Shown here: piece by piece, positions 1-64,000 of the stretch
How positions within the stretch are numbered: position 1 is the first letter of the stretch
Layout: each line of letters starts with the position of its first letter
Source of the DNA: a virus
Virus genome (UHGV): UHGV-0294963
DNA length: 64,000 nt
Direction: 5' to 3' (one strand)
Translations under genes and position numbers: made by a program
Notes under the pieces: generated by a model
What the model was told of the DNA's origin: nothing
Databases searched by the model: none
What the model saw: only the letters and a program-made list of their open reading frames with translations

Positions 1-632
1 CTGCTGAAATGGCTCATACCAAGGGTTATGTTGAAACACTCTGGGGCAGACGAAGACACTTGTCGGTTATGATGCACGACCCCTATGAATTCAGATATAA
101 GGACGGGTGTAATCCGGATTTTGACCCGTTCGATTTAGATAACTGTAATGACACGAACGAGTTATCAGAAGCGACTAAGAAAAAGTATATCAAGGACCTG
201 CTGGGGTTCAAGTACCGTCGTGACAAGAATGAGTATATCGAAGGGTTGAAAGCTCAAGGAATTGAGGTGTCTGACTATTCATATCAGATAAGTGAGCAGA
301 GTAGAAAGTGCTTGAATGCCAGAATTCAAGGGTCGGCTGCTGATATGAGTAAGCTCGCAATGATTGCGATTGATAAAGATGAGCGGCTAAAGAAGCTCGA
401 CTGTTATCTACTTCTGATGATTCATGATGAGGTTATATGTGAATGCCCTATCGAAAACCACAAAGAAGCAATCACCTATATTAAAGAAGATATGGAAAAG
501 GTAGCATCACATCTTCCGGTACCGTTTAAGTCAGACCCTGAAACAGCGGTGTGCTGGTATGGAGCTGAGGTTGATATAGATGAAGACGGTGAGCTTGAGG
601 ACGGAGGCGATGATGGTGAAGAGAGTGCATAA
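1..632 (+). CDS. DNA polymerase, family A (Pol I-like), C-terminal part; gene starts upstream of window
   Basis: The frame is open back to position 1. GYVETLWGRRRHL matches PolA motif B region, QGSAADMSKLAMI matches the O-helix region, and LLMIHDEV is motif C. An acidic tail ends the protein. Confidence 0.8.
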   Translation, partial: AEMAHTKGYVETLWGRRRHLSVMMHDPYEFRYKDGCNPDFDPFDLDNCNDTNELSEATKKKYIKDLLGFKYRRDKNEYIEGLKAQGIEVSDYSYQISEQSRKCLNARIQGSAADMSKLAMIAIDKDERLKKLDCYLLLMIHDEVICECPIENHKEAITYIKEDMEKVASHLPVPFKSDPETAVCWYGAEVDIDEDGELEDGGDDGEESA

Positions 633-1233
633 GGTGGATATCAGTAGCAATAGTGGTATAAACTCTGTATCCTTAACATTGAATATGACATATTCAGATT
701 TCAAGGCTTGGATGTTGGGTTTAGCAGCTATGGGTGATTTATCTAGATTAGCTACCAAGGAGGTTGAGGACGTGCTTATTCACGTCCTCGCCACTATGGA
801 AACCACACCTTGGTATCTGAAACACAAGGTGTGGAGAAGGATAAACGATGATGGGGTTCTGAAAGGATACGTAGCGGCTATAGATAACCTTAGGCTTAAG
901 CAAAAACCAGAACTTATAGAAGCTTCGGTACAAATTGCACACCGAAGTGAGTGGTTAGCTAAGCTAGGTAAAGAGCGTGAAGAGAAATATAAAGCTAATC
1001 TAGAAAAGCAGATAGAAAATCTATGGCGGATAGGTATAGTCGAGGTGTGGTCTGAAGATTGGTTTGAAGATATCGAGGATTATCTAGAGCACATTCAGCG
1101 TTTGGGATACCACGTTTTCTGGAGCCAAGCTCGCAGAAATAATCAAGGTATGACTCAGCAGGTCTATTACATAACACTCAACCCACAGTTTCGGCATATG
1201 AGCGAATGGAAAAGGAGGAAAGATAATGGCTGA
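580..1233 (+). CDS. hypothetical protein, paralogous to next ORF
   Basis: 217 aa ORF overlapping the polymerase stop. Its C-terminal domain (WRIGIVEVWSEDWFEDIEDYLEHIQRLGYHVFWSQARRNNQG) is repeated in 1226..1588. Confidence 0.5.
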   Translation: MKTVSLRTEAMMVKRVHKVDISSNSGINSVSLTLNMTYSDFKAWMLGLAAMGDLSRLATKEVEDVLIHVLATMETTPWYLKHKVWRRINDDGVLKGYVAAIDNLRLKQKPELIEASVQIAHRSEWLAKLGKEREEKYKANLEKQIENLWRIGIVEVWSEDWFEDIEDYLEHIQRLGYHVFWSQARRNNQGMTQQVYYITLNPQFRHMSEWKRRKDNG

Positions 1234-1588
1234 CTTTTATCAGAAAGGAGATTGTTTTCCTGAGCTAAAGACGGCGAGCGAACAACGAGCTAACGGTGAT
1301 GCGTGGCGAGAACAGTTACAAATTCAGATTTGGTGCCAGAAGCGTGACGAGATATACCTAGCCATCAATGAGCTATGGAAGATTAAAGGTCTTGCTTGGG
1401 TAAATATCTGGGAAGAGCAGTGGTTTTCTGGTATTGAACAGTTCTTAAGTGACCTTCAGGAGATGGGTTATCATGTCTACATTGGCGATTCAGGTCGCCC
1501 TAATAATCAAGGTAAGGTTCAGAAAAGATACTGCGTGTACCTAGAAGCCTTACCGGACACAGAGGAGTGGAGTATAGATGGACAGTAG
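1226..1588 (+). CDS. hypothetical protein, tandem paralog of 580..1233 C-terminal domain
   Basis: 120 aa. LWKIKGLAWVNIWEEQWFSGIEQFLSDLQEMGYHVYIGDSGRPNNQG aligns with the upstream ORF. Confidence 0.5.
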   Translation: MADFYQKGDCFPELKTASEQRANGDAWREQLQIQIWCQKRDEIYLAINELWKIKGLAWVNIWEEQWFSGIEQFLSDLQEMGYHVYIGDSGRPNNQGKVQKRYCVYLEALPDTEEWSIDGQ

Positions 1589-1913
1589 AAACAATATAAT
1601 GAATCGAGACTGGTCAAAAGAGTTCATTACCAAGATGGAAAAGGCTATCGAGACTTCTCACTATAAGTACGGTTGGATGTCTGATACCTATCCTGAGCTT
1701 GCTCAAGCAGCAAGGTGCATACAGGAGCGATTAGACCTCTATAACAAGACGCACAACCTAGATTATCTGGTAGATATCGCCAATTTCGCAATGATTGAAT
1801 ACAAACACCCTTCTTATTCGGACGCAGCTTATACGCCACAGGACAGTGACAAATCACCAGGTCTTGCGGGAGGAATTTCACATAAGGAGTTGATGGAGCA
1901 GTATGACCGTTGA
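1578..1913 (+). CDS. hypothetical protein (weak MazG/NTP-pyrophosphohydrolase-like resemblance)
   Basis: 111 aa ORF in operon context. The MazG resemblance (DIANFAMIEY helix) is weak and from memory only. Confidence 0.4.
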   Translation: MDSRNNIMNRDWSKEFITKMEKAIETSHYKYGWMSDTYPELAQAARCIQERLDLYNKTHNLDYLVDIANFAMIEYKHPSYSDAAYTPQDSDKSPGLAGGISHKELMEQYDR

Positions 1914-2196
1914 CGACAGACTAGCTAAGATTGGATTTAGTAAGGTGTATGAAGATGTTCGGCGTGTTCACTATGAGAGGTATGACAAAGAGTATAGATA
2001 TTATCACACGGTAGTGATAGAACGTCGAAGTGTCTGGAATGAATTCCGACTGCAGTCTTATGATGAGAACCTCATCGATAATAAAAGCATTGGTAATACT
2101 AACGTGGCATTATCTACTGCCGAACTAAAGCTATTTCTTAAAAAGATGAAGCAGAAAGAGTACGAATATGTGAAACACAGAATGATACGGATTTAA
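1903..2196 (+). CDS. hypothetical protein
   Basis: 97 aa ORF immediately followed by a strong terminator. Confidence 0.4.
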   Translation: MTVDDRLAKIGFSKVYEDVRRVHYERYDKEYRYYHTVVIERRSVWNEFRLQSYDENLIDNKSIGNTNVALSTAELKLFLKKMKQKEYEYVKHRMIRI

Positions 2197-2210
2197 GCCA
2201 CCAGAGAGAA

Positions 2211-2248
2211 ACACGGTAGTGTCGTTGTCGACACTACCGTGTTTTTAT
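2211..2248. terminator. bidirectional rho-independent terminator between convergent + and - transcription
   Basis: Perfect 14 bp stem ACACGGTAGTGTCG/CGACACTACCGTGT with loop TTGT, followed by TTTTTATTT on the + strand. A pyrimidine/T-rich tract follows on the - strand. It sits between the + stop at 2196 and the - stop at 2379. Confidence 0.8.
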
Positions 2249-2274
2249 TTGTAGTTATATGATACATAAATCAC

Positions 2275-2384
2275 GTTGCTACACAACGCACGCTAATGAT
2301 TTGCGTGTGGTTCACACGAATCACATAAACTTATACATGATTTACTACCGTGTGGTATGCTTTAGCGTGCTACGTGATTTAATT
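2275..2384. repeat. family B intergenic element (inverted TTAGCGTGC sites plus CCGTGTGGTATGC)
   Basis: cgcacgctaatg ... ccgtgtggtatgctttagcgtgctacg. The same motifs recur at ~15.1, 40.9, 42.05, 45.0, 47.35 and 52.0 kb. Confidence 0.5.
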
Positions 2385-4586
2385 GAGCACTAAGAAGTGA
2401 CCTGCACTGTTCTCAGCTTTGAATGCCTGAATATCAGCTACAGGCTTCCAGTCGATGAACGTACCGTCGTTTGCTAGAAGCATTTGCATTAGAGTTTCCT
2501 TAGCGATGTCTTCAGAGTCTCCAGGAACGACAATCCCGTCAAAATTGTCTTCTGGGAGCATACACTCAGCGACAAAACCAGGGCCTTGTGCTTGAGTGTC
2601 TCTTAGGTCTTCATAACCGAGTCCATATGCAGCGAAGTCACCTTCCTCAAAAACTCGATTTGTGCCTGTATCTGCAGCTGCAGGTTCACCGACTATACCT
2701 ACGCCGCCGAGTGCATTGCTGTTAAAGCTGAGTGATGAGTTAAGACCAGCAGCATCTTCTGATTTCTTCATATGTTCCTGTCTTTTCTTAAATGCTGCTT
2801 TGAGCTTGTCTAGAGCAGATGCTCCTTTGTTTGCGTCACAGCTGGTATCTGAATTAGCATGCTTAGATGCGTCTAGATTGTCTTCGTCACCGTGAAGCAT
2901 ATCGTAAGAAGCCGCTGCCTGCTTGATATAGTTGACAGCATCGCTGCCCTTCATTCTCTTATCCAAGCTGCCTGATTCGGTACGGATAATGCTGTAATCC
3001 TTGAATAAGGTTACATAGACAGTTGCGTTTGCCAAGTCACCTGAGGCAATCATTTCATTATCATTGTATCCCGCAGGTGCTACGAAAGCACCGATATCGC
3101 CGACTTTGACTTCAACGCTGGTAGTATCAGGATTCTTCTCAATTGCACGAGTAAGAGCAGCTTGGAGCGACTCGTCGGTGAGCTCATCGGTAAGCACTTC
3201 TGTAGTGTTTTCGTCAAGTGAGGCATCAAGGTCCTCCCAGTTGACATCTTTGTACTTTCTTGCGATGTACTTCTGGATGTCAGGTTTAACCTTCATCGCT
3301 TCTTTTCTTCCGATGTACTTATTGAGAAGCAGCCAGGTTACGATAGACGCATCCAGCTTATATGCTTCTTGAGGAGTGATGAGCTTCTGCTCGACCATAG
3401 GCTGAAGAAGTTTCGCATTTTTTCTGTAAGCATCGATAGGCTTAATTGTTCCTGCCTTGACGCCTTCCAGAATTGCGGCAGGGTCATCAGGAATATTCTC
3501 TGCAACGGAGTACAATCCTTTCTTAATTAGCTTATCCTTTAGTGCTGGGTCAACCTTAACAGCATAGTCAGGTGAAATATAACCCTGTTGTACCAGCCAA
3601 AGAATCCTATCAGGAGCTCTACGTGCAACGATTTCTGGTGCAATCAAGCCCTTGGTGACAAGGTCTTTAGCAAGTGTCGGCTTAGCTTTGAGAACCTTTT
3701 CTGCATCGACATAACCCTTCGTGACCAAACGCATAACACCAGGTGTGCTCATACGGTCGAGGTCAGACTTTTTAAGTTCTGCGATGCCGTCTGCGAGGAA
3801 GTACTCATAGCAGCGAGCTGGAGGATTCTGCAGCATACTATCGACCATATCAGACAAAAGACCTGCAAGCCAGTAAGCTGTATGCTGGTCTCTCTTGTTC
3901 GCATTGTCACCGTTTGCTGTATATCCATACATACCCTGCTCAACATCGATGAATCTTCCCGACCTATGGTAGATTAGATGAGCCTCAGAGTTAGGATTGT
4001 AGTTAGGTTCGAATGACCAATCATCTACACCGCTCTCATCAGTCTCAGCACCCACCTCAACCGTGAGTGAAGACTTGGCTACCCACTGGGTAGTGCCGAG
4101 TTTTTGAGAAGTGTACATCAAGGTTGACAGAATTAGGTCATCACCTTTGTTCTCACGGAAGGCGGTATAACGGAATCCGGGAGGAAGGTCAACAGCTTCT
4201 TGTGCAGCTCTGAATACGTTCTTGACACGCACTGCTACACCAGGGTCAAGTGCAGAATTAAGCCCAGTGCTCTGACCTTTGAGTGAATTATAGAAAGCAT
4301 CGATGCGTCTGCAGCACTCAAGATTGGTATCAAGCCAATCACCGAGGTCTTCTGCACACATATCAGGGCTTTCGATGTCATACTGCGGAACATATGCAAA
4401 TCCTTCTTCGGTAGCTTCACTATTCTCTGTCGGAGTATAAATCTCGACAGCAGTACCGTCAGGAAGATTGATTGTAAAGCCTACCTTTGAGTCATCAATG
4501 ATAGTACCTTCTGTTCTGCAGCAGTTGAGTGTTCGGGCATTTGCAATGCCCATCGTTTTGCACATTTCTGAAATAAATACGTTCAT
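2379..4586 (-). CDS. large virion-associated protein (735 aa), last gene of late operon; function unknown (tail or internal protein)
   Basis: Long ORF with RBS AAAGGAGGT. It has internal ~20 aa repeats (LVTKGxIxPE-like) and one LNSS motif near the C-terminus. It lies downstream of the tube candidate. Confidence 0.55.
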   Translation of the reverse strand: MNVFISEMCKTMGIANARTLNCCRTEGTIIDDSKVGFTINLPDGTAVEIYTPTENSEATEEGFAYVPQYDIESPDMCAEDLGDWLDTNLECCRRIDAFYNSLKGQSTGLNSALDPGVAVRVKNVFRAAQEAVDLPPGFRYTAFRENKGDDLILSTLMYTSQKLGTTQWVAKSSLTVEVGAETDESGVDDWSFEPNYNPNSEAHLIYHRSGRFIDVEQGMYGYTANGDNANKRDQHTAYWLAGLLSDMVDSMLQNPPARCYEYFLADGIAELKKSDLDRMSTPGVMRLVTKGYVDAEKVLKAKPTLAKDLVTKGLIAPEIVARRAPDRILWLVQQGYISPDYAVKVDPALKDKLIKKGLYSVAENIPDDPAAILEGVKAGTIKPIDAYRKNAKLLQPMVEQKLITPQEAYKLDASIVTWLLLNKYIGRKEAMKVKPDIQKYIARKYKDVNWEDLDASLDENTTEVLTDELTDESLQAALTRAIEKNPDTTSVEVKVGDIGAFVAPAGYNDNEMIASGDLANATVYVTLFKDYSIIRTESGSLDKRMKGSDAVNYIKQAAASYDMLHGDEDNLDASKHANSDTSCDANKGASALDKLKAAFKKRQEHMKKSEDAAGLNSSLSFNSNALGGVGIVGEPAAADTGTNRVFEEGDFAAYGLGYEDLRDTQAQGPGFVAECMLPEDNFDGIVVPGDSEDIAKETLMQMLLANDGTFIDWKPVADIQAFKAENSAGHFLVLN

Positions 4587-4601
4587 GCTACTCTACCTCC
4601 T

Positions 4602-5150
4602 TTAAGACATAGGTCCCAGGTAAATTGCACGAGAAACTTCAAGTGTGCAGTTGAACTTGACAATGTCCGAAGACTTGTAGTCAGCATCGCCGAAACCTAG
4701 CGATGAAATCCAGACGCCTCTCCACTTCCAGATACGAGAGAAGTTAGGGTCTCCATCACCAGAATCACGAAGAACATAAGCGTCCTTCATATAGCGGCTT
4801 GGTCTTCCCACCTTTTCTGTAGCAGCGTCGAATACCTGCTGGTCAAGGTCAACCAAAGCCTGCTGGCTGTCCAATCCAACGTATCCCTTGATAGTCCAAG
4901 ATACGTTCTGGTATGTAGGCTTACCTGCAAACTTCAAGCTGTCATTGCCGTAGAAGTCTTCGATTACGCCGTAACCTTTCTTGAACTCACCCAGGGAGTC
5001 TGTAGATAGCGTCAAGATATCCGAAAATGAAGCAAGCTCAGAAGAGTTGACATTGTATAGTCTAATCTCGAACTTGTCTTTCAGATATGGCATATAGTCG
5101 TCCTGACCAATCATGTGGTCAGTGCCATAATACATTCTGTCCATCCACAT
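4602..5150 (-). CDS. putative tail tube protein
   Basis: 182 aa with a strong RBS. Size and position next to the sheath gene fit a tube protein. No diagnostic motif was found. Confidence 0.4.
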   Translation of the reverse strand: MWMDRMYYGTDHMIGQDDYMPYLKDKFEIRLYNVNSSELASFSDILTLSTDSLGEFKKGYGVIEDFYGNDSLKFAGKPTYQNVSWTIKGYVGLDSQQALVDLDQQVFDAATEKVGRPSRYMKDAYVLRDSGDGDPNFSRIWKWRGVWISSLGFGDADYKSSDIVKFNCTLEVSRAIYLGPMS

Positions 5151-5184
5151 AGACTCGTCCTCCTTTTTAATTGATTTTAACTGT

Positions 5185-5260
5185 TCTGCTTAAATGCACG
5201 AAGGTACAGTGTATAAATTTACAGCCTAACCGACGCAGCATTTAAGCAAAACCGCTGTGC
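5185..5260. repeat. family C inverted repeat (CTGCTTAAATGCA ... GCATTTAAGCAAAAC)
   Basis: ~12 bp arms flank a TGTATAAATTTACA core, between the HU and tube genes. Confidence 0.5.
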
Positions 5261-5536
5261 TTACTTGTTCACACGCTCTTTGAGCTTGTAGCTTACCTTG
5301 AGCGCCGGTGCCTTGCTAGCATTGATGTCGATAGGCTGCTTTGTCTGAGGATTGATGCCCTTACGAGCTGCTCTCTCACGGACTTCGAATGTACCGAAGG
5401 ACTGAATGGTAACACTGTCACCCTGCTCAAGTGCTTCTGTGATTACATCGAACACACCGTCGATTGCTTTGTATGCCTGCTCATTAGTGAAGCCTGCCTT
5501 TTCTTTGAGTTTGGAAACGAATTCCTGCTTATTCAT
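5261..5536 (-). CDS. HU/IHF-family histone-like DNA-binding protein
   Basis: 91 aa. GFGTFEVRERAARKGINPQT is the canonical HU arm motif. The N-terminal helices resemble bacterial HU. Confidence 0.85.
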   Translation of the reverse strand: MNKQEFVSKLKEKAGFTNEQAYKAIDGVFDVITEALEQGDSVTIQSFGTFEVRERAARKGINPQTKQPIDINASKAPALKVSYKLKERVNK

Positions 5537-5627
5537 AATATCTAACTCCTTTGTAATAGATTAGTGATGTGCGTCTGTAACGAACGCCCCACGTTCTAAT
5601 ATACAGACGCACATCAGTATCACGGTA

Positions 5628-8285
5628 TTAGTCGTATGTCTCCTGGAAACCTGTAGGAGGAAGCAGGAACAAGTCGACATCGACTGTGTCAATAACACCA
5701 GTAACAGCAAGCTCAACCCTACCAATAACGGTGTTAGCATTGATGCGGTCAAGGTTAATGATATCGGGGTTCATGATAATACGATAGCCCCATGGATTGT
5801 ACTCATTACCTGTAAGAGCACCGACAGCTCTCATTTCATCAAGCAGAGGACTGAGTCCTGCATAGAAGTGTGAATATGCGTCTTCATTGTTGTATCTAAA
5901 CAGAATCTGAAGTGCTGTGTCCCAGATACGCTGCTTAACTCTGTTGGTAAGGAATCTGGTAGACAGATTCTGAAGTGCGTTGTAGGAACCAAGCGGCTTA
6001 TCCCAGAGTGTGCTATTACCAAAGCAAGTGAATCCCTTACCAGGAACCTCCATCAATGGATTTAAGCACACACCTTCGTCATGGTCTTGAATGAGGTCAA
6101 GATAATGCCTCTTGATTTTATATTCAGGTGTATGAACGACACCAGTACCGAGCATGCCCGCAGGTACCATCCACCACTTATTCTGCCCACCAACTCCCTT
6201 AGCATTGATGATAAGAAGTAGGTGTGCGATTTCAGGTGCAATCCAGGAATTAGCACCTGAAAGTGCTAGTGTAGTCTTACACCAAGGACCTACGACTTCA
6301 CCAAATGTCGAGTAGGTAGGACCTACGGCCTGGGAGACAGAATCCTTATACTTAAGAGCACCTGTCTTGACTGCAGAAGACCCTGTGCCTGTCTGAATAC
6401 CTCTAGGCATGCCGAAAGGTGTGCCAATGAGTGCAGCTCCGCACTTAGAATTAGCGGCAACTTCAATCATCTTGGTTACAAGCGTTGATACCTCATACTC
6501 CATGTAGAACGGATTAGCAGATGTATCACCATTTGCTTCAAGGAAGGACTGCGGTACATATTGGTCATCTGCGATACCCTGAACAAGGGCATCCCAATCA
6601 TAGACGATAGGGTCTGTAAGTTCATCGACTGTCTTATAGAAACGGCTATACATTATCTGCTGATTATATAGACGAACTAGAGCGTCAGGTTCATCAGTTG
6701 CGTATTTGGTTGCAATTCGATTAATATAATCGTAGAACTGACTATCAGTCGGAAAACGTTCTGCGACGATTGCTTTAACATCGTCGACTGTAATCTCTTC
6801 ACCGTCAGGTAATGTAGTTGCGTAGTCGGTACCATATATGAGTGAGGTAACCTGAACTCCGGTCGGATACTCTGAAGGAGAAATATTAGCTCCAGAACTG
6901 TAGACAATGAATGAAGGAGAGTCTAGGTTACTGAACGTAGCTTCTGTGATTAAAGGTCGATTGTCAGTAGCTGCGTCCTCATCAAATGCTACAGAAACGA
7001 TTTCTAGAAGCTGGTCGGTAGGAACAATCTCATTCGGGTTATTGTTATAACCGTTGTTGTCGAACACCTCGACTGTACCGATTTTGAAACCATCACTATT
7101 TAGGCCGCACTTAATGCGAACCTTCAGGTTGTTGCCGAACGAACCAGGGAATTTGGCTTGGAATCGAATGAGCTGAGTAGTTGATGGGATACTGGCAGCA
7201 ACACCTTCCGCGTAGAGTATGTCATGATTGCCAGAAGGTCGGTCTGTCCATGCGGAACCTAGTCGAACAGTGAACAATCCCAAATCAGAGTCATCTGAAG
7301 TGCTAGAGTAGATGTTCGATATACTGTTGTCAGATACAGCCTTGAGGCTCAGAAGTGCAGGTATGCTTTCAAGTTGAATGTACGTGAAGTCAGGTGCAAG
7401 AACGCTGTCGACAGTAATTGTACCATTCATTGCAGCAACACTAGGAACGTAAGTCGAGGTCTCTGTAATTGTGATATTACGTCTTTCAAGTACCGTACCG
7501 TCGGATGCGAATACAGATACCTGAACTGTGCCAGAAACAGTAACCTTCTTACCACGCTCTGACTTGTTGCCGACGATGACCGTTGAGTTTGTTGGCTTAA
7601 TCTGAGTAGTAAGAACTTCAGGCTTGCCGAACGCAACAATCAATGGCTTTTTCGTGTCGATTGCAGTTGCAGACTTAGCAGAAATCTTGAACTGGTTAGG
7701 AATAGAACCATGCACCGTCTTGTATCTATTGGTAACCGGGTCATAGACAGCCGAGAATACCTTGTATCTCAGAGTAGAATCTGGGTCAGGCATACCCCAA
7801 TCCCACACGATTCTACCGCCGACAAGTGTGTCGCGAGGAATATAAAATCTATACGGGATATTCTTATATGAAGCTGCTGTAGGTGTAGTCACCATATCAG
7901 GATAAAGCATAAGCGTATCGGCTGCAGGAGTAGGCTCTGTACCTCCGATAGGAACCACATATAGACTGTTGTGGCTTTTCTCACCCAGACCATCGACTCT
8001 CTTGACAAGAATATCATAGCCAGAAGCGAGAAGTTTGAGTGCGTAGTCGTACGATTTCTCGCGAGCACCAAGATACTTGTTCGCACCTCTGAAGGTCGAT
8101 ACAAAGTCTGTAGTGCCCCGGAAGCCTGCACTGAAATGTACCCAGTCCGGGTTGGCGTCCTCGTCACCCTCTACGAAGGTAGGACCCCAGATTGCAGCAA
8201 TCGGGAAAGCAACCGTTGCGTAAGAATTATTCTTAGTCTGGAAGCTGTAAGTCTCCGAATGCTCATAGATGTTAATTCTTGGCAT
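5628..8285 (-). CDS. tail sheath protein
   Basis: The ORF table starts at a TTG at 8291; an ATG with AGGAGGAG RBS is at 8285. The N-terminus (AIWGPTF...DFVSTFRGANKYLGAREKSYDYALKLLASGYDILVKRVD) resembles the sheath N-domain, e.g. T4 gp18 FQWGPAF...YGNDLRVVRAVD. The C-terminal region (WWMVPAGMLGTG...NPL...VIGRVELAVTGV) resembles the sheath C-domain. Comparison is from memory only. Confidence 0.6.
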   Translation of the reverse strand: MPRINIYEHSETYSFQTKNNSYATVAFPIAAIWGPTFVEGDEDANPDWVHFSAGFRGTTDFVSTFRGANKYLGAREKSYDYALKLLASGYDILVKRVDGLGEKSHNSLYVVPIGGTEPTPAADTLMLYPDMVTTPTAASYKNIPYRFYIPRDTLVGGRIVWDWGMPDPDSTLRYKVFSAVYDPVTNRYKTVHGSIPNQFKISAKSATAIDTKKPLIVAFGKPEVLTTQIKPTNSTVIVGNKSERGKKVTVSGTVQVSVFASDGTVLERRNITITETSTYVPSVAAMNGTITVDSVLAPDFTYIQLESIPALLSLKAVSDNSISNIYSSTSDDSDLGLFTVRLGSAWTDRPSGNHDILYAEGVAASIPSTTQLIRFQAKFPGSFGNNLKVRIKCGLNSDGFKIGTVEVFDNNGYNNNPNEIVPTDQLLEIVSVAFDEDAATDNRPLITEATFSNLDSPSFIVYSSGANISPSEYPTGVQVTSLIYGTDYATTLPDGEEITVDDVKAIVAERFPTDSQFYDYINRIATKYATDEPDALVRLYNQQIMYSRFYKTVDELTDPIVYDWDALVQGIADDQYVPQSFLEANGDTSANPFYMEYEVSTLVTKMIEVAANSKCGAALIGTPFGMPRGIQTGTGSSAVKTGALKYKDSVSQAVGPTYSTFGEVVGPWCKTTLALSGANSWIAPEIAHLLLIINAKGVGGQNKWWMVPAGMLGTGVVHTPEYKIKRHYLDLIQDHDEGVCLNPLMEVPGKGFTCFGNSTLWDKPLGSYNALQNLSTRFLTNRVKQRIWDTALQILFRYNNEDAYSHFYAGLSPLLDEMRAVGALTGNEYNPWGYRIIMNPDIINLDRINANTVIGRVELAVTGVIDTVDVDLFLLPPTGFQETYD

Positions 8286-8889
8286 CTTCAATCTCCTCCT
8301 TTACGTTATTATATAACTCAGAATCTATGTACCAATCCAGATAACGTAGATTTTTTCTCCTGATGTCGATGATGTTAGCGCCTAACACACGAATCGGAAT
8401 TATCTGTTGATATAGGATTCCGGATACCGAGAATTGGTCAACTCCAGAACTGCTCTGAAAGTCACCATTTATTAAAATTTGACCGTGAATTGAGCGGTCA
8501 GAGCCATAAGGTAGATTTACCGTAAGCCTAGGTTTATTTAAGAACAAGAATGATATCTCGCTTGTCAGCTCGTCGATATCGTCTTGTGTATATGCAAGTA
8601 GAGTAACTGTATAATCCGCTTGTATCGGTACAGCCTGCTCATTTATTTTCTTGTGTTCTTGAACTCTGTCGACCCTGCCCTTACGAGCTATCGGCCAGGA
8701 CTGTAATTGCCTTTCAGGAGTCCAGTTAGTTCTGAAAAGCACAACAGCTGGTAGTTGAAGTCGATTTTCCTTGTGCATTGCGATAACATTCCAGTAATCT
8801 TTTACTGGAACTATCGCAACCTCACCCTTGAAATTTTCTTTGAAATACTCGTAGAGTGCGGTATCATATAGGTGTATCATTAGCTTCAC
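8272..8889 (-). CDS. hypothetical structural protein (neck/tail-terminator region)
   Basis: 205 aa ORF in the late operon between neck candidates and the sheath. Confidence 0.45.
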   Translation of the reverse strand: MKLMIHLYDTALYEYFKENFKGEVAIVPVKDYWNVIAMHKENRLQLPAVVLFRTNWTPERQLQSWPIARKGRVDRVQEHKKINEQAVPIQADYTVTLLAYTQDDIDELTSEISFLFLNKPRLTVNLPYGSDRSIHGQILINGDFQSSSGVDQFSVSGILYQQIIPIRVLGANIIDIRRKNLRYLDWYIDSELYNNVKEEIEDAKN

Positions 8890-9211
8890 CTACTCCCGTA
8901 TCTGAAGAGGATGTGCTAGACGTCTGAGTAGATGAAGAACTAATGCCTTCGTCGAAACCACCACCGGTGTCTATATCGATATTGGTTCCGCCCTGGGCAG
9001 TAACCTCAGCACCGAAGTCTGCATCATCCAGCGAATCTTCCTCAATTCTGTAAAGGAGTCCCTCAGGAATATTGAACAGACCCCCGCATAATGGACACTG
9101 ACACGCATAAGGCAGATTCTCAGAATCGACTTCGATAAGTGTCTTTGGTGTCGAATCGGGCATAGCTAATCCTGAGTCTTTCAGGTTATCAGGTAATTGC
9201 ATTTTAATCAT
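8864..9211 (-). CDS. hypothetical structural protein with zinc-ribbon (CQCPLCGG)
   Basis: 115 aa with a Cys motif and an S/T-rich acidic C-terminus. Confidence 0.45.
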   Translation of the reverse strand: MIKMQLPDNLKDSGLAMPDSTPKTLIEVDSENLPYACQCPLCGGLFNIPEGLLYRIEEDSLDDADFGAEVTAQGGTNIDIDTGGGFDEGISSSSTQTSSTSSSDTGVGEANDTPI

Positions 9212-9219
9212 ATTCTCAC

Positions 9220-9711
9220 CTACTCTTTTAAGAACCGTCTGGGTTCAGAATTTTTCTTAGCGATGTCTCTTTCAGTCTGTTCGGTTAGGGGTCTATGATT
9301 ACCCACAAGCGGAACTATCTGACATATGATATGGTCAGGACATACCAGTCCTGTAGTCAGCTGTGTTACTTGGAACAGCCTGGTTTCGATTGCGGTTACC
9401 TGACCGTCGATTTCGAAGAGACAACCTCGTTGGATATGAGGTACATCAAATGGGACATGAATAAGGAAGGGTAGATTGTCAGATTTTTCGACAACCCACC
9501 CTAGATTCCTATATGTCGTTAGTTTGGGTTCTCCTTCGAAAATACCGAATACCGGTATACGTTCGGAATACCCATCAGGAGCAGGTTGATTGAAGAAATC
9601 GATATTGTTGTTGAGTGGGTATCTGTACTGAAACTCCACGCCTACCTCATATACAGTGTGCTTGAATTGTTCCCTCAGATACCTGATTTCCTCAGGGACG
9701 ATTAGACTCAT
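9220..9711 (-). CDS. hypothetical head-tail joining protein
   Basis: 163 aa ORF in the late operon. Confidence 0.45.
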   Translation of the reverse strand: MSLIVPEEIRYLREQFKHTVYEVGVEFQYRYPLNNNIDFFNQPAPDGYSERIPVFGIFEGEPKLTTYRNLGWVVEKSDNLPFLIHVPFDVPHIQRGCLFEIDGQVTAIETRLFQVTQLTTGLVCPDHIICQIVPLVGNHRPLTEQTERDIAKKNSEPRRFLKE

Positions 9712-9734
9712 AGCTGCTCCTCCCTTACTGTAGA

Positions 9735-10058
9735 TTACTCTACTTCAGGCTCGCCGCCTTCAGCAGCGCCGTCCTCAGCCAGAGTTTCGGTGTTGAGGTC
9801 GACGTCAACGGTATACTCATCACCGGACTCAGGCACGCAGTTTAGAACGATACCTGTGTCAGAAGGTGCGAGAGACACGCCGATTGTTGGGTCAGAAGAA
9901 AGCTCTGCAAGAACAGCCTGAATAACAACTTCCATGTCTTCAATGCTGTAATATACAGTACCCTCAACCTCCTTAGAAGAATTAAGATTAGCACCCTTAC
10001 CTTTCTTGGAACTATTCAGGTCGAGTCTAAGAATTCGTCTTTTAGCATTTCTAGCCAT
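9735..10058 (-). CDS. small virion protein with N-terminal basic leader and two LNSS motifs
   Basis: Start moved to the ATG at 10058, which has a strong RBS GGAGGTTAT. N-terminus is MARNAKRRILRLDLNSSKKGKGANLNSSKE. C-terminus is acidic. Confidence 0.5.
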   Translation of the reverse strand: MARNAKRRILRLDLNSSKKGKGANLNSSKEVEGTVYYSIEDMEVVIQAVLAELSSDPTIGVSLAPSDTGIVLNCVPESGDEYTVDVDLNTETLAEDGAAEGGEPEVE

Positions 10059-10083
10059 AATAGATAACCTCCTATCAGTTATA

Positions 10084-10788
10084 TTACAACACGGTTTGCG
10101 GTGTGTTGTTCTGTACCAAATATTCACGCTCTGCTCTAAGCTCTTCTAATCCCTCTGCGAGAAGTTGTTCTCCGTCGAGCTGAACAGGGCTATTCGGTAA
10201 CTTGACCTTGCGTCGTTTACTACCTACATATATCTTCATGTACGCTATAGCAAGTTTGCGTAGTTGACTTTGAGCGAAACTTGTCTTTAACTCTGAAGGG
10301 TCATCATATTCAGGAATGTATGTAATAGTAACATACACCGGTTTCGGAACGTTCGCTGCTACATATAGGTATTGATTCTGCTGGTCATAGTGATATTGTA
10401 AGTCTTCCGACACTGTGTTCTTAATCTGTTGAACAAGCATCAGTTGAACGTATCTGTCGAAATATGCGTGATAAGCACCTGAGTTCGGTACGGCTGCCAT
10501 TCCCGCAAGCGACGTAAAGACATTACCGACACTGGTGTTGTCTACATTCAAGCCTGCAGGAACTTCAGCACGCCGAATTGAAATGAAATCTTTAACTTTT
10601 AGGTTACCAACCCAAATTCGCTCTTTATAAGGTACGGTTAAATCGGCGTACTCATGAAGCTTCTCTTTCAGCTCTCTAAAAGCTTTCATGAGAATCTTCA
10701 TGTCGTCGCCGTCATTAACCTCTTGAGCAGTCCAAGGCACTTCAAGGTGCATATCATCCAGATATTCTTGAATTGTGGGGTTCAGCAT
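10084..10788 (-). CDS. hypothetical head-tail connector protein
   Basis: 234 aa with RBS AAGGAGGGG. Position is downstream of the MCP. Confidence 0.5.
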   Translation of the reverse strand: MLNPTIQEYLDDMHLEVPWTAQEVNDGDDMKILMKAFRELKEKLHEYADLTVPYKERIWVGNLKVKDFISIRRAEVPAGLNVDNTSVGNVFTSLAGMAAVPNSGAYHAYFDRYVQLMLVQQIKNTVSEDLQYHYDQQNQYLYVAANVPKPVYVTITYIPEYDDPSELKTSFAQSQLRKLAIAYMKIYVGSKRRKVKLPNSPVQLDGEQLLAEGLEELRAEREYLVQNNTPQTVL

Positions 10789-10812
10789 TTAACCACCCCT
10801 CCTTATCTGGAA

Positions 10813-11328
10813 TTAGCCTTCTCCGCCGTCTCCGCCGTCAGCGGCTGCAGAAGTAACTGTAAAGCCGAAGTCTTTGAGGGCTGCACCTGCCTGAACGTAG
10901 AAGGAAGCTTCTGCGTAGGTATCACACGCGAATGTGTTCGTAGTGCCGTCGAGCTCTGCAGTCATTTTGAAGGTCTGCCATGCTCTGTAGATAGAAATCT
11001 GAGGAATGAGGTATGCCTCAAGAATATTCATGAGGTCCATTGCCACAGACTGCGGCCATCTCTTCTGGGCAGAAGTGAGTAAGCTGAGGTTTGCGATTGC
11101 AGTAACAGCACCGTTTGAGTTGGTGAAGAGATTCTCCTTGTTGTACTCAGGTGCAGTTGCGCCGTCAGCTGCATAGATGTAAGGCTTAGAAGCACCAGGC
11201 CACTTACCAGGCATTGTGCTGGAAGAAAGACCAGGGATTGGTGCAACAGTCTTCACGTTTGGCTCCTGATTCTGCATATTGTAGATATCATTGGCAGCCG
11301 TATAGGTGATTGTAACATTGTAACTCAT
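10813..11328 (-). CDS. hypothetical capsid-associated protein (decoration candidate)
   Basis: 171 aa with a Gly/Asp-rich C-terminus, immediately downstream of the MCP. Confidence 0.45.
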   Translation of the reverse strand: MSYNVTITYTAANDIYNMQNQEPNVKTVAPIPGLSSSTMPGKWPGASKPYIYAADGATAPEYNKENLFTNSNGAVTAIANLSLLTSAQKRWPQSVAMDLMNILEAYLIPQISIYRAWQTFKMTAELDGTTNTFACDTYAEASFYVQAGAALKDFGFTVTSAAADGGDGGEG

Positions 11329-11349
11329 AGCGTTAATCCTCCTTTAGAA

Positions 11350-12720
11350 TTAGTAAACCAGGTTGGTAACAACGCCACGGATGAATGCCTTCGGGTTCAC
11401 CATCTTCAGTGCGTTAGATGTTGCGAAGCCCTGCTGACCTGTGAATGTAGCATCCATAAGAGCAGCTGTAGCAGTAACCGGCATATATGTACCGAATACA
11501 TAAGAAGGCTCAACATCGTTAGCTGAGACGTGACCGAGGACGTACTGGTCGTGAGGAATACCACCACGGAAGCAGTAAACCTTCTTATCGCCGAGTTCGC
11601 CGGCATAGTAAGAACCAGTTGTCTTCTGAGTGTTAGCGGGTTTGAACATAGACATACCCTGGATAACAGTCATGACGCTGGAACCAACGAGCATGAAGTT
11701 AGGACGAATACGACCTGTTGCGTCGTAGATTCTCTGAGAACCTGCGTTGATAGCTCTGATGAAGGAGTTATCATGTGCAAGGTCGCCTGCCTGTCCCTGG
11801 CCGATAGGAGGAGTAGCGCTCCAAACAACAGGTTGACCTGCTGCTGCCTTCTGCCACATATCGTGAGCAACCTTGGTGTTGAGCTCATTTACGATAGTAG
11901 ACGTTGCCTGCTCCTCGAGCATCTTAGGACCATCGAGACCGTACTGCTGTTCCATATCGTAAGCAGCTGCCATGGACCAACGTGCTGCGAGAGTGTTGTC
12001 CTCTGCAACAAGGTCGAGCCATTCAAGAGTGCTGTAGATAGGGGGTGTGTTCGCAGAAGCGGAAATGTTATCAACTCTGTAAGAAGCAAGTGTAGTAGCA
12101 GCTGCTGTTACACCTGTGATAACACCGGTTGCATAGTCGATTGTACCTGCATCAACAACAGTCGAGCCATTGAGGTACTGAATCTTACCCTCGCCGTCGT
12201 CGAAGTAGCTGTGACCAGCCTGCTCAACGATTCTAACCGTTGTAGGAACAACAGGAGCGCGGAGGAAGAGGTCAGTGAGTGGCTCGTTATTGACATCACT
12301 ACCAGAGTAGTTCTCAGTGCCTCTTGCGAGCTCGAAGGGGCTTGCAGAAACCTGACCTGCCTTTACAACACCCTTATCTTCACCGAAGTGGAAAAGAGTG
12401 TAGGGAATTGCAGTATGTCTGCTAGACATAGGCTGCATGGTGCAGAACTCAGGAATGAGCCAGTCGACAAGTGTTGCACGAAGCACGTTCATGTAGGTTG
12501 TCTTCTGGAGCACATCACCGGGCTGAGTAGCGCTCGGGATAATAGAAGTAGGAAGGAGACTCGAGTTGAGCGCTCTCTTCTGCAGGGCGTATGCGTTATT
12601 GAGAATCTTCTGAGCTTTAGAAAGCCCAATAGCGTCATACCCACGTAGTCCTTTTGCAGTACGGCTGGAATTCAGGCTCTGAATTCCTGCCTTGCCTGCG
12701 TTTGTGTACGGCTTAAGCAT
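11350..12720 (-). CDS. major capsid protein (candidate) with N-terminal propeptide
   Basis: 456 aa with strong RBS, placed after the portal and scaffold/protease candidates. Two LNSS motifs lie at residues ~16 and ~51, as expected for proteolytic N-terminal processing. Confidence 0.55.
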   Translation of the reverse strand: MLKPYTNAGKAGIQSLNSSRTAKGLRGYDAIGLSKAQKILNNAYALQKRALNSSLLPTSIIPSATQPGDVLQKTTYMNVLRATLVDWLIPEFCTMQPMSSRHTAIPYTLFHFGEDKGVVKAGQVSASPFELARGTENYSGSDVNNEPLTDLFLRAPVVPTTVRIVEQAGHSYFDDGEGKIQYLNGSTVVDAGTIDYATGVITGVTAAATTLASYRVDNISASANTPPIYSTLEWLDLVAEDNTLAARWSMAAAYDMEQQYGLDGPKMLEEQATSTIVNELNTKVAHDMWQKAAAGQPVVWSATPPIGQGQAGDLAHDNSFIRAINAGSQRIYDATGRIRPNFMLVGSSVMTVIQGMSMFKPANTQKTTGSYYAGELGDKKVYCFRGGIPHDQYVLGHVSANDVEPSYVFGTYMPVTATAALMDATFTGQQGFATSNALKMVNPKAFIRGVVTNLVY

Positions 12721-12734
12721 AAGTAATCTCTCCT

Positions 12735-13337
12735 TTAGCTAAAGTTTTTGAAGTGCGAATTGTATAACATCTCACACAAAGCATTCTTACGCAACTCTGC
12801 CAGTTGACGGCTGGTATTCGTTAACCTGAGAGTGCCTTGTGGGAGGTTTCGCCTTGAGGCTGCGAGCTGAACTGGAACAGCATATTTGAAAGCTGGTAGC
12901 GCTACAAAGTCAAACCCAAAGAAGTCAATTGGACCGGTTGTTCTACCAGGTACGGTACCTGTATCGGTACATCCATCAGCACGAATGCTGACACCAGGCT
13001 TAATACCGTGCATATACAAGTCTTTGATATATCTGCCTTCTTCGGTTGAGTCCAGAAGCTCAATTTTGCCTTTCAGCTTGTTCCCTTCTCTGTAACAGTC
13101 GATTAGGAAACCAGCTTCAGTCTTGCGGAACCCCGGTGTGTTATCCGTAGGGTGCTCGATGTATGCAGGATAGACCCTGCGTGCGAGACAATCCTTGAAG
13201 GTTTCATTATTCAAGAGCCAATCGATTGTTGCTCCCGAAAAAGTCAAACCATCCTGATTGGGAATGTCAATGTCGAGAAAGTCACCACCTACGACAAACC
13301 TTCCGGTGCTTCTGTCTTGGGTCATTTCTGTAACCAT
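12735..13337 (-). CDS. putative scaffold protein or prohead protease
   Basis: 200 aa located between portal and MCP. No catalytic motif could be verified. Confidence 0.35.
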   Translation of the reverse strand: MVTEMTQDRSTGRFVVGGDFLDIDIPNQDGLTFSGATIDWLLNNETFKDCLARRVYPAYIEHPTDNTPGFRKTEAGFLIDCYREGNKLKGKIELLDSTEEGRYIKDLYMHGIKPGVSIRADGCTDTGTVPGRTTGPIDFFGFDFVALPAFKYAVPVQLAASRRNLPQGTLRLTNTSRQLAELRKNALCEMLYNSHFKNFS

Positions 13338-13424
13338 CTGTAATCACCTCGCTTAAATAGACGTCAAATTGTTGTCTATTCAATCTACATTATATGAACA
13401 ATTGTCAGGATTGTCTGCTACTGA

Positions 13425-15011
13425 CTAGATAAAGGGATTTTCCTCAGTCTCAGCTTCACCTTCTGCCGGTTCGGCAATGTCAGTCTTGTTCAGCATGCTA
13501 TAGATTGCAGGGTCGATAACATCAAGCTGCCCTTTGATAGACTTAATCTTAACCTGAGAGTCTGTAACACCGAGATTTTCAAGCAATGCGATGATATCGT
13601 TAGCTCTAGTAACAGCGTTAGACTGCAGTTCAGACTTTGTTTCGTCTTCAGGGCCTACCGGCGGTTGCATCTTAACCTCAAACCTGTCTCTGTATTGTGG
13701 TAGGTCGTTCTTAATGAAGTATGTATTCAATGCTTCACGAATGCCCTCACTATACGCATGCTGCAAGCTGATGATTTTACGATACAACCTGATGTTATTC
13801 TGCGTTAGGATTGTAGCACCTCCGGTACCTTCCTCGTCGGTAGACTGTCCTAGATTACCGGGTGATACATCAGTGATGGAAGTGATTTTCTGTTTGTACC
13901 AATCTAGGTCGACGATGTCTCGTATATTCACGTCGCCGCCGAGTGTTTCTAGATTGATAACACCTTTACCGTCACGAGTAACCGTGTAGACAATTTTCTC
14001 CAACGGACCTGGGTCTGCGTAAGAAGAAGCTGAACCAGTATTCGTGTTCGCTGCCAGCTTATGCTCCATCTGTCTTTTGAGCTGGTCAAGAAGACGACGT
14101 TCCTCTTCGGGTGAGCAGTCACCAACCTCAAGCTGAAGAATTCGCAACAGAGCAGACTTGGTAACCCGATTAGCAACAATCGCGTCTTCAAGAAGTGACA
14201 GTATCTGTGCAGGTACATAAGCATCGATGAACAACGGGTCACCTTGATAGATGGTATAAGGTGTTATGCCGTCTGCATCTTCAACCTCGATTTCTGACGG
14301 ATACAAAGACAGATTGTAGACAATATGGATTACGGAGTCACTTGATTGAACAGACCAAGGTTTGTTCTTGATTCTGCACCATTTGTCATATGATGTCTCG
14401 CTGATGTTATCTTGAAGTGAGAAGTCTACACAGAACGCAGACGGCTCATCATCATGTCTAAGTTCATAGATAATCGCTGGGCTAATCGCGACGTCTGTAC
14501 GAACGTCCCAATGCTGATTCGGATTTCTCTGATTTAGACTAAGAACACCTTGGCTGTCATCTTTTGCTCTAGGCGTTACGAATTCGGTAGTTTTGAGGTA
14601 AAGGTTAGAATACGTAACCAACTCAATCATATGGCTATAGGCACGCCAATTCAACTTCCATGCCTTCATTCGCTCATTTGCTGCTTTCGCAGCCATTATC
14701 GAAACTTCATCATCGTTGATGGGTACAGCCCAGATTACATCGCCATCGGCGTTAGCACCTGTAGCATTCGTAGCATAGATTTCGATTGCTGGTCCTATGA
14801 TTGCATCGGACTTCAATTGAGTCATGCAATTATACATCGTAGCTCTATCTTTCAGTGCAGTTGCAGATTGTTTAATCTGGTCCAGGTCAGTTAGTGCGCC
14901 AGTCAGCACACGATAGTCGATGTCATATAAGTCAGTTTTTCTTTTGACTTGGTTAGCAGGGACTGCGTTGTTATCTATAATCTGCTTTCTCCTTCGTTTA
15001 AAAAGCCCCAA
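13425..15011 (-). CDS. portal protein (candidate)
   Basis: 528 aa with a TTG start and AAGGGGGT RBS. It sits directly downstream of the large terminase with an acidic C-terminus; size is typical. Confidence 0.5.
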   Translation of the reverse strand: MGLFKRRRKQIIDNNAVPANQVKRKTDLYDIDYRVLTGALTDLDQIKQSATALKDRATMYNCMTQLKSDAIIGPAIEIYATNATGANADGDVIWAVPINDDEVSIMAAKAANERMKAWKLNWRAYSHMIELVTYSNLYLKTTEFVTPRAKDDSQGVLSLNQRNPNQHWDVRTDVAISPAIIYELRHDDEPSAFCVDFSLQDNISETSYDKWCRIKNKPWSVQSSDSVIHIVYNLSLYPSEIEVEDADGITPYTIYQGDPLFIDAYVPAQILSLLEDAIVANRVTKSALLRILQLEVGDCSPEEERRLLDQLKRQMEHKLAANTNTGSASSYADPGPLEKIVYTVTRDGKGVINLETLGGDVNIRDIVDLDWYKQKITSITDVSPGNLGQSTDEEGTGGATILTQNNIRLYRKIISLQHAYSEGIREALNTYFIKNDLPQYRDRFEVKMQPPVGPEDETKSELQSNAVTRANDIIALLENLGVTDSQVKIKSIKGQLDVIDPAIYSMLNKTDIAEPAEGEAETEENPFI

Positions 15012-15104
15012 TGTCGTTTACCCCCTTACTGTAATAATGTAATACAACACCACATATCTGCTGTAGCTTGCTTATGTTTTGCGTGGTTTTGTTAACCATG
15101 TAAT

Positions 15105-15165
15105 ACAGTTATACACATTTACAGTCACACACGCATGCTGTAGCGTGCTATGTAGTTCGTATATC
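15105..15165. repeat. family B element (TGTAGCGTGCTATGT)
   Basis: cacacacgcatgctgtagcgtgctatgtag, between the terminase and portal genes. Confidence 0.45.
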
Positions 15166-15232
15166 ATATAATACACCGGTAAATCAAGATAAAGAAGCAC
15201 GTCGCAGCGAAATACTGTGACGTGCTTCTGAT

Positions 15233-15268
15233 TTTGCTTAAATGCAGTGATACTGCATTACTGTTTAG
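15233..15268. repeat. family C element (TTTTGCTTAAATGCAGTgatACTGCATT hairpin)
   Basis: Shares the GCTTAAATGCA arm with the other family C copies. Confidence 0.45.
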
Positions 15269-15278
15269 TTATTAAGAA

Positions 15279-17231
15279 TCAGTGCATTTGTGTTAATCGG
15301 TCGAAAAATGACCAATCGTCTGGATTTCTTTCGAACGCAGTTCTGTCGTAGGCTTGCAGCCCACCGAATAGGCCGTTCTTGAACGACGAAGGCATTTTAT
15401 CTTCTTTTTCGTGTGAATACATCGTAAAATCATGTAAAACCGGAGTATAAGGTAACAGACTCAAATCCCATACAGCGCCTGCCAAGCTATCCGAAATATC
15501 TTTTGAACCATTAGCAGGATGGTCTAGCTTACCTGTATGGGTATCGTATTGAAGATAAATCAATTCATTTTCTAATCTAGCGTAATGAATTAGACTAATT
15601 CTACGCTCCATCATCGATTCACGCAGAGTCTTATAACCTTCTGGTGTACGGTCGAGTGAGCGTATAGCCGTGGTGAATCCTTTATCTCGCAATATCTGAT
15701 GAGACTCAGCTGTCTGGTAGGTATCGGTACTGATTATAGCAATATTAAATCCCACACTTCGTAGCCAGTACAGGAACCTTCGGTTCTTTGCCATGCTAAT
15801 TTCGGTACCAGGTGGAGCCTTGATACCGACAGAGAATACCTGAGCATAAACTCGTTTTTCTATTGTTCCATCATCGGTATCTGCCAGAACATTATCTACA
15901 TAGCAAGCACCCGATATACCAGTAATATCATTCTTCAATGACGTATCAAGATGTATAGCCATCGGTCTTGATTTATATTCCTTAGGTACCTTTTCTAGGT
16001 CGAAAAATTCTTGATACTCCATATGGTCGTTGCATCCTATCTCAAGTACCTCCGCTGAGAACGGATTTGGTCTATCTGTGTAGCACGAGCTGATAATCTT
16101 ATAACTGAAGTAGCTGGTTGTACCCGGTAGTGCTTTACCAGCAAGGTCCTGTAATGCAGTTATGATGTTGAACCGAAAATCTGACTCTAGTTCAACCGGG
16201 ACATCCAGTATCTCATATCCAAGCTGTCGTATGGCATCAAGGTCTTCTCCTTCTTCAATCACTCTAGGAGTTAGCTGTTTCGCACCGTAAGCAACCTTAA
16301 ACATTTTACCAGAATATGTATCAGAGGGTTTTACAACCCACAGCGGCTCGTCGACAATGAACAGTTTATCAGCGTCGTTCTCTTTTCGGCGTTTATCTAG
16401 ATACACCTCTAAGAAGTCGTCTTCTGCTTTCTTAGAAGAAACCAGGAACATCTTACCCAAGAGTTTTCCGTTCCTGATGAAACGTGATTTAATTCTGGCT
16501 TTAACCGAAGAGTAAGTCTGCATAATCTTAGACTTCTCCATGGTTGTATTCGAACCCGGTGCGAAGTTAACCTCATCAAGGAAACCACAGAATATTTGCT
16601 GACCTAAACCGTGACTTGCTTTAGAACCAGCTTTAATAGCAATATGTTTTCCTGGTACATAATAAGGGTTAGATGCGGAACCTGCAACGGTACCATGAGA
16701 CAGAAACCAAGGAGATTCCATAAGACACGCATGAAGTCGTCCGTAACCAACGCTTTGTGCCAGTGCAACCGTAGCGTTGAAGAAGAATATAGCAATTTCG
16801 TCGGTATCTGCGAATCCGAAATATCTTTGAGGGAATTTCAGACATAATAGTCGATATGTTAGGTAAGCAATGGCATAGACTGCAATCGCGGTCTTACCAA
16901 TACCGATAGCCCCTGTAAACGCAATTTCTTCGTATTCGGTATCTCCACCGGCAAATATCTTGCGTAGTTGTTCTCTCCAGAAAGGGTATATCTGATTACC
17001 TAGATTAGTGGCTTTACCTAGATATTCAGGGTCTTCTAGAAACGTGTCTATATCTACCGGAATCTCTTCATAGTCTTCTAGCCAGACTTTTTCATAGGTT
17101 TCACTCTCACCTGTTTCACTGAGCTCTCTGAGTATCTGCTGCATAGTCTCTTGCTCAGAAGGAGACAATGAATTATAGATACTTTGAAATCGTTCAGGAG
17201 CTAGCATAGTGAGATTTAGCGTACTACTCAT
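15279..17231 (-). CDS. terL: terminase large subunit
   Basis: 650 aa. Walker A is FTGAIGIGKT and Walker B-like is FLDEVNF. The C-terminal half has acidic nuclease-type motifs. First gene of the structural block. Confidence 0.8.
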   Translation of the reverse strand: MSSTLNLTMLAPERFQSIYNSLSPSEQETMQQILRELSETGESETYEKVWLEDYEEIPVDIDTFLEDPEYLGKATNLGNQIYPFWREQLRKIFAGGDTEYEEIAFTGAIGIGKTAIAVYAIAYLTYRLLCLKFPQRYFGFADTDEIAIFFFNATVALAQSVGYGRLHACLMESPWFLSHGTVAGSASNPYYVPGKHIAIKAGSKASHGLGQQIFCGFLDEVNFAPGSNTTMEKSKIMQTYSSVKARIKSRFIRNGKLLGKMFLVSSKKAEDDFLEVYLDKRRKENDADKLFIVDEPLWVVKPSDTYSGKMFKVAYGAKQLTPRVIEEGEDLDAIRQLGYEILDVPVELESDFRFNIITALQDLAGKALPGTTSYFSYKIISSCYTDRPNPFSAEVLEIGCNDHMEYQEFFDLEKVPKEYKSRPMAIHLDTSLKNDITGISGACYVDNVLADTDDGTIEKRVYAQVFSVGIKAPPGTEISMAKNRRFLYWLRSVGFNIAIISTDTYQTAESHQILRDKGFTTAIRSLDRTPEGYKTLRESMMERRISLIHYARLENELIYLQYDTHTGKLDHPANGSKDISDSLAGAVWDLSLLPYTPVLHDFTMYSHEKEDKMPSSFKNGLFGGLQAYDRTAFERNPDDWSFFDRLTQMH

Positions 17232-17234
17232 AGC

Positions 17235-17438
17235 CTACTCTCCCTTCTTACAGCGAAACGTCTTGATTTCAGAAGTTTCGCGGTCGATGCGTACTGTAGG
17301 CATCTTCCTGCCGCGAGTGATAGTAAGGAGCAAGGAGGACTCGTTTTCAGGGTCCTCCTTAACATCCACGGTGAGCACATCCTGATAGAGAGAACGAGCA
17401 GCTTTTTCAGCTTCTTTTCGTTCTTTCTTTGAAATCAT
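17235..17438 (-). CDS. hypothetical small basic protein
   Basis: 67 aa with an RBS. Confidence 0.4.
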   Translation of the reverse strand: MISKKERKEAEKAARSLYQDVLTVDVKEDPENESSLLLTITRGRKMPTVRIDRETSEIKTFRCKKGE

Positions 17439-17722
17439 TTTGTTTCCACCTCAGGGTTCAGATAAGCATTGATATCCGCACCGATTGCGTACAAGTCAGC
17501 AACCCAGTCAAGAAGCTGCTTGGTATTGTCTTGGGACTCGCCTGATGTTTCGCTAAGCGGTGTTTCTAGTCTTGCTTCAACAGACGCAGCGAGCTGCTGA
17601 GCCTGGTCAGTAAGATTTTGGGAGATTGTGAGCAAGAGCTCACGGTCGACTCCCACCGAGCTGTTCAATTTAGTAGAAGCTGTGGGTTTCGACGTCTGTG
17701 TCTTGGGATTGTAGCGAACCAT
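17435..17722 (-). CDS. small virion/internal protein candidate with N-terminal leader ending in LNSS
   Basis: Start moved to ATG 17722 with RBS AGGAGGTTAAG. N-terminus is MVRYNPKTQTSKPTASTKLNSS. Confidence 0.5.
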   Translation of the reverse strand: MVRYNPKTQTSKPTASTKLNSSVGVDRELLLTISQNLTDQAQQLAASVEARLETPLSETSGESQDNTKQLLDWVADLYAIGADINAYLNPEVETK

Positions 17723-18035
17723 AATTCTTAACCTCCTGTTCAAGTTTAGGCTGACTCTGTTCAACAGAGTCATCTTTGACATTATCGATGTATTGGTGCA
17801 TAAAGTTTTCCAACGGCTCACAGATTTTCTTGTTACCGCGGAATGTGTGGTACAAATCTTCTAGCTTGTATGTAATATTCTCACCGGCTGCTAATGCTTT
17901 CAGACACTGACCAATCTGAACAGTTTGTGTCTGTGTTAGCAGAGTATCTACGCAAGAAAAGATACGATACAGCTCATTGTACCAGTCTTTCGGCTTATAC
18001 CGCTCCTGCGAGCAGTCCTTTGGCTCTGAGTTCAT
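17670..18035 (-). CDS. hypothetical protein
   Basis: 121 aa. Its 3' end overlaps the next gene. Confidence 0.4.
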   Translation of the reverse strand: MNSEPKDCSQERYKPKDWYNELYRIFSCVDTLLTQTQTVQIGQCLKALAAGENITYKLEDLYHTFRGNKKICEPLENFMHQYIDNVKDDSVEQSQPKLEQEVKNYGSLQSQDTDVETHSFY

Positions 18036-18330
18036 CTAACCACCTCCGCTTTAGGTCATCTGGTGTCATTCCTGCTGGTATTTCCTGAACAGCAAAATGA
18101 TTAGACCACAGTACCTTTCTGGGATATGCTTTACAGCAGCCCCAGTATCCCATAAGCTGTTTCAGAGCGGTGTATGACATATTTCGATAATATACCTTGT
18201 CTTCATATACCCATTCTTCATCAGGGGAATTAACAGTGACGACAAGTTTATCGACATACTTGAAATATTCATTTAGGACGTTTATTGGTAATTGCCCTAT
18301 CCAGTCGATTGTGGATATTCCTATAATCAT
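17995..18330 (-). CDS. hypothetical protein
   Basis: 111 aa with RBS GAAGGAGGG. Confidence 0.45.
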   Translation of the reverse strand: MIIGISTIDWIGQLPINVLNEYFKYVDKLVVTVNSPDEEWVYEDKVYYRNMSYTALKQLMGYWGCCKAYPRKVLWSNHFAVQEIPAGMTPDDLKRRWLDELRAKGLLAGAV

Positions 18331-18457
18331 CCTTTGACCCTCCTTCAGGACGAGTACTCAGGAATTTGGAGCACTCTGTGATGTAGTCCTCGGTAGCGTC
18401 AACTCTCGTCCTGCTTAGTTGCAGAAGTGTTCTCAGAAGAGCATAGTCTGTCGACAA
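18269..18457 (-). CDS. hypothetical small protein (TTG start)
   Basis: 62 aa with a very strong RBS AAGGAGGTGG before the TTG. Confidence 0.4.
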   Translation of the reverse strand: MSTDYALLRTLLQLSRTRVDATEDYITECSKFLSTRPEGGSKDDYRNIHNRLDRAITNKRPK

Positions 18458-18767
18458 GTCTGTCCACCTCCTTGAGTTGAAGCGTACCTAGAACTTCTTT
18501 GGTTGCGTCTTTTCTTGACATTGTTTTCATCTTAATAACGATTTCTTTTGCTGCGAATACAGCAAGGAGCTCGAACAGTGACGGGAATTTCACTGGTTGA
18601 TTAGGAAACACAGCACATAGGTGTGTGAAACCTTGTACGCCCACACAAGCAATTACCGGTGCCCAAGCCGACACATCGAGTTTATATTCATCTGGGAGCG
18701 AACCTAATATTTCTATCAGGTCGTCTGAGCTCCAGTTTTCTGTGAATCGGTCGAGGTACTGGTACAT
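18399..18767 (-). CDS. hypothetical protein
   Basis: 122 aa ORF. Confidence 0.4.
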   Translation of the reverse strand: MYQYLDRFTENWSSDDLIEILGSLPDEYKLDVSAWAPVIACVGVQGFTHLCAVFPNQPVKFPSLFELLAVFAAKEIVIKMKTMSRKDATKEVLGTLQLKEVDRLVDRLCSSENTSATKQDES

Positions 18768-19297
18768 AGTTTTGCCAACTCCTTTGCAGCATCACGAATG
18801 TTCTGACGCTCTTTAGATGTAAGTTCTGTTTGCTGAGCGTCTTCAATCGTGTCGAATATGATGGCGTCTTGAACATCAATCGGTATATCGATATTCTTAG
18901 TCGCCTGCTGTAGAGACATTAGCAGCTGCGTGTACATCGGAATGTACTGAGCGTCATGTTCTACATCAGACCGCATAAGAGCATCGATAGCATATTCCAG
19001 CTTGTTGGTGAGTTTGTCAGTAATCCGGTTAAAGCGTAGCAGACGTAGTTCCTTATTCCGCTCTTTAAGCTGCTGGATTAGCTTCAGCCTTGTACCAGGC
19101 TGAATAGCTCTAATTGCTTCAGTGTCACTGATAAGCAAATGATATATAAGCTGATTGTTTCTTTCAACCCAAGCCTGTAGTCCTTGATAGGATTCATCTG
19201 ACTTAGGTAACTCAATCGGTTGACCGGTTCCATAGTTAAAGACGTCAGCATAGTTCTTTACGGTTGCTTCGTATTTCGGATTATTCATCGACACCAC
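18716..19297 (-). CDS. hypothetical protein (GTG start)
   Basis: 193 aa. Confidence 0.45.
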   Translation of the reverse strand: MVSMNNPKYEATVKNYADVFNYGTGQPIELPKSDESYQGLQAWVERNNQLIYHLLISDTEAIRAIQPGTRLKLIQQLKERNKELRLLRFNRITDKLTNKLEYAIDALMRSDVEHDAQYIPMYTQLLMSLQQATKNIDIPIDVQDAIIFDTIEDAQQTELTSKERQNIRDAAKELAKLCTSTSTDSQKTGAQTT

Positions 19298-19763
19298 CTA
19301 CATTACCTGGATCGCACTCTGGTTCTGTATAAGAATCGGTTACGATGTCGAAACCGACACGCTTACCAGAGATTTCTGGGTTTGTGAATTCGACGTGACC
19401 GAGGCTTTTTAGTAGCTCTTCGAGTCTTTCTGCTGTCTCTTTCTTGACTGACTCTTCGAATTCGAACACAACAGACTGGTCTTTGTTGATGAATACACGA
19501 GTCATCTTGGGGATATCGCCGTGAATTCTAATGTTGTAGTACAGTGTGCGGAGCATGGTAGCGTCGAAATACGACGGATATAAAGCCTGGTGAACAGGCA
19601 TAGACTCATGAAAGTTCGGGCACATACTCGAATTCAGCGAAGGTGCTTTCCCATCGAGTTGTCTAATAGTGCTTTGTGCTTTCTCGCTAAATAGCTGAAT
19701 AAAAGCACCAGGGTCTACCTTGTTCTGTCTTGCACAATCAAGTCTCATAATTTTACCGAACAT
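19281..19763 (-). CDS. virion protein candidate with 45 aa N-terminal leader ending in LNSS
   Basis: 160 aa. The leader reads ...RQLDGKAPSLNSSMCP. Confidence 0.5.
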   Translation of the reverse strand: MFGKIMRLDCARQNKVDPGAFIQLFSEKAQSTIRQLDGKAPSLNSSMCPNFHESMPVHQALYPSYFDATMLRTLYYNIRIHGDIPKMTRVFINKDQSVVFEFEESVKKETAERLEELLKSLGHVEFTNPEISGKRVGFDIVTDSYTEPECDPGNVGGVDE

Positions 19764-19765
19764 GA

Positions 19766-20416
19766 TTAGTCCTCCCTTCTATTGGTTTGAGCATCAAGTA
19801 TACTCTGAATATTCATTGGCAAACTAAGCCACGAAAAGTCTAAAGCGGTATTCTTGGCTAAATCCACTTCCATAATATCACCGCCGAAATTCTTTATCGG
19901 TGGTGGGTATTGCCTAAGCAGCTCGGGCGTTCTGTTCTCGTCGAACAACACAACCACATGAGTGTGGCGTTCCATACAACCACGAATTCGACAGTTTCCA
20001 GTCAAGACTGTCGAGTTAGACTGAACCTTGTGCTTCTTGATACACCAACGAACTGTGGTATATCCAAGAGTTATAGCCGATTGTAGATACTCACGAGTTG
20101 CTTGGTTTATAATCGGATTGACTTTAAATCTGATGTCGAAACCCCATTGACGTAAACCTTTCAAGATTTCGTTGGTTCGTAGGAATGCGTCATCATCATA
20201 GTCAACGATTGTACCTGAAGCAGACGTAAAAGCCGCAAATACTACACCGAAAGCGGGATGAACCACCTGAATTCTTGCACCCTCAAGAACGTGCGAATTC
20301 ACGAACTGAGTGTATCTAATTTTCAGTGACTTATCAATATTGCTAACGCAATTTGTTGCTTGTCTCCAATTATCGATAGCATAGTATCTTGGCTTGAAGT
20401 CGTCCATGGTTATCAC
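19766..20416 (-). CDS. hypothetical protein
   Basis: 216 aa ORF. Confidence 0.45.
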   Translation of the reverse strand: MITMDDFKPRYYAIDNWRQATNCVSNIDKSLKIRYTQFVNSHVLEGARIQVVHPAFGVVFAAFTSASGTIVDYDDDAFLRTNEILKGLRQWGFDIRFKVNPIINQATREYLQSAITLGYTTVRWCIKKHKVQSNSTVLTGNCRIRGCMERHTHVVVLFDENRTPELLRQYPPPIKNFGGDIMEVDLAKNTALDFSWLSLPMNIQSILDAQTNRRED

Positions 20417-20691
20417 TCCTTGGGAGCGTAGGAACCATCAATCTGAAGATTATGGAATCCTCCTGTAGTTTTGATAGGCACACCAACCCAGGTACCCTGA
20501 TTTTCATCCCAGAATACCAAGAGAGTGCCATTCGGTGCGAGTACAGTAAATGCAGTACCGAGTTTACGAACCTGTTTATAGTCAGGATTGTCTTTGAGAA
20601 TTTTCTCAATTTCAACCTCTGATTTGCCGGAAAGGTCTTTGGTCTGAATTGTACCATCGCAATTCAGGTTGTTCAGCTTGACGTTAATCAT
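20413..20691 (-). CDS. hypothetical protein
   Basis: 92 aa. Preferred over the overlapping frame 20370..20657. Confidence 0.45.
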   Translation of the reverse strand: MINVKLNNLNCDGTIQTKDLSGKSEVEIEKILKDNPDYKQVRKLGTAFTVLAPNGTLLVFWDENQGTWVGVPIKTTGGFHNLQIDGSYAPKE

Positions 20692-21106
20692 TGTCAGTTT
20701 CCTCCTCTGTGAATGTCGTTGGTAGTGTAAACTCTGTCTTAGGAGTTACAAAGGTCAAGGAATTGAAGTCTTTGAGGAATAGACTCCTAACCTTACCCGC
20801 TGGGATAGATTCTAGATACCAGCCATTTATAGGCGGGTTATCGTCGACTGAATACCAACCCTTGCATACCCGCCAACGCTGAATAGTTTGATTGTCTAGA
20901 TAAATTTCATCACCAACCGTGAGTGACTGGTCGAGGTCAGGCACATACAGAAAATCTCTGTCGGTTATCAGCGTAATCTGGTCACCTGGATAATCATTAC
21001 CGTCGACATCAGATACCTGAGCCACAACGGTATTCAGGACAGATACGCTGGTTATGTCAATCTGAGTACCAGTGTTCTCGTCGACACCATATAGAACATT
21101 CTTCAT
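20684..21106 (-). CDS. hypothetical protein
   Basis: 140 aa ORF. Confidence 0.45.
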   Translation of the reverse strand: MKNVLYGVDENTGTQIDITSVSVLNTVVAQVSDVDGNDYPGDQITLITDRDFLYVPDLDQSLTVGDEIYLDNQTIQRWRVCKGWYSVDDNPPINGWYLESIPAGKVRSLFLKDFNSLTFVTPKTEFTLPTTFTEEETDND

Positions 21107-21135
21107 GGTATCCTCCTTTCAGAGTTATTTCTGAC

Positions 21136-21345
21136 CTAGTCTTGTGCTCTGAACGGATTAGCAAACTCAGAACCATTCAGCGAGATTGTATTATCAGGAT
21201 TTAACCTGTCTGCTGCAAATGTCAAGCGTCTGTAGTCTTTGAGCAGTCGAGCAGTTTGCTCTAGGTCGTCTTTAGATACAATAGCATAATCGTCTTGGTT
21301 CGCTTTCACCTCGAATGAGGAAATCAACTGATTAAGATTCTTCAT
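21136..21345 (-). CDS. hypothetical small protein
   Basis: 69 aa ORF. Confidence 0.4.
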   Translation of the reverse strand: MKNLNQLISSFEVKANQDDYAIVSKDDLEQTARLLKDYRRLTFAADRLNPDNTISLNGSEFANPFRAQD

Positions 21346-21438
21346 CGATTATCACTTCCTTTCGGTATATTCATATTATACACGAAAGTGCCTAGAGACA
21401 TCGAAGATATGCTATTTAATCTAATATACAGAAATAAA

Positions 21439-22638
21439 TCAATTATAGGTAATGCCGGTTAAGTTCGGGTACTTCGCGTGAACCGCTTCATACTGAGCTT
21501 GACCACCTACCCAGATGGTGCAAGCGTTCGGCACACCTGTAAATATATCAGGTTGGTCGATTATCGGTGTGTCATTAACCACCTTGGTGAAGTCGATTGA
21601 TGATACATCGATGTAGTTAAGACTGGTGCAATTCTTGAATAAACCTTCCGCGGTATCTATCTTATCTAGACAGCAAGAGCCTAAATCAATTCGCTCTAGG
21701 ACTGAATCATCTGCGAACATATAGCTGATATCAGTTGCGCTATGCGTATCAAGTAACGGTAGTCCTGTAATATCTTGTAGCAAGCTGTTAGCAGCTAACG
21801 CATAACTAAAGGTTGTCACGTTACCCGTATAAACGTGTTCAAGATTTAACCTCGTAGCACGCTGTTGATAAAACAGGTGTGACGCGGTGGTAAAATCAGT
21901 AGCATCAGTTACCGTCCAAATCTCACAATCTTTATACCAGGTATCAGCAGGAACTGCTCGAACTGAACCGATATCTGCATAGTAGGTTGTCTGTGGGGTA
22001 ACAGCACTGGCTGAGGAATATCCTGCAATACGATATGGTTGAGGAAAATCAGAGTTATAAGCTGACTCTAATTTCTTCAACCTAGCCAGTACACCACCAG
22101 GTACTACCCCTGCTTGGTATTCTTGTGCTATCGGAATTAAGCCCGTCATAGTTATCCTAGCATTGGTAACCGGATTAACAGCAGTCATCTGTGTGACTAC
22201 CTCGTCGTAATTAGCTTGATATCCGATACCTATGCCATAATACCGATTAAGTGGAATAGCTAAATCTATCTTATTTAGAATTCTGTAACGAATTCTAAAG
22301 GTAGACGAAGGTCGAGTAGCAGTATACAGATATAACTTCCCGTTTACCGTTTCGACAGCGGTGATACTCTCGAATGCTTGATATTGAGCTTGACGCTCAG
22401 CTTGTGTAGCATTATATGAGTAAATCAGTTGAATTACTGGAACTGTATCTTCCTTGATATTATAGTAGGGCGTTTCCCATCTATATTGCGTACCATAGAT
22501 ATACCAATCTGAATTTACGACATTGGCATATATAGGGTCTCCTGTCTGATGATATGAAGGGTAAACGTTGATAAAATCATCTACATCAGTGAATACCAAC
22601 TCTACTGTAGGTGATACCTGACTAACCTTAAATAGCAT
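21439..22638 (-). CDS. leucine-rich repeat (BspA-type) protein, receptor-binding/tail fibre candidate
   Basis: 399 aa with RBS AAGGAGGTC. The C-terminal half has LRR-like repeats (LxxIDLxxCxLxxIxxAEGLFxNCTSLNYIDVSSIDFT) typical of BspA-family cell-surface proteins. Confidence 0.55.
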   Translation of the reverse strand: MLFKVSQVSPTVELVFTDVDDFINVYPSYHQTGDPIYANVVNSDWYIYGTQYRWETPYYNIKEDTVPVIQLIYSYNATQAERQAQYQAFESITAVETVNGKLYLYTATRPSSTFRIRYRILNKIDLAIPLNRYYGIGIGYQANYDEVVTQMTAVNPVTNARITMTGLIPIAQEYQAGVVPGGVLARLKKLESAYNSDFPQPYRIAGYSSASAVTPQTTYYADIGSVRAVPADTWYKDCEIWTVTDATDFTTASHLFYQQRATRLNLEHVYTGNVTTFSYALAANSLLQDITGLPLLDTHSATDISYMFADDSVLERIDLGSCCLDKIDTAEGLFKNCTSLNYIDVSSIDFTKVVNDTPIIDQPDIFTGVPNACTIWVGGQAQYEAVHAKYPNLTGITYN

Positions 22639-22675
22639 ACTATCTGACCTCCTTATTAGGTTTGATTTTTGCGTA

Positions 22676-22736
22676 AATGCAGGGTAGTGCGGTGTACATT
22701 ATATTATATTAAACCACTGCATTTAAGTGGCATCGG
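22676..22736. repeat. family C-like inverted repeat (GCGTAAATGCAG ... CTGCATTTAAGTGGC) around a TATAAT-rich core
   Basis: Arms flank tacattatattatattaaacc. It lies upstream (in - direction) of the LRR gene and is a candidate promoter/operator. Confidence 0.4.
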
Positions 22737-22737
22737 T

Positions 22738-22769
22738 TATAAAATAGGGCGGTTCAACCGAACCGCCCT
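22738..22769 (-). terminator. rho-independent terminator for - strand
   Basis: 10 bp GC-rich stem AGGGCGGTTC/GAACCGCCCT followed on the - strand by ATTTTATAA. It follows the stop of 22832..23230. Confidence 0.7.
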
Positions 22770-22831
22770 ACCTTCAATCGAGTTTGAAATATTTGCTAAG
22801 AATTTTCCGCTTAGCCGGAGTTACCACGTGA

Positions 22832-23230
22832 TTACTGGAAGAAGTCACCAGAATCTTCACCAGCTGCAGTTTCACCCATGTCGTCGTCCCCGGATTCAGT
22901 TTCGCCGGTTCCTTCACTTTCTGATTCTTCTGCAGTTTCTTCTGTCGGTTCTTCGAATTGCTCATCGCCAATCACTTCAGGTTTTTGAGAAGTGACATCC
23001 AGCACTGCAACCTGGACAAAATCTGCAGGATACATATCAGAATCTGTAAGCTGGATTTTCTTGGATTTCGGATTATAAAGTAGAACAGCTTTCTTAAGGT
23101 CAAGCGAACTTCCGTCTTCCAATGCGATGATAGAACCTACATCTTGCATGAACTGCTCATCAACCTCACTATCATATTGACTGGGGCTAACGTTAGCAGA
23201 AGCATTAACCTTGATGCGCCTCAAAGTCAC
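22832..23230 (-). CDS. hypothetical protein with extremely acidic C-terminus
   Basis: 132 aa. C-terminus is EEPTEETAEESESEGTGETESGDDDMGETAAGEDSGDFFQ. Confidence 0.45.
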   Translation of the reverse strand: MTLRRIKVNASANVSPSQYDSEVDEQFMQDVGSIIALEDGSSLDLKKAVLLYNPKSKKIQLTDSDMYPADFVQVAVLDVTSQKPEVIGDEQFEEPTEETAEESESEGTGETESGDDDMGETAAGEDSGDFFQ

Positions 23231-23583
23231 TCACCTCCTAGGTCACGAAGACCCGAATAATTATCAAGTTTATGAATTAAAGAAGCAGTCAACCTTTGAT
23301 ATTGATATCTACGGTTGTTTCTTATCTTTCTCCAGAAGTACTTACCTTTAGAGCCAGCTTTATATAAGCCTTTGGCTACATTCAGCGGTACGTCAAAGTA
23401 GGTATAGACAGAACCGTCTTTGAACCGAATCCAGAGCTGCTCCTTCTCAACCTTATAGACCATCCCGTCGATATTAGACGATTGAAAGTCGGTATACATC
23501 TTTTCTTGTTCACGCTCAGCACCGGGATGATTCTTGGTGAATGGGTTAGCCTGTGATTTAACCCTGCAGTTTAGTCTTAGCAC
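23227..23583 (-). CDS. hypothetical protein
   Basis: 118 aa ORF. Confidence 0.45.
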   Translation of the reverse strand: MLRLNCRVKSQANPFTKNHPGAEREQEKMYTDFQSSNIDGMVYKVEKEQLWIRFKDGSVYTYFDVPLNVAKGLYKAGSKGKYFWRKIRNNRRYQYQRLTASLIHKLDNYSGLRDLGGE

Positions 23584-24256
23584 CGTTACCCCTACTTCCT
23601 GTATAATCTAGTGACTCTAGGTCACCGTAGTGTATTGTCGTTGCTTCCTCGAATGTCAGATACTTCCAGACAAAATCATACGGACGAGCTACCGACGGTA
23701 TATTGCCCATATTATATATCTCGTCTTCCCAGAAGTAATCAAATGCGAATTGGTCATCTGGCGCTACATCCATCCAATGTAAGCAGCACTGTCTGATGCG
23801 TCGTTCTATCCGTTCCTTACTCTTTGGAGGTCTGGCACCTTGTACATCCGAAATGTGGTCTTGAAAATACCAAAGTACCCATTCTGCAGCAGCTTCAAAG
23901 GTAGGATATATCTGACGTAGATTACCCCACGGTGTGTACCTACCTATAGGGCGATTTGTAATACGTCGCATCGCTTCTTTATCTGCGTCTTTGTATATCT
24001 TCCAATGTTCATTCTTTAAGCCGAGTCTATCAGGAATAGCTGGTTCATTGCTGAAATCCCACTTCGTAACGTCGTACCTGTGAGTAAGGTCAGTTATACC
24101 TAAGAATTTCTGGCGATATACCTCATTACGAACACTGATAATGTGTCTGCGATATTTCTGATACGGAGTTAGATTAGAGAATCTCTCTCGACTCATCCAT
24201 CTAAGTTTCCACCGTATCTTATCCTTCTGAAGTGAATTCTGCATTAAGGGTTGCAT
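23558..24256 (-). CDS. hypothetical protein
   Basis: 232 aa ORF. Confidence 0.45.
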   Translation of the reverse strand: MQPLMQNSLQKDKIRWKLRWMSRERFSNLTPYQKYRRHIISVRNEVYRQKFLGITDLTHRYDVTKWDFSNEPAIPDRLGLKNEHWKIYKDADKEAMRRITNRPIGRYTPWGNLRQIYPTFEAAAEWVLWYFQDHISDVQGARPPKSKERIERRIRQCCLHWMDVAPDDQFAFDYFWEDEIYNMGNIPSVARPYDFVWKYLTFEEATTIHYGDLESLDYTGSRGNGAKTKLQG

Positions 24257-24579
24257 TAGCCTTCCTCCTTAAGGTCCTTACCAGGAATATGGTTGAGCTT
24301 CCGTCTATAACCATAAGCAGATTTGGTATCATCACAACCGTAGACTGCAAATTGAATTCTCTTGTATATGCTTTCGTCCTTCGCCTTTGTCTTTGTGTGG
24401 GATTTTACCCACTCGACAGCGTCCCACATATCGTGATATGTCTGCTTGACAACGCCGTCTTCTAGACGTTGAACGTGATACTCTAGAGTACCTTCAGAAA
24501 TACGCTCTTTAGCGTCTTCTGTGTGTTCATGATGGGCGAAGGTGGAGTTGAGAGAATTCTTAATAGGAATCCTTATCAT
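24256..24579 (-). CDS. hypothetical protein (start chosen at ATG 24579 with RBS)
   Basis: The longer ORF-table version (to 24690) would overlap the 784 aa gene. The internal ATG has RBS AGGTGGAG. N-terminus is MIRIPIKNSLNST. Confidence 0.35.
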   Translation of the reverse strand: MIRIPIKNSLNSTFAHHEHTEDAKERISEGTLEYHVQRLEDGVVKQTYHDMWDAVEWVKSHTKTKAKDESIYKRIQFAVYGCDDTKSAYGYRRKLNHIPGKDLKEEG

Positions 24580-24598
24580 ACAGCTCCACCTGCCTTTC

Positions 24599-26953
24599 TT
24601 ATTGTTCCGGGAATCTGAATTTGATATCCTTGTCGATTGCCGCTTTGCATTCATCAATTGTCTTGTAGATGTGTGGTGAGAACTTACCATAAGGACTTAC
24701 TGCAATATACCCTCCTGACTTCTCACCGCCGGTGATGAGATAATCCTTGTATCTCATAGCACCATCGTCGACGATACTATCATCCAGGTCTACCTCAGAA
24801 CTGTTCAGAGAATCATTATCAACTACAACAGCGAAGCCGTCTTCGAGAGGCTTTATACCAGAAAGCTGGATGCCGAACTCTGCAGCAATTGGCTCGATTT
24901 CGGTTGGCTCCATTCCACGAATGATAATCTTATAGCCTGAGCCTTCACCTTCCGTAGTAGGCACGGTGCTTACCTGCTTTGCTCCTTCTTTGATTTTCTC
25001 GACGAACAATTTTAATGCAGGATTGTCGTGTACCGAGCTATTCAGTTCAGACTTTCTAGAAGAATCCATCTTGACTTCGTCGTTCATGTCGCAGACGGTA
25101 GTCCAGATGCAACCAGGATACTCGACTTCAAATTGTTCTTGAATTGCTTCGTATAAATCCATGCCCTCAAGATTGTCACTGACTGTAATTACTGCCGGCT
25201 TCTCAATTTCATTGCCGTTCTCGTCCTCGTAGTACACCTGAAATTGTTTCTTAGGCTTGTTCACGTCAGCAGTACTCGGTTCGATTGAGCTATCTACACT
25301 CTGCTTTGTTGGAGTAACGTCACCTTCATGAGCGTCGAAAGAATCCCAGCCGTTCTGTACCAGTGTGGTCACGACGTGCTCTATGATATCATCTGCTTCT
25401 GATGCTTGCTCGTCAGAGCCGTCAAAGCCAATGCGAATCGTAGTCGAATCTGGTCGAGCAACCTGCTGAATAGTGATATCCAGATTTTTATCTCTCAATT
25501 CGTTCTCGATAATATTCTTAAGGTCGGACACTCTTTCCTGAGTGCGAGCGAAGTCCTGGGGAACCGTTACCTCACTGATAGCACAATTAAGAGAGCTGTC
25601 GATATCATCGAAATCCTCGGAGTCGAGAGGGTCATCATCTCCGAGGATAACGCGCATAATTTCGTCAACAATTAGCAAGTCTTCAGCGGCCTGTATAATG
25701 TCTACAAGAGCTTCATGCTCATCGACGCTTGCCAATAGCTCCTTTAGTGAACCTTCTACGTCGCCGAACATCTTTTCCTTGATTTGGTCATCGTAGTTAA
25801 GGTCTTCGATAGCCTCTACAATACCAACCAACATTTCATGTTCATCGACCTCTGCCGCAGCTTCCTTCAGCGAATTGGCGGATTCACAGTTCAGTTCATT
25901 CTTTTTTTTAGATGAGTCGAGGCTTTCATCACCTTCGCATACGCAGGGTTCCTGGCCGCACTCGGGGCAGACAGCATCAGTCGGAAGAGCTGCTTGAGCA
26001 GCATCAGCAATTACGACAAAACCTTCAGGAATTTCGTCGTCCTCTGTTTCCTTGACGAAGAGTGCGAGCTCATTGGTATCAGGATTCTGAACAATCTTGA
26101 TATCGTCGAGTGCAACCTCATTGCCAGACTCAGTGGTAATCATTGCAACTTCCTCAGAACCTTCACCGACAACATCTCCGCCATCAGTGTTTCCTTCAGG
26201 TTCTTCTGAAGAGTTCAGCGTAGTACTTCCTGTGGTCTTGTTAGTCCCTTTAGCAGAGTCGAGCTCCTCGGTTGCAGATTCCCAGTCGACAGATTTGGTT
26301 ACATCTGATGATTCTACTGCCTGGCGTGCCTTCTCTGCGTCTGCATCCGGGCAGTCGATTTTTACCTTAACGTCGGTATTGTTAACCTTCTCGAAGTCAA
26401 CCTTAGCACCAGGAACAGCTTTCTCGATTCTGCTTCTGAGCAGACGCTCTGTAGTATCATTATCAAGGTCGGCAAAATCATTATAGATAGTCACTGTGCC
26501 TAAAACCTTGGTGGAACCAACTTCGCAGTTAAGACTAGAATCAGCATTTGTCTTGTCGCAGGAGCCATTCATGTCATCCTTTGTGTACCACTTACCGTCT
26601 GTACGATACCAGAGCTGTTCTTTACCGTCCTTGACAGCCCAGAAATCACCGTCCAAACCTGCCTCTTCAGGAGATGCAAGACGAACAACCTGAGCGCCAG
26701 TCTCATTCTCGAAAGCTTCGAGATATTTCTTTGCTTCTTCTTCGCTAAGCCAATGACAGAGCTCCTGAAGTACAGATTCTCTTGAGCAGTTGAGCTTACG
26801 AATAGTTGCTAGACTTACGCTTGCGATAGCAGAAGTTCTACTCCTCGAACTATTTAGCTCTGTGTTGCGAGGGCGACGCTGCTTTGTCGTAGACTGAGTC
26901 TGAGTCTGAGTCTGAGCATTTGTCTTTGCAACCGGTTTAGTTACATTTACCAT
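24599..26953 (-). CDS. large highly acidic protein with eight LN[SC]x motifs at ~100 aa spacing (candidate protease-processed internal head/ejected polyprotein)
   Basis: 784 aa with RBS AAAGGAGTAATC. Composition is very D/E-rich. LNSS/LNCS/LNCE/LNCA motifs lie at residues ~31, 52, 143, 245, 345, 455, 640 and 725. There is an internal tandem repeat (AAAEVDEHEMLVGIVEAIEDL / LASVDEHEALVDIIQAAEDL). Confidence 0.6.
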   Translation of the reverse strand: MVNVTKPVAKTNAQTQTQTQSTTKQRRPRNTELNSSRSRTSAIASVSLATIRKLNCSRESVLQELCHWLSEEEAKKYLEAFENETGAQVVRLASPEEAGLDGDFWAVKDGKEQLWYRTDGKWYTKDDMNGSCDKTNADSSLNCEVGSTKVLGTVTIYNDFADLDNDTTERLLRSRIEKAVPGAKVDFEKVNNTDVKVKIDCPDADAEKARQAVESSDVTKSVDWESATEELDSAKGTNKTTGSTTLNSSEEPEGNTDGGDVVGEGSEEVAMITTESGNEVALDDIKIVQNPDTNELALFVKETEDDEIPEGFVVIADAAQAALPTDAVCPECGQEPCVCEGDESLDSSKKKNELNCESANSLKEAAAEVDEHEMLVGIVEAIEDLNYDDQIKEKMFGDVEGSLKELLASVDEHEALVDIIQAAEDLLIVDEIMRVILGDDDPLDSEDFDDIDSSLNCAISEVTVPQDFARTQERVSDLKNIIENELRDKNLDITIQQVARPDSTTIRIGFDGSDEQASEADDIIEHVVTTLVQNGWDSFDAHEGDVTPTKQSVDSSIEPSTADVNKPKKQFQVYYEDENGNEIEKPAVITVSDNLEGMDLYEAIQEQFEVEYPGCIWTTVCDMNDEVKMDSSRKSELNSSVHDNPALKLFVEKIKEGAKQVSTVPTTEGEGSGYKIIIRGMEPTEIEPIAAEFGIQLSGIKPLEDGFAVVVDNDSLNSSEVDLDDSIVDDGAMRYKDYLITGGEKSGGYIAVSPYGKFSPHIYKTIDECKAAIDKDIKFRFPEQ

Positions 26954-26992
26954 AGTGATTACTCCTTTCGGTTATTGAAGTAATAGTCTATC

Positions 26993-27014
26993 TCGAGATA
27001 TACTATTTCCAGAA
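26993..27014. other. perfect 9 bp hairpin CAGAAGCAT-TTCG-ATGCTTCTG between GIY-YIG gene and the 784 aa gene
   Basis: Inverted repeat seen directly. A TGTATAAT box lies next to it. Candidate attenuator, processing site or late-promoter region. Confidence 0.4.
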
Positions 27015-27055
27015 GCATTTCGATGCTTCTGTATGTTCTATTATACATAGGACTA

Positions 27056-27514
27056 TCAGGTTGTCTGTTTATATCCCGGATTCCATCCTTTCTGGATGTA
27101 AGTAGCGAACTGACACTCTGGTATGTGCTTGATTACTCCGTCTTTATTAACAACACGTCTATTCCTTCGAGCTTCTGCAAGTTTCGCATAGCTTCTCGGT
27201 GAATCTCGTTTGAATCGATTGAAACCGAAACGAATATTTGTAGTCTGATATTCTCTAATATATTGAGCTTCTAAATCACAAGCTAACTGAGCTGCGTTGG
27301 TCTGAGACTTAGGTACTGTAGCTAATATTTCGTACCTGAAGGAATCCCAACCAAATCTATTGATGGCTTTCCAGAAGCAGCTACAGTGCTTATACCCAGC
27401 ACCTCCGTTTCCTGCACGCTCAGCTTGCTGTGAACCGGTTTTACCGATATAACGCCTACCGTCTGGTGCGATATACGCATAAATCGTATAGCAGTCACCC
27501 TTAAGATATGCCAT
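27056..27514 (-). CDS. GIY-YIG homing endonuclease
   Basis: 152 aa with RBS AAAGGAGGTTAC. N-terminus is YTIYAYIAPDGRRYIGKTG (GIY-YIG motif). The basic C-terminal region looks like a DNA-binding domain. Confidence 0.7.
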   Translation of the reverse strand: MAYLKGDCYTIYAYIAPDGRRYIGKTGSQQAERAGNGGAGYKHCSCFWKAINRFGWDSFRYEILATVPKSQTNAAQLACDLEAQYIREYQTTNIRFGFNRFKRDSPRSYAKLAEARRNRRVVNKDGVIKHIPECQFATYIQKGWNPGYKQTT

Positions 27515-27524
27515 ATATGTAACC

Positions 27525-27580
27525 TCCTTTGTTGTTATCGTATCTATATTATAACATATTTCTGTTAACTCTACGAAGTT
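27525..27580 (-). promoter_or_regulatory. conserved early-type promoter element copy (AACTTCGT..TGTTATAATATAGATAC)
   Basis: + strand reads tcgtatctatattataacatatttctgttaactctacgaagtt. Upstream of the GIY-YIG gene. Confidence 0.55.
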
Positions 27581-27592
27581 ATAATAAAAACG

Positions 27593-27672
27593 GTTTTGCT
27601 TAAATGCTGTGACACTGCGTTATACTTTACACATACGCATATCGTGCATTTAAGCAAAACCGTAGTAGTTAC
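27593..27672. repeat. family C inverted repeat, 18 bp perfect arms ACGGTTTTGCTTAAATGC / GCATTTAAGCAAAACCGT with 39 bp spacer
   Basis: Seen directly, between the dut stop and the GIY-YIG promoter. Confidence 0.6.
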
Positions 27673-27687
27673 GGACTTTTCGTAGTT

Positions 27688-28128
27688 TTATACGCCGGTA
27701 GACCCAAAACCACCATCACCCCTGTCGGTGTCAGAGAGTTCATCCACTTCCTCAAAGTCGGCTCGAGTAATACCGAGAACGACGAGTTGAGCAATACGGT
27801 CTCCGTCCTTAATGTGCGCAGGGAACTGACCATGATTGATAAGCGGTACGATAATCTCGCCTCGATAGTCAGAATCAACCAGACCGATTGAGTTGATTAG
27901 AGTCACACCTTGCTTGGTTGCAAGACCAGAACGAGGAAATAGACAGAGAGCTACATCATTGTCCTCGGGTGCAGCACTGATTCCTGTAGATACTTTCTGA
28001 ATCTGACCTGGATTGATTACAAGCTCTCCTGCTGGAATATCTGCGTAGATATCATACCCAGCGGCTTGGGTAGAACCTTGAGTCGGGAGCGTAGCAGTTT
28101 CACTGAGTTTCTTGATACGAATTTTCAT
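27688..28128 (-). CDS. dut: dUTP pyrophosphatase (trimeric dUTPase)
   Basis: 146 aa. All conserved dUTPase motifs are present (AGYDI, PRSGLA, GLVDSDYRGE, RIAQLV, DRGDGGFGSTG). RBS is AAGGAGGAC. Confidence 0.95.
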   Translation of the reverse strand: MKIRIKKLSETATLPTQGSTQAAGYDIYADIPAGELVINPGQIQKVSTGISAAPEDNDVALCLFPRSGLATKQGVTLINSIGLVDSDYRGEIIVPLINHGQFPAHIKDGDRIAQLVVLGITRADFEEVDELSDTDRGDGGFGSTGV

Positions 28129-28142
28129 GTTAATAGTCCTCC

Positions 28143-28451
28143 TTAGATGTGTCTTTCAGAACGATACTTCTGCTTGATGTTCGGGTATTTTTCATGGTCT
28201 ACCTCAGACATGAACATATCGAGAGGACGGGCTGCAACGTCGACACCTTCGAGACAGGGAGGATTGTACAGCGGCTTATACAGCACCAGGATTTCACCAG
28301 TCTCTGTGTGCTTAGCAGTACCGATAAGTACGAACAGGTACTCGGTACTATTCTGGTCTTCCACGGTTTCACGTTTGAAATGGCGAATGACATCGCCAAC
28401 CTTAAATCTGTCTTTGAACATAATTCTTAAGCTCCTTTTGTTTAGTTTCAA
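28143..28451 (-). CDS. hypothetical protein
   Basis: 102 aa ORF. Confidence 0.4.
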   Translation of the reverse strand: MKLNKRSLRIMFKDRFKVGDVIRHFKRETVEDQNSTEYLFVLIGTAKHTETGEILVLYKPLYNPPCLEGVDVAARPLDMFMSEVDHEKYPNIKQKYRSERHI

Positions 28452-28686
28452 GATATTCTGAACGGGTTTTTGTCAAGTCCATCAATTCATTGAATAACAA
28501 GAACGTATCTAACTGGTCTCCGTCGAATTTAATGCTATATGGCTGACTGGTTATATCAGTAATCACGACTTCGATTGACTTAACCCGATTCGCACGTACA
28601 TCGAGCTCGCTTACTAGATTTACGAGCTTGTCCCATCCATCTTTATGCTCGGTTAGAACACCTAACATCCACTCCTCGTTCGTCAT
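28402..28686 (-). CDS. hypothetical protein
   Basis: 94 aa ORF. Confidence 0.4.
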   Translation of the reverse strand: MTNEEWMLGVLTEHKDGWDKLVNLVSELDVRANRVKSIEVVITDITSQPYSIKFDGDQLDTFLLFNELMDLTKTRSEYLETKQKELKNYVQRQI

Positions 28687-28708
28687 TCTAGACTCTTTTC
28701 TAAGGAAA

Positions 28709-28732
28709 TAGAAGCGTGCTTGAACACGCTTC
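28709..28732 (-). terminator. candidate terminator hairpin after ligase gene
   Basis: 9 bp stem AGAAGCGTG/CACGCTTCT with loop CTTGAA, followed on the - strand by ATTTCCTT, which is a weak T tract. Confidence 0.4.
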
Positions 28733-28753
28733 TATCTATTATAAATACCGGTA

Positions 28754-30478
28754 TCAAAGTGTTCTATCAGCAAAGACTTCACCAACACCCTTGATTACTT
28801 CTTGAATAAATGGGACCCGAATTTGGTCGTATACTGTAGCACCCTTAGCATTGCCGATAAGATGCTGAATCTGTGATTTAGGTAGTGCCATAAAACCAGC
28901 AAGGGCATTCTGGAACGATTGACCTGCATAATGAGAACGGAGGTATGCCTCGATTTCACCAGCACCAGCTTTCGCAAGACCGTTAATACCCAGACCAACC
29001 AGAATCTGTGCTAACGTCATCGACTTCTTAGACGCATCAACTCTTTGCATATAGGTATTCATCTTCGCCCTGCCACTACCTGGAATTGTGAGTATGTCGA
29101 TAGGCTTGATTTTATAGAAGTCAGCCGGAGTCTGAAGTTTACCTTTATCAAAGAGTGCAGTTACCAAGCTGCTTGCGACACCCTTGAAATTACCGACTTT
29201 CTTGTCAGTCCAACCGTTCAGACGAGCCAGCAGCTTCTCCTTGCACTTAACATTCGCACAAACACCTAGTGCTGAAATACCGGTAAGTACCGAACCACAA
29301 GCCGGGCAAACCGTAGGCTTAGGAATTGGAATAGACTCGGGTGTGTGCCTTGCAGATTTAATTGCAGGAATAATATCACCTGCTTTATACACAACAACCA
29401 TATCGTTAATTTGAACATCGAGTTCCTGGATTCGTCCCCAGTTATGCAGCGTAGCTTTGGTAATGGTACTACCCATGACATTAACCGGCTCCAGAATAGC
29501 TACAGGATTGAGCTTACCGGTTGCGCCTACCTGCCACTCAACACCTTTAAGGAGAGTCTCCTTTTCTTGTGCAGGAAATTTATAAGCAATAGCCCATCTC
29601 GGTACTACACCATTATCTCCAAGCTGTTCTCTAAGTTCGAGATTATCAACCTTGAGAACCATACCATCAATCGGAATATCCTCAGCTTCACGCTTTGCCT
29701 GAACCTCGGAGATAATGGCTGCTACATTTTCACCGGTGCTCACTTCCCAATGAGCTACGGGACTAAAGCCCCACAATGCTAATGCCTGCAAGCACTTGCT
29801 ATGAGTATCGAGGGTGCCTACAGCCGAAGGAATGTCGTTGATAGTCTTCGGATTTTCAAGATTGAACACTCTGCAAGAGAGGTAAGCAGCTCTTTCAGGT
29901 TCGCTGTCTCTCTTGAATATACCCACAGCGGTATTTCGAGGATTTGCTTGTTTTCCGTATCTCTTGCAGTAGTCTGCAAAGCGAGACTTTAGCATAAACA
30001 CCTCACCGCGGACGATTATTTCATCTTTACAGTCGATTGTCTTAGGAATATCGGCAATATACTGAGCAGCGGAGATACGCTCTACACCCTTTTTACCGTC
30101 ACCTCGGGTTGATGCCGAAACGAGCTCACCATTTCTGTAGATAAGCTGAACAGACAAACCGTCGAGTTTATATTCTTGGAATACCTTTGACACGTTCTTG
30201 TGCTTATTCAGGAACTCTTTAGCATCGTCGACCGTGAATACATCGAGAAGACTGAGCATCGCGACGGGATGTATGACATCGCCATCACCCATATCGGGAT
30301 TTACCGACTGCGTCGGGCTGTTCTCTGCAGCTCGATGATACTTCTCATAATCGTAGATGTCTGCCATATAGCTGTCATACAGTTCATCAGAAATACCAGT
30401 TAAAGCTCCTTGAATGTAGAGCAGTCGTGCATTGTTCACGACTTTGATAAGTTCATGATATCTTTCTTCTGTTATCAT
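28754..30478 (-). CDS. ligA: NAD-dependent DNA ligase (LigA family), lacking an obvious BRCT domain
   Basis: 574 aa. Domain Ia-like N-terminus (ISDELYDSYMADIYDYEKYH). Adenylation lysine motif is KLDGLS. TRGDG motif is present. Cys4 zinc finger is CPACGS...CANVKC. C-terminal helix-hairpin-helix region. RBS is AGGAGGTTAAG. Confidence 0.9.
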   Translation of the reverse strand: MITEERYHELIKVVNNARLLYIQGALTGISDELYDSYMADIYDYEKYHRAAENSPTQSVNPDMGDGDVIHPVAMLSLLDVFTVDDAKEFLNKHKNVSKVFQEYKLDGLSVQLIYRNGELVSASTRGDGKKGVERISAAQYIADIPKTIDCKDEIIVRGEVFMLKSRFADYCKRYGKQANPRNTAVGIFKRDSEPERAAYLSCRVFNLENPKTINDIPSAVGTLDTHSKCLQALALWGFSPVAHWEVSTGENVAAIISEVQAKREAEDIPIDGMVLKVDNLELREQLGDNGVVPRWAIAYKFPAQEKETLLKGVEWQVGATGKLNPVAILEPVNVMGSTITKATLHNWGRIQELDVQINDMVVVYKAGDIIPAIKSARHTPESIPIPKPTVCPACGSVLTGISALGVCANVKCKEKLLARLNGWTDKKVGNFKGVASSLVTALFDKGKLQTPADFYKIKPIDILTIPGSGRAKMNTYMQRVDASKKSMTLAQILVGLGINGLAKAGAGEIEAYLRSHYAGQSFQNALAGFMALPKSQIQHLIGNAKGATVYDQIRVPFIQEVIKGVGEVFADRTL

Positions 30479-30480
30479 TC

Positions 30481-30702
30481 TTAACCTCCTAGAATTAGAG
30501 CTTCACGCTCTTTTACTTTTTCAACGATGCTAGACCAAGACAGTTCTTTATCTGGGTAACTGTCTATATAGAATTCAACATCGTTATAGACATAGTAGAT
30601 GTGATATATGCGAGACTGGGTAGCCTTATCCCATAGCGTCTTGCATCGCCAAGGACCTAAGCAATTATCCTTCATCTGTAACCTCTCTGACTTCCACGTC
30701 AT
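30481..30702 (-). CDS. hypothetical protein (alternative frame to 30661..30832; one of the two may be spurious)
   Basis: 73 aa ORF directly upstream of the ligase. Confidence 0.3.
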   Translation of the reverse strand: MTWKSERLQMKDNCLGPWRCKTLWDKATQSRIYHIYYVYNDVEFYIDSYPDKELSWSSIVEKVKEREALILGG

Positions 30703-30832
30703 CGTAGTCGGTATGAGCTATCGGTCGCCGCATAGCGCGGTCGAATTCAGGCAATGCCTTATCGACAGCTTCTTCTTCATCTTCTGCTTCTACTTCGATA
30801 GAAGTACATTGATAGAACGTAACGCAGTAGGT
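30661..30832 (-). CDS. small acidic protein (57 aa, below ORF-table cutoff)
   Basis: ATG at 30832 is preceded by GAAAGGAGTG. Sequence is MKTYCVTFYQCTSIEVEAEDEEEAVDKALPEFDRAMRRPIAHTDYDDVEVREVTDEG. Found by reading the sequence manually. Confidence 0.35.
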
Positions 30833-30856
30833 TTTCATCAGAACACTCCTTTCTTC

Positions 30857-30905
30857 CCCCTATGTGCTATTACATTCAATATTATAACACATAGGAGGTG
30901 TGGCA
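30857..30905 (-). promoter_or_regulatory. degenerate copy of conserved promoter element
   Basis: + strand reads caatattataacacataggaggtgtggcatacgaagtt. The downstream conserved part is truncated. Confidence 0.35.
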
Positions 30906-30917
30906 TACGAAGTTTCA

Positions 30918-31679
30918 TTACAGAAATTGCTTATAGATAGGGTCTAAGCTATTATTGATAAAATCGCATTGATGGCACTTAAAGTCGATAATTTTTCGAA
31001 TTATTTCTACTTCAGAATCATAGATAGATGCTACTTTAGGACAGTGGTCAGACTCACCTAAGCTGATACCGCCATCAATTCGGATAGCAGGTGTGCAATA
31101 GAAGTGAGACACAAAAAGATGTTCAACAATCAAACCAATTGACGGGTTCTTCAACTGCTTGGTAACCGCTCGCACATTAAGACACTTAGACGCTTTCGCT
31201 TTCCATGGTAGCTTATTAGCGAGAGCTCTGCCTTGTGGGTATATCTGAGTAACACATCGGTCGCATAGAATAAATCCTGACTCACGCCAAAGTCTCTTGT
31301 GTAAGGGTAAGGCTTTCGGGTAGTATCTAGAGTCTGTAGATACCTGCCAAAATACTTTCGTGCACGGTGTTCCCGCTGCAATTCTTTTAGCAGCATCGGG
31401 ATGTTCTAGGCACCAGAATCCGTTCGTCGTAATCGTAATCACAGATTGGTGTCTCTCTTCAGAAAACCTGGTTAGTATTCTGTTCATAATCAATTCAAAA
31501 TCAGGGTGTTCGGTAGGCTCACCACCTGACACGACGACATGCTCATAAGCTTCGTTTCTGATTAGAAACTCTAGAACATCGTTGAGCGTGTCTAAAGTCA
31601 TATGTTCTCCTTCAGGTGTTGCACTGTTCATACAATGAGTACAACCCATCGAACATTTTTCAGTCAATTTCAGCAGCAT
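30918..31679 (-). CDS. radical SAM domain enzyme
   Basis: 253 aa. CSMGCTHC is a CxxxCxxC cluster motif near the N-terminus. VVVSGGEPT is a SAM-binding glycine-rich motif. Additional C-terminal cysteines are present. Confidence 0.7.
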   Translation of the reverse strand: MLLKLTEKCSMGCTHCMNSATPEGEHMTLDTLNDVLEFLIRNEAYEHVVVSGGEPTEHPDFELIMNRILTRFSEERHQSVITITTNGFWCLEHPDAAKRIAAGTPCTKVFWQVSTDSRYYPKALPLHKRLWRESGFILCDRCVTQIYPQGRALANKLPWKAKASKCLNVRAVTKQLKNPSIGLIVEHLFVSHFYCTPAIRIDGGISLGESDHCPKVASIYDSEVEIIRKIIDFKCHQCDFINNSLDPIYKQFL

Positions 31680-32163
31680 CTGGAGCTCCTTTCGGCTTTA
31701 CACAAGGCTGCCATCCAAGAACATCGACAAGGTCGACATAATAGGAATCGCAGTCGAAATCCTGGTCTTCAGTTCGGTACCAACCGACGTGGTATTCACC
31801 ACTGTTATCGTAGAAGAATACGGTCTGTTCATTATCAGGTGTCTTTACAGCAGGGTCAATCCACGCATCAACCAAACCTTTCGCATAACCAGCGGTCCAA
31901 CCAGCTTTGAATGGGTAGTCTTCTCGACAAGATTTAACTGGTAGATTTTCGTACCTATTCTTCAGGCGAGAAACCTGTCGCTTAAGGTTAGCAATTTCTT
32001 TCTTGCAGTTCTTCACCTTAGCTGTTTCTTTAAGAAGTATCGGCTGTAATGCTTCAGTCATCGCATCGCATCCTGCATTTCGAGCAAGCTGTCTCTGCTC
32101 ATCGATATAAGATTGAATCCGTTGTTCAGGAACTTCTTTATTGTCTATCCACATCGCATTCAC
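31660..32163 (-). CDS. hypothetical protein
   Basis: 167 aa ORF. Confidence 0.45.
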   Translation of the reverse strand: MNAMWIDNKEVPEQRIQSYIDEQRQLARNAGCDAMTEALQPILLKETAKVKNCKKEIANLKRQVSRLKNRYENLPVKSCREDYPFKAGWTAGYAKGLVDAWIDPAVKTPDNEQTVFFYDNSGEYHVGWYRTEDQDFDCDSYYVDLVDVLGWQPCVKPKGAPDAAEID

Positions 32164-32543
32164 CTCCGTGCAGGATGATTATCTCGCGCTACAAATCTGA
32201 TATCAAGCTGTTCACCAGTCTTGGTGTTAACCAGACCGTTAAAATTCTTACTAACATCGACATGGCAATTCTTAAGGATATACCTGATTATTTCAGCACC
32301 AGACATATAATGCTGTTTGTAGACAGTACCACCAAGTGAGAGCTGATATACGCCGAACCTGTCGATACCCAGAACAAGCTGAATAAATGTAATCTCTTCA
32401 AGAACTGTGCGGTTAGCACGAGTTTCGTATCCTGACTTACCAATCGCCCGATAGTACCAAGATGTATCACCTTCAAGCGAGCCTCTGGTTGCTGACAGGT
32501 ATAGATAATTAAGAGCCGCTTGAATTTGAGTTGATGGTTGCAT
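32160..32543 (-). CDS. hypothetical protein
   Basis: 127 aa with RBS AAAGGAGGAAG. Confidence 0.45.
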   Translation of the reverse strand: MQPSTQIQAALNYLYLSATRGSLEGDTSWYYRAIGKSGYETRANRTVLEEITFIQLVLGIDRFGVYQLSLGGTVYKQHYMSGAEIIRYILKNCHVDVSKNFNGLVNTKTGEQLDIRFVARDNHPARR

Positions 32544-32557
32544 TGTTTGCTTCCTCC

Positions 32558-32608
32558 TTTATTTATTGTATCTATATTATAACACATTCCTGCGTGTGTT
32601 ACGAAGTT
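32558..32608 (-). promoter_or_regulatory. conserved promoter element copy
   Basis: tttattgtatctatattataacacattcctgcgtgtgttacgaagtt. Confidence 0.6.
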
Positions 32609-32646
32609 ACAGAAAACGCCGACGCTCAGGACGCCGACGTTCTGGA

Positions 32647-33123
32647 TTAATCTGTATCATATGGCATAGGGAGTGGCAGCCAAGCAATTGGATATATCGG
32701 TTCACGTCCACCGTGAGGTATGAACTTTCCGTCCCTGAACATACATTGGATAACTGTCTTTATACCGCAATGCTTATACGTTACCAGCACATTACACAAA
32801 CCGTGACCGGGAGGTTTGTCGGTATCATCAGGTAATCGCTCACTGACTGGTATCCAGTCTTTAGTACCGTGTGCAAGAATTTCTTCGCACTCGGCGAATT
32901 TCGGACATCCCCTGCACTCCTGCTGCTTGCGACAGTACTCCCTTATATTCACAAAAGGTTCTGCTTTGATTTTGCAGTACTCTTCTTCTAGCTTTATAAG
33001 ATGACTTAATTGGTTCAACAAGCTCAGCGTGAGGCGTTTACCGCCCGCACGCGGGGCGACAAGCGGTACGCCTGCTTGTAGCGCACTAATCAACTCTTGA
33101 GGTGTCAGTGTTTCCATAGACAT
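32647..33123 (-). CDS. hypothetical Cys-rich protein
   Basis: 158 aa. Contains CRKQQECRGCPKFAEC. Confidence 0.45.
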   Translation of the reverse strand: MSMETLTPQELISALQAGVPLVAPRAGGKRLTLSLLNQLSHLIKLEEEYCKIKAEPFVNIREYCRKQQECRGCPKFAECEEILAHGTKDWIPVSERLPDDTDKPPGHGLCNVLVTYKHCGIKTVIQCMFRDGKFIPHGGREPIYPIAWLPLPMPYDTD

Positions 33124-33126
33124 TAC

Positions 33127-33348
33127 CTACACCTCCTCTACACCGTTTTTCGGCTCAGTCTGTGAGTCGTCATACTCTTCTAGATAAGCATCGATATCGT
33201 CGAGCAAGCAGTAACCGTCACAGTCTGCATCATCATAGCGCGCAGTTACGCACATCGCATCGAAATTACCGCCAGCTCGAACATTCGCCAGAAACTCCTT
33301 AGTCGCCTTCAAAAGTGTCAGCGCTCTCAGTTCTTCCACCATCATCAT
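33127..33348 (-). CDS. hypothetical small acidic protein
   Basis: 73 aa ORF. Confidence 0.4.
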   Translation of the reverse strand: MMMVEELRALTLLKATKEFLANVRAGGNFDAMCVTARYDDADCDGYCLLDDIDAYLEEYDDSQTEPKNGVEEV

Positions 33349-33392
33349 CTCCTTCTGTAATCAATTCACCTGCAACCACATGAATATCCTCC

Positions 33393-33593
33393 TTATCCTA
33401 ATAAGTCCCAGAACTCTTTAGAAGTAATCTGGTATATCTTAGTCGAGTCATAGGCATCGGTGATGACTACCTCTCCATTCTGCTCATACATGGAAATGAG
33501 CAATCCAGTACTGTCTTTCGGGTTACCACCGACTTTGCTGTCCTGGATGCGGTTTTCTTCTTTTAGCTCACGTCGTATAGGTAAATCCTTCAT
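33393..33593 (-). CDS. hypothetical small protein
   Basis: 66 aa ORF. Confidence 0.4.
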   Translation of the reverse strand: MKDLPIRRELKEENRIQDSKVGGNPKDSTGLLISMYEQNGEVVITDAYDSTKIYQITSKEFWDLLG

Positions 33594-34455
33594 GATAAAC
33601 CCCCTCCTTGATGGGCAAGACTACAATGTCGTGATTGCAAGCAGAAGCATGGTTGTTCGCCATATCAATAAATACAGATATTTCGCTAAATTCAACCGAA
33701 CTGTTACTTATCAGCTTTAAGCCTACAGTATCTCCCCAAACGAACAAAGTACCCGCCGGTAAAGTCGAAAAGGTCTGCTTGGTACGTTCTTTGTCAGAAA
33801 TAACCTTAACCTTGATATTAGAAGAAACCGTTCTGAGCTTATAGTAATCCATATCTACAATATTAGATTCATACGCTGCAGGGTGCTTTACCCAATCACC
33901 GTCTACCCGGTTGTCTTTTATCTTAATGCCTATCAGATTATACCAGCGGAATACAGCACCTACCGGTAATTCTGAGAACGAAATATCACCCTCCCAGTCT
34001 TCCTTCAGCTTCTCGATTTCAGATTGACTCAACGGCTTCACCCACAAGTCGGTTCGAGAGGTAATTCGATGTCCGTTGTCTAAACGAATAATATTTCCTT
34101 GATGCTTGGGCGACTTATCAGTGATAATCTCATTCGTGAGTTTTCTGAACAGCTTACCACCGAAGTTAAAGATAGTGCCTACAGGGACTTTCTCGAGAGG
34201 AAGCATACCACGCATCGCCTGATATCTCTTCTTATCGATTTTGCAGCCAGGGTATGCTTTTTCGATAGCAGCTACAATTTCGGTATTTATCTGTTCGGTG
34301 TTGGTGCAACCAGAAGCAGAATACCAGTCGTCGCCTAGGAAGTAATGACATAGTTCATCAAGAGCAACCTGAGCTTTCATTGGTGGTGCAAATATACCAT
34401 AATCACCAGGTTCGCATAAACTCAAAATACGGTCTCTGTCAAATTTCTTGTGCAT
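33568..34455 (-). CDS. hypothetical protein
   Basis: 295 aa ORF. Confidence 0.5.
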   Translation of the reverse strand: MHKKFDRDRILSLCEPGDYGIFAPPMKAQVALDELCHYFLGDDWYSASGCTNTEQINTEIVAAIEKAYPGCKIDKKRYQAMRGMLPLEKVPVGTIFNFGGKLFRKLTNEIITDKSPKHQGNIIRLDNGHRITSRTDLWVKPLSQSEIEKLKEDWEGDISFSELPVGAVFRWYNLIGIKIKDNRVDGDWVKHPAAYESNIVDMDYYKLRTVSSNIKVKVISDKERTKQTFSTLPAGTLFVWGDTVGLKLISNSSVEFSEISVFIDMANNHASACNHDIVVLPIKEGVYHEGFTYTT

Positions 34456-34465
34456 ACAAACCTCC

Positions 34466-34903
34466 TTAGAACATCATCGGTTTACTCTTACCTGCTATCT
34501 CCTGCAGCTCTGAGTAAGAAATTCTGAACCCTAGCTGCTCCTCTTTGCAGTGCTCAATGAGCTCTTCATAAGTCATTTCGCCACTTGCAACCTTCAACGC
34601 AAGTCTGAGTTTTTCGATAGCAGCTTCGCCAGCACCCTCACCGTTATCGCGGTCATACAGACGAGTGTCGATTACATCAGGAGCGATGTCGATTTTCATT
34701 ACCTTACCGTTCAGGTAATCGAAATAGATTTCCTCCTCGCCGTTCCTGCCTGTATGACGAGCTTGCTTGATGAGCTCACCTGCTCTCCGAATATTCAACT
34801 TACCAGTATAGCCCAGAAAACTCATACCCTGCATTCTAGAATCGTTCCAGAGGGCTACAAGTACCTGAGCCTTATCCAAACCCCTGATATCCACCTTTGC
34901 CAT
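34466..34903 (-). CDS. hypothetical protein (start moved to MAKVD ATG; longer ORF-table N-terminus is translated promoter)
   Basis: The ORF-table version includes CYNIDTITHK, which is the promoter element. The true start has the RBS. Confidence 0.5.
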   Translation of the reverse strand: MAKVDIRGLDKAQVLVALWNDSRMQGMSFLGYTGKLNIRRAGELIKQARHTGRNGEEEIYFDYLNGKVMKIDIAPDVIDTRLYDRDNGEGAGEAAIEKLRLALKVASGEMTYEELIEHCKEEQLGFRISYSELQEIAGKSKPMMF

Positions 34904-34920
34904 AATGTATACCTCCTTGT

Positions 34921-34969
34921 GTGTTATTGTATCTATATTATAACACAGAATAACCGTGATTGCGAAGTT
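34921..34969 (-). promoter_or_regulatory. conserved promoter element copy
   Basis: gtgttattgtatctatattataacacagaataaccgtgattgcgaagtt. Confidence 0.6.
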
Positions 34970-35177
34970 AATCTCCGTAATAGCCAACCTCAGTCATGTT
35001 TCGCTGTCTAATCAGATGTAACTCTTCATCGCAGTCTTCTACCACCCAGATGTTGTCATCATCGAAAGTTTCACGAACAGTTTTGACTTGAACGACTATC
35101 ATGACATATCCATATTTTTCGGTAGTAGCGACGTCACCCACTTCTGGTTCGCCAGTTCTAGAATAGAAACTACTCAT
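34968..35177 (-). CDS. hypothetical small protein
   Basis: 69 aa ORF. Confidence 0.4.
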   Translation of the reverse strand: MSSFYSRTGEPEVGDVATTEKYGYVMIVVQVKTVRETFDDDNIWVVEDCDEELHLIRQRNMTEVGYYGD

Positions 35178-35550
35178 CAGACTTTTCCTCCTCTACTCTT
35201 GATTTCTGAGGTATGCTAGAAAATGGTGTATATACCTTGTTACCTGCAATCGACGAAATAATGCGACAATACAGTTCAATCCGACTATCGCCAAACCAGC
35301 ATAGGGCGTGTTCAGGCAAGCGGGCTTGATAACGTTTCTTCTTAGCTGGGCAGTAATTTTTCAGGCTATCCTTGCAAGACGGATAGACATCATAACCGCC
35401 GCGCTCATGTGTTATCTCAAGTTCTTTATCACCGATTAGGGCGTAGACCATTACCAGCAGGTCTTCCTCAATCTTGGGTATTATTGCCTTATCGATATAA
35501 TTCTTGGCGCGATATCTCATGTCATCCTTGGTGTCTTTTCTCATTGACAA
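35170..35550 (-). CDS. hypothetical protein
   Basis: 126 aa ORF. Confidence 0.45.
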   Translation of the reverse strand: MSMRKDTKDDMRYRAKNYIDKAIIPKIEEDLLVMVYALIGDKELEITHERGGYDVYPSCKDSLKNYCPAKKKRYQARLPEHALCWFGDSRIELYCRIISSIAGNKVYTPFSSIPQKSRVEEEKSDE

Positions 35551-35556
35551 CTCACC

Positions 35557-35808
35557 TCATTTCTGTACCCAATAGTACCACTTGCTAATTGTGCCGATTA
35601 TACCTACCACCAGCATAAATACTATACCTAATGGCCAGAGCATTACCTCGACGCTTTCTGGTATGTCAACTTTCTGTTCGGACGGTCGGTCTTTCTCGAC
35701 ACAGCACATGAAGATTACACCGATGACTGTGTAGACAAGGCCCAATACAATCGCAAGCAAGACTATTCCTGCATTCTGATACATGGAAATCACCTCACTC
35801 TGACGCAT
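35557..35808 (-). CDS. small membrane protein (two predicted TM helices)
   Basis: 83 aa with hydrophobic stretches IVLLAIVLGLVYTVIGVIFMCCV and LWPLGIVFMLVVGIIGTI. Confidence 0.5.
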   Translation of the reverse strand: MRQSEVISMYQNAGIVLLAIVLGLVYTVIGVIFMCCVEKDRPSEQKVDIPESVEVMLWPLGIVFMLVVGIIGTISKWYYWVQK

Positions 35809-36067
35809 ACTCTAGGGCATCTGAAACTTCTTGCAAACTCTGAAGTGCATCGTCTATTGAATTGGCTGCGGTATCTAGATTGTCGCAAGCCGCATCGCAT
35901 TTTTCATAACGCTCGGTTGCTTGCAAACGCTCTGGAATATTATCACGAGCCATCTGCTCATTGAAGGATACGCAGTCGATGTCTGACTGAATATCTTCCA
36001 GAAGTTCCTGAGCCTTGATAATTTTATCCAGAGTCACACTTATGGCTTTTCTTCTCGTTTCATTCAT
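35795..36067 (-). CDS. hypothetical protein
   Basis: 90 aa ORF. Confidence 0.4.
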   Translation of the reverse strand: MNETRRKAISVTLDKIIKAQELLEDIQSDIDCVSFNEQMARDNIPERLQATERYEKCDAACDNLDTAANSIDDALQSLQEVSDALEYASE

Positions 36068-36540
36068 TTCCTTTTCCTCCGTTTCTGTACTCCTTCATAT
36101 ACCTGATTCCAGCACGTAGTGCAGGTATCTTGGCTACGATTTTCATAGAGAGTATGGTTTGGAGTGCAATCATACTCTCTGGAGAACAATGTGTAATCGC
36201 TGGGACATCCCGACACACCACCTTGTGCTAAATCAGTAATAGCTGAGGGCAAGCTGTCGGTTACTATCTGTCGTAAGGTCTTACCCAAGAGCTCGGGATG
36301 CGGTTCCTCGATTTTTTCCTTTACGGTGGGAACCCATCTTTTGTCGTAAAGAATGGTATTGACTTTCTGGTCACCGTCGTAGACGTCAACCCAGGCTTCC
36401 GTCAGATTGTAATGATAATGGTTTTCCCAGAGCTCGAGCTGTTCCTCAGCTTTACACATCAGTTCCATATTCTCCTGAACGAACAAGGTATAACCCTCCG
36501 TGGTTTTCGCCCAAGGCGCATAGGTATAATGTTTACTCAT
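36064..36540 (-). CDS. hypothetical protein
   Basis: 158 aa ORF. Confidence 0.45.
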   Translation of the reverse strand: MSKHYTYAPWAKTTEGYTLFVQENMELMCKAEEQLELWENHYHYNLTEAWVDVYDGDQKVNTILYDKRWVPTVKEKIEEPHPELLGKTLRQIVTDSLPSAITDLAQGGVSGCPSDYTLFSREYDCTPNHTLYENRSQDTCTTCWNQVYEGVQKRRKRK

Positions 36541-36551
36541 GATAACCCTCC

Positions 36552-36854
36552 TTAATCAAGCAGAACGTTCGAATTAGCAGCAAGATAATCCTTCACCTTT
36601 TCAGTATAGAACATATGACCGAGATTTAAGAATGCGAACGCATTTACACCGCTATCCGGAAAACCGTTAACCTGCAGCCAATGCTGGTAGTGCTTCTGCA
36701 GCTGTTCTCGGTCGTTGAAGTTTATATGGTCTGTGGGAGTCTTTTCGATGTATTTCTGGCAAACCTGAGCGTCGTTCAGTCTTATCAGATTACAGTCGCA
36801 AGTTCCGTCGGTATTATATTCGCAGTCCAGAGCGTTACATACGATTTTTGGCAT
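36552..36854 (-). CDS. hypothetical Cys-containing protein
   Basis: 100 aa ORF. Confidence 0.45.
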   Translation of the reverse strand: MPKIVCNALDCEYNTDGTCDCNLIRLNDAQVCQKYIEKTPTDHINFNDREQLQKHYQHWLQVNGFPDSGVNAFAFLNLGHMFYTEKVKDYLAANSNVLLD

Positions 36855-36940
36855 AAAGCTACCTCCTCAAGCAATTTTAACTCTAACAGGTGTAACCGAA
36901 TAAAGAATCACAATGTTTGCAATTAGCACGATACTCACGA

Positions 36941-37273
36941 TTACACATTATCATCTTCCTCTGCATACCGAAACATCGGTTCGAATCCGCATTCATGCGC
37001 ATCCGGCTTAGGGTCGAGTGATACCAGGAATCTGGCATATTCGGTAGGCCCAGGGTGGTAGTAGACAGAATAGCCTTTGGCAAAGAGTTTCTTTAAGGAC
37101 TGCTCGATTCCTGAATACTCTTCATTCACGTTAATCATAAATTCGCCAACCACATCAAGCGTCTTGACACGGTTAAATAGCTTCTTTTGACCTTCCTTGT
37201 CTATGTGCAGCTTCTGAGTTGAACGTTTAGTCTTTTCTCGTCTGCGTCTAAGTATTTTTGCAGAAAATAGCAT
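36941..37273 (-). CDS. hypothetical protein
   Basis: 110 aa ORF. Confidence 0.45.
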   Translation of the reverse strand: MLFSAKILRRRREKTKRSTQKLHIDKEGQKKLFNRVKTLDVVGEFMINVNEEYSGIEQSLKKLFAKGYSVYYHPGPTEYARFLVSLDPKPDAHECGFEPMFRYAEEDDNV

Positions 37274-37335
37274 ATTACTCCTCCTCTTTCTGTTTGAGTA
37301 AACCCATAAGACGACTTCACTCTAAAATCCTGATT

Positions 37336-37392
37336 GTGTTCTACACTTATCGTATCCACATTATAACATATTACAATGCGCAGTACGAAGTT
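37336..37392 (-). promoter_or_regulatory. conserved promoter element copy (variant)
   Basis: cttatcgtatccacattataacatattacaatgcgcagtacgaagtt. Confidence 0.5.
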
Positions 37393-37442
37393 ATTCCCAC
37401 ATAGAACGCTTGTTCACAGTTTCAAGAACATTCTTGTATAGC

Positions 37443-37667
37443 TTAAAGTACGTCATCTCCTAACTGGTCTTTTCTTTTAGTAGTTTCTTCAGAGCTTGTC
37501 TGAGCACATGCTGCAAAAAGACGTTGAAGTGCATCGCATCGCCCTGCTTGAATTTCCCTCGAACAGATGTTGCAATTTCCAGAGCAAATGTCGGTACCGT
37601 GGAATGGCTGACGCCACTTGCATGATTTAATAGCTTCATTGATTTCTTCCTGAGTAGGGTGTTCCAT
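37443..37667 (-). CDS. hypothetical Cys-rich small protein
   Basis: 74 aa ORF. Confidence 0.4.
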   Translation of the reverse strand: MEHPTQEEINEAIKSCKWRQPFHGTDICSGNCNICSREIQAGRCDALQRLFAACAQTSSEETTKRKDQLGDDVL

Positions 37668-37741
37668 CTGTAATTCCTCCTATAGCTTGCGAAATTCTTC
37701 AGCGTCTGTCAGCTATCGCAAAAGAACGTGTTTCACTTCAT

Positions 37742-38041
37742 TTATGACCAACCTCTGTTATATTCAGCCTTCCTCTTGATGTAGCAGCTTGGACAGATGC
37801 ATTTGCCATTCAGCCAAATCATGTCGTCATAGGCGACTGACTGCTGACAGTCTGGACATAGACGATAGTCTTCCTTAGGTTCTGAAGCTAAATCAACTCC
37901 AATAATATAAGGCTGTTCTGACTGGGCTTCATAAGATGCACAGCTGATTGAATACGGGTCGGCAATCGGAAGTCTTCCGAGAGTGCAGAGGGTCACGTCT
38001 GCCCTCTCACAGAATCTACAAGTTATGCAATAATTATCCAC
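37742..38041 (-). CDS. zinc-ribbon protein (GTG start)
   Basis: 99 aa with several CxxC pairs. RBS AAGGAGGAC precedes the GTG. Confidence 0.45.
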   Translation of the reverse strand: MDNYCITCRFCERADVTLCTLGRLPIADPYSISCASYEAQSEQPYIIGVDLASEPKEDYRLCPDCQQSVAYDDMIWLNGKCICPSCYIKRKAEYNRGWS

Positions 38042-38314
38042 GATTAGTCCTCCTTATCTACTGATATGACAAAGCACATCAGGTTTAATCTGAACGATAC
38101 GGTGTGACCGGACGTCAATTGCTTCTGTCGAGGTTGTCTTCCTCCAGAGCAAGCTGAGTTTTCTCAGCTCTATCGCCACACTCTCGCTTGGTTCTAAAAG
38201 TCCTGATTGCTTTTGCCATATTCTATCCTCCATAATTCGTTGTTCTCAGCAATGAGCCTGTCGAGCTCAGTACCGAGAACCTTCTGTAGTTCTAGCCTGG
38301 TCACACGGTTCTTC

Positions 38315-38512
38315 CTACTCACTGAAAATCTGGGCAGCTTTCTCAGCAATTCGCGTTGCGGTTGATAAACCCACTTCCCAGCCGATATACTTTCTGTGAC
38401 AGTCTTCGCACCCCTCGAACTCCTTCATGTCGTTACCGCGACAGTTGTCGCAGTAAGCGTAGCATAGCTCATTCTGAATGAATTTAATCAGTTCTACTTT
38501 CTTCTCACCCAT
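38315..38512 (-). CDS. zinc-ribbon small protein
   Basis: 65 aa. Contains CYAYCDNC...CEDCHRK. Confidence 0.45.
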   Translation of the reverse strand: MGEKKVELIKFIQNELCYAYCDNCRGNDMKEFEGCEDCHRKYIGWEVGLSTATRIAEKAAQIFSE

Positions 38513-38541
38513 GGTTATTCTCCTCTCGTCTTTTTACCTAC

Positions 38542-38976
38542 CTAGATATCCTCCGGATTGCCTGGACATATCGAACACCAGTAATCAGAACCCTCAAGAT
38601 ATTGAAACTTACAATCTAAGCAATTACCGTCTGGTTTGTTCATTTTGGTGCTTTGTTTAGCTACATTTCCCTCAGCATCACCGTCCATTCTTGCGCCGCA
38701 ATGTGGACAGAATTCGTAACCTTCGGATACCTTGACATATCTATTAGTGGACTCTTGTTCGCAGACAGAGCAATCCGCTTGATATACGTCAGATACATCA
38801 TTATAAAACTCAGATATCCACCTTCCATGCTTCACAAGCTGTACGTCTGCGGCGGAAACTTTCTGAACTTCTTTATCTATACCATCAAGCATTAGAATAG
38901 CACCCATATTTTGTAAACCCTGTCGATGCTTATAGATAATATCAGATACGCACTCACTACTTATATATTTAGCCAT
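38542..38976 (-). CDS. zinc-ribbon protein, paralog of next gene (start moved to MAKYISSE)
   Basis: C-terminal CPHCGARMDGDAEG is shared with the neighbouring CFGCGAKMDGDTDG. Confidence 0.45.
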   Translation of the reverse strand: MAKYISSECVSDIIYKHRQGLQNMGAILMLDGIDKEVQKVSAADVQLVKHGRWISEFYNDVSDVYQADCSVCEQESTNRYVKVSEGYEFCPHCGARMDGDAEGNVAKQSTKMNKPDGNCLDCKFQYLEGSDYWCSICPGNPEDI

Positions 38977-39295
38977 CTGTATCACCGTCCATTTTTGCAC
39001 CACAGCCGAAGCAGTATCTGAAGTCATTCCTGTTCCATGACTTGCTACCTCTTTCCTGTCCACAGTTCTCGCAATATGCGTTGTACGTCCCGTCACCCAT
39101 GGGAATCCATCTTGAATGAATCATAGACTGTGCGTCTGCGGCTGGGGTATCTTTGGGAATAACTATAAAATCATTTAGCAGTTCATCGATATGCTCATCT
39201 GTCCATACTGGAGATTCATTGCTCACACTGGATATATACCAATCAGACAGATAGCCATTACCCACAGCAGCTTCTTTGTTTATATACTCAGCCAT
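38969..39295 (-). CDS. zinc-ribbon protein, paralog of previous gene (start MAEYINKE with RBS AAGGAGGTAG)
   Basis: Tandem duplication of a CxxC...CxxCGAxMDGD module. Confidence 0.45.
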   Translation of the reverse strand: MAEYINKEAAVGNGYLSDWYISSVSNESPVWTDEHIDELLNDFIVIPKDTPAADAQSMIHSRWIPMGDGTYNAYCENCGQERGSKSWNRNDFRYCFGCGAKMDGDTDG

Positions 39296-39308
39296 TTTCA
39301 CTACCTCC

Positions 39309-39608
39309 TTACTTATCTTCGTCATCGTAGCAGTAATGTCTTTCATCCGGGTCTGCTAATACCAATTTTGAACAGCTCTGTGCAGAGGCTTGTTCTGGTG
39401 TAAGGTCGCCGTAGAGGTCGTGATAATAGTTAGGGTGATATACCTTGAGGTACGCAGTGTCATTTATGCAGTCCGTGTAGCCTCTTGGGCAGGTAGGTAC
39501 ATAAGCTTGAAATAATGAGTGTGTTGGAACATCTGCATAGACAGGGTTCTCGCGGCATTCTATACATCTTGACTTGTCGGTTGCACATACATCGCATCTA
39601 GATAACAT
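39309..39608 (-). CDS. Cys-rich small protein
   Basis: 99 aa ORF. Confidence 0.45.
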   Translation of the reverse strand: MLSRCDVCATDKSRCIECRENPVYADVPTHSLFQAYVPTCPRGYTDCINDTAYLKVYHPNYYHDLYGDLTPEQASAQSCSKLVLADPDERHYCYDDEDK

Positions 39609-39642
39609 AATCAGTCCTCCTCTTGATAAGACAAATCTCTAG

Positions 39643-40083
39643 CTATACCTCATCATAGAAATCATCGTGATAGACAGAGTCGTCGAAATAATCACGAGCT
39701 TCGCTACAGGTGTACCAGCAGTATTCGACAAGCCTCAGTTCGTCTGGTTTAATTTCTCTGCCGCTAAGAAGCTTGCTGAACTTATTGCTGTACTTCGCAT
39801 ACTCTGCAAAGCTTAACCGTCTCGCTCTACCCCAGTCACCCTCAACATCGTCCTTAGAAGACAGAACATAATCAAGGAAGAAATTGGTAGTAGGTGCAAT
39901 TTCAAAATTTGTACCTGCAAGACAACTTTCTATATCCCAGTCTCCTTCAGCATTGAATATTCTACAGGCTTCCTCAACAGATATCTGCATTCTTATAACT
40001 TTTCTGTGACAATAATCACTCATTTTCATTCTCCTTTCTGAACAATGGAACCATGTCGTCACCACTCTAGTGACAGTATGCAA
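39643..40083 (-). CDS. hypothetical protein
   Basis: 146 aa ORF. Confidence 0.45.
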   Translation of the reverse strand: MHTVTRVVTTWFHCSERRMKMSDYCHRKVIRMQISVEEACRIFNAEGDWDIESCLAGTNFEIAPTTNFFLDYVLSSKDDVEGDWGRARRLSFAEYAKYSNKFSKLLSGREIKPDELRLVEYCWYTCSEARDYFDDSVYHDDFYDEV

Positions 40084-40170
40084 TAAGCTGTAACGATAAT
40101 ACAGGATAAGGTACCTACCGTGAAGATAATATAGATTAGGTATTCTAACAGATTAAATATCGCTTTCATA

Positions 40171-40395
40171 TTACTCGACCTCTTTCGTATCGAACACATC
40201 TGGTATGATTACGATAGCATCATCAGGCAATCCGCGTTGTCTTAGAACACTATGCCACCCATCCGGGTCACTTTCATACTGTCTACGAGTCAGATATAGA
40301 TATTCCTCTTCTGGCTGACCTGAATCATGGAACAGACGCTCAGCTGCCTGTTCGATTGCTTTCTTGAGCTTTTCCTTGTAATATTTGCTAGACAC
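40171..40395 (-). CDS. hypothetical small protein
   Basis: 74 aa ORF. Confidence 0.4.
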   Translation of the reverse strand: MSSKYYKEKLKKAIEQAAERLFHDSGQPEEEYLYLTRRQYESDPDGWHSVLRQRGLPDDAIVIIPDVFDTKEVE

Positions 40396-40408
40396 AGTAT
40401 CAACTCCT

Positions 40409-40453
40409 TTACTGTACCTATATTATAACATATTGCGGTGTGGGTAACGAAGT
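40409..40453 (-). promoter_or_regulatory. conserved promoter element copy
   Basis: ctgtacctatattataacatattgcggtgtgggtaacgaagtt. Confidence 0.55.
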
Positions 40454-40469
40454 TGCGAAGCACCGCATA

Positions 40470-41050
40470 AGCACTCTAAAATTCCAGAATTGTCAACCGC
40501 AAGCTAGGAGTCGGGACTTCTGATATAGAAACTTTTTGCGAGAAATCGTGCTAGCAGAAAACGGTATCTAGGATTCTGGGGGTGTGGATTACCTGACACG
40601 AGAAGCTGGGCTTTCGAAATCAAGGGAGTCAAGAACCAGGGCTGGGAGACCGAGGAGTAGGGTTCGTAACCGGGAGCTGGGAGGTAGGGGTAGGGGGTAA
40701 AGGGTAGGGGATAGGGGGTTTGGATATGGAGACTTTTTGCGAAATCAGTGTCGGAGAAAAAACGTAAAAAGCGGGTCCGTAGTATCGGAATACCGTTGAA
40801 AGGTATTTCAGGACCGGTATTTTCGGGCGATTATTTTAAGGTATCTACAGCAGAACTTCGGTATTTTCCTGGTTTTGTGTTATATAACACATCTAGCAGA
40901 ACGACTCGAAGCTCCTTGCTACCAGCCTGAACCTAGCACGCTAACGCACGCTAAGGGCTTGCTGCTAGACATATGTTATACATCGTAGCTATGTTACCCT
41001 TAGCGTGCGTTGTGCTGCTATGTGCTGCTTTAGCGCTCACGAGCTCGTTG
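40470..41050. other. ~580 bp non-coding region with G-quadruplex motif, direct repeats, iteron-like GGTATTT(T)C repeats and palindromes; candidate replication origin / regulatory hub
   Basis: The G4 motif is GGGAGGTAGGGGTAGGGGGTAAAGGGTAGGGGATAGGGGG at ~40675-40715. AGCTGGG is repeated. GAnACTTTTTGCGA(G)AAATC occurs as a direct repeat at ~40528 and ~40728. GTGTTATATAACAC is a 14 bp palindrome at ~40884. CGCACGCTAAGGG/CCCTTAGCGTGCG is a perfect inverted pair at ~40940-41020. Confidence 0.5.
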
Positions 41051-41051
41051 C

Positions 41052-41486
41052 TTAAATGAGTGGCATTCTCCACCAAGCACTGTCTTCTTTGAGCTCTTCT
41101 GGGACTGCTCCGTTCGAATCCAAGATATAGAATGCCAGCTGTGCTGCTTGCTGCATTACCGTGGGGTGCATCGAACCCCTGACCACTCTCAGACTTACTT
41201 CCTTAAGAATTCCTTCCTGTCCCTCTTCGAGCCCTAAGCCAGAAGCGATAAGCTTCTTTGCTAACTCGATACTTCTCTCATCTCGACCGTCGGGGTAACG
41301 CTGTGCCATTGCCAGCACAAAAGCTACGCTGAAGTTATAGGCTTCCTCACCTACCTGAGCGTCTTCGATTGCCTGTGCGATTTCTGGAACACGCTTTGCG
41401 AACCCAAAGCTATTTGCTTCACTATCGAGCTCTTTGGTTGCCAAGGCATAAGCTCTTGCTTTAAGACATTCGATGAACTTATCCAT
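41052..41486 (-). CDS. hypothetical protein (start at MDKFIE ATG with strong RBS GGAGGTATAG)
   Basis: The ORF-table longer form starts at a GTG without an RBS. Confidence 0.45.
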   Translation of the reverse strand: MDKFIECLKARAYALATKELDSEANSFGFAKRVPEIAQAIEDAQVGEEAYNFSVAFVLAMAQRYPDGRDERSIELAKKLIASGLGLEEGQEGILKEVSLRVVRGSMHPTVMQQAAQLAFYILDSNGAVPEELKEDSAWWRMPLI

Positions 41487-41600
41487 ATCTATACCTCCTA
41501 TAAGGGTGTCCGGTTGAGTAAGCATTGTTCTCACTACTGCGAGAACTCGGACTGTGGTTTCTATGACCTACGCTGTGACGCAGTCGTCTTACCCAACCCA

Positions 41601-41656
41601 TTGTTTGTTTTTACTGTATCTATATTATAACACACGACGGTGGTTGAAACGAAGTT
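41601..41656 (-). promoter_or_regulatory. conserved promoter element copy
   Basis: tgtttgtttttactgtatctatattataacacacgacggtggttgaaacgaagtt. Confidence 0.6.
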
Positions 41657-41663
41657 CTAGAAC

Positions 41664-41840
41664 CTAGAACAGAACTGTGAAAAAGTTCCAAGTGAAGTAC
41701 ATCGGGTTTACTTCGTCGTTGTGCAGCACAATATTACAGTACGACACTACAACCCAGACGACAAATAAGAACATTGCGGTGAGGAAGAAGCTCTCGAGCA
41801 CTCTATCCCATCTGATGTGTCTACGTCTTGTTCTCTCCAT
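41664..41840 (-). CDS. small membrane protein (58 aa, below ORF-table cutoff)
   Basis: ATG at 41840 with RBS GGAGGAAACG and its own promoter copy upstream. Sequence MERTRRRHIRWDRVLESFFLTAMFLFVVWVVVSYCNIVLHNDEVNPMYFTWNFFTVLF has one TM helix. Confidence 0.4.
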   Translation of the reverse strand: MERTRRRHIRWDRVLESFFLTAMFLFVVWVVVSYCNIVLHNDEVNPMYFTWNFFTVLF

Positions 41841-41896
41841 AATCGTTTCCTCCTAAGCCTTATGCTTTCTTTTTCTGTTGTTTGTTTTACTGTATC

Positions 41897-41950
41897 TATA
41901 TTATAACATTTCTAGAATAGATTTACGAAGTTTGGAGTTACCAATTATAA
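41897..41950 (-). promoter_or_regulatory. conserved promoter element copy
   Basis: tgtttgttttactgtatctatattataacatttctagaatagatttacgaagtt. Confidence 0.6.
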
Positions 41951-42039
41951 CCATAATTAAAGAACACACCCTTAGGCGTGCTCTTTATTTTGCGGTGGTT
42001 TTGCTACGATTCTGCTTGGAGTCACCTTATTCATGGTTA

Positions 42040-42085
42040 CATTATACAAGAAGCACAACCGTGTGGTATGCGTTAGCTGCTAACG
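42040..42085. repeat. family B element (ACCGTGTGGTATGCGTTAGCTGCTAACGTG)
   Basis: Nearly identical to the 2330-2360 copy. Confidence 0.45.
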
Positions 42086-42552
42086 TGATTGAGAAAGTAT
42101 TCTGTGAACGGGGCTTCACACTGTCGCCAACGCTCCTCGGTATAGGCTGCCACAATGCGGTCCCAAGCTTGGTCTTCTGTCAGACCTTCTGCTGTCATCA
42201 AGGATTTCAGAATAGTACCGTAATGGCATTTCGAGTTACCAAACTCTCCACACACATATCCATACCGTGCCATGATATATTCTTTGCTACCGAACTTTGC
42301 AGCACGAGCGTCTTCTGCGTGTATCCGAGCTGACCTGCACGCTCCAGTATTCCATCTTATCTCTTCTTGAATGCTATTCTGTTGAGCAGGGTAATAAGCA
42401 GCACGTTCAGATTGCCATGCCGAAGCTCTAGCCCTAGCCTCTGCCCTCCGAGCCTCTTCACGCTGAACTTCGGCCTGAGCTTCAGCTAGATACTCAGCAG
42501 CTCTCTTAGCATTGCGCATTTCTTCCCAAGTCCATTGAACACCGTTCGGCAT
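42073..42552 (-). CDS. hypothetical protein (start MPNGVQW with RBS AAAGGAGGTG)
   Basis: Has an Ala/Arg/Glu-rich central coiled-coil-like segment. Confidence 0.5.
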   Translation of the reverse strand: MPNGVQWTWEEMRNAKRAAEYLAEAQAEVQREEARRAEARARASAWQSERAAYYPAQQNSIQEEIRWNTGACRSARIHAEDARAAKFGSKEYIMARYGYVCGEFGNSKCHYGTILKSLMTAEGLTEDQAWDRIVAAYTEERWRQCEAPFTEYFLNHVSS

Positions 42553-42554
42553 AA

Positions 42555-42818
42555 TTACACCTCCTTTAATTCGTACCAGTCTGGGTCGTAGCAAGAACCC
42601 ATAATGTTGTGCGCTGCATTGTTAAGAGCAGCCACAAGACCCTTGCCGGACTTGGGATTAGTGTTAACCTTACGGCAACCCTTCTCATGCTGCCAAGATG
42701 CGCCACATTCGAGTTTGTATCCGAATACGTGTCCGATGAGATACTCGAGAGTGCCGGTGTACTCGGTTTCTCTTCCCTTGTGGTGACAGATAACAGTGTA
42801 TTCTTTCTTCTGTGCCAT
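42555..42818 (-). CDS. hypothetical protein
   Basis: 87 aa ORF. Confidence 0.45.
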   Translation of the reverse strand: MAQKKEYTVICHHKGRETEYTGTLEYLIGHVFGYKLECGASWQHEKGCRKVNTNPKSGKGLVAALNNAAHNIMGSCYDPDWYELKEV

Positions 42819-42844
42819 AATCGTTACCTCCTACGGATTGTCGG

Positions 42845-42899
42845 TGTTGTTTTTATTGTATCTATATTATACAGGATGCGAGGTGGGAGTTACGAAGTT
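42845..42899 (-). promoter_or_regulatory. conserved promoter element copy
   Basis: ttttattgtatctatattatacaggatgcgaggtgggagttacgaagtt. Confidence 0.55.
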
Positions 42900-43230
42900 A
42901 TTCTTCCCGCTCTTCCTTGATGTAGCAGTATTCGACTTTCCAACTATCTGGCACATACTGCTCCAATCTGATGTTATCATCGTCACCTGCTAAGCTACTG
43001 GCAAAGATTGACCTGCCGATGTTCGACGGGATGAAGAACTTATTGTGATTGGTGAACGCATAACTGCGAGACTCCAAGCTGTATTCTTGATTAAAGCTGT
43101 TCGATGAAATAACTGCGACCATCACGCACGTAGCAGACTTATCACCCTTGACATGAATGTCGTGCTTCTTATTGAACTCAATAAGATACTGAACTGCTTC
43201 CTGCCAGGTCATTCTTCTATTAGCTGACAT
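42898..43230 (-). CDS. hypothetical protein
   Basis: 110 aa ORF. Confidence 0.45.
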   Translation of the reverse strand: MSANRRMTWQEAVQYLIEFNKKHDIHVKGDKSATCVMVAVISSNSFNQEYSLESRSYAFTNHNKFFIPSNIGRSIFASSLAGDDDNIRLEQYVPDSWKVEYCYIKEEREE

Positions 43231-43231
43231 A

Positions 43232-43411
43232 TTACTCTACCTCCTCTTCTAGCATGTCTACGATAGCTCCGTGTATAACTCGCTTAATACTGGCACCCAT
43301 GACACCTTTGCTAAGCCAACGGCTTACTTCTGTATAGCTTCTGAATTCTTTGACAATCTCCCCATTGTCTATTGCTACGTATCTGGTGTTTGCGTTAAAC
43401 TGTCTTTCCAT
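43232..43411 (-). CDS. small protein (59 aa, below ORF-table cutoff)
   Basis: ATG at 43411 with RBS CAAGGAGGTAGC and a promoter copy upstream. Sequence is MERQFNANTRYVAIDNGEIVKEFRSYTEVSRWLSKGVMGASIKRVIHGAIVDMLEEEVE. Confidence 0.4.
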   Translation of the reverse strand: MERQFNANTRYVAIDNGEIVKEFRSYTEVSRWLSKGVMGASIKRVIHGAIVDMLEEEVE

Positions 43412-43436
43412 AAGCTACCTCCTTGTGGTCTAGGAC

Positions 43437-43496
43437 TTGTTTTATTGTATCTATATTATAACATATCTACACCTGCAATACGAAGTTTCCAGAACC
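43437..43496 (-). promoter_or_regulatory. conserved promoter element copy
   Basis: ttgttttattgtatctatattataacatatctacacctgcaatacgaagtt. Confidence 0.6.
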
Positions 43497-43573
43497 GTGA
43501 TACCACAGCAAGAGCCCCAGGCTCCCTGCCCAGGGCTCTTGACTTCGACTTAGGAGGTCGGGTATTGGTTAGA

Positions 43574-44248
43574 TTACTCTGCTACATCGAACGGGTCCTC
43601 AACCTCGTCCTCTGTAGGAGCTTCGGCTGCTGCTTTCTTTGCTGCCTTCTCGGCTTCCTTAGCAGCCTTTGCTGCTGCTTTCTCTTCTGCTTCTTTTGCC
43701 TTTGCTGCAGCCTTTTCTATTGCTTCGGGGTTTTCCCACTTGCCTGCGGTTGTACCTGCATCTATCTGCGCGATGATGTCAGTGAACTCTCTGAGCACCA
43801 ACGCTGCTTTCTCGGTAGTGTCGTGCTTTGTCTTAGCAAAACGAGCTGCGAAATCGGAAATTGTGCTTGCCATTCCTCTGAGTGGAATACCTGCTTCGAC
43901 GAACGCTCTTACGTTGCGTATATCAACAAGATTGACGAATTTATTCTCGTTGATGGTCTTGAGCACTGCCTTAGGGTCTTCGCCTGCTGCTACTGTGATT
44001 ACGTCCCAGAACATTGCGTCGTTCTTGTTACGAGTTGCTGTAATGTACAGCATTGTTCTATCCTCGTCTGCTGGAACGATGACGTCGTTGAACTTCGGGA
44101 GCTTTACCTCAGGAGCCTGAACCTCTGTAATCTCGATTGCCTCTGTGCTGTTGATAACCTCGTTTGCCATAGTAGCATCCTCCTTCTTGATAGTAGCAGT
44201 TTCGTTGATTTCCTGTACGTCTATGTTCTTAATGATTTCCTGTGCCAT
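43574..44248 (-). CDS. paralog family protein A (conserved ~130 aa C-terminal domain shared with 48092..48658 and 52552..53247)
   Basis: Start moved to MAQEIIKN; the upstream 25 codons are translated promoter. Shares LYITATRNKND...MFWDVITV...LRGMASTISDFAARF...IDAGTTAGKWENPE with the other two. The variable N-terminus is an E/T/V-rich low-complexity region. C-terminus is KAAAKAKEAEEKAAAK. Confidence 0.55.
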   Translation of the reverse strand: MAQEIIKNIDVQEINETATIKKEDATMANEVINSTEAIEITEVQAPEVKLPKFNDVIVPADEDRTMLYITATRNKNDAMFWDVITVAAGEDPKAVLKTINENKFVNLVDIRNVRAFVEAGIPLRGMASTISDFAARFAKTKHDTTEKAALVLREFTDIIAQIDAGTTAGKWENPEAIEKAAAKAKEAEEKAAAKAAKEAEKAAKKAAAEAPTEDEVEDPFDVAE

Positions 44249-44278
44249 AATATTTTCCTCCTTGAACCTTATCGGTTT

Positions 44279-44330
44279 GTGTTTTATTGTGCTTACATTA
44301 TAACATGAATACGTCTGTATCACGAAGTTG
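44279..44330 (-). promoter_or_regulatory. conserved promoter element copy (tandem 1)
   Basis: gtgttttattgtgcttacattataacatgaatacgtctgtatcacgaagtt. Confidence 0.55.
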
Positions 44331-44368
44331 TGTAAGCACTGTTTCTTTGGTTACAGTACCCAACCGGT

Positions 44369-44421
44369 GTGTTGTTTACTGTGCTTATATTGTAACATAC
44401 ACTGGTGTCGTTTACGAAGTT
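44369..44421 (-). promoter_or_regulatory. conserved promoter element copy (tandem 2)
   Basis: tgttgtttactgtgcttatattgtaacatacactggtgtcgtttacgaagtt. Confidence 0.5.
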
Positions 44422-44427
44422 TCTACA

Positions 44428-44793
44428 TCAGTGACCTCTTCTGCTGAACCTATCAAAGTCTCTGCCTACCTGCCGTTTCGTTTCGTCCAACTGGTCGTCA
44501 ATCATCTTAAGAATGACTTCCTGAACGATGCGGCACACCTCGACACCTGAAGGTTTGTGCCCTAACGCAGCCTCCAGGGCATCTCTTGCTGGGATGTTCC
44601 GAGTCACACCGTCTATTGTGCAAGACATTGAAGTGTCTGGCTTCTGCTCAAAGAAGATGTTCTTGTCGTCCTCTCTGCTGTACATATAGTATGTCAGCGT
44701 GCCTCTGGCAAATGCTGCTTTTCTTATTACAAAGCCCATCGACTTCTCAAAGAAGGTTTTGAGCTGAGTATCCTTTTCGGTTACATTTCCCAT
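44428..44793 (-). CDS. hypothetical protein
   Basis: 121 aa ORF. Confidence 0.45.
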   Translation of the reverse strand: MGNVTEKDTQLKTFFEKSMGFVIRKAAFARGTLTYYMYSREDDKNIFFEQKPDTSMSCTIDGVTRNIPARDALEAALGHKPSGVEVCRIVQEVILKMIDDQLDETKRQVGRDFDRFSRRGH

Positions 44794-44813
44794 TCTGTAC
44801 CCTCCTTACCGGG

Positions 44814-44869
44814 TTGTGTTTTATTGTGCTTATATTATAACATTTCATGATTAAGAAAACGAAGTTTGA
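44814..44869 (-). promoter_or_regulatory. conserved promoter element copy
   Basis: gttgtgttttattgtgcttatattataacatttcatgattaagaaaacgaagtt. Confidence 0.55.
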
Positions 44870-44959
44870 TTTACCAAGAATGCCGTGCAGCACATTGCTT
44901 GAGGTATTATTATGCAATAAAAATACCTCGATTATGCAGTGGTTTTGCTTGAGGTAATA

Positions 44960-45045
44960 ATGTTACCAATAAAAGTATACATCGCACACCACCACACGGT
45001 ATACCGTAGCGTGCTGTGTCTGCGGTGAATACCGATAGATAGCAG
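44960..45045. repeat. family B element (CACGGTATACCGTAGCGTGCTGTGT)
   Basis: caccacacggtataccgtagcgtgctgtgtctgcgg. Confidence 0.45.
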
Positions 45046-45048
45046 TAA

Positions 45049-45120
45049 GCATTTATAGAGCTTCGAGTATCCATATGGTTTTGTGTTATATAACACATTT
45101 TACCGTGCATACCGAAGCTC
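45049..45120. repeat. ~70 bp palindromic element centred on GTGTTATATAACAC with TAGAGCTTCG / CGAAGCTCTA arms
   Basis: atagagcttcgagtatccatatggttttgtgttatataacacattttaccgtgcataccgaagctctacgaac. Confidence 0.5.
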
Positions 45121-45129
45121 TACGAACCC

Positions 45130-45156
45130 ATAATAAAAGCGGCATAAGCCGCTTTT
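45130..45156 (-). terminator. rho-independent terminator
   Basis: Stem AAAAGCGGC/GCCGCTTTT with loop ATAA. On the - strand it is followed by TTTTATTAT. It lies directly after the stop of 45158..45448. Confidence 0.7.
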
Positions 45157-45157
45157 A

Positions 45158-45448
45158 TCACTTCTTAATATGATGTCGCTTCCTAAAGAAATTCAATGCC
45201 TTGCGATATCTGCTGACATCAGCATCTATGAATCGAAGCGGTTCAGTCACCTCAACTTCGACCTCGACCTCGACGTCTGTAGACTCATCAGCATCTGGCA
45301 GTTTCGCTACCAGAGTTGAGCCTATCCTCGTCAGCTCCTCTTTAGTCCCTACCACTTCAGGAAGCCAGGTTGTAAAATCGATGATGTCTTGTGTGGATTC
45401 CCATAACCGGTACACCCGGTCAGGGGTTATTGTCTCTTTCTGTGCCAT
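45158..45448 (-). CDS. hypothetical protein
   Basis: 96 aa. Contains an EVEVEVEVTE repeat. Confidence 0.45.
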   Translation of the reverse strand: MAQKETITPDRVYRLWESTQDIIDFTTWLPEVVGTKEELTRIGSTLVAKLPDADESTDVEVEVEVEVTEPLRFIDADVSRYRKALNFFRKRHHIKK

Positions 45449-45474
45449 ATCTGTCTCCTTTATGTACTACTGGT

Positions 45475-45807
45475 TTAATCAGGTGGTAATGCTTCGACAC
45501 GACTTAACAGCTTGCGAAAATCAATTCCGTATTCCGTTTCGATATGCTTTCTGATGTCCAGGGCGTTATATGGTTGAAGCCAAGGAGCAAGCTCAGGTAT
45601 GTCGGTTAGAGACAACATGTCTTCGAATAGCTTTGTCTGTCTTTTCTGCTTCCAACCTTGAGCCATCTCTAGAACGTACATCACGAATGCCATACCCTGA
45701 ATTGCACCTTCGAGTGTTGCCTGCTGATAACGCTGATTGAACTCGTTCTGAAGCTTAGCAGCCACTACCTGTTTCAGCTGGTCCACTGTTTGTATTCTCG
45801 ATTTCAT
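45475..45807 (-). CDS. hypothetical protein
   Basis: 110 aa ORF. Confidence 0.45.
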   Translation of the reverse strand: MKSRIQTVDQLKQVVAAKLQNEFNQRYQQATLEGAIQGMAFVMYVLEMAQGWKQKRQTKLFEDMLSLTDIPELAPWLQPYNALDIRKHIETEYGIDFRKLLSRVEALPPD

Positions 45808-45961
45808 GGTGCACCTCCTTTACGTCGTAGATACGAACATCGTCATGCAAATTGAACCGCTCTCTTGCCAGCATACCAACACCTTCGAATCTTGGAGCGA
45901 GAATCTCTCCGCTCCCTGTCTGCCCGTTGCGTAAGATGTATCTAAATCTGAACTTTCGCAT
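45755..45961 (-). CDS. hypothetical small protein
   Basis: 68 aa with RBS AAGGAGGTTGC. Its 3' end overlaps the next gene. Confidence 0.4.
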   Translation of the reverse strand: MRKFRFRYILRNGQTGSGEILAPRFEGVGMLARERFNLHDDVRIYDVKEVHHEIENTNSGPAETGSGC

Positions 45962-45971
45962 AGCAACCTCC

Positions 45972-46355
45972 TTAATATCTCATGCGGATTCTGACAACAC
46001 GACCCTTCGACACCTTTCTTATGCCGCGCTCTGCCAGATAACTCATGAGCTTGTCGAGTGCGACGTAGCGAGACTCTTTGATATCGTAGTCACACAGGTC
46101 TTCACCAGACTCCTTATGAGCTTCGTAGCTCACGAATACACCCAGGGTGGTGGATCCGTCCGGATAACGGAGCATTCGGATTCCACCGAGTTTCACCTTT
46201 TTATAGTTCGCAATAGAACCCCAAACCCCTTCGTATGCGCGAAACGTACTGGGATTCTCGAGAGCGATGATACCGAGCTCTGCGAGCTGAGAAACAACCT
46301 GTCCTACAAGTGCGATATTCTTATCCATATGAGTACCTCCTAAGTAAGTGAACAA
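45972..46355 (-). CDS. hypothetical protein
   Basis: 127 aa ORF. Confidence 0.45.
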   Translation of the reverse strand: MFTYLGGTHMDKNIALVGQVVSQLAELGIIALENPSTFRAYEGVWGSIANYKKVKLGGIRMLRYPDGSTTLGVFVSYEAHKESGEDLCDYDIKESRYVALDKLMSYLAERGIRKVSKGRVVRIRMRY

Positions 46356-46403
46356 CGACTTGTTCTATTGTATCTTAATTATACAAGATTTCGGTAGTGG
46401 TTC
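46351..46403 (-). promoter_or_regulatory. conserved promoter element copy (variant)
   Basis: ttgttctattgtatcttaattatacaagatttcggtagtggttcacgaagtt. Confidence 0.5.
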
Positions 46404-46411
46404 ACGAAGTT

Positions 46412-46630
46412 TCACGTTCCTACGATAAGACCTGTGAGGTCTCCTACTTGACTGCGAGCTTCTTTAATTGCTTCGGCTTTTGCCTGAGAATAGGTTCCGG
46501 ATTTAATAATCGGATCCTCGAAATCTGTACCGCGAGTGGACACGATAAAGAATGCCCAAGTGCCCATCCCTCTAGGTCTGCGACCGTAAACCTCTTCGTA
46601 TGTGTCTGTGAAAATCTCTATCTTTGCCAT
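46412..46630 (-). CDS. hypothetical small protein (start MAKIEIF; ORF-table N-terminus MCYNIDTIKHGGIH is promoter plus RBS)
   Basis: RBS GGAGGTATTC lies before the second ATG. Confidence 0.5.
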   Translation of the reverse strand: MAKIEIFTDTYEEVYGRRPRGMGTWAFFIVSTRGTDFEDPIIKSGTYSQAKAEAIKEARSQVGDLTGLIVGT

Positions 46631-46641
46631 ATGAATACCTC

Positions 46642-46693
46642 CATGTTTTATTGTATCTATATTATAACACATTCAGACTGGGGATGCGAAGTT
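46642..46693 (-). promoter_or_regulatory. conserved promoter element copy (near-consensus)
   Basis: atgttttattgtatctatattataacacattcagactggggatgcgaagtt. Confidence 0.65.
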
Positions 46694-46931
46694 AGCAATC
46701 CTCGTCAATGATGTTACCGAACTCGTCTCTTTCGATACCGTCTTCCTCCTCGTAGCCGATAATGTAAGAGAACACCTCTTCGGCTTCTTCCTGAGTGAGG
46801 TCATAGTCAACCTGAAGCTGCGTAATGGTTGCACCTTCGTCAGTACCGTCCCAACCTTCCTCATACAATATGCGAGCTGCCTCCTTCTCGTTATTGAATT
46901 GGCAGAGTGTCTTAATATCGTTCTGTGCCAT
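46692..46931 (-). CDS. hypothetical small acidic protein
   Basis: 79 aa ORF. Confidence 0.45.
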   Translation of the reverse strand: MAQNDIKTLCQFNNEKEAARILYEEGWDGTDEGATITQLQVDYDLTQEEAEEVFSYIIGYEEEDGIERDEFGNIIDEDC

Positions 46932-46945
46932 ACTCGTGACCTCCT

Positions 46946-46996
46946 TGTGTTTTATTGTACCTATATTATAACATATCTGATGTGTAATTGCGAAGT
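46946..46996 (-). promoter_or_regulatory. conserved promoter element copy
   Basis: gtgttttattgtacctatattataacatatctgatgtgtaattgcgaagtt. Confidence 0.6.
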
Positions 46997-47006
46997 TACG
47001 CTCATC

Positions 47007-47201
47007 TTATGCCAGTGTGCTTTCGTAGTTGTGAAGAACGTGTCTTCTGAATATTCGACCGTTGTTATCCTGCTGTATAGCTCTGTTCCAAACCTGTGCC
47101 AGGTTAGCAGGCTCCGCGTAGCATTCTGCTTCGTCTCTTGCCCACTGCTTACAAGCTTTATATAGAACTACAGGATTTCCAATATTTCTCTTCTTACGCA
47201 T
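47007..47201 (-). CDS. hypothetical small protein
   Basis: 64 aa ORF. Confidence 0.45.
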   Translation of the reverse strand: MRKKRNIGNPVVLYKACKQWARDEAECYAEPANLAQVWNRAIQQDNNGRIFRRHVLHNYESTLA

Positions 47202-47226
47202 ATGAGTACCTCCTGCCCGTTTAGGA

Positions 47227-47277
47227 CTTGTTTTATTGTATCTATATTATAACACATCTAGAGTAGCATCCCGAAGT
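47227..47277 (-). promoter_or_regulatory. conserved promoter element copy
   Basis: cttgttttattgtatctatattataacacatctagagtagcatcccgaagtt. Confidence 0.6.
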
Positions 47278-47299
47278 TTCTGACACACCGGTGCTGTGG

Positions 47300-47430
47300 T
47301 TTACATGAGTACACAATACCATAAAGATACACAGCATGCGGTAGCGTGCTGTGGGTTCCGTATCATTGATATATAATTACACACCGTGCACAACCACGTG
47401 GTATACCACAGTTTGCGAGGTGGTGCTTTC
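47300..47430. repeat. family B element pair (GGTAGCGTGCTGTG ... CACAACCACGTGGTATACCACAG)
   Basis: Seen directly. Same motifs as at 52.0 and 45.0 kb. Confidence 0.5.
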
Positions 47431-47449
47431 GTAGTAGCGGTGGTAGCGG

Positions 47450-47522
47450 TAGCTCCTCGGAGCTTCGAGTTCTTCTGCTGAGCGCCTTCTATTTCTTAAT
47501 CACAGATGCGGGTGGAACTCGA
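47450..47522. repeat. repeat D (AGCTTCGAGTTCTTCTGCTG ... AATCAC ... GGAACTCGAAT), potential stem-loop
   Basis: Near-identical element at ~52090-52165. A related one is at ~53530. Confidence 0.45.
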
Positions 47523-47534
47523 ATTGCGATAGTT

Positions 47535-47568
47535 AAAAAGCGTAGAGCTCTTTCGAGCCCTGCGCTTT
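47535..47568 (-). terminator. rho-independent terminator
   Basis: Hairpin AAGCGCAGGGCTC-GAAA-GAGCTCTACGCTT has one wobble and one mismatch. On the - strand TTTTT follows. It lies directly after the stop of 47571..47969. Confidence 0.6.
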
Positions 47569-47570
47569 GC

Positions 47571-47969
47571 TTATTCCTGGTGGTCGGCAACCCAGTCTTC
47601 GACGAGCTCTCTGAGCGCCCCGTCTGCACAGTCCAGTACGCTGTCTCCGTCCTCCTCGGCCTCTTCGATAATGTCTTCGATTTCCCCGTCCTCCAGGTCG
47701 TAACCTCTGTCAGCAGCGAACGCACGCATCTTCTTGTAGACATCGTCGTATGCTTCGCTCTCGGCTTCCTCCTTGTGGTCGGCACGGTACTCCTTGGCGA
47801 AAGCTTCGGGTGAGGAATACGGACCTCCTAGGTCAAAGTCACGGCCGCCGTTGTCGTACCATTCGGTAAACGCATTGTCGAGCTCTTCGACTGACTTGTT
47901 GAATTCCTTCGACAGGTTGGTGAGTGTCTCTTCGAGGGTCTGTACCCATTTTTTAGCTTCTTTAAGCAT
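47571..47969 (-). CDS. hypothetical acidic protein
   Basis: 132 aa, D/E-rich. Confidence 0.45.
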   Translation of the reverse strand: MLKEAKKWVQTLEETLTNLSKEFNKSVEELDNAFTEWYDNGGRDFDLGGPYSSPEAFAKEYRADHKEEAESEAYDDVYKKMRAFAADRGYDLEDGEIEDIIEEAEEDGDSVLDCADGALRELVEDWVADHQE

Positions 47970-47989
47970 ACTGCTACCTCCTAATGGTC

Positions 47990-48047
47990 TGTTGTTTGTT
48001 TTACTGTACCTATATTATAACACAGCTGAAAATTGGATTACGAATTT
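47990..48047 (-). promoter_or_regulatory. conserved promoter element copy (ACGAATTTT variant)
   Basis: tgttgtttgttttactgtacctatattataacacagctgaaaattggattacgaatttt. Confidence 0.5.
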
Positions 48048-48091
48048 TCAAGTAGGGCATGGACCTTTCAGTCCCTACGCTTGCTTGGTTA

Positions 48092-48658
48092 TTAGTCTTC
48101 TGCGAGAGCTTCGGTTTCTGCTGTTTCAGGAGCTTCCTCCTTCTCAGGCTCAGGGCGTACCCATGCACCGTTGTTCTCACCATTCTCGACTGCTGTAAGA
48201 ATAGTTCCGAACACTTCGAGTGCTACTGCTACACGCTCGCCCTTAGTGTCTGTTACCTTACAGTAGCGGTTGAACACATCTGACACTGTACTTGCTGTGC
48301 CACGTACTGCTCTATGCTCTTCGACACACTGAGCAATAATGCTAAGGTCAATGTATGAAATGAACTTATCGTTGCCAATAATTTCTGCAGCCTTAGTCGG
48401 GAGTTCTATTGCACAACCCTTTACTTTCTGAGTTGCATCGTCGTCGTTGACTTCGATAACGTTCCAAGCGAGTCTTGTGTTCTTGCCACGAGATGCTGTA
48501 ACAAGAAGCATCTGCTTAGGACCAGTAGGAGCTGCGACTTCTTCGATTACTTCTGCGGTTGTGCTGATTGTGTTCTCTACCATGGTAACATCCTCCTTGA
48601 TAACTTCTACAGTGTTCTCGATTGCCTGTGCGTTCTTCTTGATGTTCTTCTTTGCCAT
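48092..48658 (-). CDS. paralog family protein B
   Basis: 188 aa. Shares MLLVTASRGKNTRLAWNVIEV...KGCAIELPTKAAEIIGNDKFISY...AVRGTASTVSDVFNRYCKVT with 52552..53247. Confidence 0.55.
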   Translation of the reverse strand: MAKKNIKKNAQAIENTVEVIKEDVTMVENTISTTAEVIEEVAAPTGPKQMLLVTASRGKNTRLAWNVIEVNDDDATQKVKGCAIELPTKAAEIIGNDKFISYIDLSIIAQCVEEHRAVRGTASTVSDVFNRYCKVTDTKGERVAVALEVFGTILTAVENGENNGAWVRPEPEKEEAPETAETEALAED

Positions 48659-48700
48659 AATATGTACCTCCTAAGTACTCTTTACCGTGCCCTATTGGGC

Positions 48701-48756
48701 GTTGTTTGTTTTACTGTACCTATATTATACAACATCTAGGTACTGTTTACGAAGTT
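48701..48756 (-). promoter_or_regulatory. conserved promoter element copy (tandem 1)
   Basis: ttgtttgttttactgtacctatattatacaacatctaggtactgtttacgaagtt. Confidence 0.55.
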
Positions 48757-48812
48757 TGTAAATCTTTCTAAATCGTGTGCTGTGGTCTACGTCTGTGTCG
48801 TTTGTTTTTGTG

Positions 48813-48867
48813 TTGTGTTTTATTGTATCTATATTATAACACTGCTAGATTTGGTTTCCGAAGTTCT
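48813..48867 (-). promoter_or_regulatory. conserved promoter element copy (tandem 2)
   Basis: gtgttgtgttttattgtatctatattataacactgctagatttggtttccgaagtt. Confidence 0.6.
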
Positions 48868-49284
48868 CAAATCTTACGCACGCTGGTGTTTGCGGTGTGA
48901 TTGTGCAGGTGTATAGTTATACGCCTAGGTTGAGTTGCGTGGTTCTGCGTGTGGTTTGCTGTGGGTATGGCGGTGTGCGTGGTTAGAATGCTGAAGTTCA
49001 GAATCGTATATAGCTAAAAAGCCGCCCGCAGGGCAAGTCCGAAACTCGTGGAACAGGCGGCCCAGGTGGGGGTCGTCGAAGACAAGATATGTTCGTCACC
49101 GATAACGGTGAGTGGTAGGTACGAAAGGTTTACCTGTCGGTGGGCGTACAGAATGGGAGCCCGGCGAACATATATTATATTGTGAGGCGTGTAGAAGATA
49201 TAGAATTGCGAATCCTGTACGAAATCAAGAGCTTCGAGTTAAGCTGCTTTGTACGATTTACACAAATTCCGTCAGAAACCGCAA

Positions 49285-49328
49285 CAAAAACCCATCGAAG
49301 TGAGGGTCTTTACTTCGATGGGTTTTGC
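49285..49328. terminator. bidirectional rho-independent terminator
   Basis: Perfect 11 bp stem CCCATCGAAGT/ACTTCGATGGG with a 10 nt loop. It is flanked by AAAAA on one side and TTTT on the other. Confidence 0.7.
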
Positions 49329-49458
49329 TTCCCGTGTGAGCTATACGAATATATGAAAACTGTGGAACAGTCGTCAGGTTGGGGGTCAGTAGCACTACTA
49401 CTATAATGATTATAACAACTCGAACGTAGAAAGTCAAGACTTTTGCTACAATTTCGTT

Positions 49459-49512
49459 ATCTTATACAAAGTACGAATAAGTACTGCAGCAATTTCTTGT
49501 ATAAGATTTTTA
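49459..49512. other. hairpin/operator candidate: perfect 11 bp inverted repeat ATCTTATACAA / TTGTATAAGAT enclosing AGTACgaataaGTACT
   Basis: Seen directly. Followed by TTTTTAATTC. Confidence 0.4.
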
Positions 49513-49615
49513 ATTCTAAGTCGAAGCACACCGGTGTTACGTTCAAATCACTCACCGCCAAAACAGACGCCTTTCGGCGCCTGCTTCGGTATATAAAACT
49601 TAGGAGATGTGAGGA

Positions 49616-50311
49616 TTACTTAAATGATGCGATAATGAATCGCTTCGAGTCTCTTGGGAATCTTGCTCCAGTCTGGAGTAGTCTTCCATATTCGTCTTTT
49701 ACGTCACAATAGACACATCTAGGGCTAACCTTAACAATGATGCAGGTGTAAACATTCGAGCCCTCACGCATCTGAATGCGATGTCCTTCTGCCTTGCCAC
49801 TATTGAGCACTTCTTTGAATCTATCCCAGAGGGCCTGCTCGGCCGCTTTATCCTTGGCAATGATTGTGTCGTATTCTTCCTTCGACGGTCGGGAAAGAAA
49901 CTTAGGAGGTGCACAGGTCTTACCAAGAACTGTGATTGGGGTTTCCTCCGCTGCAATATAGTCAATTGCCAGTTTTTCGACATCGTCCAGAACTTTGGAT
50001 AACGAGCCACCTAAGAAGCCCCAACCGTCTGATGTGTAAATGCCGCAGAGCTTCGGTACTAGATATCCGGTAAGTTTGTCGAGGTCTCTTGACGTTGCCT
50101 CGTCGCAGTTGAGCGTATACATGATGCTGGCAATTACTGGGCGAAGAGTCAAACCCTTCATATACTTCGTTGCCATCGTGTTAAGAACGTGATGGACTGA
50201 CATAAACGCTGCGACACGTTCGATACCCCATTCCTCATCTGATTTGAGCTTGTCGGCTTCGTGAACGTTGAAATTGAACCCATTCTGGGTGATGGTAAGA
50301 AATGTTGCCAT
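49616..50311 (-). CDS. hypothetical protein
   Basis: 231 aa ORF. Confidence 0.5.
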   Translation of the reverse strand: MATFLTITQNGFNFNVHEADKLKSDEEWGIERVAAFMSVHHVLNTMATKYMKGLTLRPVIASIMYTLNCDEATSRDLDKLTGYLVPKLCGIYTSDGWGFLGGSLSKVLDDVEKLAIDYIAAEETPITVLGKTCAPPKFLSRPSKEEYDTIIAKDKAAEQALWDRFKEVLNSGKAEGHRIQMREGSNVYTCIIVKVSPRCVYCDVKDEYGRLLQTGARFPRDSKRFIIASFK

Positions 50312-50344
50312 GTGCTACCTCCTAAGGACTGTACCTGTGTGGTA

Positions 50345-50395
50345 CTGTTTTATTGTATCTACATTATAACACGACTGAGGAGCGGATTCCGAAGA
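50345..50395 (-). promoter_or_regulatory. conserved promoter element copy (CCGAAGATT variant)
   Basis: ctgttttattgtatctacattataacacgactgaggagcggattccgaagatt. Confidence 0.5.
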
Positions 50396-50404
50396 TTTAT
50401 ACAC

Positions 50405-50470
50405 GGTATGGCTTAAATGCACGCAACGCAAATGTATAAACATATGTGCAAAGTAAGCAAAACCCAGCAG
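50405..50470. repeat. family C-like element (GGCTTAAATGCA ... TGTATAAACA ... AAGTAAGCAAAACC)
   Basis: Seen directly. It is followed by a CCAGCAG...CTGCTGG hairpin. Confidence 0.4.
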
Positions 50471-50509
50471 CTAGGCCCCCAGAATCGGGAGCCTCTGCTG
50501 GTAGCACGG

Positions 50510-50791
50510 TTACTTGATTTTAACCGTGCTGTATGGAGTTTCCTTGGTAAACTTCGCTGCGAGTCTCGGGTGTGCAGCTCTGAATTCCTCAGCATTGATG
50601 GACCTACGAACTGCTTCTGTAATAGTAACGCTGTGAACACCAGCTGTCACTGTCTTTGAGGGCTCTGCAGCTGCGAATGCCTTGAGCTCTGCTTTGATAG
50701 CATCTGCTTCCTTTGCGATAGCGTCTGCTTCTGCTTTGAGCTTGAGGTACTCTACGATTTTTTCTTTTAGATTCTTCTTTGTAACTGCCAT
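50510..50791 (-). CDS. hypothetical protein
   Basis: 93 aa, Ala/Lys-rich and helical. Confidence 0.45.
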   Translation of the reverse strand: MAVTKKNLKEKIVEYLKLKAEADAIAKEADAIKAELKAFAAAEPSKTVTAGVHSVTITEAVRRSINAEEFRAAHPRLAAKFTKETPYSTVKIK

Positions 50792-50821
50792 ACGATTACC
50801 TCCTAAAGTAACTGACTTGGT

Positions 50822-50873
50822 TTATGTTTTATTGTATCTATATTATAACACATTAAGGTGTGATTTACGAAGT
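50822..50873 (-). promoter_or_regulatory. conserved promoter element copy
   Basis: tttatgttttattgtatctatattataacacattaaggtgtgatttacgaagtt. Confidence 0.6.
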
Positions 50874-50894
50874 TATGAGTTAGTGGTGTACCAC

Positions 50895-51392
50895 TTATTT
50901 GCGGTACACATGGTCCTTATGCTCTTCGATGAACGCTTCGAGTTGTTTAATAGTACCTAGCTTATCTTCAAGCTGCCTAATAGTACCCAGCTCACCGTTC
51001 TCGTTCTTGCCTTTCCAGTCCCAATTGCCATCCTTGTCTGTAACGTCCCAGTAGCGGTATGAAGGAGTGAAGCTTCGGTAAAGTGTTGGACATCCGCTCG
51101 GACTATAACCTTCTGGTGTGAAATCTGCAGTATGTGCCCACATACCGTTAGCACAGCCTTTAGCTCCAACCTTAAAGCATACATAACCGGTGTAGCCGAG
51201 CTTAATAGCTTCACTGAGGAACTGACGCATCTCCTGTAGTTTCGATTTGCTCAGATAATCAGTCCACCAATCAAAAATGCTGAGCTCATTGCAGACGCTC
51301 TGGGTACGAAGCCTACCGGGATATCTTTCTAATAAATCTTCTACTCTGTCGAGTACGTCCTGTGCGTTACATCTGAATTCCTTGTTTTCCAT
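50895..51392 (-). CDS. hypothetical protein
   Basis: 165 aa. Has a short internal repeat GELGTIRQLEDKLGTIKQLEA. Confidence 0.45.
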   Translation of the reverse strand: MENKEFRCNAQDVLDRVEDLLERYPGRLRTQSVCNELSIFDWWTDYLSKSKLQEMRQFLSEAIKLGYTGYVCFKVGAKGCANGMWAHTADFTPEGYSPSGCPTLYRSFTPSYRYWDVTDKDGNWDWKGKNENGELGTIRQLEDKLGTIKQLEAFIEEHKDHVYRK

Positions 51393-51422
51393 ATATCTTA
51401 CCTCCTAAGTAACTGTCGGGCT

Positions 51423-51473
51423 TTGTGTTTACTGTACCTATATTATAACATATGCCAGGTGGCGTTACGAAGT
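51423..51473 (-). promoter_or_regulatory. conserved promoter element copy
   Basis: tttgtgtttactgtacctatattataacatatgccaggtggcgttacgaagtt. Confidence 0.6.
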
Positions 51474-51487
51474 TATCAATTTAGGGC

Positions 51488-51847
51488 TTAATAGCCCATA
51501 CCCTTGACAACCGCTTCGGCACACTCGTGAATGTACGCCTTGCCAGCGAATGTGTAGTGTTTCTGGTAAGCCTGCTGGGGACCTTCGATACCACAACCGT
51601 AATAGCCAGTCATGCACATAAACTCGATTTCGTCTACCAGCTCGTCGTGGTTGCTAAGAGACGCCTTGGCATCGATGTATTCCTCGTCAGCTTCGTCGTA
51701 GTCGCACAACGTGTTTTCAAGACCTCCGATGAGACTGCAGCCGGCGTAATACATATTAGCGAGAATCTCACGTTTACGGTCGTCGGTTGCCTTGATGGTT
51801 TTTACAAACTGCTGAGCCTCATGAATTTCTGTTCTTGGTCTATACAT
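51488..51847 (-). CDS. hypothetical protein
   Basis: 119 aa ORF. Confidence 0.45.
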   Translation of the reverse strand: MYRPRTEIHEAQQFVKTIKATDDRKREILANMYYAGCSLIGGLENTLCDYDEADEEYIDAKASLSNHDELVDEIEFMCMTGYYGCGIEGPQQAYQKHYTFAGKAYIHECAEAVVKGMGY

Positions 51848-51871
51848 AAGCTACCTCCTAAGTGCTATGTG

Positions 51872-51926
51872 GTTATTGTTTTATTGTACCTATATTATAA
51901 CATACTCAGAATAGGTAAACGAAGTT
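51872..51926 (-). promoter_or_regulatory. conserved promoter element copy
   Basis: ttattgttttattgtacctatattataacatactcagaataggtaaacgaagtt. Confidence 0.6.
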
Positions 51927-51949
51927 TCAGCATTACGGTGTGCGTGATG

Positions 51950-52085
51950 TACAAGACATTGGATTCTTAATATAGCAACACGCACGCTAAGGTTTTGCTG
52001 TGGATACCGTGTGTATGGTTATAACTTATACGTGGTGCACAACCGTGGTGTAAACCACAGCGTGCTATGTCTGGTACAACCAGCC
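51950..52085. repeat. family B element pair (CACGCACGCTAAGG ... CACAACCGTGGTGTAAACCACAGCGTGCTATGT)
   Basis: Seen directly. Confidence 0.5.
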
Positions 52086-52089
52086 AGCT

Positions 52090-52165
52090 GGTGGTATCTA
52101 CATAGCAGCTTCGAGTTCTTCTGCTGCATTTGATTGGTTTTTCAATCACGAACTGCAGTGAAACT
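52090..52165. repeat. repeat D copy (AGCTTCGAGTTCTTCTGCTG ... AATCACGAACTGCAGTGAAACTCGAATGTGCGG)
   Basis: Matches the 47450-47522 copy. Confidence 0.45.
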
Positions 52166-52185
52166 CGAATGTGCGGTATACCACA

Positions 52186-52210
52186 ACAAAAAGCGGGACT
52201 CTTGCCCGCT
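52186..52210 (-). terminator. rho-independent terminator
   Basis: Stem AGCGGG/CCCGCT with loop ACTCTTG. On the - strand it is followed by TTTTTGTTG. It lies after the stop of 52228..52512. Confidence 0.6.
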
Positions 52211-52227
52211 CGGTATTTCGATTAGAT

Positions 52228-52512
52228 TTATCTGCCCCAGCCTTTCGCAAGGAATGATTGAACTACCTTGTCTTCGACTCCTGCGTCTTGAACTGCCTCG
52301 ATTACAGCAAGTAGATATTCGTGTTCGTCGGAAAAATCGTTCTGTTTGTATAGAGTTAGCAAGTCAGGAAGTTTCGAAAACGACGTAACTTTGAGAATTG
52401 CCTTATCTGGTTGATATCTCTGAAATTTATCTGTAGCTTCGGCTTCACTGTCTGCGTAGATTATCGTAAAATCGTTTGTACCTTTGCCCCAATATACTCT
52501 ATAACGCTCCAT
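52228..52512 (-). CDS. hypothetical protein
   Basis: 94 aa ORF. Confidence 0.45.
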   Translation of the reverse strand: MERYRVYWGKGTNDFTIIYADSEAEATDKFQRYQPDKAILKVTSFSKLPDLLTLYKQNDFSDEHEYLLAVIEAVQDAGVEDKVVQSFLAKGWGR

Positions 52513-52551
52513 GATGTACCTCCTTCGAGTTGATTAGTTCGTTCGGATGAA

Positions 52552-53247
52552 TTACGCTGCCTGGATGTCTTCGATTGCTATGCTGTCAACCTGGTCGTCA
52601 CCTTCCTCAGGAGCTTCGGTTTCCTGAGGACGCTCCCATCCACCGTTAGTGGTACCTGCTTCGATTTCTGCAAGGACCTCACGGAACACGTTATACACGG
52701 TGTTAACCTTATCTGCACCTTCGAGCTCTGTTACCTTGATGTAACGATTAAACACATCTGAAATTGTGCTTGCCATACCACGTACTGGCTTACCTTCGGC
52801 AACAAACTTCTCGACGATGTCCTGATCAAGCCAAGACACAAACTTGTTTGTGCCAATAGCTTCGGCAACCTGAGTTGGGAGGAGTGCTGCGCAGCCCTTA
52901 ACTTTAACAGTTTCGTCTGTTTCGGTAACCGGAATCTGGAACCATCTGAGGAATGTAGACTTGCCACGACTTGCAATGAACAAGAGTGTGTTCTTCGGTC
53001 CCTGTGCTTCCTCGAGTGCGTCGACCTCTGCCTGTGCTTCTTCGAGTGTTTCGATTGCTTCTACTACCTCTGTGTAAACGTTCTTCTCTGCCATATCTTT
53101 ATCCTCCTTAACAAATTCGGTTGTGATGTCGTTACCATTACAAGTTACAGACACGATTCCTTTGAGTGCCTTAACTGCTTTCTTGTTTGTGAGTGTCTCT
53201 ACAGTGCCGTTTGTGAGAGTTGCGATGTATGTATTCTTCTTAGCCAT
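52552..53247 (-). CDS. paralog family protein C
   Basis: 231 aa. The C-terminal 130 aa domain is shared with 48092..48658 and 43574..44248. Confidence 0.55.
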   Translation of the reverse strand: MAKKNTYIATLTNGTVETLTNKKAVKALKGIVSVTCNGNDITTEFVKEDKDMAEKNVYTEVVEAIETLEEAQAEVDALEEAQGPKNTLLFIASRGKSTFLRWFQIPVTETDETVKVKGCAALLPTQVAEAIGTNKFVSWLDQDIVEKFVAEGKPVRGMASTISDVFNRYIKVTELEGADKVNTVYNVFREVLAEIEAGTTNGGWERPQETEAPEEGDDQVDSIAIEDIQAA

Positions 53248-53290
53248 AATATGTACCTCCTAAGTACTCTTTGGTGCGTCCCAGTGGGAC

Positions 53291-53341
53291 TTGTTTTATT
53301 GTATCTACATTATAACACACACGCCCACGCAAAAAGAAGTT
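53291..53341 (-). promoter_or_regulatory. conserved promoter element copy (tandem 1; AAGAAGTT variant)
   Basis: cttgttttattgtatctacattataacacacacgcccacgcaaaaagaagtt. Confidence 0.5.
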
Positions 53342-53380
53342 GTGCGTTTTCTGCACCCAGTGTGTCTTTTGCTGTTCTGT

Positions 53381-53436
53381 GTTGTGTTTTATTGTATCTA
53401 TATTATAACACTGCCAGACGTGGGTTCCGAAGATAA
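53381..53436 (-). promoter_or_regulatory. conserved promoter element copy (tandem 2)
   Basis: gtgttgtgttttattgtatctatattataacactgccagacgtgggttccgaagat. Confidence 0.55.
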
Positions 53437-53507
53437 GGTACACCCAGAATAGTTACGCATATTATAATGAACGTGCGCGCACGCGATTAACACAGAAGAG
53501 GGTTAGG

Positions 53508-53555
53508 ACTCGAAGCTCAGATGGCTATAGCTTTCTTTCTGAGCTTCGAGTCCTT
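53508..53555. other. large perfect hairpin GGACTCGAAGCTCAGA / TCTGAGCTTCGAGTCC (16 bp arms, 16 nt spacer)
   Basis: Seen directly. The arm sequence is related to repeat D (AGCTTCGAGT). Confidence 0.5.
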
Positions 53556-53617
53556 CTGTTGCACGCGATTAGCAAGAACTTGAAGTTATCTACTCAACTT
53601 CGGAGTAGAAGAAATAG

Positions 53618-53675
53618 AACTTCGTGATTTGTATATGAGACTGTTTATAATGTAGATACAGTTAAACAACTTCGT
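53618..53675 (+). promoter_or_regulatory. conserved promoter element copy in + orientation
   Basis: + strand reads aacttcgtgatttgtatatgagactgtttataatgtagatacagttaaaca. This is the same architecture as the - strand copies but inverted, and it faces the small + strand ORF. Confidence 0.5.
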
Positions 53676-53775
53676 GATACTGTTCTGGAATAGATTAAAC
53701 TACTCTAGAATAGAAACTGAAGTTGTCTATTCTAAACATACCGGAGCTTCGGTGTCGTTAGCAGGAGGTGATAGA

Positions 53776-53982
53776 ATGGAACAGATAATCCGTAGAAGGT
53801 ATTCCGAAGATTGTCAGGTACCTGCGGTGGCATTCGAGTGTTGGAAGACTGTTCTAACTCGATTTCGAACTTCGGCTTGGCAGAAGACGATTTTCGACAT
53901 ATCAGCGTGCGATAATTTTCCGGTGTCTGTTCTCCTTGCTACCACCCCTGTTCTCCCGAGTTTCCAGCCCGATTTGGAGTAG
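53776..53982 (+). CDS. small + strand protein (68 aa), candidate regulator
   Basis: ATG preceded by GCAGGAGGTGATAGA. Sequence begins MEQIIRRRYSEDCQVPAVAFECWKTV. It sits in the only + strand island of the - arm. Confidence 0.35.
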   Translation: MEQIIRRRYSEDCQVPAVAFECWKTVLTRFRTSAWQKTIFDISACDNFPVSVLLATTPVLPSFQPDLE

Positions 53983-54221
53983 TTCTTTTTGTATAGAATT
54001 CACAAAAATCACCTATCGTAGGCGGTGGATTGTCGTTAGGCACTGCTAGAAGAGGATGATAGATGATGGAAATAAACGGTCAATGGGCGGAAATTTTGAA
54101 CCGGTATCTTGGTGATAACTGAACGGTTTCGAGCGCCGCGATTCCTTTCTGTTTATTTCTCACAAACCGGATGACATACCACCGTTACGCTGGTGTGTTG
54201 TTACTACATTTTCTAGAATAT

Positions 54222-54258
54222 TCATAGATTACCTGTGACATTTGTCGTTGCCGACATT
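54222..54258. promoter_or_regulatory. operator-like repeat GTGACATTTGTCG-ttgcc-GACATTTGTCAC
   Basis: Two copies of the palindromic GACAtttGTC in direct orientation, seen directly. Confidence 0.4.
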
Positions 54259-54452
54259 TGTCACCTTTTTACTCTGTATTTTTGGTGTATTACCTGGTGT
54301 ATCCATAGTGAACTCTTGGTATATAAAAACACCGAGCGTACCTAACGCCCGGTATTATTGTGATATTCAGGTTCTGTCATCGACTTCTACCGAAATCCGA
54401 TTTCGATGGAATAAACTTTCTACGTCGCAATACATATACATTCATGTCTGCA

Positions 54453-54490
54453 TTTTAAGAAATAAGAACCCCACCATTATGGCGAGGTTC
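54453..54490 (-). terminator. rho-independent terminator
   Basis: On the - strand an 11 bp stem (GAACCTCGCCA/TGGTGGGGTTC with two G-U pairs) and loop TAA are followed by TTATTTCTTAAAAT. It lies after the stop of 54520..54741. Confidence 0.55.
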
Positions 54491-54519
54491 TGGGTTATTT
54501 AATAGAAATTCGGGTCTAA

Positions 54520-54741
54520 TTAGAAGCTTTCGAGTGATTCGTTTCGGAACACATCAGCGATGTCTTGAACGGTAAGTTCGTCATGACAGAACCTATCTAT
54601 CACATCAACTTTCTGTTCGGGCGATAGGAGTTTATCAGTGCAGATGTCGTGAATGATGACATATACTGCTGATTTTCCGATCTCTGACTTCTTCTTGTTG
54701 CGGTACTTTCCTTCAAGAATCTGCTTAAACTTCTTACTCAT
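54520..54741 (-). CDS. hypothetical small protein
   Basis: 73 aa ORF. Confidence 0.4.
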   Translation of the reverse strand: MSKKFKQILEGKYRNKKKSEIGKSAVYVIIHDICTDKLLSPEQKVDVIDRFCHDELTVQDIADVFRNESLESF

Positions 54742-54975
54742 AACCTACTCCTTTTACTCTAATTTCATTTGCTGTTATCACGTCATTAACATCGTTTCTC
54801 ATCAGCTCGTTCTCCTGTATAAATCTTTTAACGCAATTTCTAGCAGAAGTAACTTCCAGAAATGGTCGGTGTATTCTTGCTGAGCCTCTAATCTAAGTAT
54901 TTCTGCTTGAATTATGCTGAGTAGTCTATCTCTGTCGAGCTCTACTACCTGCATACATACCTCCTGTTACAGTGA

Positions 54976-55275
54976 TTATCGGATTATGCCGTCCAGTACG
55001 ATGTCGACTGTTCTCTCGATATCTTGATAATCGAAGTCTAATTCGAACGTCTTACCTGCTTCGTCTGTGATATTTAATGTATAGTCAGGATAGTCAGGGC
55101 TGTAGATATTAGGTTCTGCTCTGAATGTGAGATTAAACTTCTGACCTAGAGATAACTGATAATTATTAGTACCTGTCTCTGTAAAGTCGGTGAACGCATC
55201 GAGTAAGACACTCATTAAATCTAGACGCATCGATACAGGTTCGTTGCTTATAATTCTTGAATTAACCTTTCCCAT
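54976..55275 (-). CDS. hypothetical protein (start MGKVNSR with RBS GGAGGTATAGC)
   Basis: The ORF-table start is 18 nt further upstream without an RBS. Confidence 0.45.
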   Translation of the reverse strand: MGKVNSRIISNEPVSMRLDLMSVLLDAFTDFTETGTNNYQLSLGQKFNLTFRAEPNIYSPDYPDYTLNITDEAGKTFELDFDYQDIERTVDIVLDGIIR

Positions 55276-55292
55276 GCTATACCTCCTACACA

Positions 55293-55343
55293 TTGTTTTA
55301 TTGTATCTATATTATAACATAAATATAACACAGAAACGAAGTT
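55293..55343 (-). promoter_or_regulatory. conserved promoter element copy
   Basis: attgttttattgtatctatattataacataaatataacacagaaacgaagtt. Confidence 0.6.
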
Positions 55344-55348
55344 ATTAA

Positions 55349-56164
55349 CTATTCCACCATCTCTAGCTCTTCATCCTCATCATAGCCAGCTTCTTCCATT
55401 ATTTGTCTGGCTATCTGTTTTTCGAACGATTCCTCGTTATGCTTAAAATACCTTCTACCGGCTTCTTTCTTCTTGTTTTCTTGTTCTTGATACTTTACGT
55501 CACCTAGCTTAGCTCGTTCTGCATCTTCTTTCTGCTTATTATGTCCGAAGAATCTAGAGTCTGAGTTTCTATGTAGACTGGCTACCTGTATCTCATCCGG
55601 GTCTTCATAATAATAACCATCTCGTCCTGGTTCATCCGGCACGAATAATTTGATATACAGAGCATCGTGATGTAGTGGATTCTTACTACCCTTTATGGTC
55701 TCATCAACTGCAGCAGTATCTGGGAATAGAACTGACAGTGGCATTCTCCATTCATAGAATACTCCGTGGTCATATTTGGTTTTCTTTGCAGTTGTCTTAG
55801 CTCTCTTAGCTCCTGCGAAGTGCTGGCCTTTTATATCTATCGATTTTACTGCCTTAATCAAGTCAGAATGGTCAATCTTCCTGTCTGGATGACTTCTATT
55901 ATAATTCTTTAGTGTCTGTGCGAAGTTACTTTCAGCGTCCTTACCGTCTATCAAACAATCGAATCTAAACAGTGATGACGGTGCTGCTTTCACATAATCC
56001 ATCAGCTTTTGTAATTCCTCTGGCTTAGGATAATACCTAATCTTTTTGTCACCTCCAGGACCTAGATTAGCGCAGTTTAATTTCAACTGCTCTGCTAAAT
56101 ACCTGGGTATGTTGATTGAACAGCATAGGATTATCGGTTCTGATTTAAGCTGTACTCTTAGCAT
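55349..56164 (-). CDS. hypothetical protein (start MLRVQL with RBS AAAGGAGGATAC)
   Basis: 271 aa with a basic/acidic C-terminal tail. Confidence 0.5.
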   Translation of the reverse strand: MLRVQLKSEPIILCCSINIPRYLAEQLKLNCANLGPGGDKKIRYYPKPEELQKLMDYVKAAPSSLFRFDCLIDGKDAESNFAQTLKNYNRSHPDRKIDHSDLIKAVKSIDIKGQHFAGAKRAKTTAKKTKYDHGVFYEWRMPLSVLFPDTAAVDETIKGSKNPLHHDALYIKLFVPDEPGRDGYYYEDPDEIQVASLHRNSDSRFFGHNKQKEDAERAKLGDVKYQEQENKKKEAGRRYFKHNEESFEKQIARQIMEEAGYDEDEELEMVE

Positions 56165-56194
56165 TTCGTATCCTCCTTTAATAGCATGCGGTAA

Positions 56195-56262
56195 CTGCTG
56201 AGCCGTGCTTGTAATGAAAGTTACGCACACGTCGTGCATTTAAGCAAACTCGTTATTCTAAT
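56195..56262. repeat. family C-like element (…GTTACGCACACGTCGTGCATTTAAGCAAAC)
   Basis: Shares the TGCATTTAAGCAAA arm with the other copies. Confidence 0.4.
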
Positions 56263-56317
56263 GGTGAATGACGATGTGCTCCACTATCTATTATAGTCTT
56301 TTGCAGTAAGATAGTAA

Positions 56318-56345
56318 TTGCCCTGATAACACCGTACCAGGGCAA
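56318..56345 (-). terminator. candidate terminator hairpin TTGCCCTG-ataacaccgtac-CAGGGCAA
   Basis: 8 bp stem. On the - strand a moderately T-rich tract follows. It lies after the stop of 56357..56629. Confidence 0.35.
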
Positions 56346-56356
56346 TCAAATTCGAG

Positions 56357-56629
56357 TTAGAGTGGTCTATAGTAGGTATAGACTACCGTTTCTTCGTCCA
56401 GGTCGCCACAACCCCAACCGTCTAGCACCTTACAGATATACCAGTCATCTCCTCCTGTAATGGGAGAATTGGTAGGTGAGTATTCAAGTATAATAGGGTC
56501 GAATCTATCTGACTGTAATGCAAGCGGTATCGATGTATCAACTATAATCTCAACTTCTTCCGAACACCCGAAACTATAAAGTGCAGAAGCTGAGTAATAC
56601 CAGAGGGTGAACCTGTTTTTCAGGAGCAT
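56357..56629 (-). CDS. hypothetical protein
   Basis: 90 aa ORF. Confidence 0.4.
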   Translation of the reverse strand: MLLKNRFTLWYYSASALYSFGCSEEVEIIVDTSIPLALQSDRFDPIILEYSPTNSPITGGDDWYICKVLDGWGCGDLDEETVVYTYYRPL

Positions 56630-56631
56630 AC

Positions 56632-57201
56632 TTATTTCTGGTCGATGAATGTAGCGGCTTCATCTGCGACATGCAGCATCCAAGCCAAGGGGTTGTCGTT
56701 GAACACCTGACTAATCACTCCCTGCTTTCCTTCTTCCCAGGTAGCCATATGGCAGTTGATTGCTGCTGCTTCTGCTGGATTCAGCTTAATATACTGCTGA
56801 GCAATGTAGACAGACTTGCTACCATGTCCTCCGAACTTAAAGCATTCATCGTGGTCCCAAGTCTGGTATTTCTCCCACTGTCCGAACATATTCTTTCTGC
56901 TCTTCTCTGTAGGCTTATAGGTATTGATTTTGCACAGGTCATGCAGCAAAGCAACGATGATTCTTGAACTGCGCGCAGTAGCAACCTTGTCGTTATATAC
57001 GGTGGCAATTCTCTCGAGCTCATCGTAAACCGCTAAGCAATGGTCAACAAGACCACCTGCATATGCTCCGTGGTACTTAGAGCTTGCCGGTGCGGTGAAC
57101 CAGTCGGAACTGGGACTGTTCAGATAACTGATAAGGTCCTCAATACCCGGTACCTGTGTGCTGCGAAGTAGATTAATATATCTCTCTGCTGGTGTTTCCA
57201 T
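56632..57201 (-). CDS. HD-domain phosphohydrolase
   Basis: Start METPAERY with RBS AAAGGAAATATT. Conserved motifs are H...H (KYHGAYAGGLVDHCL) and HD (LLHDLCK), with later H/D residues. Confidence 0.65.
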   Translation of the reverse strand: METPAERYINLLRSTQVPGIEDLISYLNSPSSDWFTAPASSKYHGAYAGGLVDHCLAVYDELERIATVYNDKVATARSSRIIVALLHDLCKINTYKPTEKSRKNMFGQWEKYQTWDHDECFKFGGHGSKSVYIAQQYIKLNPAEAAAINCHMATWEEGKQGVISQVFNDNPLAWMLHVADEAATFIDQK

Positions 57202-57202
57202 A

Positions 57203-57769
57203 TTAAATATTTCCTTTCTGTTTATCATTCGCTGCCAGCTTGTTAGCTTGACAATAGATGTAATAGTAGCAGAAATTGTCGAACACATTACCAATCAGTG
57301 CTGCAACGAATAGCACGGTTAAACTCATGTCGGTCATCAGCGCGATTCCTGCACCTGCAAGTGTTGCTATGCTATTCACGATGTTGCAGTTGTTGTCATA
57401 TCGTTCTCTGCTTTTCTCATCTGGGTGTACCTTAGCTCTAAGTCTAATGCCTCCGTTTGCCATATTCCTTGTTATCAAAGCATATATTAGAACATTCAAT
57501 GCGAAGTAGAATCGCAAGTCACCGGTGATTATAACATGAGCAAATAATATCACATCGGCAATAATCTCCAGAGTAACTATAGATAGATAATGCTTGTATA
57601 AGAAATCACCTTTCTTATTCCAGAGTATGCCGAATACAACAACACCCAGACAGGTTACTATCTGTTCACCTGAAATGTAGAAGTAGTTGACCACCTTTAT
57701 CGTCTCAGCATAGATGTATGGATAACTCATCGAATAAAATATGCTGCAGATGAGGTTGGTGGTCAGCAT
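57203..57769 (-). CDS. polytopic membrane protein
   Basis: About 5 hydrophobic helices. The start is uncertain because the ORF-table N-terminus overlaps the upstream gene. Confidence 0.5.
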   Translation of the reverse strand: MLTTNLICSIFYSMSYPYIYAETIKVVNYFYISGEQIVTCLGVVVFGILWNKKGDFLYKHYLSIVTLEIIADVILFAHVIITGDLRFYFALNVLIYALITRNMANGGIRLRAKVHPDEKSRERYDNNCNIVNSIATLAGAGIALMTDMSLTVLFVAALIGNVFDNFCYYYIYCQANKLAANDKQKGNI

Positions 57770-57773
57770 AAAT

Positions 57774-58529
57774 TTAGACAGTTTCTGCCGAGTCATTACG
57801 CTCACCGTCTTCAAGCTTGTCAACATCCTTAGCACGGCGTCTAACATTATCATGGAATTGCTTATAACGCTGATTGTATTCATCAGCGTCAATCGATGTA
57901 AATTGCTCATCGACTTCTTTGAAGTACCAATTCAGAACTTCAACCTTACCATCTGGGCACTTAACTGACTTGATTTCCATGGTGTCGAATTCACCAGGTA
58001 TACCGCTGACTGCGAAGTCGAACGCACTGACATAATATCTACCTGTAGGCCAATAAGGCATCTCGATAGGGTACATTTCAGAAATCTTTCTTGATACAAA
58101 GCCATTCGTCCAGCAGGTACCGGCACTATTCGTGCATACGACACGTTCTACGTCACTAAATGTAGCCTCGCCAGTCTTCTTGTCAACATCCTTGAACAGA
58201 GAGTGACAACGCTTGCATTGATACGTTGCTACATCATCAGTTTCGTGAATCAGGTTCCAGGATTCTGGTACGTCTTCGATAGGTGTCAGCGGATAACCAT
58301 CAAGCAGTCTCTTAAGAATACCTCGAGTTACGCCGAAGCTGTACCCGCTGTGCTTGTCTTCCATCAGTGACTTGTAAGCCTTAAGAGCGCTAGCATAGCA
58401 ACCTCCTGCGTACTGCTTACCCATCTCTTTCATATCTTCGTCTGTCTCTTCAGGGTCATTTTCTATGGCAGCGGTTTCACGCTTTAGTGCCAATTCAACT
58501 TCTTTTTCTGCCCATTCGGTCATACTCAT
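57774..58529 (-). CDS. hypothetical protein
   Basis: 251 aa. Has a CKRCHS...C...C cluster. Confidence 0.5.
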   Translation of the reverse strand: MSMTEWAEKEVELALKRETAAIENDPEETDEDMKEMGKQYAGGCYASALKAYKSLMEDKHSGYSFGVTRGILKRLLDGYPLTPIEDVPESWNLIHETDDVATYQCKRCHSLFKDVDKKTGEATFSDVERVVCTNSAGTCWTNGFVSRKISEMYPIEMPYWPTGRYYVSAFDFAVSGIPGEFDTMEIKSVKCPDGKVEVLNWYFKEVDEQFTSIDADEYNQRYKQFHDNVRRRAKDVDKLEDGERNDSAETV

Positions 58530-58534
58530 GCTCT

Positions 58535-59224
58535 TTACCTCTTCTTTCCTGTAATAATTTCGCTGTATGGAAGACTTTCAATCCACTCACAGAATGTGTG
58601 CCATTCATCCAGCTTGTGGTCTTTACGATAATGATACATCGCGCCAAGTGTTTCATAGTTGAGCATCACGGTACGCTTCTGATTATAACTCGACGGCAGA
58701 AGCTGAATGAGCTGCCACCAAGCGTTCTTGTTCTTGGTCTCGATAAACTGGTCTCGATAGTAGTTCAGAAGTTCGATAGTCTTTTTCAGAACTTCCATCG
58801 AGTCCAGATTGAGGTGGTCGGTTGAAAAATCACTGACCTCAAATTCCTTGCTGTGAATCTTGTGCATAGTAGAACAGGAATTCATTTCAATACTATCCTC
58901 GATGAGATGGTCACCAGCGTAGCTGTAGAAGTCTTCCTCGTCGACGAAGTCCTTACCCTTGCGATACGTCTTGAATTCCTTCCAGAAATACAACGGTGCG
59001 TCAATATCAACACATACCGTGATAAATCTACGATACTTAGCGTGTACCGGACCGCCTGAAGCAAGTGAGTTCATCAGCTTAAGGTCATTCGGACCAACCG
59101 TGTCATCTTGGTTATTAAACTTCCCAAAACCGCTGTCTGACTTATCCCAGGAGTTCTTGGGGTTTCGCATACCGCGAACAGCAGCTTCTAGGTTAGTTAC
59201 TCGAGTTTGTGTGAGTTCTATCAT
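58535..59224 (-). CDS. divergent ThyX-like (flavin-dependent thymidylate synthase fold) protein lacking the canonical RHR motif
   Basis: The C-terminal segment LLPSSYNQKRTVMLNYETLGAMYHYRKDHKLDEWHTFCEWIESL resembles the ThyX C-terminal helix region, recalled from memory as LP.S..T......N.R....F..LR.D..AQWEIR. The position of the RHRxxS dUMP-binding motif is occupied by FKTYRKG. Comparison is from memory only. Confidence 0.35.
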   Translation of the reverse strand: MIELTQTRVTNLEAAVRGMRNPKNSWDKSDSGFGKFNNQDDTVGPNDLKLMNSLASGGPVHAKYRRFITVCVDIDAPLYFWKEFKTYRKGKDFVDEEDFYSYAGDHLIEDSIEMNSCSTMHKIHSKEFEVSDFSTDHLNLDSMEVLKKTIELLNYYRDQFIETKNKNAWWQLIQLLPSSYNQKRTVMLNYETLGAMYHYRKDHKLDEWHTFCEWIESLPYSEIITGKKR

Positions 59225-59411
59225 CTGAGTTCATCTCCTTTAGTGTTTTCGGTTCAGTTCGTAAGAATGATGCCGTAAATGCTTTCTCCTCAGGGCAATC
59301 CTCGCAGTTCTTGTCGTCCTGATAAGGGCAAGAACACCCGATTATAGGACATTCGTACTCATCTGAATTTCCTTCGTGAGTTCTGTCATCCCAGAAATTA
59401 TATTCAGCCAT
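59193..59411 (-). CDS. Cys-rich small protein
   Basis: 72 aa. Contains CPIIGCSCPYQDDKNCEDCPEE. Confidence 0.4.
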   Translation of the reverse strand: MAEYNFWDDRTHEGNSDEYECPIIGCSCPYQDDKNCEDCPEEKAFTASFLRTEPKTLKEMNSDDRTHTNSSN

Positions 59412-59700
59412 CTGACTTATCCTTCCAGGGACTGAGTGCCTTCATTACATCGTTCATCTTGACATTAAGCTGAATCTTTTCAGCATACTCATCATACCAT
59501 TTGATTTTAGCTTTATCTTGCTCCTCGCTATTACCGTCTTTGTTACCTGCACGGTAACCGTACTTGTATGCGTTCAGTTTGCAAAACCAGTAGACAGCGA
59601 TGTCACCGAACTGTTCACGCATCTCTACGATGCATTCTTTTCTGCCTTCCTGGTTATAATGTGACGGGTGGTCAACATTTTGCTTAATTACGTCGTCCAT
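59404..59700 (-). CDS. DUF3310-like phage protein
   Basis: HPSHY...ECIVEM...AYKYGYRAGNKDG resembles the DUF3310 signature (from memory). Confidence 0.45.
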   Translation of the reverse strand: MDDVIKQNVDHPSHYNQEGRKECIVEMREQFGDIAVYWFCKLNAYKYGYRAGNKDGNSEEQDKAKIKWYDEYAEKIQLNVKMNDVMKALSPWKDKSDG

Positions 59701-59789
59701 CTATATTCTCCTTTATGTAAGGGAGGTTATCTAGAATCCCTCCCGAAGCGTCTATATGAAGGTACCCTAATCTAGAATCGTTCGGCGAA

Positions 59790-60092
59790 TTATTCTGTAG
59801 CAGCTGCCTGCAAATTAGGGTATACGATGTCCCTGACGGTGAAGTTCTCCCACTTCTTGTAGACATCGATGTACGCTTCATCCTTATCGCCGTTGTATGT
59901 TATTTCATAATACATACCGTCAGACATGGGTGTGCTGAACAGACCCTTATGATTTTGCAGGGACTTGCCGTACCAGACGTTATAAACTTCTTCAGGCTTG
60001 AGCTCCTTAGAGTCAGTCACATCACGATGTTTATTGAAATACTTCGCAACCTGTTCCTGACCAAATTCGATAAATTCTGCGGAACTGAACAT
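59790..60092 (-). CDS. hypothetical protein (start MFSSAEF with RBS AGAAAGGAG; ORF-table N-terminal 73 codons run through the tRNA gene and are rejected)
   Basis: RBS spacing is correct for the ATG at 60092. Confidence 0.45.
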   Translation of the reverse strand: MFSSAEFIEFGQEQVAKYFNKHRDVTDSKELKPEEVYNVWYGKSLQNHKGLFSTPMSDGMYYEITYNGDKDEAYIDVYKKWENFTVRDIVYPNLQAAATE

Positions 60093-60235
60093 CAGTCTCA
60101 TCTCCTTTCTAGAAAAATAATGGCGGGTATATCTAGCATTACCCGCCTTCGAGTACTTTGGAGGTTTTCCTATGGCTTGGGAAAACTGACCGGAAGCTAG
60201 AATCCGAAGAGATGTGGGCTTGGGAAAGCCCTGGT

Positions 60236-60306
60236 TGGGGCAGCGGGATTCGAACCCACGGAATGACAGAGTCAAAGTCTGTTGCCTTACCGCTTGGCTA
60301 TGCCCC
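60236..60306 (-). tRNA. tRNA-Gln (anticodon UUG)
   Basis: The revcomp reads GGGGCATAGCCAAGCGGTAAGGCAACAGACTTTGACTCTGTCATTCCGTGGGTTCGAATCCCGCTGCCCCA. The anticodon arm is ACAGA-CTTTGAC-TCTGT with U33 and A37. The T-arm is GTGGGTTCGAATCCCGC. The acceptor stem is 6 of 7 paired. No encoded CCA. Confidence 0.7.
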
Positions 60307-60341
60307 AGCAAGAATCCCAGTAGAACTGGGATAGATAAAAA

Positions 60342-60623
60342 TCAGCAATAGTTTCGGGTTAGTAATCTTTCAAAGTAATCTTTCAGCTCTATACCAGACT
60401 CTGGTACATCCTGCTTAATTCCTTCCGATTCATCTTTCATGAACCCTTCGAAGTAGTTCGCGACTATACGAAGCCCTTCCACGAAAGATTCGAGCGTGTC
60501 TAGGTCCACTCTATTGTCTCTAAGGTCCTGTCTGAACTCGCTGACACCTTTCCTGAGTCTTGTTAGTTCTTCTTTCGCCTTGTGAGCCTCGGTATTATCA
60601 AGAACAACAACCGTGACTTTCAT
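60342..60623 (-). CDS. hypothetical protein (start MKVTVVV with RBS GTAGGAGGTAC)
   Basis: The ORF-table version starts 18 nt upstream inside the RBS region. Confidence 0.45.
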   Translation of the reverse strand: MKVTVVVLDNTEAHKAKEELTRLRKGVSEFRQDLRDNRVDLDTLESFVEGLRIVANYFEGFMKDESEGIKQDVPESGIELKDYFERLLTRNYC

Positions 60624-60640
60624 CGTGTACCTCCTACACA

Positions 60641-60690
60641 TTTAATATTGTAAGTATATTATAACACGCATTAACCACGAAAACGAAGTT
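60641..60690 (-). promoter_or_regulatory. conserved promoter element copy (variant)
   Basis: tttaatattgtaagtatattataacacgcattaaccacgaaaacgaagtt. Confidence 0.5.
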
Positions 60691-60700
60691 GTGCGTGTAC

Positions 60701-60926
60701 CTACTTGGAATGAAGTCCTGACTGTCTGTTCAGTTCTGCTTCATTCCAGATAAATGACGTTCCCGTACCTACGATACCTAATATCTTGAAGTCAGGGCGA
60801 TAGGGGATTACGAAGTCTACGTCCTGATACTCAAAGGTTCCATCATCGTTCTTCGAGGCTATCAGCACGGAGATATCTCCGTGCTCCGCCATAGTAGATA
60901 CAAGATTCTTAATCAGTGTTGACATT
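60701..60926 (-). CDS. hypothetical protein (start near MLMSTLIK; upstream part of ORF-table entry overlaps next gene out of frame)
   Basis: Start site is uncertain. Confidence 0.35.
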
Positions 60927-61352
60927 AGCATTGTCATCATCCTCCTTGTCGTTTGCTGGTGTGAATTTACCAGGAAATTCATGTATTCCTTGTGCAAGCA
61001 TATCTGCAAAGACTTTGTCAAGTCCTGTCGCCTCAAGCTGATGTGCTGTAGAATCGATGCACATCTGACGCTGCACTGACTTCATAAAATCGGTAAAAGC
61101 TTCGTGCAAGCCATTGACATACTTGTCTACCTCTGCTTCTGCTTCAGGTGTAACTTCTTTTACCTTCGGCATCGGTGTAATACTGTCTACGCAGTGCAGT
61201 AGAAGGTCAGATACCGTATGAACTAAACCTTCATACATATCACTAATACTGCACTGAGAACGCATCAGAGTGCCTTTATCTGTGAACACCATTGTGTAGT
61301 ATCCGTTGTTCGGTTCTGTGCAGATTACAGTAATAGAGCTTCCATCAATCAT
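60909..61352 (-). CDS. hypothetical protein
   Basis: 147 aa with an acidic C-terminus. Confidence 0.45.
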   Translation of the reverse strand: MIDGSSITVICTEPNNGYYTMVFTDKGTLMRSQCSISDMYEGLVHTVSDLLLHCVDSITPMPKVKEVTPEAEAEVDKYVNGLHEAFTDFMKSVQRQMCIDSTAHQLEATGLDKVFADMLAQGIHEFPGKFTPANDKEDDDNANVNTD

Positions 61353-61363
61353 AAGATTTCACC

Positions 61364-61609
61364 TCACTTATCATATGTCTCATCAACATCACCTTCAGGA
61401 TAATAGCAATTGGTACGAATCCAATCATTCTTCTGATAGGTGTCGAGTCGATAGCAGTACGTGTCACCATACGGTTCTTTGCTGATGATGACATTTTCAC
61501 CTCTATCATTGACGCACGCTGCAGGAAGCTGAGTATCAGAACAGAATACTTCTAGCGTAGCAAACGATATAGGTGAACATACAGTTCTAGGTATTGTGTT
61601 AGAATTCAC
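61364..61609 (-). CDS. hypothetical small protein
   Basis: 81 aa ORF. Confidence 0.4.
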   Translation of the reverse strand: MNSNTIPRTVCSPISFATLEVFCSDTQLPAACVNDRGENVIISKEPYGDTYCYRLDTYQKNDWIRTNCYYPEGDVDETYDK

Positions 61610-61840
61610 CTGGGATTACTCCTTTCGAACGTATCCACTTTTATTATGTGCCCTGAGCATCCTCCAGCAGCTATTACAGCACTCAACTGGTCAGGGCATA
61701 TCTTCCAAAAATAAGCTTGATTGTGCTGAGTGGTTATGTACACGATGTAGCTACCTCGATTACATCGCAATTCACAAGGGAAATCGTGTATAACCAAATC
61801 ACCATTCACCAGTACCGGCTGCTTCATACGCTTAAACCCT
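61606..61840 (-). CDS. hypothetical protein (3' portion of ORF 61606..62049; probable internal start)
   Basis: Overlaps 61832..62113 in another frame. Only the downstream part looks coding. Confidence 0.3.
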
Positions 61841-62113
61841 ATCGACATATGTATGAACGCAGTCATTGAGAACATACCAGAGTAGTGACATGAACTCAAA
61901 TCCATCGTGGTTCTGACTAACTTCCTCGACGTTAGTATGTTCCCAGATATCTTGAGCCACCTTGACGAAGTCGTCATCAGTTCTTGCTGATTTTGCCTTG
62001 ATGAACATATCAGAGTAATTCTCATTCGAACCCCATGTATAGAGTCCATACCGAATACAAACTCCTCTAAGCTCGCTGATATTGAGTTTTCTTTCGATTT
62101 TAATACCGTCCAT
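61832..62113 (-). CDS. hypothetical protein
   Basis: 93 aa ORF directly downstream of a promoter copy. Confidence 0.45.
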   Translation of the reverse strand: MDGIKIERKLNISELRGVCIRYGLYTWGSNENYSDMFIKAKSARTDDDFVKVAQDIWEHTNVEEVSQNHDGFEFMSLLWYVLNDCVHTYVDRV

Positions 62114-62138
62114 ATCTAGCCTCCCAGCATATAGTTGA

Positions 62139-62192
62139 TTGTGTTTTATTGTATCTACATTATAACATATACCAGAGGACCGAAACGAAGTT
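62139..62192 (-). promoter_or_regulatory. conserved promoter element copy
   Basis: ttgtgttttattgtatctacattataacatataccagaggaccgaaacgaagtt. Confidence 0.6.
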
Positions 62193-62194
62193 GC

Positions 62195-62578
62195 TTACGG
62201 TGAGCCTAAGGTCATCAGTAGACAGTTTACGGTATAGTTTTCTCGTACTAGGTCACAGTCATGGCGCTGTAGCGTGCCGACCTCTTTGAGCCTCCAACCT
62301 CTTTTATACATGACTTTAAGAAAGTCGATTAGCGAGGTGTCTCGTGCAGTAATCGCGATGGTACCCACGTCTGCCATGATTAGTTGTGTCATGAATTCAT
62401 CGATATAGTCTTCACTTGGTAGTTGAGTTACCTCATACAGTTCGCTACCGTGGCGTAGACTATCGACATAGTTCCGCATGGCAGTTGCTTGACCAGAACC
62501 TAAGCGTTGGTCAGCTGCACCAGATTTGAACCTGTTATGCTGCTCAACCAGCTGCTCAAGATAAGAATTCTTCTCCAT
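62195..62578 (-). CDS. hypothetical protein
   Basis: 127 aa ORF. Confidence 0.45.
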   Translation of the reverse strand: MEKNSYLEQLVEQHNRFKSGAADQRLGSGQATAMRNYVDSLRHGSELYEVTQLPSEDYIDEFMTQLIMADVGTIAITARDTSLIDFLKVMYKRGWRLKEVGTLQRHDCDLVRENYTVNCLLMTLGSP

Positions 62579-62912
62579 GACTTGTCATCTCCTCATAATC
62601 CTCTGGGTTATACTTCTTCATCCATTCACCAAGAATTGCTGTAGCCTCCTTCTGAGACAGATTAAATCTCTCTTCTAGGTAAGGAGCTGCACAGAACATA
62701 TTGGTAATTCCAGACCTGCGTAACTTTTCCAGAAATATCCAGTATTTATTCTGAGTCACCAGGAACACCTCCCCGCCTATACTCAGCTTTGTGCGGTACC
62801 TCGCAGTCATCTTGTGTGAATAGAAATACAGGTTCTTGATTTTCGGTGGTGTATAGATACGCAGGCTTTTCGACCACGGTGTAGCGAGCATGGCAATCGA
62901 ACGCGAACGCAA
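62556..62912 (-). CDS. hypothetical protein
   Basis: 118 aa ORF. Confidence 0.4.
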   Translation of the reverse strand: MRSRSIAMLATPWSKSLRIYTPPKIKNLYFYSHKMTARYRTKLSIGGEVFLVTQNKYWIFLEKLRRSGITNMFCAAPYLEERFNLSQKEATAILGEWMKKYNPEDYEEMTSHGEEFLS

Positions 62913-63201
62913 TCTCCCTGTCTGCTATCTCAGGATTCTGCTCAATCATTTCGGTCAGAAATTCTGCCAAGTCTTTGACAGTCAGATTCTGAGAGTGTGG
63001 TACAGGACCGGGTACTTGGTCATTCCAAGCTTCAATAGCCATCGCGTCGGTACCATTTACTACTCTAGGACCTTCATGATTACACGCACCGCATTTTACC
63101 CAACGGTACCAGCAGAAAGGACCTTTTGTTGCGCAAAGTAACGGTAACTCTGCTCTACATTCGGGGCAAGGCTTAGTTGCAGAATTTTCAAATGGACTCA
63201 T
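62746..63201 (-). CDS. hypothetical protein with N-terminal zinc ribbon
   Basis: Contains CPECRAEL...CGACNHEG. Overlaps the previous ORF out of frame over a long stretch, so one of the two N-termini is probably wrong. Confidence 0.4.
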   Translation of the reverse strand: MSPFENSATKPCPECRAELPLLCATKGPFCWYRWVKCGACNHEGPRVVNGTDAMAIEAWNDQVPGPVPHSQNLTVKDLAEFLTEMIEQNPEIADREIAFAFDCHARYTVVEKPAYLYTTENQEPVFLFTQDDCEVPHKAEYRRGGVPGDSE

Positions 63202-63212
63202 GTTTAATCTCC

Positions 63213-63959
63213 TTATATGACCAGACAGCCAGTTCTAGAACATACTGCTTTCTGAAAGTCACTTCTACTCAACTCCGTTTTCTCGTGATATTTCGCTTCC
63301 GCAAACATCTGGTCGATTACGTCGACGAATTCGCAGGGGAAAGACCGGTCACTCATAGGACCGTAGATAATCTGCAGTAGAAATTCCTTATCTACATCCT
63401 TAGAATATGAAATATCGAATGCTCTAGCATAGTCATCTAAGATAGATAGAGCACAATCACCGAGGTAACACTCTAGAATAGGTTTAACACCAATGCGAGT
63501 AAATCTACGCACCAGAGCCTTATCTGCAGACAAGTGTTCCTCGAATTCTGTATCTGTTGTGGCAGTAATTACGCTAAACTCACCTCGTGCTAAGGCAGGC
63601 TTCAGCAAATTAGCAGCGGACACAGCACCTTCTGCTTCACCAAGAGACGTGAGCGTGTGAGCTTCATCGATAAATAGAACTACCCTTCGTTTGAGCTTTC
63701 CTAATTCATGGATAATTGTCTGGAGTCTCTCTTCGAAATCACCACGGAACTTCGCACCACCGAGTATATCACCACAGGACAGTTCATAAATCATCGGTAA
63801 ACCCGGACTTAGCAGTGATAGCGGTTCGCAGTCAGAATCTTTAATCCAGTTCCGATATAGCATGTTTTCCAGCTTTTGTGCTAAGCCTTCCACTATAGAC
63901 GTCTTGCCGCAGCCTGTGGCGCCTGTAAGCATGATATTCGGTTTGGTTTGTCTGAACAA
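63213..63959 (-). CDS. Clp/Hsp100-type AAA+ ATPase, single D1-like domain
   Basis: Walker A is LTGATGCGKTSIVEGLAQ. GAKFRGDFEERLQTII, Walker B LFIDEAH and AVSAANLLKPALARGEF...ITATT...RRF align closely with the ClpA/ClpB D1 domain (recalled sequence). The N-terminus may extend beyond the ORF-table start. Confidence 0.7.
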   Translation of the reverse strand: MFRQTKPNIMLTGATGCGKTSIVEGLAQKLENMLYRNWIKDSDCEPLSLLSPGLPMIYELSCGDILGGAKFRGDFEERLQTIIHELGKLKRRVVLFIDEAHTLTSLGEAEGAVSAANLLKPALARGEFSVITATTDTEFEEHLSADKALVRRFTRIGVKPILECYLGDCALSILDDYARAFDISYSKDVDKEFLLQIIYGPMSDRSFPCEFVDVIDQMFAEAKYHEKTELSRSDFQKAVCSRTGCLVI

Positions 63960-64000
63960 AGCAATCTGAATTTTCTCAATTTCAGCATCTCTAGCGTAGC

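What the first reader, a model, noticed from the sequence alone, without database searches (positions are those of the whole stretch)
2379..26953. LN[S/C]S tetrapeptide massively enriched in virion proteins; putative head-protease cleavage code and a 784 aa acidic polyprotein-like cargo
LNSS (plus LNCS/LNCE/LNCA) occurs at least 17 times in the late half of the window, against well under one expected by composition. In the MCP candidate the motif occurs twice in the first ~55 residues, where a capsid propeptide would be removed. In three small proteins (9735..10058, 17435..17722, 19281..19763) it closes a short basic N-terminal leader. This looks like a capsid-targeting sequence of the kind described for T4 internal proteins. 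In the 784 aa highly acidic protein it recurs eight times at ~100 aa intervals, as if the protein were cut into acidic ~10 kDa peptides. It also occurs about 120 residues from the C-terminus of the 735 aa protein. The codons differ between sites, so this is protein-level selection and not a DNA repeat. This predicts a maturation protease with LN-S specificity that packages processed acidic peptides into the head. The 200 aa ORF at 12735..13337, or a gene outside the window, could be that protease. Acidic peptides in a capsid could be DNA-mimic or anti-defence cargo, or an inner-body-like structure.
Basis: partly seen in the sequence, partly recalled or inferred. Interest (0 to 1): 0.85.

Follow-up and report, generated by a model that had tools for sequence, protein, structure and literature searches.

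The report
New phage head-protease cleavage code
An uncultivated large phage with T4-type head genes marks its head proteins with the short tag Leu-Asn-(Ser/Cys/Ala)-Ser, most likely the cutting site of its own head-maturation protease; this differs from the glutamate rule of T4 and resembles the herpesvirus rule, and it shows that one 784-residue acidic protein is built like a string of eight small domains to be cut apart.

Summary
LNSS occurs 11 times in the late genes against about 0.3 expected, and is the top tetrapeptide in an unbiased scan. With LNC[S/E/A/C/V] and LNSA there are 18 sites in six proteins, written with varied codons.

The 200-aa ORF at 12735..13337 is a T4 gp21-like prohead protease by fold, with conserved His62 and Ser117. 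It lies between a gp20-like portal gene and a gp23-like capsid gene.

In dozens of metagenomic relatives the motif stays at orthologous positions while the flanks diverge, and Ser, Ala and Cys interchange at the third position. Sites lie at the ends of short basic N-terminal leaders, at the position equivalent to the T4 gp23 cut, and in seven or eight predicted disordered linkers of the 784-aa protein. That protein's 71 homologues all carry 4-12 sites and gain or lose modules.

A sister clade uses I-x-S|[S/G/A]. Cultured relatives show enrichment consistent with L-x-E|S. So the inferred rule is L-N-[S/A/C]|S, a change at P1 that resembles herpesvirus assemblin sites.

Whether the acidic modules are injected cargo or expelled scaffold is unresolved. 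This is a new variant of a known kind, supported only in silico.

The parts
12735..13337 (-). Prohead (head-maturation) protease, 200 aa, gp21-like fold. Putative catalytic His62 and Ser117 (motif GVSIR), and invariant Asp143. A C-terminal helix spans residues 175-195.
   Evidence: phrog_207. AF2 model pLDDT 77. Foldseek top hit 5JBL T4 gp21 at E 7.5e-6, then herpes assemblins. hhalign and MAFFT place H62, S117 and D143 opposite T4 H85, S140 and D168. These residues are invariant in 28 homologues.
11350..12720 (-). Major capsid protein, 456 aa, gp23 family. Two LNSS sites in the N-terminal propeptide, at DNA 12664..12675 (residues 16-19) and 12559..12570 (residues 51-54). The predicted mature N-terminus is Ser54.
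   Evidence: Pfam Gp23 E 3.5e-23. The sites are conserved in about 50 homologues as LNSS or LNAS while the leader is hypervariable. The second site aligns near the T4 gp23 L63-T64-E65|A66 cut.
13425..15011 (-). Portal protein (gp20-like). It provides context: portal, protease and capsid genes lie in that order, with no scaffold gene between protease and capsid.
   Evidence: Pfam Portal_T4 E 1.6e-27. Gene coordinates.
24599..26953 (-). 784-aa acidic (pI 4.24) bead-on-a-string protein. It has a basic leader plus about eight small domains. The eight LN[SC]x sites are at DNA 26846, 26783, 26522, 26207, 25883, 25580, 25034 and 24797 (first base of each 12-nt stretch). Predicted products are 35, 21, 87, 105, 108, 101, 182, 79 and 66 aa.
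   Evidence: sites, pI. (AF2: low-confidence linkers at 1-55, 129-145, 226-267, 320-358, 438-454, 539-566, 624-641 and 722-745 contain 7 of 8 sites; the eighth lies at a linker edge). (71 homologues, each with 4-12 sites, and module gain and loss).
17435..17722 (-). 95-aa acidic protein with an 18-residue basic leader followed by LNS (21 residues removed by the predicted cut); LNSS at DNA 17657..17668.
   Evidence: Orthologues carry LNSS, LNCA or LNSA at the same place with diverged leaders.
19281..19763 (-). 160-aa protein with a 42-residue leader followed by LNS (45 residues removed by the predicted cut); LNSS at DNA 19626..19637.
   Evidence: Orthologues carry LNSS, LNAS or LNCS at the same place.
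9735..10058 (-). 107-aa acidic protein with a basic leader and two LNSS sites (DNA 10008..10019 and 9975..9986). A conserved internal LNCV at 9834..9845 may not be a site.
   Evidence: Orthologues keep one or two LNSS; in L001 and L005 the first is LDSS.
2379..4586 (-). 735-aa acidic protein. LNCC ends a leader of about 20 residues (DNA 4518..4529). LNSA is at residue 109 (4251..4262). LNSS is at residue 615 (2733..2744), leaving 118 residues after the predicted cut.
   Evidence: All three positions are conserved in the 630-637-aa orthologues of L001, L005, L008 and L009. No Pfam or PHROG family was found.

Best explanation
L-N-[S/C/A]-[S, less often A/E/D/K/T] is the recognition site of this phage's own gp21-like serine prohead protease (12735..13337). 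The protease most likely cuts after the third residue, so P3 is Leu, P2 is Asn, P1 is a small residue and P1' is mostly Ser.

Proteins destined for the head interior carry short basic N-terminal leaders that end in the site, like the T4 capsid-targeting sequences. After the prohead is built, the protease would do three things:
- remove these leaders;
- remove the 53-residue capsid-protein propeptide, cutting it twice;
- cut the 784-aa acidic protein at each inter-domain linker into seven small acidic domains of 7-20 kDa plus two basic peptides.

Shown: the enrichment, the conservation, the positions of the sites, the protease fold and its catalytic residues.

Inferred: that cleavage happens at all, the exact bond, and packaging of the substrates.

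I think the variable modules of the 784-aa protein are more likely retained or ejected cargo than a size-determining scaffold, because near-identical relatives gain and lose modules. That last step is the weakest.
For: 1. Statistics. LNSS is 11 observed against 0.31 expected and is the top of all tetrapeptides. There are none outside the late block.

2. A protease of the right kind sits next to the capsid gene.

3. Purifying selection acts on the motif alone. The MCP leaders of about 50 homologues are hypervariable, yet all keep 2-3 LN[SA]S sites. The small-protein orthologues keep the site while their leaders change.

4. Ser, Ala and Cys interchange at position 3 of orthologous sites. Examples are KRALNSS and KRALNAS, each followed by LLPTSIIP, and LNSS, LNAS and LNCS in the 160-aa family.

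5. Register. The sister clade L026 (MCP 36% identical, protease domain 30% identical at E 1.4e-10) has I-x-S-[SGA] 29 times against 7.6 +/- 2.7 expected. Those sites lie at leader ends and at the MCP propeptide end. The cultured relatives GXN1 and HSE3 show enrichment consistent with L-x-E|S (LLES, LTES, MTE|S). So the hydrophobic residue and the residue two positions later line up with T4's P3 and P1 (L/I-x-E; PMC9026906).

6. The second MCP site aligns near the T4 gp23 cut.

7. In the AF2 model of the 784-aa protein, 7 of 8 sites fall in low-pLDDT linkers, which make up 31% of residues. The eighth lies at a linker edge. The one linker without a site has LNSD in homologues.

8. All 71 homologues carry 4-12 sites. 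The site logo from 255 unique contexts shows information only at P3 to P1'.
Against: - There are no experimental data. The phage is uncultivated and has no close cultured relative: the MCP is at most 30% identical to any isolate.
- The protease does not reach any Pfam model, including the T4 gp21 family. Sequence search of the PDB finds nothing. Assignment rests on PHROG, fold and motif alignment (hhalign probability only 19%).
- A small residue at P1 is not reported in the T4 and giant-phage literature I could read, where all sites end in Glu (PMC9026906; PMC10052503).
- Not every LN[SC] need be cut. LNCV lies inside the 107-aa domain, and LNSR lies inside the MCP fold of relatives.
- The protease itself has no canonical site.
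- The 735-aa gene lies beside the tail sheath and tube genes, which fits a head protein poorly.
- Acidic cargo packed next to DNA is unusual. Acidity and fragmentation fit a scaffold that is expelled.
Confidence: 0.75

Rival explanations
1. The cleavage code is as in the best explanation, but the 784-aa protein is the missing scaffolding or core protein, the functional analogue of T4 gp22, gp67 and gp68. It fills the prohead, is chopped at every linker and is expelled before or during DNA packaging. Nothing of it is delivered to the host.
For: - There is no scaffold gene between protease and MCP. The cultured relatives and the sister clade carry a scaffold-like extension fused to the protease: HSE3 gp062 at 559 aa, GXN1 at 558 aa, L026 at 554 aa. 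Here the protease is only 200 aa.
- The protein is strongly acidic (pI 4.24) and multiply cut, like T4 gp22, which has 16 [LI]-x-E motifs in 269 aa (PMC9026906).
- The leader and module 4 (residues 249-356) are found in essentially all homologues.
Against: - It is predicted to be a string of small alpha/beta globular domains, not a long coiled coil.
- Length ranges from 443 to 1094 aa.
- P0056 (97% identical; its shared modules 2, 3, 7 and 8 are 100% identical) has lost about 205 residues (module 5 and half of module 6), and P0058 (91% identical over the region aligned) lacks module 3. That is hard to reconcile with a size-determining scaffold.
- Folded pieces of 8-20 kDa are large for escape through shell pores.
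Confidence: 0.3
2. The motif is cut by, or recognised by, something other than the 12735..13337 product: a host protease, a second phage protease outside the window, or a binding partner that uses it as a docking tag without cleavage.
For: - No direct link between enzyme and motif can be made from sequence.
- The window covers only 64 kb of a genome of roughly 135-167 kb (contig lengths).
- The 735-aa carrier lies among tail genes.
Against: - The motif changes in step with divergence of the adjacent protease: L-N-[S/C]-S here, more LNAS where the protease is 54-58% identical, I-x-S-[SGA] at 30% identity, and enrichment consistent with L-x-E-S in the Glu-type relatives.
- The site positions (propeptide of a gp23-type MCP, ends of N-terminal leaders) are those used by gp21-type proteases.
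Confidence: 0.08
3. The motif is not a processing site. It is either an N-x-S/T glycosylation-type sequon or other modification tag, or a linker element spread by duplication.
For: LNSS, LNCS and LNAS all contain N-x-S. Several sites have D or E two residues before the Asn. Linkers of the 784-aa protein share a DSS...ELN[SC] pattern.
Against: - Position +2 from the Asn is Ser in 62% of 255 unique sites, Thr in only 4%, and E, A, D, K, N or G in the rest.
- At the equivalent places, the sister-clade motif I-x-S-[SGA] has Asn at the middle position in only 3 of 29 matches.
- Leu is invariant, which no sequon requires.
- The motif occurs in six unrelated proteins with different codons, and at the homologue of the known T4 MCP cut.
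Confidence: 0.04

Closest known systems
Bacteriophage T4 head maturation: gp21 protease (MEROPS S77), L/I-x-E cleavage, capsid-targeting sequences of IPI-III and Alt, multiply cleaved core proteins gp22, gp67 and gp68
   Same: - gp20-like portal, gp21-like protease fold and gp23-like MCP lie in the same order.
- A three-residue code has a hydrophobic P3.
- The MCP loses an N-terminal propeptide (53 residues here, 65 in T4) at an equivalent place.
- Internal proteins carry short N-terminal leaders that end in the site.
- One acidic protein is cut many times.
   Different: - P1 is Ser, Cys or Ala rather than Glu, and P2 is fixed as Asn.
- There is no gp22-like scaffold gene beside the protease.
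- The leaders are basic and the mature internal proteins acidic, whereas T4 IPs are basic (own knowledge).
- The multiply cut protein is a string of globular mini-domains, not a helical scaffold.
- The protease does not hit the Pfam model.
Giant phages phiKZ, 201phi2-1 and SPN3US: gp175/gp245 protease, (A/S/G)-x-E motif, many head and ejection proteins processed
   Same: - A gp21-related protease with a short motif marks a large set of head proteins.
- Multiple motif copies occur in the propeptides of abundant internal or ejection proteins.
- No classical scaffold gene is known (PMC10052503; scaffold point from own knowledge).
   Different: - Their motif still ends in Glu, and P3 is small rather than Leu.
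- Their genomes are about 240 kb, and their MCP is not detected by sequence as gp23-like (own knowledge).
- Processing there mostly removes N-terminal propeptides rather than separating eight domains.
Herpesvirus assemblin (MEROPS S21), with release and maturation sites of the form (V/L/I)-x-A|S
   Same: - The fold class is the same: after T4 gp21, the best PDB matches are HSV-2, EBV, KSHV, PrV and HCMV proteases.
- The inferred site, L-N-[S/A/C]|S (LNA|S in relatives L016, L018, L023 and L024), has the same layout as PrV YLQA|T and VQA|S (PMC4498786) and as HCMV and HSV VNA|S (own knowledge; I could not retrieve the primary papers).
   Different: - Assemblin is fused to its scaffold and uses a Ser-His-His triad. 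Here the third invariant residue aligned with T4 Asp168 is Asp143.
- Foldseek E is only 0.02-0.4.
- Assemblin has few substrates (itself and the scaffold), whereas here there are at least six.
- The resemblance in specificity may be convergent.
Polyvalent proteins of phages and conjugative elements (Iyer et al. 2017, PMC5512222)
   Same: - Long multi-domain proteins encoded near virion genes.
- Predicted to be packaged, processed by a peptidase and delivered with the DNA.
- Extensive domain mosaicism between relatives (compared).
   Different: - Those proteins are defined by recognisable effector domains (ART, MuF, peptidases, nucleases) and often carry their own peptidase.
- The modules here match no Pfam, PHROG, PDB or BFVD entry.
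- They are very small (66-108 aa, one of 182 aa) and uniformly acidic, and would be cut in trans by the head protease.

Membership tests
T4 gp21-type prohead serine protease (MEROPS S77) | gp21/assemblin fold | tested here: met
   The AF2 model (pLDDT 77) has 5JBL chains A, B and C as its three top Foldseek PDB hits: E 7.5e-6 to 2.5e-5, TM 0.62-0.66 normalised by target.
T4 gp21-type prohead serine protease (MEROPS S77) | Catalytic His and Ser in conserved motifs (T4 NH85P and GVS140SR) | tested here: met
   EH62P and GVS117IR align with the T4 motifs in hhalign and MAFFT. T4 numbering was checked. Both residues are invariant in 28 homologues.
T4 gp21-type prohead serine protease (MEROPS S77) | Match to the curated family profile (Pfam) | tested here: not met
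   No Pfam family at E <= 0.01. Only phrog_207 'head maturation protease' at E 2.2e-8. hhalign to T4 gp21 gives E 0.0012 but probability 19%.
T4 gp21-type prohead serine protease (MEROPS S77) | Gene lies between the portal and major capsid genes of a gp20/gp23-type head module | tested here: met
   Portal at 13425..15011, protease at 12735..13337, MCP at 11350..12720, all on the minus strand. The order is the same in all relatives.
T4 gp21-type prohead serine protease (MEROPS S77) | Cleaves after Glu in a hydrophobic/small-x-E motif | tested here: not met
   The enriched, conserved motif is L-N-[S/C/A]-S. No x-x-E tripeptide appears among the top enriched words. Actual cleavage is not testable with these tools.
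Herpesvirus assemblin (MEROPS S21) | Ser-His-His triad; protease fused to scaffold; dimer-activated | tested here: not met
   The third invariant residue is Asp143, aligned to T4 Asp168. The protein is 200 aa with no scaffold fusion. Dimerisation is not testable.
Herpesvirus assemblin (MEROPS S21) | Site (V/L/I)-x-A|S | tested here: inconclusive
   The inferred phage site L-N-[S/A/C]|S has the same layout. The scissile bond is inferred, not observed. Herpesvirus sites were verified only for PrV.
Capsid-targeting-sequence internal proteins (T4 IPI-III/Alt type) | Short N-terminal leader ending in the head-protease site | tested here: met
   Residues ahead of the predicted cut: 16 in the 107-aa protein, 21 in the 95-aa, 45 in the 160-aa, 22 in the 735-aa and 35 in the 784-aa. 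All end in LN[SC]. L023 has three small paralogues with an RRNRLSR-type leader followed by LN[SA].
Capsid-targeting-sequence internal proteins (T4 IPI-III/Alt type) | The leader is necessary and sufficient for packaging; the mature protein is in the head and is ejected | not testable with these tools
   Needs virion proteomics or leader-reporter fusions.
Polyvalent proteins (Iyer et al. 2017) | Two to fifteen recognisable effector or counter-defence domains in one polypeptide, in a virion-gene context | tested here: inconclusive
   About eight domains and mosaicism, but no domain matches any Pfam, PHROG, PDB or BFVD entry.
gp22-type scaffolding/core protein | Acidic, largely helical, multiply cleaved, encoded beside protease and MCP | tested here: inconclusive
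   It is acidic and has many sites. However, it is predicted as mostly alpha/beta mini-domains, is encoded about 11 kb upstream of the protease, and varies in length among close relatives.

The most novel reading that the evidence does not exclude
The 784-aa family is a capsid-delivered polyprotein. One gene makes a leader-tagged chain that is loaded into the prohead, cut by the head protease at every linker into seven independent acidic mini-proteins, and injected with the DNA. The fast module gain, loss and shuffling among near-identical phages would then reflect an arms race, with the modules acting as DNA mimics or other anti-defence effectors. This would be a new packaging format for phage counter-defence. 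It would come together with a gp21-type protease whose P1 preference has moved from Glu to Ser/Ala/Cys, the same layout as herpesvirus assemblin sites.
Probability: 0.3. Interest if true: 0.8.

Novelty: new variant of a known kind. Interest (0 to 1): 0.62.

Why it matters
1. It gives a sequence-only way to list the head-internal proteome of an abundant uncultivated phage clade. Any protein with a basic leader ending in LN[S/A/C]S is a candidate packaged protein.

2. The phage gp21-type proteases described in the papers I could read (T4, SPN3US) all cut after Glu. A clade that uses a small P1 residue followed by Ser, with a sister clade using I-x-S|[S/G/A], shows that the specificity pocket of this fold is evolvable. 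It also narrows the gap to the herpesvirus enzymes, which share the fold and cut (V/L/I)-x-A|S.

3. The bead-on-a-string acidic protein, with a cleavage site in each linker and module turnover between near-identical phages, is an unusual gene format. If its products are ejected, they are a pool of unknown candidate host-takeover or anti-defence proteins. If they are expelled, it is an unusual globular scaffold.

4. The leader plus site could serve as a packaging tag for engineering, as the T4 CTS has.

Tried and rejected
- Megablast of the head module against 50,697 phage records found no match. tblastn finds only relatives at or below 30% identity.
- PDB sequence searches with the protease and with its profile gave nothing meaningful.
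- Pfam gave no hit for the protease or for any motif carrier other than the MCP.
- Foldseek of the 784-aa model against the PDB and BFVD returned only generic ferredoxin/ACT/RRM-like matches with E >= 0.02, plus one spurious whole-chain hit. There is no functional lead for the modules.
- BLAST of the motif carriers against the sister-clade locus L026 matched only the protease.
- A GTDB genome scan for the MCP found no relative, so there is no host clue.
- Single-linkage clustering of the polyprotein segments collapsed into one cluster and was not informative. Homology breakpoints are only about 1.7-fold enriched near sites. The clear evidence for modularity came from specific deletion variants.
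- I could not retrieve the primary herpesvirus cleavage-site papers. Only the PrV sites were confirmed from the literature.
- Rejected explanations: compositional bias, a DNA repeat and an N-glycosylation sequon.
- A candidate specificity determinant (E-H-P in the Ser-type clades against N/D-H-P in the Glu-type enzymes) is noted, but the sample is too small to claim.
Full report
**What is in the window.** Nearly all genes lie on the minus strand. Positions 2379-26953 hold a myovirus structural block:
- large terminase, 15279..17231 (phrog_2);
- portal, 13425..15011 (Pfam Portal_T4, E 1.6e-27);
- a 200-aa ORF, 12735..13337;
- major capsid protein, 11350..12720 (Pfam Gp23, E 3.5e-23);
- a gp13/Ad2-like adaptor;
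- tail sheath, 5628..8291, and tail tube, 4602..5150.

No cultured phage is close. Megablast finds nothing, and the best tblastn matches to the MCP are about 30% identical: Bacillus phages vB_BceM-HSE3 and SP-15, Listeria LIS04 and Streptococcus vB_SagM-GXN1. IMG/VR and other metagenome assemblies hold many relatives on contigs up to about 167 kb.

**Checking the observation.** LNSS occurs 11 times in the late genes against 0.31 expected, with P = 5e-14. It is the most enriched of all tetrapeptides in an unbiased scan. Residue shuffling gives a mean of 0.14 and a maximum of 2. The remaining 11,041 codons of the window have none.

With LNCS, LNCE (x2), LNCA, LNCC, LNCV and LNSA there are 18 LN[SC]x sites in six proteins.
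- eight sites in the 784-aa protein;
- two in the first 54 residues of the MCP;
- leader-ending sites in the 107-, 95- and 160-aa proteins;
- one site that leaves the last 118 residues of the 735-aa protein.

I add LNCC at residue 20 and LNSA at residue 109 of the 735-aa protein. Both are conserved in its orthologues. Codons differ from site to site, so this is selection on protein sequence.

**The protease.** The 200-aa product hits PHROG 207, 'head maturation protease', but no Pfam model and no PDB sequence.
- An AlphaFold model built on 28 homologues (pLDDT 77) has the three chains of T4 gp21 (5JBL) as its best PDB matches, at E 7.5e-6. Herpesvirus assemblins follow.
- Profile and multiple alignments place EH62P opposite T4 NH85P, GVS117IR opposite T4 GVS140SR, and D143 opposite T4 D168.
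- These residues are invariant in the family.

**Is the motif a processing site?** Several independent lines agree.

1. *Conservation against a diverging background.* In about 50 MCP homologues (70-98% identical overall), the first 15-45 residues are hypervariable in sequence and length. Yet every protein has two or three LN[SA]S sites, and all have ...QKRALN[S/A]S followed by LLPTSIIPSATQPGD. The 95-, 107- and 160-aa families keep the site while their leaders change. The site itself drifts among LNSS, LNAS, LNCS, LNCA and LNSA.

2. *Position.* The second MCP site aligns within a few residues of the T4 gp23 cut, L63-T64-E65|A66. T4 removes a 65-residue propeptide (PMC9026906). In the other carriers the first site ends a short, basic, acid-poor leader. 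That is the format of T4 capsid-targeting sequences.

3. *Co-variation with the enzyme.*
   - Relatives whose protease is 54-58% identical use LNAS as often as LNSS.
   - A sister clade (L026: MCP 36% identical; protease domain 30% identical, E 1.4e-10) lacks LN[SA]S enrichment. Instead it has I-x-S-[S/G/A] 29 times against 7.6 +/- 2.7 expected. These sites again lie at leader ends (MTYNR-IKS|A, MKYQR-IRS|S, MEYIR-ILS|S), at the MCP propeptide end (QQQR-IRS|GLMTQATQPADV), and repeatedly in the scaffold-like tail of its protease.
   - The cultured relatives GXN1 and HSE3 show enrichment of LLES, LTES and ESA and a candidate MTE|S site in the MCP, consistent with T4-like L-x-E|S.
   - More distant MCP homologues have LLE|N and MNE|ATQPGD.

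Lining these up gives P3 hydrophobic (L or I), P2 free or Asn, P1 Glu or Ser/Ala/Cys, and P1' Ser/Gly/Ala. So the bond is most likely L-N-[S/A/C]|S. A logo from 255 non-redundant sites of the 784-aa family has information only at P3 to P1'. P1 is S 151, C 100, A 4. P1' is S in 62% of sites, then E, A, D, T and K. P4-P6 are polar.

**The 784-aa protein.** It is acidic (pI 4.24). The two N-terminal pieces are basic (pI 11.7), and every later piece has pI 4.05-4.7.

AlphaFold on 48 homologues gives mean pLDDT 64.5 and pTM 0.23. It predicts about eight compact 60-100-residue domains separated by low-confidence segments at 1-55, 129-145, 226-267, 320-358, 438-454, 539-566, 624-641 and 722-745. The sites at 33, 54, 141, 246, 354, 455 and 637 fall inside these segments, and 716 lies at the edge of one. 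The only linker without a site (539-566) carries VDSS here and LNSD in homologues.

All 71 homologues, 443-1094 aa long, have 4-12 sites, about 20% Asp plus Glu, and the conserved leader RRPRNxELNSS. Only the leader and module 4 are universal; module 4 spans residues 249-356 and carries CPECGQxPCVCEG. The other modules come and go:
- P0056 (97% identical; its modules 2, 3, 7 and 8 are 100% identical) has lost about 205 residues (module 5 and half of module 6). The deletion ends fall in linkers.
- P0058 lacks module 3.

No module matches any Pfam, PHROG, PDB or BFVD entry. The folds are generic ferredoxin-like.

**Cargo or scaffold?** This clade has no scaffold gene between protease and MCP, and its protease is only 200 aa. 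HSE3, GXN1 and the sister clade have protease-scaffold fusions of 554-559 aa. An acidic, multiply cut protein is what a scaffold looks like: T4 gp22 has 16 [LI]-x-E motifs. Against that, the protein is globular beads rather than coiled coil, and close relatives differ by whole modules. That suits accessory cargo better than a size-determining core. I favour cargo for the variable modules, with the universal leader and module 4 possibly serving assembly. I hold this loosely, at roughly 0.45 cargo, 0.3 scaffold and the remainder other or mixed fates.

**Rivals rejected.**
- Compositional bias and DNA repeats are excluded.
- An N-x-S/T sequon is contradicted by the near absence of Thr, by 38% non-Ser/Thr at that position, by the invariant Leu, and by the sister-clade motif, which has Asn at the middle position in only 3 of its 29 matches.
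- A different protease cannot be excluded, but it is disfavoured by the co-variation with the adjacent enzyme.

**Comparison with known systems.** Functionally this is the T4 and giant-phage scheme. A gp21-type protease, a three-residue code, propeptides and targeting leaders, and multiply cut core proteins are all present (PMC9026906; PMC10052503).
- It fails the family's specificity feature (Glu at P1) and the Pfam profile, but it meets the fold, catalytic-residue and synteny criteria.
- The inferred code has the layout of herpesvirus assemblin sites. PrV YLQA|T and VQA|S come from PMC4498786. HCMV and HSV VNA|S are from my own knowledge, and I could not retrieve those papers.
- The protein is not an assemblin. 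It has no scaffold fusion, the third conserved residue is Asp rather than His, and the fold match is weaker.
- The 784-aa family resembles 'polyvalent proteins' in format and mosaicism (PMC5512222), but it has no recognisable effector domains.

**Verdict.** It is a new variant of a known kind: a new specificity class of a known enzyme type plus an unusual substrate architecture. Everything about actual cleavage, packaging and the fate of the acidic modules remains inference.

Noticed in passing
window 5261..5536 (-): A full-length HU/IHF-type DNA-binding protein gene (Pfam Bac_DNA_binding, E 5.6e-31) sits between the tail sheath and tail tube genes. This is an odd place for a nucleoid protein. 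It carries no LN[SC] site.
   Followed up: no
window 2379..4586 (-), residues ~290-450 of the 735-aa protein: About seven tandem repeats of roughly 22 residues (KGYVDAEKVLKAKP..., KGLIAPEIVARRAP..., QGYISPDYAVKVDP...) lie in a protein with no family match. It is the last gene of the late operon, next to the tail tube gene, yet it bears three conserved protease-type sites.
   Followed up: partly
locus L026 (logan:ERR3345681_2141), genes 5766..6977, 7142..8806, 10001..11437: A sister clade has its protease fused to a scaffold-like tail and a different enriched motif, I-x-S|[S/G/A] (29 observed against 7.6 expected). It includes a 403-aa acidic protein with five sites between the portal and protease genes.
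   Followed up: partly
window 33568..34455 (-): The N-terminal 70 residues match Pfam Tad8, a type II Thoeris inhibitor (E 2.9e-12). This is a possible anti-defence gene in the early region.
   Followed up: no
window 24599..26953 (-), residues 345, 451, 553, 629: [L/I/V/M]-D-S-S occurs four times in the 784-aa protein, always in linkers and usually 4-9 residues upstream of an LN[SC] site. In L001 and L005 an LDSS replaces the first LNSS of the 107-aa protein. This may be a secondary site with Asp at P2.
   Followed up: partly
loci L024 6127..8457 and L026 29..2983: The large terminase of some relatives is interrupted by an intein (Pfam Intein_splicing and PT-HINT; 776 and 984 aa against 650 aa here).
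   Followed up: no
window 60232..60307 (-): A single tRNA-Gln (anticodon TTG) lies inside the mechanical ORF 59790..60311.
   Followed up: no
window 27056..27514, 27688..28128, 28754..30478, 30918..31679 (-); 9..632 (+): Just upstream of the late block lie a GIY-YIG-like ORF (judged by eye, no Pfam hit), a dUTPase, an NAD-dependent DNA ligase and a radical-SAM protein. The short plus-strand block at the left end begins with a family-A DNA polymerase fragment. The strand switch is at about 2200-2379.
   Followed up: no
locus L023 18841..19693: Three adjacent small paralogous genes (95, 85 and 97 aa) each start with an Arg-rich leader (RRNRLSRMRG, NRNRLSRLRS, MKRNRRWRG) followed by LNSS, LNAS or LNSN. 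They look like a tandem array of leader-tagged internal proteins, comparable to the T4 IP loci.
   Followed up: no

Follow-up and report, generated by a model that had tools for sequence, protein, structure and literature searches.

We identified a promoter cassette of ~50 bp, present in 30 copies among the early genes of a novel circular myovirus (~150.5 kb, T4-like capsid), an uncultivated phage from a human-gut metagenome. Each copy is probably a strong early phage promoter, fired by the host primary sigma-A RNA polymerase (RNAP) through a Gram-positive extended -10 (T-R-T-G-n-TATAAT). The 30 copies lie between positions 27,531 and 62,192 of the window, the 64,000-nucleotide stretch of phage DNA analysed here, and at least ten related uncultivated phages hold more than 300 further copies. 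The cassette is specific to phages: it was not found as a repeat in 185,579 bacterial species genomes, where the scan returned 35 scattered single matches, equal to the chance expectation, and the downstream core occurred in none.

The consensus reads AACTTCG(T)-N16/17-T(R)TGTTATAAT-ATAG(A/G)TACA(A/G)TAAAACA, with 29 copies on the minus strand and one on the plus strand against a chance expectation of 0. This total allows four mismatches and includes the copy at 30,864-30,914, which was added. The earlier note on this DNA had counted at least 29 copies, and its count and coordinates were correct. The 18-nt core TGTTATAATATAGATACA has 26 matches at ≤3 mismatches (0.11 expected) and the 26-nt core has 18 (0 expected). 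The box AACTTCGT occurs 22 times, compared with 2.1 expected, and 21 of the 22 occurrences are at elements. Of the 30 copies, 21 carry this box unchanged, 25 have an exact TGTTATAAT and 20 show 0-2 mismatches in the 18-nt core. The spacer between the box and TGT measures 16 nt (23 copies) or 17 nt (7 copies). Several predicted proteins had been suspected of beginning with translated element, and artefactual ORF N-termini that read CYN(I/V)(D/G)T(I/V) are indeed present at 21 copies, in all three frames. The analysis likewise supports the description of the element as non-coding, gene-proximal, orientation-locked and promoter-type.

All 30 copies are upstream of, and co-oriented with, ORFs bearing GGAGG ribosome sites. 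The predicted 5' UTRs before GGAGG span 20-168 nt (most 20-60), and the preceding ORF often has its stop codon within 0-20 nt of the box or overlapping it. The genes behind the cassettes include anti-defence genes (Tad8, Tad3), a dUTPase, a ligase and many ORFans; in the flanks, cassettes also precede an SbcCD-like operon and a sigma operon. A frequency of roughly one element per early gene, as first proposed, holds only in 40-55.4 kb (25 copies, ~30 ORFs) and fails for 27.5-62.2 kb overall, where 30 copies at 27 promoter positions serve ~76 ORFs. Because the cassettes sit between tightly packed small genes, mostly with no terminator between them, transcription may be additive along the gene array. 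The repeats may also act as occasional joints at which gene cassettes are gained and lost, as at the indel described below.

The minus-strand copies begin at 27,531-27,580 (box AACTTCGT, N16, TGTTATAAT, TACGAT), upstream of a GIY-YIG-like gene (27,056-27,514). The copy at 30,864-30,914, before ORF 30,665-30,838, has an exact box and TGTTATAAT with N17 and a diverged downstream part (ATTGAATGTAA). Box and core are both exact, with N16, at 32,559-32,608 (before ORF 32,160-32,543). The copy at 34,920-34,969 (box AACTTCGC, N16) runs over the stop codon of the ORF before it and precedes 34,466-34,903 and the operon of the Tad8-like gene, and that at 37,343-37,392 (exact box, N16, core TGTTATAATGTGGATACG) has a leader of 80 nt. 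The shortest leader follows 40,405-40,454, where the Shine-Dalgarno sequence (SD) begins 3 nt past the TACAGT hexamer (before ORF 40,171-40,395). Further copies are at 41,607-41,656 (exact box, N16, TACAGT), at 41,883-41,932, ~25 nt downstream of a terminator-like hairpin (41,987-41,958), and at 42,849-42,899 (N17, CTGTATAAT). Exact consensus matches occur at 43,438-43,487, 50,825-50,874 and 55,294-55,343. The copy at 44,817-44,866 is a AAGCACAAT variant before 44,428-44,793; the upstream stop codon adjoins the box at 46,361-46,411 (N17, TTGTATAAT) and is overlapped by the element at 46,644-46,693 (box AACTTCGC). Box variants are also carried at 46,948-46,997 (AACTTCGC), at 47,229-47,278 (AACTTCGG), downstream of a terminator-like hairpin (47,561-47,544), at 47,997-48,047 (AAATTCGT, N17) and at 50,346-50,396 (ATCTTCGG, N17), where a degenerate version of the inverted-repeat motif GCATTTAAGC lies ahead of the element. 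The last two copies are a ATACTTACAAT variant at 60,641-60,690 and an N17 copy at 62,142-62,192, before ORF 61,832-62,113.

Three tandem doublets, reported previously at 44.3/44.4, 48.7/48.8 and 53.3/53.4 kb, are present upstream of three paralogous genes. The first pairs a proximal copy at 44,280-44,329, before paralog 43,574-44,242, with a distal copy at 44,372-44,421 (TGTTACAAT, CACAGT). The second pairs 48,707-48,756 (TTGTATAAT, before paralog 48,092-48,658) with 48,816-48,865 (box AACTTCGG), and the third pairs 53,292-53,341 (box AACTTCTT, before paralog 52,552-53,247) with 53,385-53,434 (box ATCTTCGG). Divergent from the third doublet is the sole plus-strand copy, also seen before, at 53,618-53,668; it has a weaker core (GTTTATAAT) and TACAGT and lies upstream of plus-strand ORF 53,776-53,982. 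A second AACTTCGT box follows this copy, at 53,668-53,675.

We compared the element at orthologous sites of the relatives (n=66). Identity is 92% in the box, 62% in the spacer, 90% in the -10 block (TGnTATAAT) and 91% in the downstream TACAnT (62% at its free fifth position), compared with 75-82% in the coding flanks. This pattern is one of purifying selection on the box, the -10 block and TACAnT, and it bears out the earlier description of a conserved AACTTCGT box. The box and the -10 are coupled: their spacing is 16/17 nt in >95% of >250 copies, and 279 of the 366 exact AACTTCG sites in family loci have a -10 matching at least 5/6 at 19-22 nt, the other 87 being about the number that chance would give.

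The -10 half is the Firmicute sigma-A extended -10 (TRTGnTATAAT), which gives good support to the promoter reading; the extended -10 that had been proposed is in fact present in its full Gram-positive form. Among 239 box-anchored family copies, the base frequencies are 0.82 for T at -17, 0.88 for R at -16, 0.90 for T at -15 and 0.83 for G at -14, and those of TATAAT are 0.92-1.00. TRTG is reportedly the '-16 region' of Gram-positive sigma-A promoters, as described by Voskuil and Chambliss in 1998. That the early anti-defence genes Tad3 and Tad8 lie behind these promoters argues for firing at time zero by host RNAP without help from phage factors. Which polymerase acts and where transcription begins are both predictions from sequence alone.

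The box, at about -39 to -33 and 19-20 bp from TATAAT, would occupy the place of a -35 hexamer. That it is not a sigma-70 (TTGACA-type) -35, as the earlier note held, is confirmed: its best match to TTGACA is 4/6, reached in just 2 of 30 copies and only at 18-bp spacing, and its own spacing exceeds the norm by 2-3 bp. A small RNA of the same phage and its relatives retains a canonical TTGACT-17-TGTTATAAT promoter. The box may be where a dedicated protein docks and makes contact with the bound polymerase. We tentatively favour a phage-specified positive factor or sigma domain as the most likely reader. Pfam and PHROG searches of every ORF between 27 kb and the end of the window (64 kb), and Pfam on eight right-flank ORFs (NCBIfam on four), gave no candidate box-binding protein: no MotA, AsiA or HTH regulator was found.

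Two other readings of the box are less likely, and we give each a modest chance. The box could be an operator through which a phage repressor jointly shuts off the early promoters at the early-to-late switch, the promoter itself needing only the extended -10. A perfect TRTGnTATAAT suffices for sigma-A initiation without a -35, which is also established knowledge in a T4 review (PMC2988021), a protein on the box would clash with sigma region 4, and the box marks one promoter class, from which the small RNA, with its canonical TTGACT promoter, is distinct. However, the near-constant 16/17-nt spacing favours an RNAP-contacting partner over a steric block, and the scanned ORFs (Pfam/PHROG, 27-64 kb) include no repressor candidate. 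The box also accompanies weaker, non-extended -10s, as in ACCTTCGT-N18-TAAAAT ahead of gene 4602-5150 and AACTTCGT-N20-TATAAT ahead of DNA polA.

Similarly doubtful is the reading in which host sigma-A RNAP reads the box directly by a non-canonical contact, or in which the box has no transcriptional role and is kept uniform by PeSL-like spread and homogenisation of cassettes. TTCG(T/C)A matches TTGACA at 3-4 of 6 positions at 18 bp, and private variants are common to neighbours, such as AAGCACAAT at 44.3-44.8 kb. Gene 51,488-51,847 and one element are missing from the relative L061 as one clean cassette indel that falls exactly between two copies, 51,425-51,474 at its downstream edge and 51,877-51,926 at its upstream edge. 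Homology breakpoints occur at 20 of 26 element-bearing gene junctions and 24 of 49 element-free ones (Fisher p=0.027); with gene junctions as control, breakpoint density is 16.6 compared with 13.8 per kb. By that control, a role in recombination is only modestly supported. Yet the spacer is not homogenised (62% at orthologous sites, no consensus), so the conservation reflects position-specific selection rather than copy-paste, and lineages with proteins as far apart as 40-55% identity all have the same invariant box. Nor would a host that reads TTGACT explain why another 7-mer should be fixed at a site 2-3 bp too far upstream.

Beyond the window, at a distance of 1.4 kb, is a phage sigma-70-family gene (198 aa; Sigma70_r2 E=4e-13; TIGR02937 58.8 bits, cut-off 42.9). 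In a dual-sigma promoter, the box would be the -35-type element of this sigma and GTTATA, inside TGTTATAAT, its -10; host sigma-A would act first through the extended -10 and the phage sigma would then take over by positive feedback. We regard this as unlikely, but several observations fit it. The sigma gene is close to the window and is conserved in all box-carrying lineages, and its operon is itself behind a box-type promoter. With GTTATA as the -10, the box hexamer CTTCGT falls at the canonical 17/18-bp spacing. Sigma-A recognition leaves unexplained the T at -13, the 'n' of TGn, which is conserved as strongly as TG (0.85 in the 239 family copies); this would suit GTTATA, a -10 used by TcdR-group sigmas (PMC4031146), and the frequent variant TGTTATACT retains GTTATA. 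On the other hand, A-8 and T-7 of TATAAT, outside GTTATA, are 92-98% conserved, and the predicted region 4.2 recognition helix of the sigma varies (QPQVSRLSTRAK, QAMACRLSVRAR, QPQIARYRKKFR, QSSVSKIIRKGR) while the box is invariant in the same genomes. The phage sigma has homologues in this phage group only, with no detectable relationship to TcdR and no SRQ motif, and it has a separate candidate late motif, TGTATAWTAGAAC. Early anti-defence genes are also needed before any phage sigma is present.

If sigma-A uses TATAAT, transcription most likely starts ~7 nt past it, at the A of TACA, and every early mRNA would open with TACA(A/G)TAAAACA as its first 11-12 nt, ahead of a G-poor leader, the GGAGG ribosome site and the gene. 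The earlier note had called this stretch a conserved initially transcribed region. That it is transcribed stands, as ribosome sites occur from 3 nt after it and none inside it; its conserved positions are better described as another -10-like hexamer, TACA(A/G)T, whose -14 equivalent is G. This block (G-n-TACAnT) may tune initiation or escape, or cause a sigma-dependent promoter-proximal pause. The conserved C at the third position of TACAnT is not required by a -10-like function. That TACAAT is instead the working -10, or one of tandem promoters, with starts ~11 nt further downstream and AAAACA as discriminator, is quite unlikely. It begins 11 bp, one helical turn, after the start of TATAAT, its -14-equivalent G is 98% conserved at orthologous sites, and a full TGnTACAAT or TGnTATAAT is found in ~20 family copies (the full TGnTACAAT in ~20 copies in relatives). 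But in roughly a third of copies a start ~7 nt later would lie within the SD or beyond it, no conserved partner lies upstream at -35 distance, and the first base is C in three window copies. Among 216 copies, no SD starts before element position 22 and 72 start by position 30, so only the first hexamer can give an SD-bearing mRNA.

It is highly improbable that the element is no promoter but a MITE-like miniature mobile element or a recombinase site: the copy number is high and the box is identical to 8-11 nt of a loxP arm (half-site ATAACTTCGTATA), but no terminal inverted repeats or inverted partner box were found, AACTTCGT is on the plus strand only at the single plus-strand promoter, the spacer is variable, and the MITE context raised earlier is contradicted by strict orientation and distance to genes and by the absence of the repeat from the scanned bacterial genomes.

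We compared the cassette with known systems, of which T4 early and middle promoters and PeSL cassettes appear to be the closest analogues. Strong phage early promoters (T4 early 'über', T5 N25, T7 A1, SPO1 early) have a recognisable -35 (GTTTAC/TTGACA) and UP elements. The gut-phage promoters resemble them in their many copies, conservation well beyond two hexamers, extended -10 and conserved initial transcribed region, and would likewise outcompete host promoters for unmodified host polymerase, whereas an unrelated invariant 7-mer stands in for the -35. Sigma-70-dependent promoter-proximal pause elements are known from lambda PR', phage 82 and lacUV5. In them, too, the earliest transcribed nucleotides contain a hexamer resembling a -10 on the non-template strand, roughly one helical turn beyond the true -10, and some gut-phage copies share the TG extension; there, however, one late promoter is concerned, compared with ~30 promoters per window here, where pausing, a Q-like antiterminator and a Q-binding element would all be putative.

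Promoters of TcdR-group (group 5) clostridial sigmas have a -35 TTTACA and a -10 GTTATA (PMC4031146). The gut phage shares GTTATA inside TGTTATAAT and a small phage-encoded sigma, but the -35 is unrelated and the sigma has neither the SRQ motif nor specific similarity to the group. T4 middle promoters, which work by sigma appropriation, combine a MotA box with a sigma-70 -10 and use AsiA/MotA (PMC2988021). Both systems have dozens of copies ahead of prereplicative genes, an excellent -10 of the host type that often carries TGn, a phage-specific box that replaces the -35, and a CTT core in that box. The MotA box, (a/t)(a/t)TGCTT(t/c)a, is however centred at -30, 11-13 bp from the -10 (PMC2988021), whereas AACTTCG is centred at ~-36, 19-20 bp away; MotA/AsiA homologues were not found in the genome parts examined, and the gut-phage promoters drive immediately required genes (anti-Thoeris).

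The earlier view of an unusually modular, per-gene programme overstated its novelty, as such cassettes are known in T4-type phages as promoter-early and promoter-middle stem-loops (PeSL/PmSL; Arbiol 2010; Comeau 2014, PMC4122927). The gut-phage cassette differs in having no systematic stem-loop (hairpin test around and upstream of the box, p=0.13), a terminator or large inverted repeat ahead of only ~5-7 copies, an upstream box of different sequence and position, a small breakpoint excess over ordinary gene junctions and a host predicted to be Gram-positive-type. As in PeSLs, a conserved promoter followed by SD and start codon lies between small ORFans in a plastic early region, the capsid genes of the phage are T4-like, and copies mark indel edges between close relatives (here cassette 51,488-51,847); as in PmSLs, a non-sigma-70 upstream box is combined with a -10.

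The repeat is real and lies where the earlier note had placed it. The 18-nt core TGTTATAATATAGATACA matched 26 times with at most three mismatches, compared with 0.11 matches expected from dinucleotide shuffles, and a 26-nt core matched 18 times where none was expected. The sequence AACTTCGT was found 22 times (2.1 expected), and 21 of these matches are at elements. Looser matching, together with one copy whose downstream half has diverged, brought the total to 30 copies between 27,531 and 62,192. As claimed, nearly all of them are on the - strand (29 copies), the single + copy being at 53,618-53,668. The AACTTCG(T) box is exact in 21 of the 30 copies and is separated from the TGT of the core by 16 nt in 23 copies and 17 nt in 7. 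Within the core, TGTTATAAT is exact in 25 copies and TATAAT in 29, the remaining one reading TACAAT.

The downstream ORF is co-oriented with the element in all 30 copies, and the predicted 5' UTR ahead of GGAGG is 20-168 nt long, mostly 20-60 nt. An early-type promoter followed by a Shine-Dalgarno (SD) sequence and a start codon is repeated through a hyperplastic region of small ORFs, most of which have no family match. The three reported doublets each precede one paralogous gene (43574-44242, 48092-48658 and 52552-53247); a confident structure model of this paralog family returned no structural neighbour. Artefactual ORF starts made of the translated element, CYN(I/V)(D/G)T..., do occur, at 21 copies and in all three frames. 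The density of one element per early gene holds within 40-55.4 kb only; over the whole region, about 76 ORFs share 27 promoter positions. The box is often overlapped by the upstream stop codon or lies 0-20 nt from one, so most copies would have no preceding terminator, and a minority follow a terminator-like hairpin or a GCTTAAATGC/GCATTTAAGC inverted repeat. Two ORF-poor gaps of about 450-600 nt interrupt the early region (40,455-41,050 and 38,513-38,968), the first of which is not conserved in the closest relative. Outside the 30 counted copies, a degenerate element-like sequence, CACTTCGA-N16-TGTGATAAT-ATCTATACT, lies at 1,983-2,032 (-) inside the + ORF 1903-2196, and could represent either the remains of a copy or a promoter in antisense orientation.

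We found no close relative of the window among GenBank phages. Its 2-27 kb region encodes a T4-type major capsid protein (PF07068), a T4-type portal, a sheath and a terminase, and an HU-like DNA-binding protein (PF00216; 5,261-5,536) is among these late genes. The early-type region after 27 kb encodes an NAD ligase, a dUTPase, a radical-SAM protein, an HD phosphohydrolase, tRNA-Gln (UUG; 60,232-60,307, -) and dozens of ORFans, and the first gene driven by the leftmost element resembles a GIY-YIG homing endonuclease (27,056-27,514, -). Homologues of the Thoeris inhibitors Tad8 and Tad3 (33,568-34,455 and 57,774-58,529) are in the element-driven early region, as is a Tad2-like gene just outside the window (2,882-3,346 of sequence L131). 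The capsid protein is about 30% identical to counterparts in Bacillus, Listeria and Streptococcus myoviruses and the ribosome sites are GGAGG, so the host is probably a Firmicute. The exact sequence is on ENA contig ERZ28657755 ZELL14-1...scaffold_36 (150,573 bp); sample names suggest that this contig came from a gut metagenome and that of a relative from a sewage metagenome. The window spans both ends of the contig, which overlap by 55 bp, implying a circular or circularly permuted genome of about 150.5 kb. Beyond the left window edge, the + strand carries DNA polymerase A, genes resembling SbcCD and one for an AP endonuclease, which converge with the late genes.

A pattern scan of IMG/VR recovered the arrangement of box and TGTTATAAT, many times over, in at least 10 uncultivated contigs of 78-167 kb that are 65-90% identical to the window in patches. 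Including the window, this gave about 310 distinct copies; the stretches retrieved from each genome contain 22-40 of them. In more diverged lineages the box and TGTTATAAT persist while the downstream part drifts. At 66 orthologous sites, identity is 92% in the box, 62% in the spacer, 90% in TRTG plus TATAAT, 91% in TACAnT (62% at its fifth position) and 88% in the following AAAACA, compared with 75-82% in coding flanks. These block and spacer identities point to position-specific selection on three blocks, not simple repeat copying.

To keep the -10 side unbiased, we derived base frequencies from 239 family copies anchored on the exact box alone. These copies have T at -17 (0.82), A or G at -16 (0.88), T at -15 (0.90) and G at -14 (0.83), followed by TATAAT at 0.92-1.00 per position. 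Judged by these frequencies, the -10 half has the form of an extended -10 with the TRTG "-16 region" that is reportedly typical of Gram-positive sigma-A promoters. Extended -10 promoters can dispense with a -35 element (PMC2988021). The extended -10, the gene context and the leader distance support the promoter interpretation well, and we regard the element as very probably a promoter. Since the cassettes drive anti-defence genes, which are needed at once, host sigma-A polymerase is the most economical reader, and the cassette would then be an early promoter fired by that enzyme.

The block downstream of the core had been described as an initially transcribed region that is conserved. With element positions numbered from the T of TGT, the SD sequence never starts before position 22, and it has started by position 30 in 72 of 216 copies. 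Only transcription set by the first hexamer, with a predicted start near position 15 (the A of TACA), would give mRNAs that contain their ribosome site, so the block is presumably transcribed, and that part of the description stands; its conserved positions are also those of a -10 element, which the description had not captured. The second hexamer, TACA(A/G)T, would span roughly -1 to +5. Conservation of its T, A and final T is 79-86% across the family and reaches 98% at orthologous sites, its fifth position is free, and a G two bases upstream, equivalent to -14, is 98% conserved at orthologous sites. About 20 copies from relatives have a complete second extended -10 in this block (for example, TGTTATAAT-AG-TGATACAAT). 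Lambda PR' reportedly carries a -10-like pause-inducing sequence, and the second hexamer of the cassette is at the same position. It might plausibly act in sigma-dependent pausing, or in start-site choice and escape; a -10-like role does not account for the conserved C of TACA.

In effect, the box consists of seven bases, AACTTCG, located at about -39 to -33, and it is not a sigma-70 -35 hexamer, as had been recognized. Its best alignment to TTGACA, TTCG(T/C)A at 18 bp, matches at 3-4 of 6 positions, and with 19-20 bp between box end and TATAAT it is 2-3 bp farther from TATAAT than a proper -35. The phage and its relatives also use a canonical promoter, TTGACT-17-TGTTATAAT, for a conserved candidate small RNA. 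Thus, the host presumably reads ordinary -35 elements and the box would mark a separate promoter class. The small-RNA locus (49,437-49,285, -) would give an ORF-less transcript of about 120 nt ending in a strong terminator hairpin. Its sequence is conserved in five relatives, has a 5' hairpin and a single-stranded ACCCCCAACCUUGACG stretch and has no Rfam match; we consider it a candidate phage small RNA, possibly an anti-SD one. A second terminator is nearby, at about 49,036-49,022.

The coupling between box and -10 is tight. A -10 matching at five or more of six positions lies at 19-22 nt from 279 of the 366 exact AACTTCG sites in family DNA, and the other 87 equal the chance expectation. We saw no avoidance of orphan boxes (12 AACTTCG sites outside elements, 8 expected). 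The box also precedes + genes to the left of the window, namely DUF932 and the SbcCD-like operon, and it is combined with a weaker -10 in two composite promoters, before DNA polymerase A and before gene 4602-5150, in both of which an inverted repeat GCTTAAATGC...GCATTTAAGC occupies the spacer. Because the spacing is strict and the box is also used with weaker -10s, we infer a partner in contact with RNA polymerase, a positive factor, rather than a simple steric repressor.

That this positive factor is specified by the phage is a serious possibility, though somewhat short of an even chance. Our fuller proposal, which we put forward tentatively and would sooner doubt than accept, is that a phage-specified protein reads the box in place of -35 recognition by sigma-A region 4, either as a "sigma appropriation" pair like MotA/AsiA, independently invented in a phage of Gram-positive gut bacteria, or as region 4 of a phage sigma acting on the same cassette, and that the -10-like start region adds a sigma-dependent pause or a handle for a conserved MazF-like protein. 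Profile searches of the early ORFs gave no candidate for the box reader, nor did the paralog family behind the doublets, and no MotA or AsiA homologue was found when the ORFs from 27 kb to the window end were searched with Pfam or PHROGs and eight ORFs from the right flank (9 kb) with Pfam. We found the motif described nowhere in the searchable literature.

The sigma-like factor that the earlier note had proposed to look for lies 1.4 kb past the right window edge, at the window-equivalent position 65,440-66,036. It is a 198-aa protein of the sigma-70 family (Sigma70_r2, E=4e-13; TIGR02937 above cut-off over the full length). The gene is second, after that for a 302-aa PemK/MazF-like protein and before a 70-aa ORF, in an operon (L131 6268-7976; window-equivalent about 66,934-65,226) that is kept in all related lineages examined. 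The PemK/MazF-like protein has a very conserved N-terminal domain and a variable C-terminal HTH-like tail. The operon promoter is itself a variant element of the box type, AACTTCGT-N17-TGTTATACT. Region 2 of the phage sigma resembles that of SigA with key -10-reading residues changed (WW to PC, Q to G and T to M), its homologues are confined to this phage group, and the recognition helix predicted in its region 4.2 is highly variable, in contrast to the invariant box. Given these features, the phage sigma more likely serves a later promoter class.

A candidate for that class is TGTATA(A/T)TAGAAC (also written TGTATAWTAGAAC), found directly before three late-region genes at 5,593-5,605, at 27,035-27,047 and, as the variant TGTATATTAGATT, at 21,418-21,430. 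The motif or a close variant also occurs at 28,733-28,745 on the - strand. It directly follows the preceding stop codon, has neither a box nor a shared -35, and is reminiscent of the T4 late TATAAATA. We treat it as a candidate late promoter that the phage sigma might read. Late-region genes and DNA polymerase A are also preceded by another repeat family, an inverted repeat whose arms, TTTTGCTTAAATGC and GCATTTAAGCAAAA, are separated by 35-45 nt and enclose TGTAAAGTTATACAC (10 matches, 0.6 expected). It occurs at 5,184-5,251, 15,232-15,245, 22,667-22,680, 27,594-27,659 and 50,407-50,420, and at 7,610-7,675 of sequence L135; two occurrences overlap a box-type promoter, and two are followed closely by an early element. 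Its function may be to bind a regulator or to form a hairpin in RNA.

One rival makes the cassette a dual-sigma promoter, fired first by host sigma-A and then taken over by the phage sigma, which would read the box with GTTATA as its -10. This reading puts the box hexamer at the canonical 17/18 bp and fits the T at -13 (0.85), which is otherwise unexplained. TcdR-group sigmas use a -35 of TTTACA and a -10 of GTTATA and carry an SRQ motif in region 4.2 (PMC4031146). The cassette core contains GTTATA but lacks TTTACA, and the phage sigma has LSQPQVSR in place of the SRQ motif, with no specific match to the TcdR group. We consider the dual-sigma promoter unlikely. The C-terminal HTH of the PemK-like protein was rejected as box reader because it is the least conserved part of that protein. 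A MazF/PemK-like RNase that cuts UACA leaders and spares late mRNAs was likewise rejected: no leader 4-6-mer is depleted in late genes, where TACAAT occurs 20 times (15 expected). An ECF-type reading of the box (AAC motif) does not fit the spacing to any -10 candidate, and a loxP-like recombinase site, suggested by a match of the box to the loxP arm, lacks the inverted partner.

An origin as a MITE, which the earlier note had named among refuting outcomes, or from bacteria was rejected too: the box has no inverted partner, the gene context is strict, and the repeat as such was not found in 185,579 bacterial species genomes. In these genomes, we detected 35 scattered single hits, the number expected by chance, none of them with the downstream core or homology to the window. 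One clean cassette indel was seen, in which gene 51488-51847 and one element copy, exactly between two copies, are missing in a relative (L061). Compared with a uniform background, breakpoints in the homology between window and relatives are enriched 3.6-fold at distances of up to 30 nt from an element, an effect that becomes modest with gene junctions as the control: there are 16.6 breakpoints per kb at element junctions, 13.8 at element-free junctions and 3.6 inside genes. A breakpoint is present at 20 of 26 element-bearing and 24 of 49 element-free junctions (Fisher p=0.027). Most of the excess is a gene-junction effect.

An invariant 7-mer that replaces the -35, and a -10-like start region, recur in more than 300 promoters of at least 10 phage genomes, and together with the nearby conserved operon of a MazF-like protein and a phage sigma these promoters form a compact system. 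If the box is read by a phage-specified factor, the phage would own a promoter class that the host can neither use nor mimic. In annotating this phage group, the element can serve as a precise marker of early genes and true start codons, and it is a candidate for a strong, portable promoter in Gram-positive hosts. Whether it is more than a promoter family of a known type would depend on what reads the box.

Strong early-promoter families and gene-shuffling promoter cassettes are well known in T4-type coliphages; to our knowledge, almost nothing is known of transcription in large uncultivated gut Firmicute phages. The cassette works like T4 early promoters and the PeSL cassettes of T4-type phages. 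With the latter (PMC4122927) it shares its architecture of promoter, SD sequence, start codon and small ORFs, but the likeness in recombination is weak and a systematic stem-loop upstream of the promoter is absent: cognate sequences flanking the box pair no better than shuffled pairs of flanks (mean stem 5.0 vs 4.8 bp; permutation p=0.13). The modularity of the transcription programme is not unprecedented, given the PeSL cassettes (PMC4122927). The -10-like hexamer in the first transcribed bases is a feature that the cassette has in common with sigma-dependent promoter-proximal pause elements. Like T4 middle promoters, the cassette combines an excellent sigma-70 -10 with a phage box in place of the -35. 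The MotA box of T4, (a/t)(a/t)TGCTT(t/c)a (PMC2988021), is centred at -30, 11-13 bp from the -10, whereas AACTTCG(T) ends 19-20 bp from TATAAT. The box of the cassette differs from the MotA type in both sequence and position.
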